This document shows, one piece after another, positions 1 to 64,000 of a stretch of 64,000 nt of DNA. Numbering within the stretch: position 1 is the stretch's first letter; each line of letters begins with the position of its first letter. The notes below the pieces were generated by a model, which saw only the letters and a list, made by a program, of their open reading frames with translations, made no database searches and was not told the origin of the DNA. The DNA is from Convolutriloba macropyga (Eukaryota). The translations under genes were made by a program, and so were the position numbers. The stretch covers positions 16,926,001 through 16,990,000 of the forward strand of contig NC_134476.1 in NCBI RefSeq assembly GCF_964194025.1. Direction: 5' to 3'.

Positions 1-645
1 TCTTGTTGGGACGTGAGTGAGACTACCAGCAATAGCAGATTTTGACTTGTTCGAACCCATTCTATTCAAGGCCTACGAATAGACAAAGACAGTTCCTGCT
101 ACCTTTATCATCAGGAAGGGCTTGAACACATCTTTCATACAGCCCGAAAACTCAGCACGGACTATTCTAATGAGCAACAACCAAATTGCGAGACTAGACG
201 AGGACAATGTGAAAACTGAACCAGCAGTGGAGGAGACCATATCTCAATCAGAACAACAACTTCAGAACACAGATATGGGACCTTCACTTCAAGGTGAAGC
301 TTCTGCAGCCACATCATCTGCAGAACACCAACAACCCGATACCTCAGAGCCTTCACGAACATCAACAAGAAACAGAAAACGTCCCGACAGATTTGGAGAA
401 CCTATACCCACAAAGTTGCTTAAGAAAGGAGGGAGGATGTGATGGTTTCAGAGAAACATCAAGAAACTTGGAAGTTTTCTGTATTAAAGTTTAAAAGAAT
501 GAAAGAAGAACTTACCTGACGATCTTTATTGCTGTGTCGATAAGTAATGGTCACAAAATTAAACTCAATTCTAATTTTGTTTTGGCGCTATCATTATCTT
601 GTTGACCTATCAATCATATGTCAGAAATAAATTCTCCCACCAACA
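1..645 (+). mobile_element. 3' end of an LTR retrotransposon (Gypsy-like): pol tail, polypurine tract and 3' LTR
   Basis: ORF 122-442 ends RTSTRNRKRPDRFGE..KKGGRM, a typical post-integrase tail. It is followed by PPT AAGAAAGGAGGGAGGA (422-437) directly abutting TGTGATGG (438). The candidate LTR ends ..CCACCAACA at 645 (TG..CA). Confidence 0.75.
438..645 (+). repeat. putative 3' LTR (~208 bp)
   Basis: Starts TGT immediately after the PPT and ends ACA, with short imperfect inverted termini. The right end is inferred because no second LTR is in the window. Confidence 0.6.
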
Positions 646-996
646 GAAACCTGATTCTAACATCCATCGACCTCCAACTAATGAGCTCGATTGTACCCAA
701 GCCATATATGATTCTCATGAAATGTTGATGAAAATAGAAAATCACCTCCGGGATTTGGAGTGAAGATCTATTCACATGACACTCATGCAAATTTTTTTTA
801 GCTATTCTAAATTTTTTCTGTATAATTTCGCATAGATAACTACTATAAATACAATCTAATATTTGTATATTTTCAGTTCAGAATTTAATTTAGTATTCAA
901 CTTATTGAATTCTTTGCTATCGACCACGACACCATACATTCTTATAAGCCTAATCTTAAAACATGGGCGCAGATAATGCTTAAAAATCGCGTATAT

Positions 997-1731
997 TTAC
1001 TCGATCAAATTGTACGTTTGGCGACGTGATGACAAAAATTGCTCAATGATAAAATACATGCCTTCAATTGCATTCTCCAGTTTTGGTATGTGAATATACA
1101 CATCGTCATCTGTCTTTACCAAATACTTCACCTTAGGGCATTTTTTGTCCAGGTAATCGAAAGCAATCAGCAGTTTCTTTGTCGGCACGGTTTTGTAATA
1201 CTCGGCGACATTTGTCACAAGTAAATCTCCAAAAATTGTGAACTCGTCCTGAATAAAAAGCTCTTCATCACGAGTAACTGGTTTGCCAATTATGAAAATT
1301 ATTTTCCAATTCCATTTGACCTGGTTTTGAAATGAGGATAAATTTCCATACGTTGTTCTTATAAATTGACGTTGCAGGAATTTGCTCATTCGGTTGAGAA
1401 CAATTAAAATAACTGTGTTTTCCGCATTGCTGAGGTTACAATTGGGCGCCATGATTATTTTTTGCTGCAAAAGTGATAACTCGGTAAATGGTACATTTGG
1501 ATGATGACGGCTTGGCTTATAAACCGAGTTAATATTTATTATACTTTGAATACTTGTTTTGTTTGCCGAATTTTTACTCACATCAATGCCATTTGACTGC
1601 TGATTATTGTAATTCGTCGGCAGATTATGAGAATTAGAAGTGAGAACGTTAAATGAATAATATAAAAAAGAGGAAATAACCAATGCAATTAGGAATCGTA
1701 AGACTAGCCGAATGTTAAATATCTTCTTCAT
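997..1731 (-). CDS. Glycosyltransferase family 31 (beta-1,3-galactosyl/GlcNAc-transferase-like), first coding exon; remainder probably spliced further left
   Basis: N-terminal type II membrane anchor, RQFIRTTYG, IIFIIGK, DEFTIFGDLL, and the YLVKTDDDVYIHIPKL DxD motif. Similarity stops near 1060, consistent with a splice donor. Confidence 0.85.
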   Translation of the reverse strand: MKKIFNIRLVLRFLIALVISSFLYYSFNVLTSNSHNLPTNYNNQQSNGIDVSKNSANKTSIQSIININSVYKPSRHHPNVPFTELSLLQQKIIMAPNCNLSNAENTVILIVLNRMSKFLQRQFIRTTYGNLSSFQNQVKWNWKIIFIIGKPVTRDEELFIQDEFTIFGDLLVTNVAEYYKTVPTKKLLIAFDYLDKKCPKVKYLVKTDDDVYIHIPKLENAIEGMYFIIEQFLSSRRQTYNLIE

Positions 1732-4700
1732 CTTTCTCAGATATATTTGACTAACAATTTGAAAGTAAATAAAGACTAAAAAGACATCAACAGTGTGAAC
1801 AATAAAGCATACTCATCGAAAAGCTTTGAAAAATTGCAAAATGTCAGAGGGTAAAATCAATCTACTGAATTCAGAGTGGGCAATGCTCTATTTATATTCA
1901 AAGGATGATTTGAAACTTTTACAACAGAAGTGTACGCCACGAATGTTATATGTCATTGCATGATATTTGTTCTATGACTGTAAAAATTGTATGATGGCAA
2001 CCCCGACCCATATTTTTGGTTGATTGGAAATGACCATCGCGACACTAATTGTGGATTAAGTTGAAATTTATTTGGTTTTGATATTACACATAGCTCTGCC
2101 CAAGAAAGTCTTTGGGTTTGGTCTCAATCAATTACTACAAAAATATGAGCAATTCAGTTGAAGGCTAATTGCTTTTTCCAAAATAGTTTTGTTTCCTCAA
2201 TACGCAAAATTTATTGAAATTTGAATTTTTGAACATTGACCGCGTAATGAGATCCCTGACCTGTCCTGGCTTACTGGTTTCTAAAGTAAAATTGTCTAAA
2301 CTAAACATTGTCGGACTTCTTTTAATGTAGCCAACTGACAGTCATCAACACGAGAAAGTGAAAAAAAATTACATTACACGAAACAATTAAGTTTTTAATC
2401 CCCCTTAAAAAATTTGAGCCTGAAAAACGAGTCAATTTTCCAAACCAATCCGATAAGAAGAAAATCATGAACCAATCCGATAATGACGAAAAAGGACAAT
2501 TTTTTATGTGAGAAATCTTCGTTTTTTTCTTTTTCGTCGTCTTTTTTGTCGTTCTCTTCGCTTCCGTTCGCCTTCGTTGTTTTCATCGTCTTTTACTTGA
2601 AAGGAATTATCGTTTTTTTTGTCTTTTTTCGTCGCCTCTTACGTCTTTCTTCTGAAAAAAATCGACTTTTTGTGATTGTTTATTGTCGTTTTTTTACCGC
2701 TTCCTCTCAATGCACAAAAAGCGCTGATTTTGAAGAAGATGCTGAACTTTTTTTTAAATTTTATTCGATTGTTGGGTGATTAAGTGAATTAAAATTTTTC
2801 AGATGCTCAGGTCTTACTATAGGATTGTTTTTTTTTAAAAAAGTTCATATGAGTTCTTCCTTCTTCTTCGTCAACCAATACTTAACTATTGAGATAAGAT
2901 ATATATAAAATTCGGTTTCTAACTTAATGACAATTTTCAACCTATGTGACGGATTTGATTTTAATTTTTTGGCCACCGGATAAGATTAAAATTGTCCAAA
3001 TTTTAATAATTTTTCTCCAGAATGAAAGACTTTTTAAAGTGGCCCACAGTATGCCAGCCAGGTGTTAGACCATTTTGAACTTGAGTGAAGTAGAGTGTGT
3101 ACTTTTATCTGGAATCATTTGAAAAGAATTGAAATTACAATTTTTTTTCCAAAAAAGTACCTTTGAGTTGCTTCAGAATTCTTTCGAAGATGATAATATC
3201 TTCCTTGTGCATTTTTGACTTCCCTGAGCGAGTTTTTGCGGGTGTATTTCCGAAGTTTTGCTTTAATCAAGTGTCTTCTCGTTCACAGCTGTTAACCGCT
3301 TGACCATTCAGTTGTTCTTGATACGTATTTTTTAATTTTTTTTTTCAAAATTAACTCTTGATGGCTTACATGTAAATCTTTTTTGATAATCTCTTCACTA
3401 AGACATCACATATGAAACAGAATATGTGTGGGAGTTAGAGAATGTATTAGTGATCTAAAGCAGAAATGCAGCTTTTCTATATGTGGTTATGTTTTGTCTT
3501 CTTCGGAGAGATCATTTTGAGCCAGGTGTTTTCCCTAGTGCTCCGCCCAATTCCCCTACAATATGTTTTACGGAAACTCCACAACTGCCGGCGCCAAGCC
3601 CAGAATAAAAAAGGAGGAGGGTAACAAACTCAGAACATACTCGAAAAGATTCAAAGTCAAATTTTTAACTGTACTTGAAAAAGATTTCCGACACTTTAAT
3701 AGTTCTATTTAATTTTTAAAGATACTAACAAAGTTGAGTGGATTTGAAAGATATTTAGTTTGAGTCGGTTTAAATTGAGTAGATTGGAAAAATGTTTGTT
3801 AGATGTTGTTTTAAATGTGTTTATGTGTTTTGTTATGTTAGGTTTTGTATTATAAATTTCAGCAGCTTCTCTACAAGTAATACTTTCCATTGTTTCTATA
3901 AAGTACACATTAGGGACACATTGTAAAGACCATATTCTGACCCACAAATTCTCAGGAATCTCAAAAATATTCCCAAATTTGATCAAAAGCGACGTTTTCT
4001 TAAGTACAAATAACGGCAATCCGTTTGTAAAAGTTGAAGAAAAAAACGATGCTCCACATGTACGAAATGACGCAAAAAACAACAATCAACATGTAAGAAA
4101 CGACGCAAAAACGACGATTCATTTGTTAAACACGACCAACAAACGACGAAAAAACAATCATTAATTACAAAAAGATAACGAAGTGGAAAACAACAATTAC
4201 CACATAAGGACGTTGATCGTTTTTGTCTATGGAAAATATGAGAAGACGACAATTTATAACAAGTGAAAAACGAAATTCCTCAACACGAAGAGTGAAAATC
4301 AGACCAGCAAAATGATAACGCAGTTTTTCGCCCCAAATATATCCCTTTGAACACTGTAAGTACTATTAGCATTAAAGATTAGGAATACGTTAAAGTTTTA
4401 TTCCGAATTTCGGTAATAAAATCAAAAAAGGATTAGCACAGAGTTGGGAAAGGATATTTTCATAAAAAAAAGTATGTAGATGAAATGATAGAGGGTTGAA
4501 ATGATGCAGATTAGAACATGTGTTTAATGAATCGCGGTGAAAACAAGTATAACAGGGTATTGTACTTAAAAAATGAAACCAAACTGTATTTTTGAGCGTT
4601 TATTCTGTATGCACTCAACGACTAGATATAAATAAAATCTCTGATCTCAACAACTTTTTATTTTCATCTAACAAAATGTTCGGAGTTTTATGTTTTACGT

Positions 4701-5947
4701 TTTAAGTTATTACATATCTCGTTCAGAAATTAATGGTTGTTTATTAGTATATTATAGCTGAGACCAAGGCTAATCTTCTACACCTTTTAAAATGTACAAG
4801 AATGACGATTGTAAATACCATCTGAATGGCTTAATCATAAGCTACTAAATGTTATTATTTGAAAAATTGGCCTCAGTTGAAAACTGAAAGACATGTATTT
4901 TGAACATATTTAGAGTAAATTTTCATTCAGTTGAATAGCAGAAATTACATGTGGCTGTCGTTGATTCTTTTTGTCAATAATATATGTTTTTGTAATCTAT
5001 TGATAAGAAAATGGTCCATATGTATTGTCAGCGTCGCTGCCAAATTGAGACGGACATTTTTTTTCCGTTTAACAGATTCAGTTCCGAAAAACGTAGCAAT
5101 GTCTAGCAGGCCATTTTGAGAAACCAGACAACGAACGAACAAAAACTTTCCATTGTCGCTATGCTATAATCATCAACTCAGCTCCCCTGTTTTATAACTT
5201 GATCTTAAAACACATTAGAAAAGGCCCTGTATTATGGAATATGACCACATAGGAACTTTTGTTTTGTTCTTTTGACGCCCGATTCCAATAACATGGCAAT
5301 TTTGCCATCTATAGAATTGAACAGGCGGGCGGTGACAGAGCACGTTTTTCCATTGGTATTTCACATTTTCGCATTTTTATTTAAAAAGTTGGGTATCATT
5401 GCAATTAATGTCGGCACTTTTTCTCTGCAAATTGTTCTACCCAAATTGTTCATCCGCTCATGTTGATAAGTGAATGATGAAATGTATGTTGGATTGTTCT
5501 CGTCATCTTGGATGAAGCTCAAATAAGACTGCATTTTAGATATTGAAAAAAAACAGACGAACATGGACATCTTATATACTGAGAATCACTCAAATGGTGT
5601 GACTGAAAAAATCCAAGGAAAATTGTGCACCAATAGAATTGATATCGTGGTTTTCGAAATCAGTAATTTTAGCAATAAACAAACTACCGAAGATTAGCAA
5701 AGAAATCCAAATGAGATAAAATGCCAGGTCAATTTGAAATACATTTAACATTTGAACATGTTTCAGCTGAGAGCAAGTACGATGAGTTCATGATCAGTTC
5801 ATGCATTATTCGAAACAATTCAATTAAAATTCGAAATATTTACTTATCGTAGTATAGTATAAAAAATATGTTAAAAAACTTAAAAATGTTTTCATTTTAT
5901 GATAACGTGTTGTTCTTCTCTCACCCCGAATAATATTGACAATTTTG

Positions 5948-6089
5948 GGATCTTTTCCTGTTGTCCCCCCCCCCCGTTACAGAACGCGTGCTATTAAATA
6001 GTAAATTGTCATGTAAAATATGGCACGTGCGTCTGGGGTCTGTAGATAATATGCGCCTACTAAGCTGGAGGCACATAGGGAAAAGATCA
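5948..6089. mobile_element. Merlin-type MITE
   Basis: TIR GGATCTTTTCC / GGAAAAGATC with 8-bp flanking duplication CAATTTTG. Internal sequence is similar to the 48382-48537 copy (GCACGTGCG.CTGGGG). Confidence 0.7.
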
Positions 6090-7269
6090 CAATTTTGACA
6101 TATCTTAATCATATAAAGCACATATAATTCTTTCCTCATTTACTATAAAGTTATTTAATTTATTTAGTTATTTATCCAGGGTTAGACTTCGGCTTGAGAA
6201 AGGACCAAACACGTTCAAAATGTGCTATGGAAATACAATGGTTGACTCAAACAGTCCATGAAAACACTTTAGCTCAACTTGGGTGTTCATCTCGATTTTT
6301 AACTTGATTCAAGTTATAGATGCTGGAATTAAGCTCGACCCAAGTGTTTGTGCCGGACTTTAGCTCTACCCAAATTTGTTTCTCCATTTTAGCCCCCAAA
6401 TGTAACTAATATAAGGATTGTACCCAATAAAGCTGCTATAATCGATATATTAAACATAATGGAAATGGTAACACATAATAGAAAATAATACATGACTTGC
6501 CATATCAATCTTTTTGCTGCTATCTCTTTTGAATTTAATTATTGTTCCGACCCACTTGTGGGGGGAGGAACTATATACTCAAATGGTTTTTCTTGTTCAG
6601 TCAATTTTGGCCGACCGATATATTCATCGTAGAGAAATGTGAGTGGTATCATTAAAAAGCTCATCCGGCGTAGAATTCAAAATTAAAAAGATTTTTTTGA
6701 ATTTCATTTTTTTCGAAGAGTTATCGAGGATTGAACTTTTGTGTGAACACGGGATATTTGGTTCACTTTTGTTCACTTTTACCCTAATTTTTGTTCGAAT
6801 TAACATTTTTTCTACGAAAATTTTAATTCAAAATTAGATTTCACGCCACAAAATAAATCAATTTTTGGTTCTTAATAGACCAAAGGCGATAAAAGACCAG
6901 TTCTAATCTCAGAGGGAAGTTTAATATCGAAAAAAAATTGAATTCTATTTGGGAGCTCTTTTTTTTCGAAAATATTGCATTTTTTTGTCTTTTCAAGTCA
7001 CCTAGCGACTAGTAACTTTTAATATAAAGGCTCCGTTAAACAAAAACCTTATTTACAATCAAATGAAGCCCAATGAACAAAAACTTTGTTTCCAAACGAT
7101 CGCTCATGTTTTTTTTTGGATTCGTATCTCAGTTTTCGTAATTTCAAATGAAATTTTGATCTTCTTTTTGAGGTTTTACTAAAGTTTTAGAATGCTATGG
7201 CATAAACTCGTTGCCTAAAGGTGCAATAGATATCGTTATGAGCATTAAGTGAACCTATCTAGTGCTGTG

Positions 7270-8600
7270 AGTGGAGAGCTAATGGCTGTTAAGGCTTCTA
7301 ATGGCTGTTAAGGCTTAAAAATTTTCGAAGATTTTTTTTAATATTAGTAAATCATAAACCTATTTTTGTGAACTGTAAGTTCGCCTCAGTAAAAACAGGA
7401 CCCCCACTTCTTCCTACTGCGACCAAAATTAATCTCATTAGCGGTTTTAGCAAATAACTATTGATTATACGACATCAATACCACAAGATATTTTTTTTTA
7501 ATTTTTGGACATTTCGTTTTATTGGTTACTTTTGAAATCTTATCACGTCATCCTAATATTGATAGCTACTATTGTTTTAGCAAAGACCTTCAAAGGATCA
7601 TAGATAATTTTTTCAGAGAAAAAGGATGGTTTAAGTGGCTTCAACACTTTCTTCTCGAATTTTTCTACAGAATTTTTTGTTTTTGACTGTATTTGTTTTT
7701 TCTATAGTCATAAGACATATTGTGATGTCTTATTGATTACCTAGGCATAAAAAACATCCTTGTATTCACATTGTGGCATTGCTGAGCCTATTCATTGATT
7801 TCTGTTGAAATCTATTGAGTTTAATGGCTGTTAACTCTTCAAAAAATAGTTTTTTGAAAATTTTCTTTGAACATTAATCAATCTTAAACTTTTTTCCGTG
7901 AACTGTTAGTCGGTCTCAGTAATGACAGAACTGCTTTTCTTTCTAATTGAGCAACAGTTTATCTAATTAGCGGTTTTGTCTTATAACTATTGATTTTTTG
8001 ACTTCGGTGCACAAGTTTTCATAATTTTTTTTTAATTTTTGGATATTTTTTTTAGTAATTTTGGTTTCTTTTCAAATTATATTACATTATCCTAATATTG
8101 ACAGCTCCCATTGGCGTAGAGAAGACGTTCATTGGATCGTAGAAAACATTTCAGAGAAAAATGCTTATGGTTTAAATGGCGTCGACACTTTCTTCTCGCA
8201 CTTTCCTACTGTATTTTTGGATTTTGCCTGTACTTGTTGTTGTTTTCATAGTCAATGACATGTTGTTATGTCTAATTGATAACTTTTTAATGACAAATAT
8301 CCTTGTTTTTACATCATCTAGGCAAAATTTAGCGTATTGAATGCCTTCCATTGAAAGCTATTGAATTTTATGACGTTGATACTATGGGTTTTCTCTGAAA
8401 TTTTGTGGTTTTGATATATTTCTCATTGCCAGACGACTTATTGCGATTAGTTATCGATTACCGATGGATGAAACGTACGATTGCTAATCCATTGATGCAG
8501 AATTTATTAATTTAATTCCGTTGAAAACTATTGAATTTAATGTCTTTGATAAGAGGGGTTTTCTCAAAAATGTCGTGGTTTTAATATATTTGTTTATATT
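7270..8600. repeat. diverged tandem duplication, period ~530 bp
   Basis: Blocks AATGGCTGTTAA..GTGAACTGT..ATTAGCGGTTTT..TCCTAATATTGA..TTTCAGAGAAAA..ACACTTTCTTCTCG occur at ~7300-7800 and ~7824-8340, with partial further copies. Confidence 0.7.
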
Positions 8601-9809
8601 TGTTGTTTTCAAGTCATTTTGTAACAATAAAAACAATCACCCTGCTGTTAAAAATTTAATTGAAAATAGAAGAGATTATACTGAAAAGTTCAATCTCTTA
8701 TGGCGTTGACACTTTTCTCGCTTAATTTTTTTGAGTTTGCTGTTTTTTACCTTTTTTAAATTTTAGGTAGCCGTAAAGTTCTGACCGGTCTCATAAAATT
8801 GTATTTGACAATTATATGAATTTTGTTACCCAAAACAGTCAGTTTATACCCAATTGTCTGAAAATTTATGATATTATAAATGTTCAAAGATTTTTCAGTT
8901 TTTGTTCTTTTCGTCAACTTGTAACTTATTCTCGTCATTGAGAGGTCCCATCCAATTCTTTGAATTTCAAAAAATAACATGTCTACTGATATTATGTTGT
9001 AACTTATGTTTTGTTTGTGGACAATATGCGTTTTCATAAAAAAAAATTGTGAGTGGTGTATTTGTGTTTCTTTTTCTCTTCTTTTAGCTTATTCAGGTAA
9101 TAACAGATCCCAATGATTTGCAAATGTGGCCCAAATGAACTAACTTATTTACTCTTTCAGTATAATTTTAGCTGAATTAGTATAAATGAAAACTCAAACA
9201 AAATTACCTAAAATTCTGGTATTAGCTAATGATTTTAATGGCTTCGATAATTTGTGTTTTTGTTCGTACTTTTTTGAGATTTTCTGCGTCTTTGTGTAAG
9301 TTGTTCAAAATTTTTTGAGATTTTCTTCGTATTTAGTCCGTTCCTATGCCTTAGTCTTGGCAAAGACAGGTCCAATTTTTTCATAATGACTTTTTAGTAA
9401 ATTTATCAAGAATTATTTCGTTAGAAGCTAAAGGATTTGACTTTTGAAATTATTTGGTTTAAGAAATATTGATTGATCTTTGACTTTAACCTCATTTTTC
9501 TTCTCCATGTCGACTTTTTACCTAGTCTCATCATGGAAAACATCCATCTGCTGTATAGTTAGGAAAAACTAATTTTGTGTAGTTAAGGTTTTATCTGATT
9601 GCATTTTGACGTTGTTACTGGGTGCTTTTAAATTTATTTATTCGGTTTCTGCCGTGAAATTTTTGTTTTTCCTTTTTTGCTTTTTGTTGTTTTTTCTCGT
9701 AGTCTTTTTGTTGGCAGATATCGTGAGCGCTGTAATGAGGCATGGCTTTATGTAATTCAATTAGTATTAAGATTTTAGTATTAATTTTTTAAAACTCAAA
9801 CATCTATTT

Positions 9810-10698
9810 GTTCGAGAAAAAAATGCAAAAATACGTAAGATAAGCGGTGAAAATTTAGTTTTTTCACTGCAAATTTCGTACGTAATTTAGCGGTGAAATG
9901 CGGTGAATGCGGTGAAATTATGTAAGTTCACCGCTAGACTAAGCGGTGGTCTTACAACAGTTCACCACAATTCACCGCTAAAATATGTATTTTCACCGCC
10001 CTTACAAGGGTCCGAACCTGTCACATCCTGCATGTCATCCATTTCTTCTTCCACTGCGCCATCTCTCACTAAATTCAATTAATTTTTGTTTGAATATAAA
10101 TCGAATTCACACTACTTTCTGCAAAACATGTGCGGTGAATTTTTGTAAGATTTGCACTTTTTAGCGGTGAAATTACATTTTTTAGCGGTGAAATGTGGTG
10201 AATTTCTGTAAGTTCACCGCTTACTCTAGTGGTGAAATTACGTAATTCACCGCTTAGAAAAAAATGTCAAAAAGACGTAAGATTAAGGGGTAGTTTTAGT
10301 GGGAAGGCAAATCTAACAATTCCTCTCACATTCACCATTAAATTCACTGCATTCTTTGCTGATCTCAAACATCTGTAACAATTTTTTCTAAGCGGTGAAT
10401 TTATGTATGTTCACAACTATGTTGAGCGGTGAGTTTATGTAATTTCACCGCATTCACCGCTTCTCTTACATAAGTTGGACCTTTTTTTCGAAGCGGTGAA
10501 TTTTTGTAATTTCACCGCTAAATTCAGCGGTGAAATTATGTAATTTCAGCGCTACGAGGCGATAAAGTTTTTTCACCGCATTCACCGCCTGATTTATGTA
10601 ATGTCACCGCATTCACCGCTTATCTTACAAAAAATTTCCGCATTAACCGCTTATCTTACATAATTTTGCGTTGAATGGCGGTGACACCTCGACCCGGG
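9810..10698 (-). mobile_element. CMC/EnSpm-like non-autonomous element (CCCGGGTCGAG TIR) with GCGGTGAA subterminal repeats and tRNA-like core
   Basis: Right end CACCTCGACCCGGG and dozens of GCGGTGAA/TTCACCGC motifs. The left end is degenerate. Homologous to 46832-47458. Confidence 0.75.
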
Positions 10699-12453
10699 TT
10701 TGGTTGACAGTTAAGTCAAACATGCAGATGAGCTCGGGTCGGAACATCATGTGCGAACGCACATTAACGAGCCGCCTTGTTTTCCTCAAAATTATACGTC
10801 GATGTGTATCTTAAAGTAACTTTCAATTGCTGTATGCCTCATACAAAAATGAAATAATTTTGAACTGCACTGTAGTTTATAAAAAAAATTGCTACCTCTC
10901 TATAGACGTCTTAATAATTATGAGTTAACTTTTTATTTTCATTTTTCCATAGTAAATTTTCATTCTAACTCAATAAAAAAGTTTCCAACATTGTAGGAAT
11001 ATTCTTTTACCTTCATTATTTTAAATATATATGTATGATGAGGTTTTTCTCTTACATGATCGTTTTGAATTGCATCTATTGCATACTCTTGTCTTCTTTC
11101 CATTTTTCCATTTTGGATTCCAAATTAAAAAAAAAAGAAGTTAGTGGCTTTTGGCAACAGAATGTCAACTTTTATATTAACAATAAATTCTACTTTTTTA
11201 CAATTTATCCTTTTTGTACTAGCAAGCACAACAAACATGGCATTGAAAAAACAATACTCTGTCTTTATTGTTTATCGTCACTAATAGTTTAGAACAAAAA
11301 CCATATTTAATCTTTTCCAAACCATAAACCAAAAATTCTGTTATCTTTTTCTTTATACTCATTTACACGTGTCCTCTTTCTGCAGCAACATTATCAATCT
11401 TAAATTGAATATCTCTTACACTCTTATTTCCAACAAAAGTGTATTTATGTACAAAACCTCTTTGATCTTCACCAGTACTTGAAAGTAACTTACCAAATAG
11501 ATTTGAAAATCTGAAAGAAAAAGTTCAATCTCTTTATTTTTTTCTCACTACAAATCTCAATTTTGTAGAGCTTTTATAAGCGACCATACGACAATGTTCA
11601 AATCTAATGATAGCACAAGTTGGATATATAGTACCAGCATCATCTGATACTACAATTTCATTTTCGAAAATAGAATCGTTTAAATTTATTTGCGTCTCAT
11701 TTTGTTCTGGAAAAGGCTAATGTTAGTGTATTACTGTAATCATGATTTTATGATGTTTCGATGAGATTTTTGACATCCCGTTCTTGTGTATATCGTTTTT
11801 AGAATTAAAAAAATATCTATAGGTCTAAGAATATAATTGAAAATTTATCTAAGTTGAATTTGATTTCTTATAAGGAAACGATTAATGATTGTACGAAAAT
11901 TTAAGGTAATGATTAATTAAAGTACAAGTTCATTCAGTGTAAAATTTTATTTTCGTAACTGAATAATTGAAGCTATAAACCACATCAAATTTTACGCTAA
12001 CTATAGAAGTGAAAGTTACTGTTCAGGTTAGTTTATGTCTGACTACTTCAGTTCCTAAATTAAATTCAGTTCATCACCATAAAAAGTTATTTATTCTACC
12101 GTGTTACTCTTTAACAATGGATCTTTTACTCCAGAGCTAATATTGAAGAGAACGAGTTTTTTTGTTTATTGATAAAGTCAACTGTCTTATCTACAGTGTG
12201 TTCTCCTTTTTCATTGTTCTGTTTCTCACACTTTTACGATTTCCCCGTTGAGTTATCAGCATCAAAGCCTACTACTCCACCAACATCCATTTTACATTAA
12301 ATTGTATTATTAGAATCTTCTTTTATTATGCTACCATCAGTTTTATCTTTTATTCTGTCCCCTCTATCTGATAACTCCATATTATCTTGGTATTAATTTC
12401 GTTCTCATTAAAGCAATATCATTTTCACCAGTAAAAGCATTTCGTAATCGCTA

Positions 12454-13119
12454 CCCGGGTCGAGATGTCAGCGCCGTTTCAGCGCATTATTTTGTAAGAA
12501 GTGCACTGAATATGCTAAAATTATGTAAGAAATGAGTTGAATGCGCTGATATGCGCTGAAATGAGCTGAAACGCGCTGATTTTTCAAAATTTTTAGCGCA
12601 AAAATCTTACATAATTTTGCGCTGAAATGCGCTGAAACTTTGTAAGAAATGTATTCAAAATTCAGCGCATTTCTTAAAATTATTTAGTGGATTTAAACGC
12701 TTTTTGACAACGATTCCTCAATTTCGAACCATTTAGTTTTCCTTATATAACGTTTATCTTTTTCTTAAAAAATGCGCTGAAAATATGTAAGAAATTCGCT
12801 GAATTTTCAGCGCATTTCTTACATAATTTCAGCGCATTTTTTCCTAAACTGTCTATTAATATAAAATTAAATTAAATAGGAAGAAGTTCAGGAATCCTTG
12901 GCGAACTGGATTGGGTGAAGGCTGCGGCACGGGAGAGCAGAGTTCGATTCTCAGTGCCAGCTATTTTTTGAAAACTCAGTGGTTTTCAGTGCGTTTTTTG
13001 CAAAGCTTCAGTGCATTTCAGCACATTTCAGCGCATTTTTAAGTAAGGTTTTTGAGTTGAACTTTTTCAAAAATCAGCGCATTTCAGCGCATTTCTTACA
13101 TAAATTTTCTCGACCCGGG
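12454..13119 (+). mobile_element. CMC/EnSpm-like non-autonomous element (GCGCTGAA subfamily) with tRNA-like core
   Basis: Perfect TIR CCCGGGTCGAGA / TCTCGACCCGGG flanked by TA on both sides, with arrays of GCGCTGAA/TTCAGCGC. Confidence 0.85.
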
Positions 13120-13599
13120 TAATGGAATTATTACTCCACCAAGTTATTCCTTTTAGTCACATCAAAAGTCGAGTTGTAAACACAAGTCTCATTAAACGTA
13201 CTTTTCTAGAGATCAGTGTAGAATCAATAATGTTAATTTTTTTCAGTTGCTTCAACAATTCTTACGTCATCTCTACGTGCTTCTTACGTTTCTCTATTGC
13301 ATTTTGATCTGCTTGATTTTCCATAGGATTATGTTATCCTCAATTTCTAGAGATTTGATTTCAAAATTAATTGTAAAAGAAGCAGGTTGTTTTGTATTTC
13401 CGAGACCAGTTGGAATACCGCGAGCACAAGGGAAGTGAACCACGGATGTTTTTATTACTATTTTAGTTGCTAAGAAAAATTGTCTTAATTTGGTCCTTTC
13501 CAAAGATGTGCAAGTACTTTTCTTAGATTTGTTATTCATATACCAGAATTGATATTACGGGCCTCATTGTGAATTAACTTATTTCAAGGCAATCTAACT

Positions 13600-15480
13600 T
13601 GCAACAGCGTACTAGAAAGGCAGAGGGGAAATAGCTGAGTAACAAAACAGCGCTTGCTTCGCCACTTCAAACTTTTGGTTTAATTTATTTGGATGATCTT
13701 ATGGGCGACAGAGTCCCCTCACTGCTTGAGCCTATTGGAAATTTAGAAGACAACAGAAGCTTCGTTTTTTTGTTACTCTTTGCTGTGTAATTATTTCTGA
13801 TTAGATGGAGATCGTGCAATCTTTTTATCACTGAAACTGCTGAGAGCACACCGAAGTTGACTTACATTTGCGATTTGGGTTACCAACACTTCTATTATGT
13901 TTGGTTATCAACTGGTGAAGCTTTTTCCTTCAAATGTCTACAAAGTTTGGGAAGATTGGCGTGAAAATTATCTGATTTTGAGAATGAAGTTAGGATTGAC
14001 AGAAGAAGAGATTATGAAGTGATTGCTTACAAAATTGTGTGGTGGAGCCTTGCATGCATTCAGTGACTTACTGAGAGACTATTGGCTATCAATGCCAGGG
14101 AAGCAAGCATGAACACTGACGAAGATGTTGTATCGGTTTGATAGACGATTGACCAAAAATTTACTTTTTTTATGAATGTGGTTACAAATTGTTTGGTGGG
14201 AAGAGAAAGTGGGAAGTAAGGCAAAAATGTTTGAAACCAGTGACACTGTGGATCAGAGAACGCGACAGCAGTATACTCAAGGGCAGGTGATTGATATCAG
14301 TAGAAGCCTTGCAGTTCTCTAGTGGAAGAATTTCGGAAACCGGTATGGTTTTTTGAAGGGTTTGGCGTTGGTTCCAGCAGCGGTGTATCGAGAAAAGTAG
14401 CGTTTCGAAAGGATCTGTTGGGAGAAGTGGAAGATAAGTGAATTCAGTGCGGCAGTAGAATAAGATTTCCAAGCTATTGTGATGAAGTGCAAAATGGATC
14501 GAAGGACGAGTTTACAGAGGAAGTTTGTGGTCAACCAAGTCAGGAAAGTTGTAAAGCAGCCCTAAGCAAGTACGAATAAAGCGACGCTAGAAATGTTTTG
14601 CCAAAGAGACAGCTTTTGGGCAAAATAATGACTCTTTGGTTTCAGTGGAGTACGATGCTATGGAAAATGATTAGGTTTTGTAATCGGTATCCGAGGAGCT
14701 ATAAGAAAAACAGTTTGATGAAGACTAGTTTTTGAAGTTTTTTTGGACACAAACTTTTCAAATGTAGAAGAATTTGATGACAATGATGTTAAAAGCGGGA
14801 CATGTTATATCTCCGAAGCATGCGACAATGTAACTTCAAAAGCAAAGAATTTTGATGGTGGTGTCAGAGCTATCAGAAAAGATATGTTGGGAGCTTAGGG
14901 CTTCATGGAGCTAAAGTCAGGAGGTTTGGACCAACAGATCTGTTGCAATTGTGTGCAACTGAGTCCACTGTGGATATTTTGGAAAAAAGGTCTGGTTTAA
15001 GAGGAATTGATTGGCAGTTAGTGATTGACTCACAGAAGGGACAAAACGTTGAGGCAGCAAGTGAACGGAATACTTTTGCAGAGCTGGAAGATGCAAAGGC
15101 AATTGAATGAAAATCAGCCTAATAGTAATTTTTCGGTCGAACCAACGGATGAGCGTCAAATAGAAAGTGCTGGAAATGACAGAGTAGAGAAAACCGATCA
15201 AAACTCAGTTGCTACAGGGTTGCACAATTGGGTTTATGTGATCAACGGCCTAGGAGGGAAAACTTTAGTAGTTTTTTGATGGAGGTTGAGCAGAAAATGG
15301 GGAGAATGATTTCATCGCAATTTCCAGAGATTGCAAAGCTGGAGAAGCGATCGGAAAGTGAGATGGAGCCGTTTGGAAGCATAACGACAGCAGTCTTGGC
15401 ATGATTACAGGAGAAAAGTCAGCTATAATGGAAGAAGAATTGGACATCCGTTCAAGCATCAGAGGAAGAAGTTTTCAATG
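13600..15480 (-). pseudogene. possible highly decayed non-LTR (LINE) retrotransposon fragment
   Basis: A/C-rich minus strand with broken frames. A degenerate APE-like GD(F/Y)NxP motif lies near 14795-14815, and a weak RT-N-like segment near 14270-14390. Confidence 0.3.
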
Positions 15481-15529
15481 TACAGATGCACGAGTGTATG
15501 ATGAGAATGGCGTTGCCAGCTAAATTTTT

Positions 15530-18500
15530 CTAGCCTTTTTGCTTGTACCCAATCTCTGAATACTTTGTATTAATCTGGTTTTTTTAAGATAAAAGATCAA
15601 GCACTGCAGCTTTAGGAAATTTCTTTCTAAAGAAGATCTATTGGGGTAATATTTATAGTTTTGGCAGAACAATATCTTAGAACAATTGTTTTACCAATTC
15701 TGGTTTTCAAGGGAAGGATGTATGTTAGAGGAAATAGAGTTTGGTCAAAAGTCATTGTTGATGAAATAGGAAGACTATTTTAAATAGTGAAAATGCAAAA
15801 GTTTTTCTAAAACTGATTTGACTTACCGTTAGTTAAATTCTAGTGCAGTTACTTTATGTTAATCCTGATTTAAACCTACGTAGTTCACTTTCAGATTATT
15901 AGACGAACTTGCAGGAATTTTATACGAGCAGGGAGTGTAGGATAAGAGCTTGCAATTGTTTGGTAGAATAATATTTTAGGAAGAAGTAGTGTAGAAATCC
16001 GTAGTTTACATTAAAATTGGCATAAGCAGATACTGCGAGTAAATTAAATAATTTAAATCAAGTTACTTAAGTTAGTTTTGGTATTTGAGTTTGTAATAAA
16101 AAGCTTTACTTCATCAGCGCCACTAGGAGGCGTTTTGTACCTTTTTGCTTGTCCCCAAACTCTGAAAACATTGAATTAATCTGCTTTTTTTAGACAAGTG
16201 ATCAAGCACTGTAGCTTCAGAAAAATGTTTTTTAAAGATGATCTTTTGGGGAAAAATTCGTAATTTTGGCAGATCTGTTTCTTAGATAATTTGTTTTTCT
16301 ACCAAACCTGGGTTTCAATGGGAGGATGTATGTCAGAGGCAACAGAGTTTGATCAAAAGCCATTGTTGATGAATTAGGAAGACTATGTTATATTGCAAAA
16401 ATGCAAAAAAATTTAAAAACTATTTTATTTTATCATAAGTTAAATTTTAGTGCAGCTAGTTTATATTAATTCGGAGCTAGACCTACGTAGTTTTTTCTCA
16501 TATTTTTAGACAAACTGGCTGGATTTTTTGACTAGCCGGGAGTATAGGATTAGAGCTTGCAATTATTTGGGACAATCATAATCTAGGAAGGAGTAGTGTA
16601 GAAATCCGTAGTTTACATTAAAATTGGCATAAGCAGATACTGCGAGTAAATTAAATAATTTAAATCAAGTTACTTAAGTTAATTTGGGTATTTGAGTTTG
16701 TAATAAAAAAGCTTTACATCAACAGCGCCACTGGGAGGCGTTTTGTATCTTTTTGCCTGTCCCCAAACTCTGAAAACATTGAATTAATCTGCTTTGTTTA
16801 GACAGGTGATCAAGCACTGTAGCTTCAGAAAAATGTTTTTTTTAAAGGTGATCTTTTGGGGAAAAATTCGTAATTTTGGCAGATCTGTTTCTTAAATAAT
16901 TTGTTTTTCTACCAAACCTGGGTTTCAATGGGAGGATGTATGTCAGAGGCAACAGAGTTTGATCAAAGACCATTGTTGATGAATTAGGAAGACTATGTTA
17001 TATTGCAAAAAATGCAAAAAAAATTAAAAACTATTTTATTTTATCATAAGTTAAATTTTAGTGCAGCTAATTTATATTAATTCGGAGCTAGACCTACGTA
17101 GTTCTTTCTCATATTTTTAGACAAACTGGCTAGATTTTTTGACTAGCCGGGAGTATAGTATAAGAGCTTGCAATTATTTGGGACAATAATAATCCAGGAA
17201 GGAGTAGTGTAGAAATCCGTAGTTTACATTAAAATTGGCATTAGCAGATACTGCGAGTAAATTAAATAATTTAAATCAAGTTACTTAAGTTAGTTTCGGT
17301 ATTTGAGTTTGTAATAAAAAAGCTTTACTTCAACAGCGCCACTGGGAGGCGTTTTGTACCTTTTTGCTTGTCCCCAAACTCTGAAAACATTGAATTAATC
17401 TGGTTTGTTTAGACAACTGATCAAGCACTGTAGCTTCAGAAAAATGTTTTTGTAAAAATCATCTTTTGGGGAAAAATTTGTAATTTTGGCAGATCTGTTT
17501 CTTAGATAATTTGTTTTTTTTTACCAAACCTGTGTTTCAAAGGAAAGATGTATGTCAAAGGCAACAGAGTTTGATCAAAAGCCATTGTTGATGGAATAGG
17601 AAGACTATGTTATATTGCAAAAATGCAAAAAAAATTTAAAAACTATTTTATTTTATCATCAGTTAAATTTTAGTGCAGCTAATTTTTATTAATTCGGAGC
17701 TAGACCTACGTAGTTTTTTCTCATATTTTTAGACAAACTGCCTGGATTTTTCGACTAGCCAGGAGTATAGGATAAGAGCTTGCAATTATTTGGGACAATA
17801 ATAATCTGGGAAGGAGTAGTGTAGAAATCCGTAGTTTACATTAAAATTGGCATAAGCAGATACTGCGAGTAAATTAAATAATTTAAATCAGGTTACTTAA
17901 GTTAGTTTGGGTATTTGAGTTTGTAATAAAAAAGCTTTACTTCAAAAGCGCCACTGGGAGGCGTTTTGTATCTTTTTGCTTGTCCCCAAACTCTGAAAAC
18001 ATTGAATTAATCTGCTTTGTTTAGACAAGTGATCAAGCACTGTAGCTTCAGAAAAATGTTTTTTTAAAGGTGATCTTTTGGGGAAAAATTCGTAATTTTG
18101 GCAGATCTGTTTCTTAAATAATTTGTTTTTCTACCAAACCTGGGTTTCAATGGGAGGATGTATGTCAGAGGCAACAGAGTTTGATCAAAGACCATTGTTG
18201 ATGAATTAGGAAGACTATGTTATATTGCAAAAAATGCAAAAAAAATTAAAAACTACTTTATTTTATCATAAGTTAAATTTTAGTGCAGCTAATTTATATT
18301 AATTCGGAGCTAGACCTACGTAGTTCTTTCTCATATTTTTAGACAAACTGGCTAGATTTTTTGACTAGCCGGGAGTATAGTATAAGAGCTTGCAATTATT
18401 TGGGACAATAATAATCCAGGAAGGAGTAGTGTAGAAATCCGTAGATTACATTAAAATTGGCATAAGCAGATACTGCGAGTAAATTAAATAATTTAAATCA

Positions 18501-20003
18501 AGTTACTTAAGTTAGTTTCGGTATTTGAGTTTGTAATAAAAAAGCTTTACTTCGACAGCGCCACTGGGAGGCGTTTTGTACCTTTTTGCTTGTCCCCAAA
18601 CTCTGAAAACATTGAATTAATCTGGTTTGTTTAGACAACTGATCAAGCACTGTAGCTTCAGAAAAATGTTTTTGTAAAGATCATCTTTTGGGGAAAAATT
18701 TGTAATTTTGGCAGATCTGTTTCTTAGATAATTTGTTTTTTTTTACCAAACCTGTGTTTCAAAGGAAAGATGTATGTCAAAGGCAACAGAGTTTGATCAA
18801 AAGCCATTGTTGATGAAATAGGAAGACTATGTTATATTGCAAAAATGCAAAAAAAATTTAAAAACTATTTTAGTTTACCATCAGTTAAATTTTAGTGTAG
18901 CTAATTTTTATTAATTCGGAGCTAGACCTACGTAGTTTTTTCTCATATTTTTAGACAAACTGGCTGGATTTTTCGACTAGCCAGGAGTATAGGATAAGAG
19001 CTTGCAATTATTTGGGACAATAATTATCTGGGAAGGAGTAGTGTAGAAATCCGTAGTTTACATTAAAATTGGCATAAGCAGATACTGCGAGTAAATTAAA
19101 TAATTTAAATCAGGTTACTTAAGTTAGTTTGGGTATTTGAGTTTGTAATAAAAGGTTTTTGTTTCAACGGCTCCACTGAGGGGCCTTTTGTACATACTTT
19201 TTTGTTTGTACCCAAGTCATGAATATATTGTATTAATCTGATTTATTTCGACAAGTGATCAAGAACTGTGGCTTTAGAAATTATAATTCTAAAGAAGATC
19301 ATTCGGGTAAATGTTTGCAGTTTTGGCAGATCAGTTTCTTAGAACACTTGTTTTATTACCAATTCTGGGTTTCAAGGGGCAATAGAGTTTGAAACAAAAG
19401 TCATTGTTGATGAATAAGGAAGACTATGTTAAATTGTGAAAATGGAAAAAGAATCCTAAAAACTGGTGAAACAACTAAATTGGTGTAAACAGATACTGCC
19501 AGTGATTTTAATATTTTAAATCAACTTACTTAAGTTATTCTAGGTGTTTGAGATGTAATAAAAGTTCCTCGTTTCAACGGCACCACTGAGGGGCGTTTTG
19601 TACTTACTTTTTTGTTTGTACCCAAGTCATGAATATATTGTATTAATCTGATTTATTACGACAAAGTATCAAGAACCGTAGCTTTAGAATTTTTGTTTCT
19701 AAAGAAGATCATTCGGGTAAATACTTGTTGTTTTGGCAGATCAGTTTCTTAAAACATTTGTTTTTTTACCAATTCTCGGTTTCAAGGGGCAATAGAGTTT
19801 GAAACAAAAGTCATTGTTGATGAATAAGGAAGACTATGTTAAATTGTGAAAATGGAAAAAGGTTTTTAAAAACTGGCGAAACAATGAAATTGGTGTAAAC
19901 AGATACTGCCAGTGATTTTAATATTTTAAATCAACTTACTTAAGTTAGTCTAGGTGTTTGAGATGTATTAAAAGTTCTTCGTTTCAACGGCGCCACTGAG
20001 GGG
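15530..20003. repeat. tandem array (satellite): six ~610-bp units plus two ~410-bp deleted units
   Basis: AGTAGTGTAGAAATCCGTAG recurs at ~15985, 16592, 17203, 17815, 18425 and 19037. Shorter units lie at ~19150-19560 and ~19560-19975. Confidence 0.95.
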
Positions 20004-22022
20004 AGTTGAGTGGCTTTTCTTGAATAAACAACCTAATGAACAACAAAAATGAGATGGCTTTTTGTATTGGTTACTGAATAAAATTGTATTAGTGCATCAG
20101 GCCAGAATCCAAATCCACTAGAGAACAAACTTTAATTTTGAAGAGAAATAAATATGTAGAAGAGAGGTCGAATTTTAAATTGAACTGAAGGAATATCGTT
20201 TTCTCCAGAGATAATTTAAACTATTAGTTTTATGAAAATAATAATGGGGAGGCTGACTATCAATCCCGGCACTACGCGGGGAGTTATGTTTTATTAAACG
20301 GACACTTACCAAATTGTAATGGCATGTATATCCGAAGGTCTCCTCGAGCTGGTATAGTTTCCGAGCCATTCTGACGGTCCACACCCGAGTTATTGGAGTT
20401 TTTTGAAGTATTTAGGTACAAAACGACAACCTCAATAAAAACTGTGAACAAAAATTTTTTCAAAACGAATAAGTTTAACGTATTGTTGAATCTAGTACAA
20501 AGAAAAGAATTTTAAAGACAGTTTTGAGTTGTTTAATGCAAATAAAATTTGAGTATTTTTAAGTGAGGACTATTTGCACTTGTTATCGAATTACTATTGT
20601 TGAAGTCGGAATGACCTGAAATTTTTAAGATAGACCAATTTCGACGCCGGAAAACCGAATTGGATTTAAAGTTTGACACCTCACCAACCTCCATGGAACT
20701 ACTGCACGCCGGTGCTGCGGGATGTAAAATTTGAGTGCGAAAACGGAAAAAGGGTGATTTTGAGTGGCCGCATGACTTTGAAATGGTAAAAATTTGATAA
20801 CCTGAGACAAATAGTGACCAAAAATAGCCACCCCAGTTATTTTTGGCGAACTCAGATTTTTCGGGTTTGGGAACCCACGACTCCCAAACAATTTTCCAAA
20901 ACGCAAACGTTTCTAAACAAACAATGCTAGAGCAACAATTTTAGGCCTGCATTTAGTTGGTACCATGCACTTTATAAATTTCTTTACCCAAAGTTATTTT
21001 GATTCCTATAACACGAGATATGATATTGTGAAATTGATTCTCTACGGAACACCCAGGAGACAAGTGCGCATGCACTGCTCGTGTTCTTTTACGAGCTAGG
21101 TTGTGGTGACAAATTAGTGTGTAGGTGCACTTGTGGATTGTTTTTTTGCGACAGTGGTTATTTTTACCAACTTGATCCCTTATTTTTTCGGATGACGCCT
21201 AATTGATCCGTGGAGGTCAAATTTTGGGTTTTTAATAAAATTGGTCTTTCGGGATCGTATAATTACAGGGAGCTACATGAAAGGGTTTGAAAAATGGGAA
21301 TAACAACTGCTTATAGTTTACGGGTTGAGAATATTTATTTATTCAACACATGGTTTTTCAGAGAGATTGATTAGAGCTAGTTGATTTTGGTAGCAGAAAC
21401 GGAGCAATAAAAGCGTTCAAAGCATCCTTCAATGTTTACTAAGCAAACAGTAAAAAAATGACATTTGAATATTTCTGATGAAGCGGAGTGGATTTGTTCT
21501 TATGAGAGCCCAATTGTCGTTTAGTTAAGATAAGTCGAAATTTGAACAAAGGTTGGTAGCAGCTGAAAGACCGAGCATAAATTTGCAATGATTTGTTTGC
21601 ACAGCAGATAGCGCCCTCAACGGATTTAACTCAAGATCAGCGTTAGAAATGGTGAACTTTTTCATGTTAGTCGCATTCCCAATTCAACTTCGGCTTCTCT
21701 TTTTTTGACTTTTTCTCCACTTTTTGTCTTTTACACTATTTTACACTTTTGGGGATTTATATGCAGTAATTTGCTTCAAAATCAGCAGTATTACCGGTGA
21801 CATTTTTGTTTTCACGTCTTAAGCACTGAGAAAAAATCATCGATACCAATACGAAGCTGTGAAAACAAAAATATCATTGTTGGTTACCGCAAAAGTCAGC
21901 GCTAAAAAATTTGCTTTATTTTTTCCCTATAAATTGTCGTAAAGTTTACAATTTTTATGGCATTAAGCGCTAAAAATCCAAATTCTTCTAACCTTTCATG
22001 ACATTCATTTTAATTCTTACAA

Positions 22023-22378
22023 CTCAGGTTGAGGTCCAGGTCCAAATTTTTGGCTGATTAGACTTTCCAAACAAAAATTTGATCAGATTTTCCAGACGGA
22101 AACAAACCCCGATCAGATTCTCCAGACCAAAGTTACCTCTGAGCAGACTTTCCAGACACATAGTGTGTCTGATCAGACTTTTCAGACCGAAGCCGTTCTG
22201 ATTAGACCACTTCAGACCATGATCCAGACTCAAATTCAGACCATTGCCAGACCTTGGTCAGAATCAAGTGCGTTCGAAGAGGTTATGATCAGACCCAATA
22301 GCTCTCGAAGCTTTTATAGTCAGACCCAGTTGCACTTGCAGCCATTTATGATGAGACTGAACAGTGCTCAAAACCGGT
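22023..22378 (+). mobile_element. left part of a CMC/EnSpm-like non-autonomous element interrupted by the Maverick
   Basis: Starts CTCAGGTTGAGGTCCAG after AA and contains TCAGAC/CCAGAC micro-repeats. Pairs with CTGCACCTCAACCTGGG at 39583-39599. Confidence 0.8.
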
Positions 22379-22505
22379 AGTAGTGATGTGCCTCCTGGGA
22401 AAACTACTGGGGGGCATAATTGTCTTCCCTTGAACACTACGGGGGGACACAAGTGTCTTCCTGGTCAAACTACAGGGTGAGACACTTGAAATTTTTTCTC
22501 CTTAT
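22379..22505 (+). repeat. Maverick left TIR
   Basis: Reverse complement of 38750-39013, with fewer ~33-bp GACACAAGTGTC units. Confidence 0.9.
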
Positions 22506-22740
22506 TTCCCCCTGCCATGCATGAAACCAATCTTAGAAAACCATTTTCCCTCCACTCTTTTGACTGGTTTGCCGCTTTCGGCTTAAAGCCATTTTAACTA
22601 CCACCGCTTTTGCTTTGAAATTTACTTCGTCATATGTCTGCGCCAGGGTACTTTAATCATATTTTGGTCTGGGCCCATTTCAGCATTTTACCCACAGTTA
22701 TAAAGAACCTACACATCCAATACTAAAATACGAATTCCAA

Positions 22741-23076
22741 ATGCCACCGAGGCGAAAACGATCCTTGTTGGACTGCTTTCTGTGTCACTCCAAATTCTTA
22801 AATTCTGAAGATCATTTTACTCATTTTGAAGAAATACACCCTAACAATTTTAAATATCAATGTGAAACCTGCAGTCGAAATTTTTGGCGTTTAGTTGACA
22901 CACGATACGACCAATGTGAAAATTCAGCAATTATTGCGTCACCTCTAATTATTCAAAACCCTGTTTTAATGTGTAACATTTGCTTCAAAAATTTTACCCC
23001 AAAAAGTGGTTTGACTAATCATGCTAAAAGTCATTCCCCCTGGAAAATACTCTTAGTAGTCGTTGAATCCCGATAA
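22741..23076 (+). CDS. small C2H2 zinc-finger protein within the Maverick
   Basis: CFLC..F..HFEEIH, YQCETC and CNIC..F..LTNHAKSH, with a basic N-terminus PPRRKR. Confidence 0.65.
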   Translation: MPPRRKRSLLDCFLCHSKFLNSEDHFTHFEEIHPNNFKYQCETCSRNFWRLVDTRYDQCENSAIIASPLIIQNPVLMCNICFKNFTPKSGLTNHAKSHSPWKILLVVVESR

Positions 23077-23499
23077 AACGACGTTAGAGAAGCCTTTTAT
23101 TTGTCTTTTTTTATAATAATGTTTTAATTTTTACATTAATTTGTATTTAATTTATATTAATGATTTTATAATTTATCCATGCGCTTCAACTACAACTAAA
23201 TGTAAGTTATAAGTTATTTTACTGCTTGAATTGTACAATACTACACGTCTGTGTTTTGGTTTTGGTTCTATTATAAGACCATTATTTGAAGATAAATGAG
23301 ACATATCACTATTGTTGCTTGCTTCGCTTTCAACTGCTTCCAATTCTGCAAAAGAATTTTAAAGGGCTGACGGGGAAATTGCGTAGGGTTCGTTCCAGTC
23401 ACTACTATCTTGATCAATCTCACTTTCTGAGTAATCTGGCTGATCGAATCCTGGCTCGTTAGAGAAAAGCTTTAGTTTTCAGATATCAAACTTTCCGGG

Positions 23500-26400
23500 T
23501 TTAGTTGTGAAACTGAATCCACTGTTATGAATTTTCCCGCTGTTCAATACTCTCTTGAAGACCTCGTGCTTTAGTTGCTTTTGCCCCTCATGTGTTATTC
23601 CCTTCGCACTTTTCTTCTGACACTCTGAAAGAACAATACAATCAATCCATTTTCTCTTTTAATCCATGTGCTTTCCCAGCCCAGGTTCGCGTGTTCCTGT
23701 TATATTAAAAAGACACCTTCAGGAATTCGGTTATTTTCAAAACTGGAATTTGTTTTAATAAAATATGTGTTTACACATACGCTTCGCTGGCATTGAACAA
23801 ATTTTGGGTTTCAAGTCACAGAACTCTTCCATTGCCAAACCTGCTAGTTCGTCTTTGAATTTGAGAGTTACTATATGATTTTCTGTGTTGTACAAGGCGT
23901 TATCAGAAGCGTAATTGGAAAAGTCGAATTATGTGTTGAATTCCGCTCGTGCCAGCTCCTCTTAGAAGTAATCACAATCAACAGCATAGGTAAGTGAGGC
24001 CGTATCAGTGTAAAAAAAGTTCACACCTGAACCAATGTTTCATATTGTCGTATCGAAATCGAAACATGAATGGTTTAGAAAGATCCAGAATTGAAGCAGC
24101 AACTATTCTAGGTTTCACCCAGTATATTTTCGTTTTTCTTGTTGTCATGACTGCCATGTTTTCATCTAAAGTTTTATAGGATTTCATGTTAAATTTATCT
24201 GTGTGGTTGAGGAGAGCTCGTTCATCTCGGACGACGAAAGCGTTAACTCGGTTTCGCATGCATTCACAACACTTTCCCAAAGAAGCGTTGTTCATGAGTT
24301 TGAAGAAGTTTTCAGCAATTTTGTTGGTTGCTGCTTGCCGCAATCTTGTGTTCAGTTCGATACACTTCGCCATCCACTTTGATTGTCTGAATTTGAGCAC
24401 CTTGTGCAGTTTTGAGACTTCAGGGCGGTCGCGTTTATGAATCTTTATCGATACATAGTGTAGGGTATTATCCTTCTTATCATAGAGTATTTGAAGCATT
24501 TTGTTGCACATTGAAACTTTTGGGAGATGATATTCTTCCAAAAGGTCCAACTGGTAACTACTCAACCACATGCTGTCCACAGGTTCTCGAGCAGGTGCCA
24601 TTGGAAAATCTTGGTGAGCATCGTGAATTGAGTCGGGGTACTCCAAGTCGACGCAGACGATATATCCAAATTCATCGTCTCCCGGAGTTTGCAAAATTTG
24701 TTCAATCGTCACCTCTGTGTCCGTCTTGAAGGAATTGAGTTGCAAGCAGAAATCTTTCATGATCCCACCATAGATGTTGTTAGCATCTATGGTGAGGGCA
24801 TATGTTGATTTCTGTGTGTCATCAAAACTTTCCAGTTATTTGTTGTATGGCGAGAAAAGTCTTTTTGTGTGACATACCCCTCTCAACAATTCTTCTGCTA
24901 GATCAAGATGGTTGCGATCTGTGAGGAGCTCCAGGTCGGGGTGACATAACTCCAGAAAGGCATCGCCCTCTAAGTGTGGTGCTGATAGATATTGAGCACA
25001 GTTCAAGCTGTACGAGTGCAGACAGACAGTTCGTAGCCGCTCAAACCAACAGGCAAGCTGGAGGATGTCGACTGTCAAGTACAGATCGTGATAGTCACCC
25101 ATGTTTTTAAAATCAAATCTTTCGAAGATGAGCTTTGCTTTTTCGTAGTCACTTTCAGTTATTGTGATTTCTCCTGATTTGAATTTTTCGACCCAGCTCT
25201 TCTTAGGCGGCAATTTTTTAGCTTGAACTTTCTAAAGGTGTCCATGTAGGAGTAGGGGTAGAATCCTCTAACCTGCAGTAGTTTCACACCATTTTGGTCA
25301 CATTCTTCAAAATGGTTATCGAGTATATCGAAACTGTCTTCAGGCAAAGATTGAACTAGTTTATCAAAACGAGACTGTAAGAACCGAAGAAAATCGATAA
25401 AGCGAAGTTCTTCTTATGGGTATGACGTTTTGATTTTTCTTAACAATATCTTTGATCCAAACTTTAAAGCTAAAACTGATGTAATTCTCATCAGTTTGAG
25501 GAATTATTGAAAATTTATTATTAGGGTTGCATTGATGAAGACTCTCTACAACATGATGCAAGTCATATCCTGACAAGTTATGTGCAATTATGGGAAAAAA
25601 GCTCGGTGTTCTGTGCTGCAGGTTGCACTTTGAGTGAGCCCAGCCAAGAAACTGATTTGAGAAATGGCAGTGATCCAAGACTTTTTTGTTGTCCGTAGAA
25701 AAAGTAGTTTCACATATCCAACACTGAGTCGCCATCTCTTTTGCTTGTCCAACAGCTCCTGTGAAGTACCTCTGTTTTTGCTTTGTCTCGTAGATATCTT
25801 TTGCTAGTGTCTCCATTTGCTTTATAAAAACTTGCATGCAATCTTCACCCCTGTACAGATGGAAAAATTTCAAATTTGGACTTCCATGTGAAATGGCTAA
25901 ACAATAGTAACCGCTCGGAACGTGTTTATCGAAGACACGAGTTTTTGACGTCTGCGGATTTTGTTGAGCTGATGATACCGGTACAATGATTGACTCTAGT
26001 TCAAAATAGACAACCAGTGGGAGAGCTGTTATTGCTTGAAATTTTTTGAAAGCGAGACTGTTGCTGTCTGGCTCAGGTAGCAGGACTCGACAAGTTTCGA
26101 ATTGATGGCAAGCTTTTTCGTGTTTTTGAAGTGTTTAGCTGCTCGAGCAAACATGAAAGCAGTTTTGACAGATTTTCACCTGTGCATCAATCTGCCGCCC
26201 TTACACTTTTCTAACTAAGTTTACCAGGTCTGTTATTAGCACGTAGTGATTACGTTCACCTTCAGTTATCAGTAGGAGATCAACGACAAAATCAGAGTCG
26301 TGCTTTGAATTGCGGAAAGAATACAAACCTTTCTTTTCGTATCGAAAAATGTTCACTTTTACTTCATTACGTCTTTCAAACGCGCTTATTTTGTCAATCG

Positions 26401-27330
26401 GCATCGGCATCGCGGACATCTCTTACTGCTTGATGAGTTATAGGGTTTGAGCGAGCGTATGTTTCGGGTCTTTTTGCTGTACCGATCCAGAGGTTGTGTG
26501 AGGGGGCAAACTTTCCCCTGCAAAAGTTAGGCTACCGTGAAACAATACAAGAAACAGTTTGGATCGAAAAAGTTTTGGATATTGAGCAGGCACTTTAGAG
26601 CACTAAGTTCAGTTGGTAGTGCTATGCAGGTTAATCCACGAACAGGGTTGAAATTTGCAAATCGAACTTCGAGTCTTTCTACCTTTTCAATAATCCAACC
26701 ACTTCCACGTGTGGCATAAGTTGAAACCACGTTTGCAATATGCTGCACGGTCTAAAGGAACTGCTCTTCGGAGAGACCATCCGTGTACACAATTGGAACA
26801 TCAGCGTTAGCGTAAATTGTAACGTGTTTTTCTTCTTCATTAACCTGCTTAGTGATTGTAATGCTCACAGAAAGTTGAACTTTCTGAGGAAATTCAAGGG
26901 TCTTTTGACGTATAGGTTCATTGATGTGATATCTTGATGAGTTAATGAAAGACAAAACATCAATGTGATCATTACCTTCTATCTCGTAGATCTCCAGGGC
27001 ACCTCGAATTGGCGACTCTACTGGTACTGCTTGATTATTGTTCTAGGCTCGGTTCCAATAAGGCAGTCCGTGAGCATTCTTCAGATGTTGATGAAAGTTA
27101 CTCTGGCTGTTGAAAACCAGAGTGCAGTAGGCACACTGATTTCGAACTTCTCCACCGTGCTCCCGTCGGGTGTGTTGGTTCATTATCAGAATTTTGTGAG
27201 TTTCAAAACCACAACTATTACACTCCAAGGCGGGGAATTCCGGTAGAACTCCATGAACGCGCTGTTTGTGTTTTAGAAGGCTTCTTTTGTCGGCCAGTTC
27301 CTTTGCACAAATTTCACACGGTTGGACCAT
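23500..27330 (-). pseudogene. protein-primed family B DNA polymerase (pPolB) with N-terminal C2H2 fingers and endonuclease-VII-like domain, frameshifted
   Basis: Fragments in order: three C2H2 fingers (27043-27330), RGSGW, CWIC..DHCH..GWAHSKCN, IIAHNLSGYD, RGFYPYSYMD, YHDLYLTVDI, DANNIYG, VDLEYP, FFKLMNNASLGK, YTDTAS (DTDS degenerate), KFKDE, LKPK, KSAKGI. Confidence 0.95.
23625..23780 (-). other. putative 156-nt spliceosomal intron in pPolB
   Basis: On the minus strand: AAGC|GTATGT ... TTGAT ... TGTTCTTTCAG|AGTGT. It contains an in-frame stop, and removal gives LKPKICSMPAKQCQKKSAKGI. Confidence 0.7.
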
Positions 27331-28129
27331 TTTTGAGTTTTTCAAATTTTTCTTTCAAAAATTCGACTGACTGTTATACTGAGAAAGTCACTGAGCATAT
27401 GAAGTCAAAGTGTAACAACAGTTTACTGGTAGAGTTAGACGGAGTGTTAGTTTGTTGAAAGTTGCGTTTTACACGAGAACAAATTACCTATAAGGGTTTG
27501 CTTGCACTTTGACACAACTTTCCGAGTGTGGAACGCAACTATTGGTAGGAGTGTAGTTCAACTTCAACACACGATAACTTTTGACCATTAAGCGGCGTGA
27601 TCCTGTTTCAGAACTACTCATTTTACATTACTTCCATGCTTGGTAAATGGTTATGGTTGTAGTTATATCTTATATCTACCACAACTGAAACATAGCCAAT
27701 GCAGTATAATTACAATATATTCTTTTCTGTCGGGAAACAGTTCAAGTATTCAAAATACTCTTCTACAAAACTTTGTTTTAGACTTTCTCTACTCTTCGAG
27801 GGTGTATCGAAATGCTATTGTATTTTCAAACTTATTATCAGTTTTCTGTTTTACGTTTTTGGAAAATTTGAGAGTATTCTTATACTGTTGACAAAAATGG
27901 CTCTTTATTGCTATTATCAGCGTGTTTGTGTGGACACACTGTAATTCCTTGAAAGACAGTAAACAGTCCATCTTATCATTGTGCAAAAGTAAATTGTAGC
28001 TATATATAAGACAAAGATAGATAGCAAGCATTGGACATTAAACATTTGACATTTACCACTAACACTGATAACACATTTTTCAAATGTCAATTGGTGAAAA
28101 TCATAAAAGTGGCGGTGGAATAACTAAAA

Positions 28130-28870
28130 GCGTTCTAAATAGAGAAATTGAACTTCTTTAGTGTTTAAAAACCCTTTTTTACTATATGGTGAATAAAACA
28201 TGTTTTTTTAAAACTACTTAAGTAGTGAAAATTTTGCATTTTACAGAATTCCTACAGTCGGAAATTGACTTTTTACCTTTTAATACCTTTTTTACTATAT
28301 GGTCAATGAAACAAAAGTTTTTTTAACTACTTAAGTAGTGAAAATTATAAACTATTACAGAATTCTTACATATGAAAATTGACTTTTAACCATTTAAAAA
28401 CCTTCTTTACTATATGGTTAATAATGTAAAAGTTTTTTAAAGTACTTAAGTAGTGAAAATTTTGCACTTTTTTTAGAATTCCTACACATGAAAATTGACT
28501 TTTCACCATTTAAAAAACTTTATACTCTATGTTGAATAAAACAAAAGTTTTTTATAACTACTTAAGTAGTAAAAATTTTGCACTTTTACAGAATTCCTTC
28601 CAATGAAAATTGACCTTTAACATTTTAAAAACCTTTTTTTCTGTTTGGCTAATAAAATAAAAATTTTGGATAACTAACAAAATAGTGAAAAATTTGCGCT
28701 TTAACAGATTTCCTACATATGAAAATTGACTTTTTACCATTTGAAAACCTTTTTTTACTATACGGTTAATAAAAGAAAAGTTTTTTATAACTACCTAAAT
28801 AGTAAGATTTTTGCACTTTTACTGAATTCCTGCATATGAAAATTGACTTTTTACCATTTCAAACCCTTTC
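28130..28870. repeat. ~117-bp tandem repeat, ~6 copies, inside the Maverick
   Basis: GAAATTGAC/AAAATTGAC recurs at ~28261, 28375, 28491, 28606, 28722 and 28839. Most units carry palindromic (CT)ACTTAAGTAG. Confidence 0.9.
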
Positions 28871-29188
28871 ATTCTTCAATGTGCGTTATAAACAGAACTT
28901 TGCTCTCTGTTTTTTATGTTATAACATGTGAGCTTGTTTTCTTCCAACGTTCACTAACTAACATATTGACAGAATACTTTTTGATTCTGCCTTATCTTTC
29001 TTGTTTTTTTTCTCTAATCAAAAACAGATATTATGATGTTCAATTGAATTTACAATTGCAACTTGATGTTTTTTTACATAATCACAAACAAAAAATAATA
29101 TTAAAGCACACACAAATTATTTATTTAGAGGTTCAAAAAAATGGTAACTGTTTGAACAAGTTTCAGTTCTCAGAGTGTAGTTTAGTAC

Positions 29189-29930
29189 TCAATTATACAT
29201 ATAAGTGTTGTTCGATTGGCACGTTTTTTCTGTGGCGCCTTGTATAACTTGGGAGTCTCTGAAATCAAGGGTGTTCTGTTGGTTGAGGTTCTGTACATTT
29301 TGGAAGGATACTTTAGCTTTCTCTGCACTCTGCGTTGGTATCACAAAAGTTGTCTCTGAAAGAAGAGAACTATCAAAATTTGGTTCAATCTGCTCGGTTG
29401 ACACCATATTCCAAGATATTTTGTCCATGATTTAAGCAATAGCTGATTTTCGTTTTGTATCTGTTGTTTCCGGCGTAACAATGGGGCTTGGGTTGTTTGT
29501 TGCCGGTGATACAATTGGTGAAGTAGCTGGTGAGGTTGGTGGAGGTTGGATTCCCCAAAGTTGAAACAGCTCTTCTATTGCCTGCAAGTGGCCGGGTTGA
29601 TTCTCAAAAATAGGCACACCCTCACAATCGTATCGGTAAAAAGTCTCTTTGTGTCAGGAGAAAGTGTGTCAATGTCATAAGGGAACAGTAGGGGCCTTTT
29701 TCGCGGAACGCTGTATCTTCCAGCTGTTAACACAGTTTTCGAGCATTGTCTTTTGTAGATAAGTATCTATCTGGTAGTGTTGCAAAAAAATTAGCCCACA
29801 CTTTTGGTATGATGCAATGTTCAAAAGATCTCCAACAGCCTTTTCGCTATTTTTCTTTTACTCTATAAAAACGATGTAGTTTTTGTATTGAGTGTGATAG
29901 ACAATTCTAAGCTCCCAAGCATCTTCAGAC
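29189..29930 (-). pseudogene. unidentified Maverick accessory ORF(s), fragmented
   Basis: Adjacent open segments 29432-29617 (Pro/Thr/Ser-rich) and 29189-29428, with no recognised motif. Confidence 0.4.
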
Positions 29931-30769
29931 TAGCAAAGAATGTGGTAAGACATTACTTGTAAACCACTTTTAAATTTTGGTCTCCTGAAACTGGAGCAGA
30001 ACTGAACAACTATAGTCTTGAGTGTAAAACGAATAACTAAAATCCGGTAAATACCAACATTAGCAACACCTTTGAGTGAACATTGTTGAATACTTAACAC
30101 ACCCAGGTCAGGGGTTGTATCTGTATTTGTGAATGTTTACTCTACACGAACTTTTCTGTGTTATAGTTTTATGTATTGGTTACTAATTGCAAAGTGCATA
30201 ATAAGTTCTTATCTACACAGACATAAATCGAAGGGTTTTCAGTTTTTGATATGGAAGGGTTCATAAATCGAAGGGTTTTTTCATGTTGATATGTATACTA
30301 ACGTTTATAAAGTATACAATAGCAAGAAGTTTACAACCAGTTTTCTTTAGTATAGACTTATTTATATCAAACGCCTAAAGCCCCCAAGTTTTCGCTTGCT
30401 GTGTAATTTTGAGTTTTTTTTATCTATGGACACACCCAGAGGTCACAATTGTTTTCCATTAAATTGCACTAGGTCCTGCTCTATGTTGAGTAATATTATC
30501 CAAATATAAACTTTATTACCTACGCAATAAAACAGTTTATGTGAGGGTCACTTGTTTCGCCTTACATTTTGACGAAATTGCTAAGTTGTTTACCCAGATT
30601 TAAATTCAAACTCAAATCAGCAGCTCACATGTTAACCAAGAGCGCTCTTATCAGTAGCATGCATTTCAAGTGTTGTTTGTGTGTTGTGTGTTAAAGCCAC
30701 TTGCAAATAAAAACATTTCCGAAAAATCTTTCAAAACAGGTAGTTTGACACAGTTTACGAACACATTTC

Positions 30770-31144
30770 TTGAAAATGCCATTTACTGCTGATAAGGACG
30801 CGGAGTTTGAAGACGTGTATTTTGAAATCTCTAGAACAGAGAAAAGATTGATACGTGCAACAGTGAAGTCTTATAGAAATACGGGTACCTATCTATTTCT
30901 CCACCTGTTTAAAAACGTTGACAAAGAATATGAAATTCAACAACGAATTCCTCTAACTTTAGATGAGTTTGAGCTTTTGTCTAATAAGTCAGCAAAAATA
31001 CGTTCTGCTGTTGTAGATACAGCTGCTGAAAACGATCAAGCTAACAAGGCTCCAGCAGCGAAAAGTCGTAAAACTAAAAAAGAAGACCAGCACGACAATC
31101 AGGTTAATTGTAATATTTTAGAAAATGGTGGAAGCAATGTATAA
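30770..31144 (+). CDS. PC4-like ssDNA-binding protein (Maverick accessory)
   Basis: Pattern FEIS..RLIRATVKSYRN.GTYLFLHLF..QRIPLTLDEFELL resembles the PC4 fold (VTVxxF..IDIR..GIxLTxEQW). Confidence 0.55.
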   Translation: MKMPFTADKDAEFEDVYFEISRTEKRLIRATVKSYRNTGTYLFLHLFKNVDKEYEIQQRIPLTLDEFELLSNKSAKIRSAVVDTAAENDQANKAPAAKSRKTKKEDQHDNQVNCNILENGGSNV

Positions 31145-31600
31145 GCGGGTTTCTTTAAGCAGTTTCAGGAAAACTTTCAATATTTCATGTCGGAATAAAA
31201 ACCTAATTTTTCTTGTCTCAAGAACTTTGCTATTTGCATGCATTTTGAGAATATCCACTGTGATTATAAACCTACTAATCATTACCATGTTCTCATCGAC
31301 TTGATGGAGTTCTCAGAAGATTTTCTCAAACAAACAAAACCGTGTTGAGTTCGCTATATTTTTACAACTTTCGGGGATCTGTTCTCACCTTCGGATACAC
31401 TGGAAGCTGAGGGAGATAATTTTCAAAAAATTTTGCTGGCCGTGGAGTACAACAAAAGCAATTTCAACGGATACTGAAAAGCAGACACTGATTCTTCCGT
31501 ACAAAAGCGCTTGCCAATGTTTACGAAGAATGTCTTAAACAAATTTCAACAACCAAAAAGCTTACAACGAAAATGCTGATCAACTAAAAACTGAAACTGT
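31125..31600 (+). pseudogene. fragmented Maverick ORF with HUH-like motif
   Basis: FAICMHFENIHCDYKPTNHYHVLID is read from 31202 onward, with HYHVLI at 31280-31297. Confidence 0.35.
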
Positions 31601-31769
31601 TCAATTGATTCCCTCTGGACCGCATGTTGGTGCTTTTTGTTAAATAATGGAGATTTTTATAAGTGGATATGGAAAATTGGAAATTGATTCTGATGTTCTG
31701 TGTGTTCATTCCCTTTATAAAGAAAAAACTAAATTTTGAAAAAAAAAATATTTTCAATATAGGTTAGTA

Positions 31770-32203
31770 TTGTTGGAAAATAATATGAAGCGCAAAACGA
31801 AGCAAATCAATATCACTCATTTTTAATTGTTTTTGTCAACTGAAAATAATATAAGCAATATAAATACAAAATAAGCCACACAAAAATGAGTTATATTTAT
31901 GTATAGGTTGGTTTCTCAGTAATTCATATACGGTATTAACATTAAAGTTTGAGGCGATTTTGCTCTGCAAGTGTTTGTATGACGATAGAGTTTGGCCTAT
32001 GGGATCTGCAAAAATAAATTTTTGATCTCTTTGACAGAGAAGAATCCAATGGGTTCCAATTGATGCAGAGGCTGAAATATTGACTACAATGAAACTGTTG
32101 TCGATAAAGACTATTTGAAAGTTATCAGGCGCATAAAATCCGCGAAATTTGTTTTTTTGTTCCGAACATGTCTGAATCAGAGAATTCAATTGTCTTCGTC
32201 CAT
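31770..32203 (-). pseudogene. adenain-like maturation cysteine protease
   Basis: FRGFYAPD, FIVVN..GTHW, FADPIG and CGLFCIY provide the His-Asp-Cys triad motifs. Confidence 0.9.
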
Positions 32204-32210
32204 TAACTTG

Positions 32211-33140
32211 TTAAAATATGATTTTTTTAAACTTTGTGCGCCGAATCAATGTAAATGGTACTTGCTTTTTACCAATAATGAACATTTCTGCATTATGAGC
32301 CAAGGCCGCAGAAAACATTAGTTCAATTGATACGGAACAATTTGTAAGTTTGGCATGAATAAAATCATGAGACGCTGCTGAGTACTCGTCAGATTGAAAA
32401 CCATAATAAAATGATTCCATTTCTATTGTCGATTTTGGCTAAATCTGACATAGTGTTAAAGAAAACACAATTTGATTCTTCAGTTGAAATAGGAGTATCA
32501 GCAAATGGGAGACATTTACGGTGAATGCAAATTTGTTCCGAATTAAAATTTCTATAGTAAAATTGGTTATGCGGCTTGCTTCCGAGGAAAGCTTCGTTCG
32601 TGATTAAGCAAATGGCGAGTCTTCTAATGGGCTCTCTACCCAAAACATCTTCTTGCTTTCAGCTCCGCAAAACAGGCAGAAAACAGAAAATTTGCAGTAA
32701 CCGTTTCTAGTTAAGGATGGGATAGACAGCAGGGTCTTTTCTATTGCTGACACAACATCATCGTCCAGCGTCATTTTCCGTACATATAAATTAGGTTCTG
32801 TAATTTTTATTTTGTAGGGTTTTCCAGCGTCATCTGAAATTAAAAAAAACAGTCAATTGATCGTCGAAAAGAGATTCGAAGAGTTACACATCTGCGCAGC
32901 AATGTTGTCATATTTCAAATCGGCGTCAGAAGATTTTACAATCTTGCACTTGATTTAAAGAAAAATTATTTGGAGATCAAACGAAATTTGCGGTCTCCTG
33001 CAAATTCATAATCTAGCATTGGTCCATTAGCGTTGTAAACTGGTCCTAATTTCTGACAAAAACTTCCATCAAATATAACAAGAAGAGTTAGTTTCTCAAA
33101 TAAATCCAGCGAAATATGCGTTGCTTCGGCTGGTAACATA
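32211..33140 (-). pseudogene. major capsid protein (double jelly-roll), frameshifted with an internal deletion
   Basis: SLDLFEK, GPMLDYEFAGD, LYVRKMTL, EPIRRLAICLITNEAFLGS..NQFYYRNF, SIELMF. Confidence 0.85.
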
Positions 33141-33147
33141 TTTTTGA

Positions 33148-33576
33148 TCATCTTTTACTTTGGCGGAGAAGTCCGACCGACTTCTTTTGGGTACTCTTTT
33201 TCCTGAAATTGTGGTTTTGCGTTGTTTTCTTCGATCCAGTGCGTAAGCGTTTTGATTTCCTTCTCATTCTTCTTTTTCCTCTCATTCGGAGGGCTAAAGA
33301 TCCACCTGTTTGTTTTTTCACTGAGTTTGATATTGTGCTCTTTAGAGCCGGCTTTGGTGATTTCTTTTTACCGATAACATCCATCAAATCAGGGACGCTT
33401 TGCAGCAACAGTTCTATTCTGATGCGCGTAGCTGCTGTCAAAACAAACTTCCGAGCAAGTGGCAGTGCAACACGTCCCATACCGCTAGCTAATGCTCCAA
33501 AACCATAACCACTTTGCATAAAGTGACAGTAAAAGTGAGGCAATGATGATGCTTGATTTGCGTAGTAGGAGTCCAC
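33148..33576 (-). CDS. basic core/PZ-like Maverick protein
   Basis: YYANQA..LPHF...QSGYGFGALASGMGRVALPL motif with an Arg/Lys-rich tail, in the usual position between minor and major capsid genes. Confidence 0.75.
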   Translation of the reverse strand: MDSYYANQASSLPHFYCHFMQSGYGFGALASGMGRVALPLARKFVLTAATRIRIELLLQSVPDLMDVIGKKKSPKPALKSTISNSVKKQTGGSLALRMRGKRRMRRKSKRLRTGSKKTTQNHNFRKKSTQKKSVGLLRQSKR

Positions 33577-33599
33577 TTAACCACCAAATTCTTTAATTG

Positions 33600-34240
33600 G
33601 TAATGTTAAAATAGCTTTGTTAAAATAAATATGTTAATACTGATACTCAATTGTCTTTGTGTGACTAAAAATTAAATGCTTTCCAGCGCAAAGGTCTGCA
33701 GGAAAATCACCATAATAAGCTTTCGTATCATCATTTATCATTAATTGGCTTGTCCGTTTCTGGAATACATTTAAAGCTAATTGTACTATGTATTTCTTCA
33801 CTTGGAAAGATAATTCCCTCGTATTTACCAAAAATGAGTTCATATTTCCCACTGCTTTTGATTTCTTGGAAAGAAAAGTTAGGCAGATCGACTGTTCTCT
33901 TGATAGTTGCTAAAAGTTGATCACATGTATCATAAGTGCCGGCCATAACCTGTAAATTTGCTCCATTGTAGGGTCGTGAATTAACATTAGATCCAGTTGC
34001 CCGGTTTTGTGATTCCTCATATCCCCTGAGACTGAACGCAACCCAATTTCCATTAACTATGTGTTCAATTTTTGTCGGAGAAAATGTTTCACTCAGAGCA
34101 ACTCTCCAGTCTCCTGTGAGATTATTATCATCAAGAAAAAATTTTCTGAAATTTGCTAATGTGATTTCCTGGATAATGTCCATCGAAGCAGATGATATAA
34201 CGTGTACAGTGAACTCATCCTCAAAACGGTTACTAATCAT
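33600..34240 (-). pseudogene. minor capsid protein (penton, single jelly-roll), C-terminally deleted
   Basis: FTVHVISSASMD..TLANFR..LTGDWRVALSE..P and later HLIFSHTKTIEYQY. Confidence 0.85.
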
Positions 34241-34261
34241 TTTGATCTGGAGATTCTTGCA

Positions 34262-35150
34262 CTAGTTGTAATTCTGGCTGATTAAACTTGCCCTGGATAA
34301 TTTCTTTATTAGAATCAATAACAGAATATGTAGGTGGATTAAGCGTCGGAATACCGGCATTTTCATAAGCTTCGTCAGCGAACGATTACTTGTATCCTTT
34401 TTGGAATGCTTCCCCCTTTTTACGATTCGAACAAAGTCACCAGAGTAAAGTTTTGGTTTTTGACTGGGAAGTGTCTGCACATTTAATGATACAAAGCTTG
34501 GTACATCTTTTTGGTAACTTTGCTAGGAGCAAGTTTGGTGATACGATTAACACGAGAGTTAATAGTTTTACGAATTGATCCAAATTGTTAATATAAGAAA
34601 ATGTCCACTTTCCTCTAAATATCTGTTAATAATATTTTTAAGTGACCTGATGTTCCTCTCCGCAAATGCAAACTTCTTTTCGCTTAAAGAACTATACAAA
34701 TGAATTACTCGTTTGTTGCAGTGTTTTGAAAGCCCCCAAAAACTCCGTGTCATCATCTACCCAAACTTATTGTGGTTGCTTGTGCTTGATCATGTTTTGG
34801 AAGGATTTTGTTGTTTCTGTTGCGTATTTTGTTTTCACCGGTTCAACACGTAGATACCTCGAGAGGCAATCAACTGCTACGAGCAAAAAACTAACATCAC
34901 GATTGTTAATTGCAAGCTTGTCAATCTAGCTAAATCTAAAGACTATATTTCATTCAGATCGTTGACGATTGCTTTTAATCGAAGAAAATTCAACCGCCGA
35001 GCACAATATTTTGTGAAGGATGGTTTTGTTTCCAATTACAATTTGACTTTTGTCATTGGTAATTTGCTCAAATCTTGTAATTGCTTTGTACTTCCGAATG
35101 ATGCTGGACCTTTAGTATAGAGTCTATCCAGTAGTTGCACATCTTTAATA
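34262..35150 (-). pseudogene. retroviral-like (rve) integrase
   Basis: LYTKGPASFGS, LLVAVDCLSRYLRVEP, WVDDDTEF, AFAERNIRSLKNII, PKLYSGDFVRI. Confidence 0.92.
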
Positions 35151-36225
35151 ATGAGACAATTTTTTTTCCTTTTGTCTCCTGCTCTGTCTTTTTGTTGGTT
35201 TGATTTTTTGGTTTTGCTGGTTTTGATCCGGAGTCTTTACTTTGACTTCCACTGCTCCGTTCGCTTTTTTGTTGTTCAGGTTTTCCTTGAATGGTTCAAT
35301 TTACTCTTCCTTCTCCTCTTGGCTGTAAACTTTTTTGAGGTATTTTTTAGCATGAGTGTTGGATACTAAATGTGGGGAATCCTGAGTTCATACAAAAGTT
35401 TTAAGTACACGGCTAGATCAATTTTCTCTGTCGGTTGTTGCAAATTGTACAAAAGTTGATATTTTAACTCTCATAGGTTTGTCCTCAATATGAAGGAAAC
35501 CACTCTGGTCCTCAATGGAAACTGTTTCTGAACTAAATATCTTGTTAAGGATTATTTCAGCTCTTTGTATTTCGTTTTCTTCCATTAATTTTACTTCCGA
35601 CCATATAGACTCAAAGTCTGATCGTCTTTTTTTATTACGGGCTCAATTTCGCCATCATCACGAAAGAAAGACTGTGCACTTTCACTTCCATCATCTAATT
35701 CACTTTTTAGATCAACACTACTTGATCTTCTTCTTTTGCTCTTGTTCAAGATTTTAGTTTAATTAGTTTCCTGTTCAGTCGCCTCTTAGCTCTCAAAATC
35801 TGTTGGGTTGTTTCGTTGGAGGACTGGGAATTGAGCAGCTTTCTGTTTATAATTTGGATTATCCAAAATTTCTCTCCTAGTCGGCTGTTTTGACACAAAA
35901 ATTCTTTTCCGTACCAAGACAAACTCCTCCGCATGCATTAATAATTCGTCAAGTTAGGTTAACAAGAGAGACTTTTGCTTCGGAGTAGCTGTAAATTTAT
36001 TACCAATAGCCGGCGCTTTTTCCTCAAACCTGTCTCTTTTGAGAGAAAATGTCAAATCGATGATTCGTAGTTCAAGTAAACTTTTATCCGTGGTCATGTT
36101 TCCAATCATAACATTCAGAAAGCATTCACAGAGAAATTTTTTAATTTTATTTTATGAATTTTTGATGAATTTTTTAGCATGCTTTCCGGCATCTCGAGCA
36201 TTGACTTCAGAATACATATATCTTT
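35150..36225 (-). pseudogene. two conserved Maverick hypothetical ORFs between ATPase and integrase
   Basis: KFLCECFLNVMIGNM (~36100-36145) matches the recurrent Maverick CECxLNxLxGN motif. A second fragmented ORF contains LYNLQQP. Confidence 0.6.
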
Positions 36226-36239
36226 CTCTCTCATTTCTG

Positions 36240-36889
36240 AGGTGGGTAGTTACAGCTTTGGAATATGGCAGATGGAAAATTTTTGGCCTCGGTGGTACAA
36301 TATTTGAACAATAACGTAGTGAGTAGATTGTTTTTGGGTCTAAATCAATCAATAAGTGACCGAATGATTGTTTTGTCGCGAGATCATCGCTGTCTTTTGA
36401 AATGTTTGTATTATTATTATTTGTATAAAGAGTTGTTTTCCAATATAACTTATCTGCTGTATATCTCTGTGAGTTGTGAACAAAATGATGTGTGTTGTGT
36501 TGAGATCAATTGTTCGAGACCATTTACTCTGTTGAAACAAATTATGCTTAACATAGATAACAAGGATTTTTGTGGCGTCCAGCTGTTGCAAGATTTGAAA
36601 ACTCCTTATCATTGAAAATTTCTGCGCAAGAATTGTCAAAGACGTTTAAACAGTTTTCCAACTGCGAAATGAAATCAAATCCCGGAAATTTGGTAAAATA
36701 AGGGTTCAAGTTACGCTTCATCGTTTGAAATTTTGGTTGATCATGTTGATAGAAATAGTATATTGACTTGAAATTAGAGAAAAACGTATTCTTAGGAAGC
36801 ATTTGAAAAATAATTTTGGTCTTTCCTCGACCTGAAGGACCACAGATTGCCATCAAAAGAATATCACTTATTGATATTATTTTATTCAT
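36240..36889 (-). pseudogene. A32-like DNA packaging ATPase
   Basis: Walker A GPSGRGKT, Walker B-like VFDN, AGRHKN, KHNLFQQSKWSRTIDLNTTHIILF, MIDLDPKT..LRYCSNI. Confidence 0.92.
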
Positions 36890-37170
36890 AACTTAGGATT
36901 TGGAAGTGCGTATCCAATTGTGCAGGATAGCAATGAAAACCAAAAAGATGACTACTCACAATCGAGGAGGAAAAAAAACTATTTTGATCAGTGAAACTAC
37001 AATAAGAAAAAAGGAAACTTGTGTAAAATAAATTACCTCAGAGCGCTGTAGTCTAGAGTTGTAAAATCTCCAAGATCGTCTCTCTTTGTTTTGATCATCA
37101 AAAACCAAATCAGTGATTCCTGCTTCTCCACCCCAGCGCAATCTAATTGATCTTCCGATTGACTCATTTT
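36886..37170 (-). pseudogene. small two-TM Maverick membrane protein
   Basis: WRF..RSEVIYFTQV followed by a hydrophobic stretch, then (frameshifted) FWFSLLSCTIGYALPNP, a motif seen upstream of Maverick ATPases. Confidence 0.65.
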
Positions 37171-37625
37171 GAAAGCAAAAGATTCTCAAAAATTAATTCA
37201 ATTCAAATTTGTGTAATTTGATAGCTTATTATTTAGTTAGTTCATCAACCATAAAAAATTTTTTAAGTTATAAATTCAGCGTTTATATCTTCCTTCTTAT
37301 ATGTTACTTTATAGTTCGCTTGGAGTCACTGCCATAGTGGACAAATGATTCCACCTTCCCTTCTCTGACTGCCTCTTCGATTTCATCGGGGAGACTCTCA
37401 TCGTCCAGGGGTACTGGTTCTGGCACTGGATACTTGGGCGCAGGTAAAAGGGTTAGTTTCAGTCTTTTCAGTTTCTATTGTAAAGACATGATACATTTGA
37501 AAGTACCCCATCAGTGAAAGATATTTCAGTAGTTTCAATTTCAGCAGTTTTACAAAGTATTTACTGCTTCCTTAGTACAATTTGATCACGAGAATCAATA
37601 TTTTCTTCTTTCAGAAACCAGGTTA

Positions 37626-38219
37626 TCACTTGCAATGCAACTGCATACTGTCAAATTTGGAGATAAATGCACTTGAATAACTGCAGGAGTTACTTTCTCC
37701 ACACGACCACTCATTAGTTGTTACTGTTATCGAATAAAAGTATACATATGCCTTTCTCTTTGCGCAAAGCTTTTTCCTTTGTTTGAATGGTAGTATAGTT
37801 GAATGAAGTGAACAAGTCAAGTGATCTCCTGGAGTGAATATTTCTTCAACTTTTGGACATAGCAATTTTTGTAAATTTGTTATGACTTTTTGAAGGAGTT
37901 TCTGCAGTGTCTTCGTCTTCTCCTTCCCCTTTGCGTAGAATTTAGCAGTAGAAAATCGGATTTTGATTGTTATAATATTTTGTGATAAAAAACAAGTATG
38001 GTTAGCTGCCATTGCCCACGAAATACCATGCAAACGCTTCGTAACCCACTGATGCGATTTTCCCTCACTCGGGGACAGCGAGTTGAAGGAAATTGGAGGA
38101 AGACAAAGAACCGTGTCTGAGTAATTGTTTGAACAAAAAGATAACTCTTTTATAATAAATCCACTCTTTTTGTGTCGAAAACTTTCAAAGAATATAACAA
38201 CAATCGCTGGGCTCAACAT
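37626..38219 (-). CDS. DEDD exonuclease-like Maverick accessory protein (degenerate)
   Basis: VIFFESFR..FIIKELS, WVTKRLHGISW, FYAKGKEK, and a C-terminal Cys/His cluster. Confidence 0.6.
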   Translation of the reverse strand: MLSPAIVVIFFESFRHKKSGFIIKELSFCSNNYSDTVLCLPPISFNSLSPSEGKSHQWVTKRLHGISWAMAANHTCFLSQNIITIKIRFSTAKFYAKGKEKTKTLQKLLQKVITNLQKLLCPKVEEIFTPGDHLTCSLHSTILPFKQRKKLCAKRKAYVYFYSITVTTNEWSCGESNSCSYSSAFISKFDSMQLHCK

Positions 38220-38560
38220 TCCAAAAAACTGAATGGTTTACGTTTGAACGTTTTTACGAACATGCAGATGAATAGACCAGTCAGGTGACCAACGCAAGCG
38301 TTTGTGATTGGACAAGGCAAAACGGAAGAGTATCGTGGACCCTTTTGGCTATAACCTGCGATAAATCCGGAGGCATCATGCAGAATTGCATGTAAGCGAA
38401 GCACTTTAAATGATTTCCAATAAGTGCCCAATGAAGAGTTATCTATTCCAATGATACCATCATAAGGCCTCAACTTTAGTGCAATTTCTAGGTTAAAATC
38501 GGGGTCCAAGTGCAAGCAGGTTGCCAATAAGTAAATCTACCTTCGCGATAATTGTTGTCA
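38213..38560 (-). CDS. Maverick accessory protein with HAILHDA motif (possible PLA2-like)
   Basis: LRLHAILHDASG..KGPRY..CVGHLTGL. Confidence 0.45.
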
Positions 38561-38749
38561 TGTTGTTTTTTAGCAAGCATTATAGACAAAAGAAAATTAG
38601 GTGATTTTGCAGGGTATTGTGATTACTTTTTTGTGTGTATCTACATGACAGTTCTTTTTCCCCCCAAGGTTTTCAAAGCTCTTCCTGGTTGGTTTCTTTA
38701 AAAAAATTTTTTATCAAAGAGTCCCCCCTCCCCTCTATCAGACTCAGAG

Positions 38750-39013
38750 AAAAAGAAAGAAAAAAATCGAAGTCTCCCCCTTCGTTTGACCGGGAAGACA
38801 CTTGTGTCCCCCCTGTAGTGTTGACAGGAAGATACTTGTGTCCCCCCTCCTGTTGTGTTTACGGGAAGACACTTGTGTCCCCCCTGTATTTTGACCGGAA
38901 AGACACTTGTGTCTCCCTGTTGTGTTCACGTGAAGACATCTGTGCCCCCCCGTAGTGTTCACGGCAAGGCACTTATGCCCCACGTAGTTTGCCCAGAAAG
39001 ACACATCACTACC
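38750..39013 (-). repeat. Maverick right TIR with six ~33-bp subunits
   Basis: Repeated GAAGACACTTGTGTCCCCC units, ending CACATCACTACC. Confidence 0.9.
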
Positions 39014-39599
39014 ACTCGTTTTGATCATACTCAAGTGCGGTTGAAATGGTCTGAAAAGAGAAAGAGTTTACTTATGAACAAATCTCTTAATTTTGCTATA
39101 ATATATTCATTTCATAAAAACTGATGTTTGAAATGTTTAATTCATCTAAGCAACAGCCAATTATAGAAGTATTGCAAACGAAAACGAAACCCAACTGTTG
39201 AGAACAAATCTATTTAGTGTACCGTTTAATGTATAATTCTGACTCAATGGAGTTTAGACAGCTTTCCATAAGAAACATCGTGGTCTCCAGTTAATCAAAA
39301 TTACCTTATCAGCTGGACTCTCTTTTTCTGATCAGAGTTATCGGACTTCAGATGAGTCTCTGATCATAAAGCTGGCTCATTGTTGCCTCTTTGCAGAGCC
39401 AACATCTCTCAGAAAAAAAAAACAATAAAATGAAAAAATAAGGCGCTCGAAATGGTCCCTGATCAGACCCAATTGCGCTCAAAAACATTTCTGATCAGAC
39501 CCAATTGCGCTCCAACCTTATGGTCAGACTCAAGTCAGCCCAGTGTGCGCTCGATTGGGTCTGATCATAAAGCAGTTTGGGTCTGCACCTCAACCTGGG
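39014..39599 (+). mobile_element. right part of the CMC/EnSpm-like element interrupted by the Maverick
   Basis: Ends CACCTCAACCTGGG followed by AA, a 2-bp TSD matching the left end. Internal blocks are homologous to 57060-57520. Confidence 0.8.
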
Positions 39600-40165
39600 A
39601 ACTTTAGCAATTTGTAGTGTTGATAATTCGACCTGGGTAAGTAGTCAATCTTGCGTTCTATTGCGTTTCAACTCCTAGGAGTGACGATACAATTTTGACG
39701 TTCTCGGGACATGTTAATTTTGATAGAGTACCGTGCTATGAAGCAACTGTTAATTGGCACGTGAGCATCATCAAAAACACTCAAGGATCAAAAAGAGTAG
39801 ATGTCAATTTGCTTTGATCGCAGATTAGAGGCTTTTGAATCTATGGCATGGAAATTGGTCTGGGCTAAGTCTTAAATAATCTATTTTCGGTATAGAAGGT
39901 ATGATATGATCAGAATATGCACGAGTGCAAATGAAGCTGATCAGATTTTCTTTTGCCGTTCTTGGTTGTCTGATGAACCTCTGTTCACATGCCGGTCTTC
40001 TGGCCAGAGGACTACATGTTCGCCTGGAGCTCAACGCTCGTAGCGAGAAAAGAGACAATTTTTATGAATGCTGGCGGAAATGAACAAGAAAACTTTACCC
40101 TCAAATTAGTTGCTTAGCTATTACTTTTCAAAGCATTTTTTTTAAATCATTTGAACTTTTTGACA

Positions 40166-40870
40166 GGATTTTTCCAACAATTGCCTTCCATTTGGTATCT
40201 ATTAGAGAACCACCCCCCCCCCCCCCCCCACAGTAAAACAAGACGAAAGAAGAAGAAATAAAACCAGGCGAAGCGATGTCTTCACATAATTTTTTTGGAA
40301 GAACCAATGACTAATATTTCGATGCCAGGCCTCATTTTTTCTTGTATGCTTTCTTGACACACAAGTAAGACTCGATATTTTGTGTGTGAACTCCAGTAAC
40401 TTGCTTGACGGGGATAAGGGAATGGTCGAGAGTACTGTGTTGGTACCTCAACGCTTTAGAGAACTTTGTGCCCTCCATCTGAATGATTTATAGATTTTCG
40501 ATCAACAACTGCCTGAATAATTGGAAGCAGAGTTTTCTAGTCTCTTTTCCCGTCAATTTTCATGTCTCCAACAATGGGTTGGTAACTAGTATATACAATG
40601 CAGAAATGTTAATTTGGATGCTCGGGAGCTCTTCCTCGATGATGTTTGGGTTTGAGCTACAACAATTTTTTGTTAATTTGAACAGCAACTCTGGGTCCAG
40701 CAAGATTAAATTTTTTTTGAAATATCTGTCAAAATTTTGCCGAAGTCATGCAAAAGCATTGGTAATGAATTGCTTGCTCACTCCTGTACGGGCGAGAGCC
40801 GGGTGAATCGATGTTTGAATAGACCACAAGTGAATCAATTGACCCACATTTGGGAGAGGTAAAACGCTAT
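40166..40870 (-). mobile_element. decayed Merlin (IS1595/ISXO2-like) transposon with transposase remnant
   Basis: Minus strand reads GPRVAVQIN, KPKHHRGRAP, KTLLPIIQ, INHSD, HSTLDHS, TGVHTQNIESY. Terminus GGATTTTTCCAACAATTGCC at 40166. Confidence 0.85.
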
Positions 40871-41646
40871 TTGACAAAAATCAGCTGATCCAACATGAAA
40901 CGGTCTATTTATCATTTTTGAAATTGTATTTTTGTATTTAATTTTTAGTTTTCTTATGTTTAGTTCACAGTAAATCACGCTCACATTGAATAAATTAAAA
41001 GTCAACTTATGTAAGGCCCAATATTTTCAATTTCAAATTACACAGCTCATTTTTATCTGAACAAAGAGCATTTTCCTCTGCGGAGTTCATTATTCAATTA
41101 CAGTACTCTCAGTGTTAGCTGTAAAATTAATTGAGCCAAGTTAATTCTTGAATGTTATTGGTTTTATCATTTCTCAAGATTAATTGATTCAGGCCATTAT
41201 GTGTTAGCTGAATTGCATTCAGTAATTGCATCTCTTTTGCCAAAGGGTGCCAGACATTAGATCGATAACAGTAGATCGAAAGCCAAAATTGGGACTATAG
41301 ATCAAAAATAAATTAACTCACGTTGCTTTTTGGCCAATCATTTTAAAGCTCTTATTTGTTATGCAACGGGAAACGTGCCCTGTTGTGAAATTTTATACGG
41401 TTGTAATAGATTCGGATGTCAAGTCCAACGGGCCGCTAAGGAAATCCATGACTTGCTTTTAAAACTTATTTTCAGCCAATGAGAATAGAGATCTATTGTC
41501 CCCATTTTTCTAACTATAGTCCTTTCGATCTATTTTCAGTCAATTTGCTAAAGTGGCAGGGTGAGATTGTTGAAGAGATCTATCTGACGGTGCTTTGAGA
41601 TTTTCTTACAAAGAAATTTTTAAAAGACTTTAAATTTTTTGAACCA

Positions 41647-42614
41647 CAATCTAAAAAGATGCAGGCAAATTTGCCTGAATATTGTGCAGGTAAGGCCAAG
41701 TGCAAGCAAAATTTGCCTGCACAATTTTCCTCAAAGTTTCTTACCTGCGCACAATTCAGGTAAACTTTTTGCTTTCCTTTAAATGAAGAATTTGAACCAA
41801 AGCATCTAGAAAACCTGCATTATGACATATCTAGTTTCTAAAGAATGTTTTATAAGGAAAAAAAGTTCCCATGATTTTTCCATATGATTTTTTTCCTGCT
41901 AAAAAGAAATGAATTAATTAAAATTTCAATTTTGATTATTAAACTTTTTCTTGAAGTACCTTAATGTGAGGTTAAATTAACTGCAAATTATGCTAAAATG
42001 CGTAGGTAAATTTTTCTAACTTATGACCTGGTCAGATAAATTGCAGGTAGTTTGTACAAGAGAACTGCCTGAATTTTTCTGGTTACTTTACCAGAAATTG
42101 GGATCTTTTCAACAATTTCTCTCCCCCTTTGCAAAAGGGGGCCTATTCTTGAATAGAATTTAGGCGAGCGACTTATTAACCAATCAGAGACGACTAAACT
42201 TTCCGTGTATGCTCATACTGTATTAGACTGTATAGAATAAAATGCACCATGCTAGGGCAATTAGCCGAGTTGGAATACAAAGCGAAAAGATACCGCCGCG
42301 ATAACCGACCCGCGATTTCCGGATTACATCCCACAGCGCGTGAGAGGCATGGCCGTGAACAGCGGTCCGCAATTGCGCTTAAACTGATATTCGGCTATCT
42401 AAACTGTAGGCCAAGTAATGTTTATGGTAAAGTATAGCACAGAAGGGGTGGCGATTCTCTACTAGGTACCAAAGGGGGGGGGGGGGCAATTGTTGAAAAG
42501 ATCCAGAAATTGCACGTACTTGCAGGTAGCAGGCACGAACTCCGAAACACGTGCACAGTTCAGCTAAATTTACCTGAATTATTAGGTAATTTTACCTGCT
42601 TAATTTTTAGAGTG
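41647..42614. mobile_element. CMC/EnSpm-like non-autonomous element (CACTCTAAAAA-type ends)
   Basis: CAATCTAAAAA..GCAGG / CCTGC..TTTTTAGAGTG with CA on both flanks and GCAGGTAAA/TTTACCTG subterminal repeats. Confidence 0.7.
42101..42504. mobile_element. Merlin-type MITE nested in the CMC element
   Basis: TIR GGATCTTTTCAACAATT / AATTGTTGAAAAGATCC with a perfect 8-bp TSD AGAAATTG. Confidence 0.9.
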
Positions 42615-43017
42615 CATGGAGTCTTCGAGTTGGTGTTATTCACGTAGCCAATGTTTCAAAAAAACGGATGCCTGAAAGCGTCTTTTGGTGACGACACGCC
42701 ATAAAAAGCTCTTATATTTTTATACATATTCAATGAGGTAACGCCAAATGTAGCATATCTTGTTACGTAACAGAGTATTTTGCTCCGAAAATAGATTGAC
42801 GTTATTTCTTTACTTGCATAGTAATTCAGTATTTGCTCCGCAGTAGAGCAAAATTTGTGGTGTAATTAGACTTGTTCGTACGTCTGACAAGGAGTTATTG
42901 TTGAGGTAAATTTGTCCTTTTCTGTAATGCGGTTTAACTTTACCGTGCTAAATACGATAAATGTTATTTTATAGAATATTTAGGCAGAGAGTTATTCAAC
43001 TACAAAGATTTCAACTA

Positions 43018-46000
43018 ATGATGGCTACAGCAAATTGTGAAACGGAAGATTTGACGAAATTTAATCCACCAATTAGCCCGAATTGTGAAGTGTTTTCGGC
43101 TGAGTGGGACGCGATGGGTGTTTTCTTCTACCAGGCATACAATGACCAGATAGCCGACTATGCAGTTGAACATCAGACGTTGGGAGGAGAGCAATATAAA
43201 ACAGGTACATGTCACAAATAGCCGATGTACCTTTCGCACAAAAAGGGTTAGATAAAAAAATGAATGTTGTAGCTTTTTGGTACATCATGATCCCTAAAAT
43301 GATTATATCTGTACTCCAAAACCTGTCGAAAAAGGCAAACTATTTTTGCGGGGTAAGTTAACAATTGTAAGCATTTTTTGCTCAAAACATTTGCTCTTTC
43401 GAGACGAGAACAAACGTTCACAAAAACAAACGTTTGCAAATGGTAGCCGGACAGTTGTCTTGTTGTCTCAAATAGCAAACAAATTTTGAGCTACAGAATT
43501 TGTCTACCATTGTTAACTAGGTAACTGGAATACATCCATTGAAATTCTTACACAGAAACGAACAAATTCCGTTACCTGGTTCGGACCTCTTATAAGAGGT
43601 CCGAACCAGGTAACAAAATTTGTTCGTTTCTGTGTAAGAATTTCAATGGATGTATTCCAGTTACCTAGTTAACAATGGTAGACAAATCCTCCTATTACAG
43701 CCAATTCTTCTTCCACTGCACAACCTTTAATTTCTTTCTTATTTTTCTCTTATGAATTTAAATAAGATTTACTCAACTTTATACGCAAAATATATGGGTT
43801 GAGTATTTTGTAATATTAGCGATTTCTAGCAGTGCATTTTGTTTCACCGCTTAAGCCGTGAAGAAGAACGTTTCACCGCTCCCAACTGAAAGCCTTGAAT
43901 GTAAAAATTTCATTGTTTCAAAACACAAATATCGAGAAAATTTACGGCAACAAGATTTGCTGCATTTTTAACCGTTGAATTCACGTAAGATGTGCGGGTT
44001 TTAGTGGTAGCAGCTAACACCATCAGACAAATGGGACAATCCAGACAGAAGCGATACCGAAATAGAAATGAACAAGACCACGGCAAAAAAAGGACGCAAA
44101 CGACAGGCGAATCAGTGATCCGCAGAGCAAATTGCGTCTTGTTAGGCTTGAGGGACAGGGCAGACCAACACCAAGGACGGGAGAATTGGTGCAGCTAAAG
44201 CTCGCCAAAAAATACCGGCACGCAAAATATCCAAGAAAGACCTTCAAGGACTATGACCTTCGAAGTGTTGGAGCCCGGGAAAACAGTCCTAAAAGAAGCT
44301 GACTACACCTTCATCGTCAAAAAAAAACCAGGTAAATGTACATGCACGGTGACAAAGGGTAAAATAACGAAACACGCCTCACATCTTTGACGCAAAATGA
44401 AAAAGGTACAAAAACTTTACCCACAGTAGACAACCAGATGATATTAGTGGGATCTCATCGGTGAAATCAATTGCTCTCACGCGCCCTAACAGTTCCTATG
44501 CCGGCAAAATGACTTCGTTCCCACCGACTTTGCCATCCAAAAATACAAAGGCCCACAAAAACCCGATATCCACGACTTCCATCATTCCAGTAGATTCAAC
44601 AAGCGGCAAGCGTTTAAGACAAGAGCCTGCGACCGACAAATCCACTGTCTTATGCCCTTCCCAAATAGCAGTCCCGAATAAAAAGCGAGCCGACAAGCAT
44701 CAAACTGTTACCATAGCGCAGTGCAGCACATATGCGTATGAGCCTGTTGCCTCTGGTTCATCAATCGTCATAAGAATACAGTCAATCACGGAGCGGAACC
44801 GGCCCTGGGAAGTCATTTTAACGTCGCTGTAATCACGCCCCAAATAACTCGGGTAGAGCAGCCGTTCATCTCGTTGAACATACCGCCCTCGAAGCGGAAA
44901 TGCAATCCGATTCAGATAACTTGTAAAATAGTCAAAACTCGTAGAACAATTAACACTTACAATACTAGTAGCTAACCAGCACATATTTGTTTATTTTTCT
45001 GTCAGTATTCCAACTTCTTAACAAAAACTCACCAAAGTTTTCCGTGAGCAAAGATTTTCGTTTGTAACGGGGGATATGTGGTACACAGGTACCATTGTAC
45101 CACTAATTTTGATTATTCGGTCACTATTTTATCCTTTTTTTACATATCTCCATTTATAGCTGTAGTTCAATTTGCCTCTACTCATAATTAGTTTATATCT
45201 GTGGTTTTCATTTTGATTACTTATTCATTTTTTATGATTTCTGCTTTTAGATTTGCGGTTCATGCTCTTGTTCATTCCCCGTTGTAAACATATATATCTG
45301 TTCATAACCTTGTTGTCTGCTGCCAAGTTACTCGGTCAGCCCAGAACTCTTCTTGTAACAAGTTGTAACTCATTTTTTCAAAAAATATTTTCTATTTACT
45401 AAGTGACTACAGCTTTCCAACAATTTAGCCTATTCGCCCCGCGATGAGCAGTAATCCTACATCCGAGAATCTCCGCGACTCAGCACAGTGAAAATTTAGT
45501 ATTTGCAATTCAAATAGGTCTGGTTTGGTTTGCAATTCAGCTCTCCATCCTAAAAACAGTGATTCGCACCGCAAATTATTAAAATTCTCTTTCGTATAAA
45601 AAATGTGTACGACAGTAGACGTTTTATTTTTAATGCTTTCACGGCATTGAGCATTCTTGTTTAATATATTGGAATTAAAACAAACAGAACAGAACAATTT
45701 TTAAACCTCTATTTTCTTCCACAAAGGTCTACCGATTTTATAATTCCAAAGTATTCTGAAAGTTAAGGCAAAAAAGTAAAGAGTAAGGTATCTCGACAAG
45801 AAACAGTTAATTGACAACAAACTATACAATGAGAAGAAATGATCTTTTTTGAATGAAGGGTCCCAAAGTTCTATAATTCCTGAATGTTTGAGTTTAATTT
45901 AGAACTTTACTGAAGAGATAAGCAGATAAGTAGCGGAACTTCTAAAATCAGCAAAATAGAAAAAAACATCGCAAGGTCAATTTTTTTCTCAGCATGAGGG

Positions 46001-49000
46001 AGATGTCCTATCATTGGTTTTTCAAAGACATTAACATTTTGAAATGTCAATGAATTTAGCTTGTGTAATGTATAGTAGCTGCAGCCGAATAAATTTTGTG
46101 CTAGTGGCATTTTTCAGATTTTTCAGTTTGTTTGTCTGATAAACCAATATGTCCAATTAATGTATAGGTTCAGTGTTTCCCACATTTAGTTTGCCGATGC
46201 GATTAGTTGAAGTTGTTTTTCATTATTGATTGGCTCATCAATCAAAAAAATCCCATATGAGTCTTTCGTTTTTTTTGCATCACTTCTAGCTCGCTCTAGA
46301 TTAGTCTTCAAACGCTTTGAACTGCTTCGGTTTGTGTTAATTGAAAGGCGAAAAATTACCATTATTTAGGATGTAAAAAAATTTTACTTTAGACAGATTA
46401 AGATTAATACTTATCGGTGTTGAAATAAAATCAAATCGTGCACGTTTTTTCAATACGTCCGAAAATATGAATTTGGCTATACATGATAATATGAAATTTT
46501 CTCGATTCGAATAATTAGAGCAGTGAAAAAGTTACAAAAAGGGTGCTTCTGTAAACGAGTTACGTAAAAGCGATTAATTGCCTAAGAGCGCCTACTATGT
46601 TATTTTCAAACGCGTTTATAAGCGAATATTTTGGGTTATTTTACGAAAAGTAGTCACAATTGCCAGATCACTGCATTAAGTCACGGCGAGTTGGAAAAAA
46701 GTTGGTTGAGCCATGGTGCAAAAAGTGTCCAATCGCTCAGAAAATTTTTTGTCGATGATCAACTTTAGATATTGGCCATCTAAAACAGAATAGACTTGTT
46801 GAGATTTATAGAGATGCAGAAAATTGAGTTACCCGGATCGAGATTTTGTCAAAAAATAATGTAAGATTAGCGGTGAATAGCGGGGAAAAACCTTTATTCA
46901 CCGCAAAGCGCCCGCATCTTTTGGCGTTGAATGCGCTGAAAGGTGTGAATTTTTGTAAGAATTGCGTTAAATTTTGCGGTGAAATTTTTTTTTTTCACCG
47001 CATTCACCGGAATTCTTACAAAAAAGAAACTGCCGTAAAAGGGTGCGAACCTCTAACTCATGCGTGTCACCAACTTCGTAATCCACTGCGCCATCTGTCA
47101 CTAACTTCACTGATATTTCCTGTGAATATAAGATAAGCGTTGAAATTAGCGCGGTGAATATTTGTAAGATTTGCAATTTTAGCGGTGAAAATTTTTTTTC
47201 ACCGCATTCTGCTGTTAGCGATGAAAGTTTTTTTTCACCACATTCTGCTGGTAGCGGTGATTATTTTTTTACCGCATCCTGCTTGTAGCGGTGAAAAGTT
47301 TTCTTTCACCGCTTAAGCGCTGAAAACAAAAATTTCACCGCTTAAAAATTTCTTTTCACCGCATTCATCGCATTGAACGCAAATCTTACACTTTTACTCA
47401 AATTCACCGCAAATCTTACATCTTTTAGCGATTTTTAACGGTGACACCTCAACCCGGGTATGATTCGCTGGTAATCAGGTTAATATACCACGTGATTACC
47501 CTTGTAATTAAAAATTTACAAATTTGCAAGAATCTTTCAAGCTATCTTGCAAGAGAATACATAATTCTTGCAAGATTCTATGCCAAGATTTAATACAAAA
47601 AAATTATAAAATATCACTTCAGTTTTTAGTTACGCACAGCAAATAAATCATTGCATGTTTATATTTTGTTTTCAAGATTTTAAAATTTTATTAAAAATTT
47701 ACCTACCTTGATTTTCCTGAAAAGTAAAAGTTGTTCATCAGTTGGTTTATGTTTCAATATTGTTTGGAACCTTGATTTTGACAGCGTTTAGCAGAAAAAT
47801 TGACACAGATTCTGTCGCTTCGCTAGCATCATGCACTGATCTTCGTTTGAGAAGTGGCTAAGATTAGATAATGATATTATGATTTACAACCTCAGCAAAC
47901 TTTTAACATGAAATTAAGTGACTGTGTGTGACTTTGTTGTTAGTAACAACCAATTTCAACAACATTAGTTCATTGTTTTTTTTTTTAAATAAACGTCCTT
48001 TTCTTTGTCAGTCACAAAGTTATCATCTAAGGCTTTTTTTAGTTTAGTTTGACTTGTTTATTATCTAGATCAAAGAGAACAGGCGTGATTTTGTATCGTT
48101 TCAATTTTTTTGTCAATTTGATGATAATCTTTTTTTTTATTTTTGCCCAGCCAGTTTGAGTTGATATCCCAGGTGTTGATTTGATCGCTTTTTCTGCTTT
48201 CCTTTTCTTCAAAGCATGAGTTTATTGCAAAAAAGCCTGTCTGGATCAAATAAATGTGACCAAAGAAAGTTGCCTTAATAATAGTTGCGTGCGACCCAAT
48301 TCTCGTGTAATGATTAATCTCCAAATCAGTGTTACAGCAATTTACGCCCACACAAAACTGATCTACTTTTTAAAAATCCCCGGATCTATTCTGTTTCGGC
48401 CCCCAGTGTTTTTTATGACCCCCAGTTACAAATTATATGTTGTTATATAGCGCGTTACTATGTAAGAAATTAGCACGTGCGCCTGGGGGTCATAAAAAAT
48501 GTATGCTCACTAAGCTTTTGCGAAACAGAATAGATCCAAATTCCCCGAATAACTTTTCAAGAATTCTTCAATATCTCACTCTCTCTTACATCATTTGATC
48601 CCATTGACGATTAAACCCCACATTACTCCATAAAAAAAATCAAACATAACCGATGGAAAAAGTCGGCATATCGGGGGTGAGTTAGATAAAAGAATACGTT
48701 TTTTTTGTGTTATTTATGTATTTGGTTTTTAAACGGAGGAAATCGTCGGCATGTTCGATTTCAAACGACATGAGATCGTGAGAAAGTGACCAATGTATTT
48801 GTTTCTATGATCAAATTGAATCTCAGTAAATGTGAATTGAATTAATCAATTGAATTCCCGTCAAAGTTCATGGCTGACTTACCGAAGATTTCGTACACTT
48901 CGAACCGAACATCAGGACGTTTCTTACCGTTTTTGAAAATAAAAATACTGCGATGCTTTTCCACGTTCTAAGACCGAACATGCTGGAAAAATCTCCTACG

Positions 49001-50110
49001 TATAAAAGCGATGGTGCCGATGAAACCGTACTTAAGTGAAGTTTGAAACAAAAATACCGAAGACTTGTGACAAATCTTCGGGTCAAGCGTAGAATCAGTA
49101 AATTGAGTAGACTTATTAAAAACAAGAGCTTATCTTTATCAATTATACAAGAAAATTACGCATCTTAACAAAGGTGCATTGAATGTTCGGACAGCGAACA
49201 ATATTTAGCGTTGCCTATAAACGATTTATCAACTGTTTTGTGTACTTTTCGTTCTGAGTGTGGACAATTTTAGAATGAGAAAATAAATGGACAACCCAGG
49301 CTGAGGCCGTGGGCCAAAATATGTCCAGGCCAAGCATTAACGCACAAGAAGGGGGGACCTGGAAACATCGAAAACGCTCAAAAGTCTGGACATAGGTTTT
49401 TTCTGCATAGGACGACTGGTGTAAAAATACCGAATTTTCGTCTCTTGCACTACAATGGGAAGGTAATGAGAAAAAGTTTGGAATTGGAATGACAAAGTCA
49501 GATTTAAAGTGAAGCAGTTTTTAATTTACATTTTAGAGCGAATGACGTGGATAAAACCGAGTTTTGCGTGGGTGCTGTACCGATCTGGCTACGGACGGAA
49601 ACACAACCAGACTAGAGTGCTCAAAATCAAACTGTCACATCAAAGTGTCGCATCTTTGTTAAGGTCTGTTTTACCATTCAGTTATAAAATATTAATGAGA
49701 GCCCTCTACTTGGAGTAAAAACTTTTGTAACCCATACACGTTTTAGTGAGTGTAAATGCAAGCACGGGGGAGGTGGGAGTTTAGGCCGGGTTCAGTGGGA
49801 CCCTGCACGTGACGTTCTCTCTTCAGAAGGGCGCGAACCCAGAAAGTTAACCAGAGGCAGAGCAATTCAAATCGGGCTTAAAGGCCGCCTGAACAAACTC
49901 TATGTTGACAGTATAATTTCAATTGAAGACGTTACTGAACTGAGCCATAGAGTGCAAAAAGCGCATTCTCAAAAAACGGAAGTAAAAGTTCGGGAAGAAA
50001 TGGAAAAATTAAAAGAAGATTTGCCCTTAGAAAGACCCTACTTGCCTCAATGCACACGAGAAACTCTCGTGGAGCTGAAAATTTTATCGGACGAATGTGG
50101 CAAAAAGTAA
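43018..50110 (+). CDS. DUF4291 domain protein, 3 coding exons (43018-43204, 49537-49663, 49747-50110), 225 aa
   Basis: FYQAYNDQIADYA, RMTWIKPSFAWVLYRSGYGRKHNQTRVL, RVQWDPARD, RAIQIGL, IISIEDVT, LPLERPY. Both introns are GT-AG with matching phases, and the joined CDS is 678 nt and open. Confidence 0.92.
43498..43687. repeat. 190-bp spacerless palindrome
   Basis: 95-bp arms centred on CTCTTA|TAAGAG (43592/43593), with only 2 mismatches. Confidence 0.97.
45077..45411 (+). repeat. possible LTR of a decayed retroelement (internal remnant ~43990-45070)
   Basis: TGTGGT..ACTACA termini preceded by a short purine run GGGGGA. The upstream kb is GC-richer with broken frames. Confidence 0.3.
46832..47458 (-). 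mobile_element. CMC/EnSpm-like non-autonomous element with GCGGTGAA repeats and tRNA-like core
   Basis: TA|CCCGGATCGAG ... CTCAACCCGGG|TA, homologous to 9810-10698. Confidence 0.85.
48382..48537. mobile_element. Merlin-type MITE
   Basis: TIR GGATCTATTCTGTTTCG / CGAAACAGAATAGATCC, with flanks AAATCCCC / AAATTCCC (7/8). Confidence 0.8.
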
Positions 50111-52181
50111 CGGATTTTGTCTTGCGATATTGTATTTATCAGCTCTTTTTGTGACAGCAGCCATTATGATTTCGCGGTGGAAAAATTGATCAACTAGACT
50201 TATTGGGTGATTCGAGGTGCGAATACAATCAATTCATTGTAGCAGAAAAATACTCTTGAAGCGCTTAGCGAGTGAAAGAGAACCGAGTAGGAACGTGAAT
50301 CGATTGAAAAATTTAGGAGAATGGATAAAATGCAGGAAGTGAAATTGAGTTTGTATGAGAGACATATTTTTGAACAGTCATTTTTTTCAGGGAAATTATG
50401 AAACAAAAATTGTTTCAGTATTTCTTAGCCGGGATAGGGAAAAACAAAAGGCAGATAAACATAAGAAAAGCTGAACAAGAACTAATTAACTGTTACATAA
50501 GATCATGCATCATATGCATAAGAACCATAATTTTGCTAGATGGTATCATTTATCACATTTCACTTTTTGGACGAGAAAGATATAGCTTGTACACTGTTTT
50601 TAATAACAGCAAAAAGTTAATACCAATATTTATTGATTTTGATTGCTCCTATTATCAGTGAGTTTTGGTTAAATTTTTTAAAATTAATATTCAATAATCG
50701 CTGTCGTTTTCATTCGCGTCCTCTGTCTGTTGGAAATATTAGAATTTGTATTCAAAATTAGGCAAAAGGTAGCTCAATATTGGGCAGTCTGTATTTGGAG
50801 AGCTCTCTAACCAATTACCATGACGGGAAACTCGTTAAGCTACAAATATATTTATATAAAATTATTGGCAGAAAACTTGATTTTTATTTAGAAGCAATAT
50901 TGCACTTAAATAGGGGAACAAATTTGTTCACAGGAATCTTCATAGGTTTTCAGTTTGATCGCCGGGGTTTTCATAGTTTTTCAAATCACTTTTAAGAATC
51001 TTGTTCAATGGTTAGATGTCTCCAGTTTTTGTTTGTAAACATGCCATAGCTTCTCCTTGACATCGTGTTTTCTCTTTGAAGACAAGATACTGCTCTTTTT
51101 AATAGTACTAAAAGTCTCTTTTGAATATATGTGGGCATGTTGGAGCTCGGTACGGTATCGTTTGAATTATTTGTCTGCATTTTTATTGGTTTAATTACTT
51201 ATCATACAAGGAAGTAACTAGCTGATACTGATATTAATTCCATTTTAATAGAGAACATGACCACCAGATGTGCCCTTAACTACAAAACAGGCCAACCTCG
51301 TTCATGATCAGATCAGAACTTTTCTTGTAAACTTCTGCAAAATTTTGTAGCGCTCAAAGTTTCTTTCTCAGTATTTTTTACAGGAAGCAAGTGTGATCTT
51401 TTCAATCCCTTCACGACTGACCTTTTGCAAAGAAGTGAAATTGTTTTAGCCACAAAGATTATTTTTTACAGGTTGATCAAAGAAAAAATTATTAATAATG
51501 ACAAATCAATTTCACGCTTGATAAGGGCACAGAATCTTATGCAAAAACCTTATAATAAGAGGTACTTAGTTTGATTGCAAAAGTGTGCAAAAGTCTTCAT
51601 AAGAATTTTCATTGCAAAATTTCTGTGGAGTTGTGTTCTACAGTTGTTTTTTTTTCGAAAAATACCAAAGCTTGTGGATGAACTTAAATTTTTTCTTTGA
51701 AAACTAGAGACGGCGCTATGATTTTGCTCTGGCGCCTATTTTTTGAATATGTCGTGTGCATCTTGGGGTTCGATACAAAGTAACATTCAATCTTTTTATG
51801 CAATTTCGCTGGTTTAATATTTTTTATCATACAAAATGCTAATCAACCAAATAGTTGATTCCATTCTCTTATGGAAATCGTAAACATAAAATATGTATCA
51901 CAGGATTAAATTACACGAAGAACTGTTTTCTCAGTTTAACTTTGCTACAGACGAGAACTAAAAGTTTTTGTCAAGTAATTGATATTTGCTTTTGTTTCCT
52001 GAAAAACTAATTTCAATTGGTGTTACTCTTGAAGACATCTCATAGCAAAGACTCGAAACTCAGAATGATTTCCACAAATTGTTTTTGTTTCATCTTTTTA
52101 GTTCGAAATCTTCCATTTCTTCATTACGCATTTGTCCGATAAAGAGTTCAAACCTGCATTCCACATTGTCTTCTCATAGTC

Positions 52182-52186
<5 letters not shown>

Positions 52187-52224
<38 letters not shown>
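52187..52224. repeat. (TC)19 microsatellite
   Basis: Read directly from the sequence. Confidence 0.98.
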
Positions 52225-52227
<3 letters not shown>

Positions 52228-53368
52228 GAATTCTCCGTTTGTTTTCTCTGTGTTTGGTGTTGGAGCGAATCAGCACTGAACCAGTCTAATGACATTCTGT
52301 TTTTTTTGGATGGGTAGTACTCTAACGCTTTACACTGGCTAGTTTTGAATTTTAAGTAATAATTACTGCTTCAAAAATAATTTACCAGATTTACTCGCGC
52401 CAACAACGTTTACTTTACATGCGATTCGAACTTCCACCTGGGTACTTGAAACATTTAATTTGCGTAGGAAGTTTTAACCACTAAACTAAATGGGCTCTGT
52501 GGTTATTACATACAACCTATCTTAAGAATAGAGAGCGTGTTTACTACTATAGTAATTACCAGTGAAAAACTACGAAATATGATATTACTCTGCGCAGACT
52601 TAATTTTGGGATATGAGTAATTTTCAGACTATACATGATAAAATATTATAGGCGACTACTGTCCACAGCATAATCATAATGAGGAAAAACTGCACATAAA
52701 TAGAATTAAAGTAATCTGGAGATGGAATGTTTCAGAACTGATTTAATTTTTTACGCTTGAAATGTGCTGGCTCAGTGCTGAAATGCTCTGAGACTCAAAT
52801 CCGGGTTGAAGAAGTTTTATTCTAACTGACATTTTGTAAACAAAGATGTGAAGAATAACATGTGTAAACGTTTGCAGAAAAGAAGTATTGCAATTAAAAT
52901 TACTTCCAGGTTTTCTCCTAATTTCAGGAAAAGAGCGTACGGAGAAAAATGTACGCATTAAACGGAAATTTAGCCGATGGTTAAGTCAATTTTGCCCAAA
53001 GTCCTTGCGCGTTTCTTTTATAAATTCATGAATTGAGAGCACTAAAAGAACATAGGACATAAAATGGTTGCTTTTTTCGGTCAACTTCTCATTTTCTCAA
53101 TCGAACTCAGATTTATCTGTTTTTAGTCAAGTCTAACTAGATGTCTTATGACTCTATCTAGATCCGATTTGTGTTGAAATAGATAAAGACTCAAAAGAAC
53201 ATTTACCATAAAATGTTAAATTTAATAATGGTAACATGTACAAAGGCGAGATAACAGGGTTCTATTTTTTACAAACTTTTTTTGATGCATCAGTTTAATA
53301 TACCCACTTTAGGATGAGATGATAAAAGCAACTCTGTACAGAAAAAAAGTAAGTTTATATTGATTGGT

Positions 53369-56300
53369 TTAAACGCAACCCGCCGAGTTATGCAAATGAC
53401 CAATGATCTTTGCTGTGTTAGGCATTTGGTGACGGTATATGAACGTTTCAACTATTCCGTCAGCAATTTCTTGGAGCTGTATTTCTGTAGCGTAGATTAA
53501 AAGAGCAGCTTTCTTTGCAAACATCGAGTGATCGTAGAGGTTAATATCGCTAGCTTGAAACAGATAATAACCTTCGAAATAGCTTTTCAGGGCTAAAAAA
53601 TGAGCATCGTTTGGTTCCAAGTCGGTCATAAGGTATACAACGTCTTTTGTTCGTTTAACACCAATTTTTTCAAGTTTCAAAACTAATTCGTTTGGTGTAA
53701 ATCGATCGAGCGCACATGTTAAGTTTTTAGACCGGATGTGAATGACTACAAATCTATTTGGCGTGTCGGCGCTGTGATTGGATAATTTGTTTTTCTCTTC
53801 AGCGAGCTGAAAGCAACGTTCTTTTACGTACTGTGCGCTTGATGTTATAAATTTCGTAAAGGGTCTTCGGAAGATAACTTTCCCAGAATATGATACATCT
53901 TTTCTTGGAAATAGAGCGAACGTTTGTTGTTTCAAAAACTTGATTCTGTACAAAGTGTGTACTGGATTCTCTGGATATTTTTTACCATATTCGACACTGA
54001 CTATGCTCAGTTTGTGGTCGGAATTGTGAACTAACTGCAGGAAGTCATCCTTTCGGACAACCCGTAGTTTGCATCGCTGCCTGGTACCCTAAACAAAGTG
54101 GATGAAGCCACTGTCCATCAGAAAGTCACAAAGTACAAAAAGTCAAGACGTCATTGATATCTACAGGGAGGATTGCGGGTTGGTTTATGATAATCAATAA
54201 TGGTTGGAACGTCAAATTCATCGCCAAATTTATGGCTTATGAACACCCGAACAAAATTCGAAGTCATTATCAGTACTGGGCAAGTCTAAAAGCAAGAGTT
54301 TCTTCTTTTTTTTTCCAGTATAGGGCATGTCTAATTACAAGTCTTACAAGTCCGACAAGTCTTGGCCAAGACTTGAATAACAGTTGTAACTTGATTCCCA
54401 AGTCAAAACCAGCTTGATTTTTGTAACGTGCCACAATTTTGAGGTTGAGTTTCGAGCTCATTTTCAACAAATGATACCAAACAGTACTGTAGGGCACCGG
54501 AAGATAACAATGGGTATTTTTAGGTAGCTATGGGGTGTTTTTAGCCGTTTTCAGCCATTACAGCGCCCTTTTGATCAGATTTTCACAAAAATAGACCCAA
54601 TTTTATGTATAATTCGGATCTTGAAGAAATTTATGTATACTCTAACCACAGAAAATCGCAAAACAATTGTGATGCTGCCCATGTTGTCAACAAAGGGCCC
54701 CTTTCTGCAGAATTATGGAAATCTGATTGATCCAGTTTTAATGGGCAGTCGAAATAAATGCCAAAATTCGATAGGGCGAAAATGGCCATAATGTGGCTAA
54801 GACAGTGCCAGATTACCAATTGGTGCAACAGCCAGTACTACCCTCTGTTATATTCGATTGTGTATTTCAGTGTATCTCTTGTAATATCAAAAATGGGCAT
54901 ATTGAAAATGGTCAGGCGAATAAAAATGGGTCAAAGTATGCATAGCTCACTGTGTGATATTTCCTCAACCAGTGGTGATCACATTTCAAAGTGATATATA
55001 CGGTTTCAAAGCTTGGAAAATAAGGGTTTCAATGAATTTTTTTCCCGCTTAATATGACCCATTATTCGAGGATTTATTTGGCGTTGTGACACAAAAATTT
55101 CCCGAAAGTTTTTGGTTTTCCCGTTAGGCTATAGCTTATAACTTCTAGCTGTGCGACTCAATCTGGATTTTTTTCAGTATGAATTTAAAATCATCTGCTG
55201 TTGCAACAATACACGAGTGAGCCTGTGTAGTATTGACTTTGCGGGGACATTAATGGTCGTGCATGATGTACCATGTGTGAACTCGGGTCGATATAAGCAG
55301 TGCTCACTTGTTGATATCTCAACCAGTGGTTCAATTTCTTTTTTTACATATTATTTTGAAGCTTAGATTTTTTCACACTGGTTTTTTTCAAGATCATTCG
55401 ACCTTTTTTTTTCAAATTCTCCGCAATTTTTGACAATTTCCCTACCATTTTTGACATTTTTGTTTAAATTTGACGTTTTGCGGACAAATTTTTACGTTTT
55501 CGTTTAATTCTAGGTTTCAAAGAACAACTTTTGCGTATTTTTTCGACAACTTTTCAGCTGATTTTGGCGTTCTCCGGAGCTTTTGTTGGCTACTTTTAAC
55601 GGTTTTCTGACCTATTTTGGAGTTTTGAAGACTTGAATTTAGATTTGCCAAGTCTTATCCAAGACATAGTTTTAGACCTGGCAAGCCTTGGCCAAGACAT
55701 GGTTTGTGGGTTTTGGACTTGCCAACTCTAAGGCAATACTTGGATTAAGACTTCGCAAAGATTTTGGCCGAGAGTTGGATTTACACTGTCAAGTATTAAA
55801 ACACAAATGGTCAGAGCTCTGAATCAGTAATCAAATGAGTCCTGTAGTTAGGCTGCCTGAGCTCTGAAATTGACTTGGCGTTTAGTCCGGGAAGTTGAAA
55901 ACTTGTCATGTGAACAAATTTGAGGCAACGGTTCTGTTCAAATCCGCAGCCATTATTCAATTCCGAAGCCATTATTTCACCAACATCAGCTAAAAGATTG
56001 CTTTGTATATCGAAGTTTCTACCTAAATTCATAAGTTCTCAATCGATAGATCTCGATAGATCCCAATGTTAAACGTCTGAAAAAACAGCTGGTTTTGATT
56101 ATTCCTTCAACGGCGCAAAAATTATAGAAATTTTAAGTGATTATGACGTGGCATTTCACTTGTCAATGAAAGGCCACAAAAATCATAAATTTACAATAAA
56201 ATTTTTGCGAGTTGTTTTTCCTTTCATACAGAAATTAAGTCAATAAAAAGTATAGCCGCTGCCAACTCAACAGAGCCACAGAGCCACCTATTGTAACTTT

Positions 56301-56617
56301 TTCGTAATAGATTAGTACATAATCATGTCTATCTTACATTTGTATACGTTATTTGATATAGAATCCTGGATGTGTCCAGTAAGTTTTTCCAGCTCCATCC
56401 ATGGTAATATCGCATATGATATGTTGCATTGGGTATGGCAGTTTCCTTGTACTTGTTCCGCATGTAATCTGCTCGCAGGGCTGGACTGAAGTCTACGATG
56501 GCTCTGTCATACTTCACAGCCAAGTCAGCCCCATCAAGGAAATCGTCTATTTTGTGCTGGAATCCCGATTTCCCTTTGTCTGAAACGATAATCGAATATT
56601 CACCTGGGTTGCCAATT
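53369..56617 (-). CDS. O-fucosyltransferase-like (GT-B) protein; exons 56338-56617 and 53369-54088, probable middle exon ~55815-56030, 5' exon(s) unresolved
   Basis: SGFQHKIDDFLDGADLAVKYDRAIV (G-x-N/Q..LA..R.LV motif), FVVIHIR and VYLMTD. Acceptors TTCAG (56618) and TTTAG (54089), donor GTAAGA (56337). Confidence 0.65.
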
Positions 56618-56639
56618 CTGAACCGTAAAAAGATCATTT

Positions 56640-57832
56640 GCCAGGCTGAGGTCTCAGACCGAAGCAAGTGTGTCCAGACCCGTCGTGCATTCAAAATTAA
56701 ATAAACTGGAATTATCGAAAAACTCGAAAGTCTGCACCTGAACGCACAAAGTTCTGGCAAACTCACGAAGGTCTGGTGAGCGCACAAAAGTCTGCATGCA
56801 CGATTCGCCAACGGAAAAGTCAAAAGATACGGAATAGTGATGAAAATGCGTAAAATTTGGCTGGAATGTGAAAAGATAAAGGGTACGGGCATCAGGTTGA
56901 GGTCTAGACCGAAAACATCTTTGATCGGAGCATCTCAGGCAAAATAACCTCTGAGCTGAGCTATCCAGACTGAAATGTCCTTTGATTAGACTATAAGGCG
57001 CTTGTAACTCCGTGTGTTCTGAAATGTGCGCTCGATTCCATCTCTTATCAGACTCATGTGCGCTCAAAAACGCTTCTAATTAAACTCAAGTGCGTTCTTA
57101 GGCGTCTTTGATCTCAGTCAGGTGCGCACGAAACAATCTGATCAGAGAAAAATTTGAAACAATAGCAAATTTTTTAATTTCACTATAAAATATTCAAATC
57201 ATTGCAGTTAACATTTTCAGTATTATAATCAACTAAGCAAAAGCCAATCTTAAGAAGATTGCTAATGAAAACCAAGTGTTGAGAAAATAAATTGATGAAC
57301 TTAGACACCTTAAAAAACGTCTTAGTTAACGTAGAATAAAAATTTTTACAAAAGGGACCAACAATTGCTAAAAACTGGATTCCTTTGTTCTTATCGCCAC
57401 CATTAAAACCTGTATGAGTCTCTGCGCAGAGATCAGAAGGCTACTGTTATGTGGCCTCTTGGCAGAAGCAACATCTCTGAGTTGAAAATCAAGAACTGGA
57501 AAAGAATGCACTCGTAGTAGTTTTTTGCGCTACAAACTATTTCTAATCAGACTAGTGTGTGCTGTAATTTGACACTTTGAAACCCTTGTCCAGCTTAAAA
57601 TGCGCTCAACGACTTTTCCGGACCAATTAAAGAGACCGCATAGGGCACAGGTGTGCACTCGAAGATAGTCCTGATCAGAGCTCTTATCAGTCTGGACACG
57701 TCGGTCTGGTGAACTCGGTCTTATCGGTCTGGTGAACGCACAAAAGTGTGTTTGTCGGAAGGTTTGGACAAAGTCACTTTTCATCTGCGACTGTCTGGAC
57801 TTACTTGCTTCCGTCTCGGACCTTAACCTGGG
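56640..57832. mobile_element. CMC/EnSpm-like element (CCCAGGTT-type TIRs) containing a nested related element from 56891
   Basis: CCAGGCTGAGGTCTCAGACCGAAGCAAGT pairs with ACTTGCTTCCGTCTCGGACCTTAACCTGGG. A second TIR TCAGGTTGAGGTC at 56892 begins sequence homologous to the Maverick-hosting element. Confidence 0.75.
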
Positions 57833-60800
57833 GTATGATAGGGTCTGGGATATGAAACCTCACGGAAAACAACACGCAAATCTGGTTTTTTCACAAAAAC
57901 CCAAAGAAAGCAGCCCCAAATTAGATAACCCCGCAAATTTTGTTGTTAAGATTTTCATCTTTTTCAAAAAAATACTTTCTTTTTTAAAACGTTGTCTAGC
58001 AGATTTTAAGCTCAAAATTTCAGTCAGGCAAAACGGCTTAGTGCAAAAACAAAGCCACCAATTAAGCCTCCAAATTCTTCCATGAGCTCCTACTAGTCGT
58101 CAATTGTGGCCCAAAACATTTAATTCATAAAATCAGATCCTGATTTATAGTTGGGTGCATTTATCGCAGAACAAAAAAGAAAGTTGGAATTTTGTAAATT
58201 ATTCATTCGGCAAGAACTATGTACAATACCTTACCGAAGCCTTGAGTTTTTTAATTTGATTTTTAGATATGCACCCTATTCTAGAGCTCGACCACTTAAA
58301 AGAATATGCTTGGCCATGCTGGACCCCAAAGAGCTCCGATAATAACTTCTCTAAACTTTATTTTTCACACCCAATTTTGACGAATACCTGTTTGACCAAA
58401 TAAGTACAGATTAAATGAAAAATATAGGAAAACTGTCTTTTCCATCTTTTTAAAAGAAAATCGCTCATTCGGTTTAGGTTAAAAGTTGTTTTGAATTTCA
58501 AAAGTTGATTTTTCCCAAAAAGTACGGTAACGCTATAAAACAGGCCAGTTCTTAAAATCACTAAAAACATCAAAATTTTCGTGCAAATCGTTTCACTTGG
58601 CAGCTTTTGCAAGACAATGTCTTCGAATCAGAACGTGTTGCTTTGTTTTTCTTGTCAACGATTTTTAGAGTACTGCAGGCGATCATTTAATCATTTTCAC
58701 GTCACGAGTTTTTACCATGAATGATTACGACACGTTCTTTTGTAGAAACTGTTTAATTTTTCTTAACTCGTTTATTTGGAAAAAGCTCCTAACTACAAAA
58801 ATTACTGTTTTCCAGGTATTATATGTTGTCCAATTTTTGCCTTTTGAAATAAGCGTCGTGACTAAGCCATCTAAATCTGAATCTTTATGAGCAAGATAAT
58901 TTTGCTATATTTTTCAAAACTAAAAGAAGACCCGTTTTTCGATTTAGATTATATAGGATTAGTATATCGCTACAAGATAAATGCTACTTATTGCTCTTGT
59001 ACCAAGATATTGAACAGGCAAGAATGCAACTCAGAATTTGCATTTAGTAATATTCTTAGGAAAAAAATTGAAGATTTTCAAAAAATACGTGACAAAAACG
59101 AATACCCCACAAAAATACGAAGTATCAGCTAATTTCCACTCAAAGTTTAATTTTAATGAACAGTTACAAGTGCGTACACTGTTTGAAAAATTCAATGGTT
59201 TTGACATATTTTCTTAAACACCCAGATCGAAAGCCCTATAATTAGGACACAAGTAAACTAGGGCTAGCAAACCTTTTTAAAACCGTCTCCATTTCAAATC
59301 GACGCCGGGTGCAGATTTATAAGACTAATAAGTGTACTTGGTTTAGTAAATTGCATTCGTGTTATACTCTTATTATACAAGTCAACCCAAGTTCATCAAA
59401 ATTTTTAATCAACGAAACTTTGTTTTTTTTATTAATCAGAAATCAGAAATGAAAAAAATATAAGACATAGTAAAAAACGCGATTTTGTCAAATAATGTGA
59501 TGATACGATAAGTAACTATTATAATTTTTGAATTATGAGGTCAACCCGGTAAAATTTCAAACCTGACCTCCTGTTCATATATAACTTTTGTGGCTTCTAG
59601 CGATTATTGCATTATGAGAAAAAGGGTCTTTGAACATTATGCGCAAGAAACTTGTCAATATGGGATTGCGGAAACTAGAAACCAATTTCATAGTCCAAAA
59701 TTGTTGAAAAACACAATTCAAGGCGTTAAGCAGCATTCTTTTATATTTATGTGAGTGATTACAGTATACACATGGGCGCTTCTGGGAGGGATAAATATTC
59801 ACGAAGAAGTGGGTAAACTTTGCCACCTTTCAATGAAGGTTATGTTGTTTTGTGTTTGACAAAAAACAACGCTTGCAGAAATTTTCTGATAGTGACAAAA
59901 ATCAAAATTTGTTAAATTAAATGCAATCAATTGTTTAGTTAACCTCAAGCATTTGAATTTGAATCGTTTGTAGGAAACACAATTTAGACGCGAAAAAATC
60001 AATCGAACTGCGCAAAACATCACATAGCATTCAGAAAAGAGGAGTAGTTTGTTTTTTTTTTTCAGTTTCAAACTTAATTTAATTTCCAGTAAGGTTTTTG
60101 CAGAACAAGATGCTTCTATATGAGAACAGTTTGATTTAAATACAATGTGCTATCAATCATCCATTCTGATGCACAAATGAAAAAAAAATTTTAAAATATA
60201 GAGTTCACATTGTTATGTGATTGAACTCGCGCGTTTTCGGTTTCTCGGCGTCTATTAACTGAAACTCTAACTTCACCCAAATTTACGTCTCCTTGAAAAT
60301 TCTTATTGATAGTACATTTGAAACTAACTGAGGTTACGTTTTCATTAGTCAACAAAGCTTTAAATCACGCGTTTTGCATGATTAAAAAAAATAATAATGT
60401 CGAAAGATTTCTATTTCAAGGAAAGAGAAAACCATTCGAACTTTTAATCCACATATATAAGTATGAATGACTACTTTCAAAAAGATGATTGAATCAGACA
60501 AACGGCGGACAAAAGCAACGTCAAATTAAGTCAAATTTAAAAGAAATAAACAAACCCCAACATTAACTCTCCCTTGATCCACTCTAAATTTACTTTGATT
60601 GATAATTGCTGAATAAAACGTTTAGGTTCATTTTTCGACGCCAACATTATCCGAAAATAAACTAATATGAAGTAGGAAAGCAGCGCTAGCGAGCTTCTTG
60701 TCGTATTGTGGGTACGCGACATACTTTTTAGTCACAAAAAATTCCCTGGCGAGTACAGAAAACTTCACAGGTTATCATGAAAACTATGTTGTTTTGTGCC

Positions 60801-61220
60801 TTTTGAAAGAAAACGGCATCAACAGAAACTTGGCAAAAATGTCAAAAAATGATGAATAACTTGACACTGTTCATAGAGTTAACTCCCATGGAAAATGAAT
60901 TATTTTAAGTAAATACAGCACTCAAACGCCAAACATCGTCAGATTAAACGCTTTTTAGTTTGGACGGAAGAATTTTCAAAATAAAAGAATGAGCTTTTAG
61001 CCGTTTGTTTTGTTGCAGAAATGAAAAAGCAACTGAGAAGGGCCTAGAAAGCACTGGAAAGTATTTTGTGTGACCAAACAGTTTTCTTATTTGAACATCA
61101 ATTCAACCATCATTTTATCAAAAAAAATTGTGGCGAACAAAACTAACACAAGTAAAGAAAAACAAACCTGAAGAAGTGAGTAAGAAAGTATGATTGTTCA
61201 TTAACCTTTGTTCAATTGTC

Positions 61221-61333
61221 GGATCTGTTTCGCCCCCCCCCCCCCCCCCCCAGCTCAGTTTGCATAAATTTTTTTACTATTTTCTTACATTGCTTACTGA
61301 GCTGGGGGGGGGGGGGGGGGACAGAATAGATCC
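61221..61333. mobile_element. Merlin-type MITE with poly-C/poly-G arms
   Basis: GGATCTGTTTCG-Cn-AGCTCAGT ... ACTGAGCT-Gn-ACAGAATAGATCC; same terminus as the 48382 copy, no TSD visible. Confidence 0.65.
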
Positions 61334-64000
61334 TTAAAAGTTATGTCTTCTTTAAAAGCTTATAATATTGACAATTGTGTCGAGAAAACTTTTATCTGAA
61401 CCGGTGCAGGGCGACAAAATATTAAAGACCGGTTTTCTCAGCTGTATGAATTTGCACAAAAATAATATCAATTTGCTTCACTAAAGCAAAACTTTTTTTC
61501 GCCTACAGTTGTTTGCATTTTGCTCCAAAACATGAAAAACAGCTAAAAAGTCCGATCGAAAGTTTGTTTATGTGTGTTTGTGCTTTTACAGTGCTACAGA
61601 AAAATTTTGGATTTTCATTGTGATTCAGAGCTAATTCAGAGAAGCATATTGTATTTTCCTCGGATGCAGAAGAAATCAGAGTGCTCTAATTCTGAATTTT
61701 GCACTGATTCAGAGGAGCCTCAAAGTCGACGGAGATGCTTTTCTTAAAACTATCTGAATCAGTACTGGAAGCTTCTCTGCAAATATTCTGTATCAGTTCG
61801 GATGCTGACTAAAATTTGATACGGGACAAAATTTTCCTAGATCCATAAAGTAACCTAACAAGGCAAGGGACATTTCGAGATTTTATAAGCTTGAACTGTT
61901 GTTTGAAGCAGCAGGGCGCATGACAGAGTTTTGTTCAGCCAAGCTCTAAATTTTTTCTCAGTTTCCCGGGTCATCGATCTTACAACTTGCTTGGATTTCG
62001 TACTAGGTCAGATATGATTCCTAGTAACCGTACTAGGTCATATATGATTTGTATGATTTCTTGATAGTCAAACAAGGATCAAACAAAAAATGAAACCTAT
62101 TCTCAAAAGGCTTCAATCGCTATATTCAAGGTTACTGATACGGAAAAATTAATCAAAGATCCATAAAGCGTAGAAAATAGATTCGTCTTATTAGCATTCA
62201 TACTAGGTCATATATGATTTGTATGAATTCTTCGTTTTCATTCAAGGATTATGCAGAACTTTCAAATAATGCATCGGTCATTTAATAACTGTAGTGGGTT
62301 TTAGAAACAACAAAAAAAATCGTATATGGAACTTCTGTGGGTAAAAAAGAAAGAAAAACGAAAAAAACATAGCAGGACAAGTCTTGAAATACAATCCAGG
62401 GAATTGAATGAAAAACAGACCTAATGTACCTGACCAGCAGACCAATTGAACAATCCCAGCCAAAAAGACGAAATCTCGAAAGTTGAGAAACTAAAAGAAT
62501 CAAACCAAACAAAAATAAACAATTATTCCTAAAACACTTGAAGCCATTAACCTGAAGGCCATTTATGACACAATGCAAGATAGTCATTAACTCACGCATA
62601 AGACTTGAAAGAGATTAATTTGACACTAAAGTTAGATAATCTCGAAAAAGACGAAAAATGCTTTAAAAAGAAATGTGAAAAATGCTTCTAATGAAAAGGA
62701 AAAATTAAAAGATATTTTTCGAAAATGTGTCTGGAAAAAATGTTCAAATTCAATTTTTCTCTGTGGAGTTCTGTCTTGCAACATTTAAAAAGTTTGGTTG
62801 GTCAAAAGCTATAGTTAAACTCAGAAAATGACAAAAAAAACCATAAAATTGGAAAACAATCAAAAAAATTTAAATTGCACGCTTCATTTAAAAAATTACC
62901 TATATTTGCAATCTAATAAAACAGAAAACTATTTTGTTACCACTAGAAACTCTGCAATGACATACTAGCAAACTCAATAGCAGCAAACCCCTGGCCACTG
63001 AGGAAAAAGACTAAAATTTCAGGAAGTCAAAGAAAAAATTACAATTTGAAAATCGTATTATTTGAAATTTGTATTATTAAAATCTTGAAACACATTACCC
63101 ATTACCACTAGAAACTATGTAGTAACCTATTATCAAAACCTAAAGGAAATGTTTTGGCTGCTCAGGTTAGAGAAACCTAAAAATTAACAATTTTCAAAAA
63201 TTTGAAAAAAAATTGGCTTATGCCTTGGCCAATAAAAATTCCGCAGTAAACTATGAGCAAATCCTAGACAAAATTTCTTGTACCCTGGAGCTGGAAAACT
63301 TGCACAATGACAATTTATGTCAGAAAATTGGAAAAAACTGCAAGTTTTATCGAAAAAATTGCTAATATTCGTGAAGTTGAAAATCATTCCATTACCTCGA
63401 AACTATGAAATAACCTATTATTTTGACACCAAGAGCTGAAACAACAAAAGAATTCAAAAAGTTTGAGAAAATTTTGAAAATTAGAATAAATTACCGTATT
63501 CATGTTTGGTGTAGCAATACATATAGCTCTAAAAATTGCCATAAAAGTAATTACGTCTTGCAAAAGACCTTTACCAACTTTTACAAACCTCAATTTCAGA
63601 CTGGTCCAACAAAAAATCCTAAAAAAGACAAAAAAAATTACATTTTGGGCTCAAAAGCTTCTGAAAATGACCTGTTAACCTTGAATTACGGCCTTTCCAG
63701 TAGCTTCACCACTCTAAGTACTTGAAGACGTACTAAACGCGGCTGAGGGCCTCTAATGAAACTTGATGCCCGCTGAGCTTTACCTGTTTATCCCGTTTTG
63801 AAAGCTCAAGGTAACGAAAAAAGTCGTGAAAACATCTTACTATATTAAAAAAAGACAGAGCACCAATACAATTCAACTCTTGGATTGTAATAAGTTCTTT
63901 GTAATTAAAGTAAGTCATATATGATTGTTAGTATGATTTCTTAGTACACATTCTAGAACCATACAGAAAAAAACAATCATAGCATTGAATTAAAAAAAAA

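Follow-up and report, generated by a model that had tools for sequence, protein, structure and literature searches.

CCC-ended DNA elements of Convolutriloba macropyga carry a tRNA-type promoter cassette that may aid their mobilisation

We examined a 64,000-nucleotide stretch of the Convolutriloba macropyga genome (assembly GCF_964194025.1, contig NC_134476.1, positions 16,926,001 to 16,990,000; hereafter ‘the window’) that contains three terminal inverted repeat (TIR)-bounded elements, each with an A box and a B box of the kind found in tRNA genes (Table 1). The initial annotation had grouped these copies as three CCCGGG-ended members of one family. We found all six box sequences where it had placed them, separated by spacers of 32, 31, and 31 bp in copies 1, 2, and 3 (31–32 nt had been claimed). 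The core also has, as described there, the same orientation relative to the asymmetric ends in all three elements, and the arm motif differs between subfamilies. The single family did not survive: the copies belong to three separate families that differ in length. CCCGGG termini are present as described in copy 2; copy 3 has one variant end, and copy 1 – intact at 10698 – is missing the terminal CCCGGG at 9812. This loss is not an assembly error, because a contig from run X1 spans the junction; the host site of copy 1 is another repeat. Copies 2 and 3 are flanked on both sides by a TA duplication. In no window copy are both boxes perfect, and the B boxes of copies 1 and 3 lack A58, the normally invariant A of tRNA B boxes.

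Table 1. Coordinates of the three cassette-bearing elements in the window and of their cassette features.
Feature	Position	Strand	Description
Copy 1	9812..10698	-	Probable non-autonomous CACTA/EnSpm-type element, family 1, consensus 894 bp
Copy 1 TATA-like motif	10093..10100	-	TATA starts 37 bp before A box
Copy 1 A box	10051..10061	-	Identical to family 1 consensus
Copy 1 B box	10008..10018	-	G at the invariant-A position, family-wide
Copy 1 first T4 3' of B box	9980..9983	-	Weak candidate terminator
Copy 2	12454..13119	+	Family 2, consensus 676 bp, two intact ends
Copy 2 TATA motif	12860..12866	+	39 bp before A box
Copy 2 A box	12899..12909	+	Two changes relative to family 2 consensus
Copy 2 B box	12941..12951	+	One change relative to family 2 consensus
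Copy 2 T6 run	12964..12969	+	Candidate Pol III terminator
Copy 3	46832..47458	-	Family 3, consensus 632 bp, CCCGGA at one end
Copy 3 TATA motif	47127..47130	-	37 bp before A box
Copy 3 A box	47083..47093	-	Identical to family 3 consensus
Copy 3 B box	47041..47051	-	Invariant A changed; family 3 consensus without that change
Copy 3 T6 run	47020..47025	-	Candidate terminator, overlaps start of arm motif

The boxes are part of a larger cassette – in order, a TATA-like motif, the A box, a 30–33 bp spacer, the B box, and a T run. The fixed TATA-like motif had been missing from the initial annotation: a TATA or TTTAAA start lies at -37 or -39 from the A box in 8 of 9 cassette types, compared with 2 of 56 distinct sequences upstream of host tRNAs and 7% of random 16-bp stretches. 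A run of at least four T residues begins 12–27 bp 3' of the B box in all nine cassette types, which is weak evidence in this AT-rich DNA, where T runs are frequent and overlap an arm motif. Host tRNA genes have box spacers of 32–33 bp. A loose A/B pattern, composed after the motifs had been seen, matched four times in the window (mean 0.05 and maximum 1 in 100 Markov resamples), and an exact A/B pattern matched 918 times in the genome, versus zero times for its reversed control.

All three high-copy families share an 11-bp inverted end that starts with CCC, and the end 11-mer has 7992 exact matches (76 for a control). We identified a variable 2-bp target duplication in 81 of the 86 two-ended copies from 90 loci, with 13 different dinucleotides represented. 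Also present are subterminal arrays in which a short motif is repeated in both orientations, a feature of CACTA/EnSpm elements. CACTA elements from animals carry CCC at their ends and 2-bp repeats (PMC1636069). The three families are thus likely to be non-coding, non-autonomous animal CACTA/EnSpm (CMC) cut-and-paste elements, a superfamily that the initial annotation did not name. We rejected a TA-specific Tc1/mariner origin, as TA accounts for only 16 of the 81 duplications.

Transposase_21/DUF1258 coding elements in this genome end in CCCGGG and often match the first 10 bases bar one. Their best ends have two mismatches to these families over 11 positions, one of them within the first 10, and the Repbase rule asks for a match to the coding element over positions 1–11 with at most one mismatch and the same target duplication length (PMC4455052). 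The ends of one further family (L243) are a single mismatch from both the coding elements and the families described here. No coding element with these arms or cassette was found at 60 transposase loci, which represent many families and mostly 3' ends, the 5' ends lying beyond the sequence covered; five loci that were extended have neither. The exceptions are two transposase loci that have a neighbouring short-element end. Following 20 one-ended elements for 10 kb gave no match to transposases. We found no empty site among the minority of joints listed from four runs' contigs, which span all 30 bins of the examined stretches and behave as DNA contigs.

Cassette retention was scored in 58 two-ended elements chosen independently of the cassette. 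It is present in 27 of the 32 elements of at least 450 bp with this clade's arm motifs, and in 0 of 4 and 1 of 8 elements that have the same ends and other arm motifs. Short derivatives of the cassette clade mostly lack it (10 of 11). Family 1 is abundant although its consensus B box lacks the invariant A. A separate 2.9-kb family is very young, its copies being 98–99% identical.

We compared the cassette across and within families. The initial annotation had described conserved boxes around an unconserved spacer. Among five family consensuses, 18–21 of 22 box positions are the same, versus 12–24 of 31–33 spacer positions. The description of the spacer is apt for family 2, whose spacer is at the shuffled level against families 1 and 3 (13/32 and 17/31 positions) and also against family 5, while the TATA offset is kept and 18–19 of the 22 box positions are shared; it does not apply to families 1 and 3, which share 24 of 32 spacer positions. 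Across 29 copies, compared with the boxes masked in the search profile, box columns reach an identity of 0.90 and the columns beside them 0.76 (p = 5e-4). When families are compared, the boxes exceed their immediate neighbours in conservation. Within families they are kept no better than the rest of the element: we observed 56 box changes where 59.8 were expected, and private box changes number 28 (28.3 expected). Nor do the boxes surpass the arms and the remainder of the element, box divergence being 0.11 versus 0.096 (p = 0.31; 0.136 for the B box alone). The initial annotation had named boxes no more conserved than flanks as grounds for refutation; that outcome is half realised, in that it holds within families. 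Since box decay within families is at background, the target of selection is probably the copies that jump, not a benefit to the host.

In 28 of 30 copies, divergence at cassette positions outside the boxes exceeds that of the remaining element (0.16 vs 0.096), and the rate of change there is roughly 1.4–1.7 times as high. Private changes at these positions number 135, versus 90.7 or 98.4 expected – though changes scored as private may in part come from unsampled parent copies – and family 1 has a slight excess (27 vs 20.5–21.6). Active tRNA genes combine a conserved core with divergent flanks (PMC6130373), a pattern that the fast non-box divergence resembles. The cassette excess is far smaller than the 7–10 fold divergence excess of human tRNA loci (PMC6130373). 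Nor did we see the surplus of C-to-T changes that is linked to transcription and has been reported in tRNA genes (C>T 3.7 vs 7.6 per thousand); among the excess cassette changes it is G>T that is doubled.

The cassette may derive from a tRNA gene; of the tRNA types compared, threonine matches best. In a comparison confined to eight host tRNA genes (Thr, Ala, Cys, Lys, Arg, and Pro), the family 5 spacer best matches tRNA-Thr(AGT) at 23 of 33 positions, the family 1 spacer weakly matches Ala (15/32, p = 0.01 uncorrected), and the spacers of families 2 and 3 match none of the eight above shuffles. Dispersed host tRNA-Lys genes were considered as element passengers; their flanks differ, and no such context lies within 100 bp. 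The initial annotation had proposed a chimera of a SINE and a MITE. Its picture of a DNA element that is bounded by TIRs and holds a Pol III module of tRNA type in a homologous position is supported, whereas a SINE parent is not: we found no solo SINE with these cores (29 of the first 30 core matches have a TIR-like end), and the single SINE-looking core match turned out to be another DNA element.

We observed the same layout of TATA, A box, B box, and T run in a second class of element, which the initial annotation did not include. This family (L321-L335) is about 360–400 bp long, has a 15-bp inverted pair and a 14-bp hairpin, and retains both ends in 18 of the 24 copies listed. Shared variants are most frequent upstream (0.24), followed by the spacer (0.13); their frequency is 0.03–0.05 in the boxes and TATA zone and 0.025 in the body. 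It is likely a rolling-circle, Helentron-like (HINE-type) element: like the non-autonomous Helentrons HINE/DINE-1 (PMC4067079), it is non-coding and has subterminal inverted repeats, a 3' hairpin, and T-rich boundaries. Unlike them, it has a TATA motif, A and B boxes, and a T run; neither ‘tRNA’ nor ‘polymerase III’ occurs in PMC4067079 or PMC11417382. The cassettes of the two classes could stem from one common capture or from separate captures.

Taken together, we somewhat favour the reading that these CCC-ended, likely CACTA/EnSpm elements carry a tRNA-type cassette that binds the Pol III machinery and thereby aids mobilisation. Binding is likely and transcription is predicted; the divergence patterns bear on both indirectly. 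In germ cells, TFIIIC and TFIIIB would occupy the cassette and an RNA of roughly 80–100 nt would arise as a by-product, and the resulting open or silencing-resistant patch would give the transposase of a related coding element access to the arms. Copies with working boxes would then found new subfamilies more often, the cassette being an aid to mobility and no requirement. A broader proposal, which we put forward tentatively and rate as somewhat short of even, is that two unrelated DNA transposon mechanisms in one genome each took up a full Pol III promoter, kept by element-level selection as a mobility aid in cis; the tRNA-gene machinery would open the element or shield it from silencing, and no RNA intermediate would be needed.

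Alternatively, the cassette could be passive cargo – a tRNA gene or SINE head captured once, its boxes seeming conserved only through a locally hypermutable spacer and flanks or through shielding by bound factors, with no effect on mobility. We regard this as unlikely, though it accounts for several observations: the boxes diverge at the rate of the rest of the element, the B box of family 1 is flawed, and families that lack the cassette but have these ends occur in multiple copies (one arm type is represented four times in the 58 elements). A SINE riding in a MITE also has a precedent in MER6 (PMC6887750). Passive cargo sits poorly with the persistence of family 2 boxes and TATA offset beside a spacer at the shuffled level, with the recurrence of the layout in a structurally unrelated element, and with arm lengths that differ several-fold among subfamilies while the cassette stays. 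Nor do 14 cassette-free derivatives share a deletion junction; the closest pair differs at that point.

It is improbable that the short Pol III RNA is itself the functional product, whether as a decoy or sponge for small-RNA silencing or as an aid to the transposase. The T run downstream of every cassette type and the added TATA would suit real transcription, and Cassandra retrotransposons retain a 5S promoter (PMC10853983), but the spacer, which would be transcribed, is the fastest-changing part. ARAGORN and Rfam detected no tRNA gene in the window, the predicted structures of the five consensuses have no common fold, and T-stem pairing is disrupted in several families.

A host function, with scattered copies acting as insulators or anchoring sites through TFIIIC under host-level selection, seems less probable still. 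Such a role is suggested by Caenorhabditis elegans, where 214 extra-TFIIIC A/B-box sites lie in CeRep3 repeats near heterochromatin borders (PMC6950938), and by the at least 918 copies with exact boxes found here. The background decay of boxes within families, together with the damaged boxes of all three window copies, argues against the insulator role that the initial annotation had raised, at least for most copies; the decay test is insensitive to a small exapted minority.

Internal A and B boxes are a hallmark of tRNA-derived SINEs, but spread of elements or cores via an RNA intermediate is largely refuted by the inverted ends and 2-bp duplications, by upstream DNA including the TATA that travels with the cassette, by a TIR-like end at 29 of the first 30 core matches, and by the position of the promoter 370–640 bp inside families 1–4, from which a transcript could not rebuild the element.

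Pol III promoters are expected in mobile elements that copy through RNA, such as SINEs and Cassandra; why an element moving as DNA should need one is not obvious. Were the cassette kept because it raises mobility, it would represent a little-noticed borrowing of the chromatin-opening or barrier activity of tRNA genes, would be relevant to the unequal amplification of non-autonomous elements, and would leave hundreds to thousands of potential TFIIIC sites scattered in the genome. The matched series available here – the same ends with and without a cassette, a family with a flawed B box, a young family, and a second class – makes the idea directly testable. Our literature search, which extended to neither Repbase Reports, Dfam, nor most subscription journals, found no paper on TIR or Helentron elements that retain A/B-box promoters, though a repeat-library entry for such elements could exist.

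Known systems resemble these elements in part. SmTRC1-like animal CACTA/EnSpm elements share the CCC ends, the 2-bp duplication, and repeated motifs near the ends (PMC1636069); the copies described here differ in being non-coding and in carrying a Pol III promoter cassette, of which the passages of PMC1636069 consulted make no mention. The CeRep3 extra-TFIIIC sites are likewise interspersed repeats with A and B boxes, but they are suspected tRNA pseudogenes without TBP and Pol III, and ‘transposon’ does not occur in that text (PMC6950938); the cassettes described here have a positioned TATA-like motif. MER6, a Tc1/mariner MITE with a nearly full-length V-SINE inside, is also a non-autonomous TIR element that spreads tRNA-SINE-type DNA by DNA transposition (PMC6887750). 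It has a SINE body and a TA target, and neither ‘promoter’ nor ‘pol III’ occurs in PMC6887750, whereas the present elements lack both a SINE body and a tail, have their TATA at a fixed offset, and keep their boxes as the spacer drifts. Cassandra is similarly non-autonomous and retains a host Pol III promoter, in its case under selection, but it is an LTR retroelement dependent on its transcript, with a 5S-type promoter (PMC10853983). Because the elements described here move as DNA, it is not obvious what part their promoter could play in forming an intermediate.

All six A and B boxes of the initial annotation were confirmed in the window (~34% G+C, from a 1.18-Gb eukaryotic assembly), as was their tRNA-like spacing, with spacers of 32, 31, and 31 bp in copies 1, 2, and 3. 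A loose A/B pattern matched the window four times, against a mean of 0.05 in 100 resamples, and an exact pattern matched the genome 918 times, against 0 for a control pattern. The A/B-box observation is real, exceeds chance by a wide margin, and has more to it than the initial annotation saw. In none of the three window copies do both boxes follow the tRNA consensus. CCCGGG ends had been reported for all three elements, which holds fully for copy 2 but only in part for copies 1 and 3 (see table); a contig of run X1 also lacks this end of copy 1. Copy 1 lies within another high-copy repeat; a stretch like that repeat, lacking the insertion, flanks locus L202, and comparison by eye suggests that a few bases of the flank disappeared together with the absent end.

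Coordinates of elements and other features (window positions unless a contig of the searched genome, G000, is named)
Feature	Location	Remarks
Copy 1	9812-10698	one terminal CCCGGG lost
Copy 2	12454-13119	whole
Copy 3	46832-47458	one end imperfect
Helentron-like non-coding family (L321-L335, L387-L413)	e.g. G000 C2:2751400-2751820	
Other high-copy repeat, hosting the copy 1 insertion	9380-9811 and 10699-10783	
Fourth loose A/B-box match	52423-52488 (-)	longer spacer; at repeat edge with high contig depth; outside the CCC-ended families
Near-perfect 98-bp inverted repeat	43495-43690	arms directly adjoining, 97% complementary; one arm in part similar to the upstream side of the copy 1/3 cassette (62% over 74 nt)
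Cluster of broken reading frames	24005-38237 (-)	resembling Polinton/Maverick genes; no Pfam match in two pieces scanned
Tandem arrays	15534-20025 and 28165-28901	periods ~610/410 bp and ~116 bp
Reading frame	997-1812 (-)	matches galactosyltransferase (PF01762, E 1.3e-16); probably a single exon
Small inverted-repeat element	48381-48516	very high-copy by contig depth
Small inverted-repeat element	61222-61332	long runs of C and of G; Rfam scores of microRNA type no better than chance
Tandem array of tRNA-Cys-like genes (L127, L142)	G000 C15:4.79-4.83 Mb	several copies combine a cysteine-type body with a GGA (serine) anticodon and still score >70 bits

Searches with each copy replaced the single MITE family first proposed with three separate families: among the best 40 of 1409–3667 candidates scored per copy, nearly all were full length, at 86–94% identity. 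Genome-wide, the 11-bp end CCCGGGTCGAG has 7992 occurrences (76 for a control). Two recognisable ends were present in 86 of 90 loci, 81 of them flanked by a 2-bp duplication that comprised 13 different dinucleotides; CCC ends and 2-bp repeats are features of animal CACTA elements (PMC1636069). Many long reading frames in the genome match Transposase_21, DUF1258, and SET. A CCCGGG end lies 3' of the frame in ~17 of 60 transposase loci, and 10 of these ends agree with the short, non-coding elements at 9 of the first 10 bases. Sequence features thus make membership of the short elements in the CACTA/EnSpm superfamily well supported, but their exact coding partner was not found: in the transposase loci examined the arms (subterminal regions with a repeated short motif) carry a motif unlike that of the short elements, the cassette was seen in none of them, and the 5' end was not reached even 11 kb upstream in five extended loci. 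Many intact CACTA/EnSpm transposase frames (~950–1070 aa; L221-L240, L346-L385) were observed, with an N-terminal SET domain match in all three scanned.

The cassette comprises a TATA-like motif, A box, spacer, B box, and T run. Across nine cassette types (six consensuses and three single copies, not independent because most have common ancestry), the spacer is 30–33 bp and the T run lies 12–27 bp past the B box. In eight of the nine, a TATA or TTTAAA begins 37 or 39 bp 5' of the A box; such a motif occurs there in 2 of 56 distinct sequences upstream of host tRNA genes, drawn from the few tRNA types sampled, and in 7% of random stretches. Searching the genome with a TATA-anchored pattern yielded 924 matches, some double-counted via overlapping TATA starts; the 100 listed were, by eye, nearly all element cassettes, with a few host tRNA genes. 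Further carriers include relatives of family 2, a 2.9-kb family (copies 98–99% identical), and the L243 family, whose arms are quite different. No cloverleaf is left in the cassettes. Among eight host genes compared, the 2.9-kb family spacer was closest to tRNA-Thr(AGT) (23 of 33 positions), and family 2 and 3 spacers had no match above shuffles. Some copies in host tRNA-Lys arrays were called with TTG and TTA anticodons. At locus L110, another CCC-type element ends immediately next to the first A-box base.

In 58 two-ended, duplication-flanked elements chosen independently of the cassette, 29 carried it: 27 of 32 long and 1 of 11 short elements with this clade's arm motifs, 0 of 4 and 1 of 8 whose arm motifs differ, and 0 of 3 unclassified. 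These counts indicate that the cassette is characteristic of one clade and that elements can be moved by this transposase group without it.

Box conservation depends on the level of comparison. The initial annotation's test against neighbouring sequence came out positive across families: five family consensuses have 18–21 of 22 box positions in common and only 12–24 spacer positions, and in end-chosen copies box columns averaged 0.90 identity versus 0.76 in neighbouring columns (profile search with boxes masked; 29 of 32 hits used, three short ones dropped). Among copies of one family, however, boxes undergo background decay after insertion (56 changes versus 59.8 expected; 29 copies per family, window copy excluded). 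That the cassette is passive cargo seems to us unlikely.

In the 30 of 31 copies that could be aligned to their nearest consensus, divergence from it was 0.16 in the non-box cassette, 0.11 in boxes, and 0.096 in the rest of the element. The non-box cassette exceeded the rest in 28 of 30 copies and the boxes in 24 of 30; boxes and rest did not differ (p = 0.31; 30 copies). With 10 truncated or duplicate loci dropped, private changes in the non-box cassette numbered 135 versus 90.7 expected (98.4 on a baseline without arm motifs and homopolymers), with no excess in boxes (28 versus 28.3). The cassette appears as a fast-changing patch with boxes held in place, resembling the pattern of active tRNA genes (PMC6130373), although its mutation excess falls far short of theirs and shows no C-to-T signature.

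A second element type repeats this layout of TATA, A box, B box, and T run. A SINE-looking core match was rejected as such; it belongs to a ~360–400 bp family that shares the anatomy of non-autonomous Helentrons (PMC4067079): subterminal inverted repeats, here of 15 bp, a hairpin at the 3' end, and T-rich edges. Of 1793 candidates for this family, at least 40 were scored as matches. Shared variants in 12 copies reached 0.24 on the 5' side of the A box and 0.13 within the spacer, versus 0.025 in the body and 0.03–0.05 in the boxes and TATA zone, the TATA zone and upstream body lying outside the search query.

A function for the cassette is attractive but unproven. We lean slightly towards a model in which TFIIIC and TFIIIB would occupy the cassette, creating an open or silencing-resistant patch within the element that would ease transposase access, so that copies with working boxes would found subfamilies more often. 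Family 1 spread despite a B box without the invariant A, and has the weakest mutation excess. Replication forks pause at bound tRNA-type promoters; such pausing at a bound cassette could also raise copy gain. In 14 cassette-poor derivatives, a sample too small to rule out modest amplification, deletion points differ, even in the most similar pair. That a short RNA is the functional product we regard as improbable, and a role as host insulators as decidedly improbable. SINE-like spread is barely credible: TIR-like ends numbered two in 22, one in 7, and none in 1 of the first 30 exact core matches, and 18 of 20 further matches picked for divergent spacers had such an end (none in 2). Locus L201 matches the A/B-box pattern but has no such ends and no arms.

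Our literature search, with repeat-library entries, most subscription papers, and supplements outside its scope, returned no paper on a DNA-moving element that keeps a TATA-plus-A/B promoter across families. The closest known systems are MER6, a SINE within a MITE (PMC6887750), Cassandra, a non-autonomous retroelement with a 5S promoter (PMC10853983), and the TFIIIC sites of CeRep3 (PMC6950938); in the available portions of these accounts, none is described as DNA-moving with such a promoter kept across families. The elements studied here are a variation on known kinds.

What the first reader, a model, noticed from the sequence alone, without database searches (positions are those of the whole stretch)
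23625..23780. Spliceosomal intron inside the viral DNA polymerase gene
Seen: on the minus strand pPolB reads ..FCDLKPKICSMPAK, then 156 nt of AT-rich non-coding sequence, then resumes ..CQKKSAKGITHE. The insert starts GTATGT, has a TTGAT branch-like motif and pyrimidine tract, ends TTTCAG, and contains an in-frame TAA. Removing exactly GT..AG (phase 1, C|AG) keeps the frame and restores the usual short spacing between the LxPK and KxxAKG motifs. No TIR or TSD is evident. Established: Maverick PolB genes are normally described as single long ORFs. Inference: a genuine intron gained by this viral lineage, making polymerase expression dependent on host splicing, or an introner-like insertion.
Basis: partly seen in the sequence, partly recalled or inferred. 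Interest (0 to 1): 0.8.

Follow-up and report, generated by a model that had tools for sequence, protein, structure and literature searches.

The report
Ancient intron in Maverick polymerase gene
A short non-coding stretch with host-type intron ends interrupts the DNA polymerase gene of a virus-like jumping element (a Maverick) at the same spot in about twenty distantly related lineages, so it is very likely an old intron that the host's splicing machinery removes, although these genes are usually described as intron-free.

Summary
Confirmed. The 156-nt GTATGT..TTTCAG insert lies in the polymerase gene of a decayed copy of an ~18-kb Maverick family (TIRs, 6-bp TSDs, copies ~98% alike). All 30 copies examined keep GT..AG and have stops in all three frames. 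The same site and phase carry a GT-AG insert of 59-180 nt in 15 lineages of this genome and 5 metagenome contigs. Their interiors mostly cannot be aligned, while the downstream exon stays under purifying selection. A motif-plus-donor pattern gives 240 hits against 0 in the control. Other families are contiguous here. A second shared intron site (phase 2) lies upstream in some families. No intron-sized gap was seen in other core genes. Best reading: an old U2-type spliceosomal intron kept through DNA-based transposition. It is not an active introner. Splicing is inferred: no RNA reads were available, and the window's copy is dead. Papers read call Maverick core genes intronless, and my searches found no report of this. 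The scan's own unchecked notes report intron-split Maverick polymerases in at least four other genomes. New variant of a known kind.

The parts
23625..23780 (-). Phase-1 GT-AG intron (site 1), 156 nt, in the Maverick pPolB gene
23781..27342 (-). pPolB exon 1 (N-terminal C2H2 fingers through the LKPK motif); decayed in this copy, with stops and frameshifts
23218..23624 (-). pPolB exon 2 (KxSAKG motif onward, acidic tail); this copy lacks about 90 codons that include the DDKR-like and GH motifs
22379..22673 (.). Terminal inverted repeat at the pol end, starting AGTAGT
38535..39013 (.). Opposite terminal region and inverted repeat; the flanking 6-mers match the other end at 4 of 6 positions (decayed TSD)
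22657..23055 (+). Small C2H2 zinc-finger ORF inside the element
28165..28901 (.). Internal ~116-nt tandem repeat upstream of pol
31776..32245 (-). Adenain-like protease remnant
   Evidence: Pfam Peptidase_C5 E 7.6e-5 on a sister copy; mapped
32206..33154 (-). Likely major capsid protein remnant
   Evidence: a low-confidence model hits several viral major capsid proteins; label partly recalled
33637..34258 (-). Likely minor capsid (penton) remnant
   Evidence: Atlas look-alikes are unnamed viral proteins; label recalled from size and position
34236..35365 (-). rve integrase remnant
   Evidence: Pfam rve E 9e-9 on a sister copy
36170..36892 (-). A32-like packaging ATPase remnant
   Evidence: Pfam Pox_A32 E 2.4e-6 on a sister copy

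Best explanation
The insert is very likely an old major-spliceosome (GT-AG) intron in the Maverick DNA polymerase gene, which the host's spliceosome would remove from a nuclear transcript to join the last exon. Shown: position, phase, splice-site ends, stops inside, sharing across lineages, and selection on exon 2. Inferred: transcription by host RNA polymerase II, splicing, and loss of the polymerase C-terminus (end of the palm and the thumb, by analogy with phi29) if the intron stays in. Mavericks copy themselves DNA to DNA (established knowledge), so an intron once gained is inherited with the element and its interior drifts while the ends are held. The tree suggests a gain near the base of one clade and losses in some sub-lineages; root and order are weakly supported.
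For: GT..AG intact and stops in all three frames in 30 of 30 copies; 13 of these 30 have no stop in the 605 codons before the donor. Same site and phase in 19 lineage representatives (14 from G000, 5 metagenome contigs) plus L230 read by hand; lengths 59-180 nt; not a multiple of 3 in 8 of 19; stop in the exon-1 frame in 18 of 19. Interiors align above shuffles (z>3) in only 8 of 171 pairs, while exon 2 has pN<pS in 171 of 171 pairs (median pN 0.38, synonymous sites saturated). No in-frame ATG after the last stop in 14 of 19, so exon 2 cannot generally be a separate ORF. Acceptors are YAG in 19 of 19, with T at -5 in 18 and at -4 in 17, though only AG was required. Pattern search: 240 against 0 control; the 100 listed matches are all phase 1 although ten gap lengths were allowed. 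Families contiguous at this site show the uninterrupted spacing (77 against 0). In a model of such a relative (pLDDT 94; best PDB match phi29 polymerase, E 2.8e-14) the site falls in the turn between strands 455-460 and 465-469. Host CCT genes carry similar short GT-AG introns. Variants shared between copies are commoner in the interior (0.05 per site) and third positions (0.031) than in first and second positions (0.010, 0.005), and absent at the 12 splice-end positions; counts are small.
Against: No spliced read or cDNA was seen. The window's own copy is non-functional. The branch-point word is not enriched. Seven of the 19 lineages were found with a pattern that required GTRAGT, so the donor consensus is partly selected; the junction script also required GT and AG, and decayed copies without a solution were left unresolved. 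Several database proteins that stop at the site are 88-100% identical to G000 families and are not independent. The 5 metagenome contigs share an accession prefix and may be one study with an unknown host.
Confidence: 0.93

Rival explanations
1. An introner or small transposon that inserted recently and happens to be spliceable.
For: Introners are documented inside Maverick/Polinton-like elements of dinoflagellates (10.1101/2025.03.18.643946, part 1 of 3 read). An introner origin in the distant past cannot be excluded because the interiors are saturated.
Against: 40 of 40 scored matches of the insert lie at this site in pol copies (39 of 79 candidates were not scored). No TIR or TSD. Unrelated interiors share one site across lineages.
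Confidence: 0.03
2. Parallel, independent intron gains at a favoured proto-splice site in a loop, not one ancestral gain.
For: Interiors are mostly unalignable; the site shifts by one codon between lineages (11 or 12 codons after the motif start); 6 state changes on the tree when protein-inferred states are included.
Against: All carriers fall in one clade (41 of 75 rows; 0 of 34 outside; separating branch SH-aLRT 99); phase is identical; closer families have alignable interiors (z 6-15); DNA-verified rows need only 1 change. Other core genes show no gains. This rival still means a real intron.
Confidence: 0.12
3. A decay artefact or inactivating insertion in dead copies, never spliced; or a self-splicing intron.
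For: The window copy is decayed; splicing was not observed.
Against: The family spread recently with the insert in place (median 98.3% identity among 29 copies; perfect 6-bp TSDs in 6 of 6). None of the 77 contiguous matches belongs to this family. Exon 2 is under selection. No Rfam match, and the insert is too short and variable for group I or II introns.
Confidence: 0.03

Closest known systems
Vertebrate and nematode Mavericks/Polintons (Barreat & Katzourakis 2021, PMC8097293; Widen et al., 10.1101/2022.07.12.499685; passages read)
   Same: TIRs, 6-bp TSD, pPolB, rve integrase, ATPase, protease, likely capsids; 17-19 kb.
   Different: Both papers describe the core genes as intronless (in nematodes introns occur only in cargo genes). 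Here pPolB carries one or two conserved GT-AG introns.
Introner-bearing Maverick/Polinton-like elements of dinoflagellates (10.1101/2025.03.18.643946; part 1 of 3 read)
   Same: Spliceosomal-type introns inside Maverick-like elements.
   Different: Those are mostly young, repeated introners acquired after integration. This intron is old, single-site, inherited across families and not dispersed.
Ginger1 DNA transposons (PMC2836005; passages read)
   Same: A DNA transposon's core enzyme gene with 1-4 GT-AG introns at conserved positions and phases.
   Different: Cut-and-paste transposase, no polymerase or capsid.
Intron-rich mirusviruses (PMC12768974; abstract and passages read)
   Same: dsDNA viruses whose GT-AG introns are taken as a sign of nuclear transcription.
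   Different: Another realm of viruses; their introns are enriched in morphogenesis genes, whereas here introns were seen only in the polymerase.
Group I introns in cryptophyte Polinton-like viruses (PMC12220804; passages read)
   Same: Introns in PLV genes.
   Different: Self-splicing, 309-376 nt, not in pPolB; no Rfam match here.

Membership tests
Major (U2-type) spliceosomal intron | GT..AG ends with GTRAGT-like donor and YAG acceptor with pyrimidine tract | tested here: met
   donor consensus partly selected by the search pattern, acceptor not
Major (U2-type) spliceosomal intron | Removal restores frame and motif spacing; interior non-coding | tested here: met
   spacing equals that of contiguous relatives; stops in all frames
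Major (U2-type) spliceosomal intron | Position and phase conserved, interior diverged | tested here: met
Major (U2-type) spliceosomal intron | Branch-point consensus | tested here: inconclusive
   YTRAY in 10 of 19 against 7.6 expected
Major (U2-type) spliceosomal intron | Excised from RNA (junction reads) | not testable with these tools
   see Tried and rejected
Introner / MITE | Dispersed near-identical copies at unrelated sites | tested here: not met
   40 of 40 scored hits at this site in pol copies; 39 candidates not scored
Introner / MITE | TIR or TSD at the ends | tested here: not met
Group I/II self-splicing intron | Conserved RNA structure / Rfam match | tested here: not met
   lengths down to 59 nt
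Maverick/Polinton | TIRs and 6-bp TSD | tested here: met
   ~300-bp TIRs 94-99% alike and perfect TSD in 6 of 6 sister copies; decayed in the window copy
Maverick/Polinton | Protein-primed family B polymerase | tested here: met
   No Pfam hit for this family's own exon 1; PF03175 in 9 of 35 aligned relatives; model of a 48%-identical relative matches phi29 polymerase
Maverick/Polinton | rve integrase, A32-like ATPase, adenain-like protease | tested here: met
Maverick/Polinton | Double and single jelly-roll capsid proteins | tested here: inconclusive
   No Pfam or PDB sequence hit; model pLDDT 43, many hits are major capsid proteins; unnamed viral look-alikes for the minor one
Maverick/Polinton | Intronless core ORFs (as described in print) | tested here: not met
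   pol interrupted at least once in family A and in 10 of 10 further elements; descriptive, not a defining feature

The most novel reading that the evidence does not exclude
A recently transposing clade of animal Mavericks keeps introns only in the polymerase gene because splicing serves as a switch: retention of the last intron would give a polymerase lacking its C-terminal thumb region, tying replication to cell types or states that splice it, much as the P-element's last intron does (recalled).
Probability: 0.12. Interest if true: 0.85.

Novelty: new variant of a known kind. Interest (0 to 1): 0.56.

Why it matters
Maverick core genes are described as intronless and 'intact' elements are picked by full-length ORFs (PMC8097293). 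An ORF-based survey would call this whole clade broken or truncate its polymerase: 25 of the 54 closest database proteins break at this site. Conserved introns also indicate long-term nuclear transcription with host splicing, give rare markers for element phylogeny, and offer a compact, multi-copy case of intron retention and loss. The claim is testable by one RT-PCR or RNA-seq junction.

Tried and rejected
RNA: no RNA holder listed; this is no evidence either way. Contigs of runs X1-X4 (unknown kind, one study) laid on a sister copy, L031:2300-7600, covered all 30 bins including the insert, like DNA; none of the 15 joints shown (of 23) matches the intron ends 3373/3530. A single-protein scan of viral contigs found nothing; the alignment scan gave 22 distant relatives, contiguous wherever the motif was read. 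A third candidate site suggested by P0048-P0053 (ending near FHYK) is not present in G000: 2 matches against 3 control, neither in a pol frame. PDB sequence search with the pol alignment gave no real hit. The capsid model was low-confidence; the Atlas did not answer for it. Cluster look-up gave no names. Kapitonov & Jurka 2006 was not held, so its intron statement is known only through PMC8097293; Pritham 2007 and Repbase reports were not seen and could mention such introns. Paper searches found no report of conserved spliceosomal introns in Maverick pPolB; subscription papers and supplements were not searched. Passages of 10.1101/2023.08.22.554363, 10.1101/809541, PMC8502044, 10.64898/2026.07.28.741278 and PMC12721341 held nothing on it. 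Scan notes by place and by sequence were empty.

Full report
Observation. It has five stops in the exon-1 frame and stops in both other frames. There is no TIR or TSD at its ends and no Rfam match.

The element. It lies in a Maverick spanning about 22379-39013. This copy is decayed: every core gene has stops or frameshifts, and about 90 codons of exon 2 are missing. It is 88-89% identical to a young family (40 of 89 candidates scored). Six sister copies were read in full: 17.6-18.5 kb (one 22.9 kb with an internal duplication), ~300-bp TIRs, AGTAGT ends, perfect 6-bp TSDs in 6 of 6. They encode an rve integrase, an A32-like ATPase and an adenain-like protease, and probable capsid proteins (labels partly recalled; searches are suggestive only). 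Pfam did not hit this family's polymerase exon 1. Nine of 35 aligned relatives hit PF03175, and a model of a 48%-identical relative matches phi29 polymerase (pLDDT 94, E 2.8e-14). The host is a eukaryote of 1.18 Gb whose CCT-delta scores higher against the top PDB group (about 770 bits) than the next (644); I recall these as mammalian and yeast, so an animal is inferred.

Within the family. All 30 copies held (window plus the 29 best) have the insert, 155-156 nt, with GT and AG intact and stops in every frame; 13 of 30 have no stop in the 605 codons before the donor. The 29 other copies are 98.3% alike at the median. Singleton changes are spread evenly (0.16-0.23 per site), as expected from decay after insertion. 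Shared variants favour the interior and third positions, on small counts. So the family transposed recently with the insert in place.

Across families. A second, divergent Maverick happened to lie beside one sister copy and had a different insert at the same site. Following this up gave 14 lineage representatives in G000 plus L230, and 5 metagenome contigs (L109-L112, L117), each with a phase-1 GT-AG insert 11 or 12 codons after the motif start, 59-180 nt long. Interiors align above shuffles in 8 of 171 pairs, chiefly between the closest families. Exon 2 has pN<pS in 171 of 171 pairs. Eighteen of 19 inserts have a stop in the exon-1 frame, 8 of 19 would shift the frame, and 14 of 19 offer no ATG for a separate exon-2 ORF. 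Genome-wide, the motif followed by GTRAGT occurs 240 times against 0 in the control, and the 100 listed matches are all phase 1. The uninterrupted motif occurs 77 times against 0, in other families only. Caveats: seven lineages were found through a donor-containing pattern; decayed copies without a GT-AG solution were left unresolved; the branch-point word is not enriched.

Databases and tree. Of the 54 best database relatives, 18 are contiguous, 25 break at the site (23 with a tail that fits reading into a phase-1 GT) and 11 do not reach the motif. Several derive from this genome or a close one. In a quick tree of 109 rows (22 distant contiguous representatives left out to save time), all carriers lie in one clade: 41 of 75 rows carry it, 20 lack it, 14 are unresolved; 0 of 34 outside carry it. 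DNA-verified rows need 1 change, all scored rows 6. The root within the clade is weak, so early gain with later losses is the likely but unproven history.

A second site. Comparing ten further elements showed another intron near codon 335, phase 2, after a VNVFR motif: 139 pattern matches against 4 control; acceptor found in 17 of 20 fetched loci, 109-187 nt; also in L230 and metagenome contig L110. The window's family has site 1 only; two elements have site 2 only; two have both. All 10 elements have at least one pol intron. Capsid, integrase, ATPase and protease genes showed no intron-sized gap in the 9 elements where they were found.

Mechanism. Shown: anatomy, conservation and selection. 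Inferred: nuclear transcription and U2-type splicing, as for host genes with similar short GT-AG introns. In the model the site lies in a beta-turn after the catalytic YSDTDS motif, so retention would cut off the last ~85 conserved residues (calling these end of palm and thumb rests on recalled phi29 anatomy). DNA-to-DNA replication explains why introns persist. The origin of the intron cannot be read from saturated interiors. A recent introner is not supported: 40 of 40 scored matches of the insert are at this site in pol copies.

What is known. Passages read call Maverick core genes intronless in vertebrates (PMC8097293) and nematodes (10.1101/2022.07.12.499685). Introners occur in dinoflagellate Maverick-like elements, group I introns in cryptophyte PLVs, conserved introns in Ginger transposases and many introns in mirusviruses. 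Eight searches found no report of conserved spliceosomal introns in Maverick pPolB, but the two founding papers and Repbase were not available. The scan's own unchecked notes list 27 such findings in at least four other genomes (eight shown); they are not independent support, but suggest the trait recurs.

Verdict. Real and very likely a functional, old spliceosomal intron (0.93). New variant of a known kind. Interest 0.56: it contradicts a standing description and affects how intact Mavericks are counted, but introns in nuclear DNA elements are not unexpected and splicing was not observed.

Noticed in passing
G000 elements at C11:20445001-20465000, C2:61363501-61383500, C8:35958501-35978500, C8:10796501-10816500; L230; L110: Second conserved phase-2 GT-AG intron in pPolB after a VNVFR motif; 139 genome matches against 4 control.
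   Followed up: yes
L299-L302 against family A: Capsid 88-90%, ATPase 84% and integrase 72-82% identical to the window's family while the polymerase is only 33-48% identical, suggesting polymerase modules are exchanged between Maverick families.
   Followed up: partly
G000, whole genome: Very Maverick-rich: 9638 first-look candidates for one pol query and at least 20 lineages.
   Followed up: partly
P0003, P0007, P0034: The end of exon 1 (EFxGLKPxxYS) appears tandemly duplicated just before the intron site; the P0003 cluster (69% identical, 53 members) includes ~18-kb contigs.
   Followed up: no
P0048-P0052: Database proteins that end shortly after FHYK followed by V, a possible third (phase 0) intron site in relatives; absent from G000.
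   Followed up: partly
window 15534-20025: Tandem array of ~610-nt units, 6-8 copies, with strong GC skew, outside the Maverick.
   Followed up: no
window 43495-43690: Near-perfect 196-nt palindrome, 98-nt arms 97% complementary with no spacer.
   Followed up: no
window 9800-13100 and 46900-47450: Clusters of short inverted and direct TTCACCGC-containing repeats, MITE-like.
   Followed up: no
L325-L328: Several host CCT chaperonin genes are intronless or nearly so while paralogues are intron-rich.
   Followed up: no
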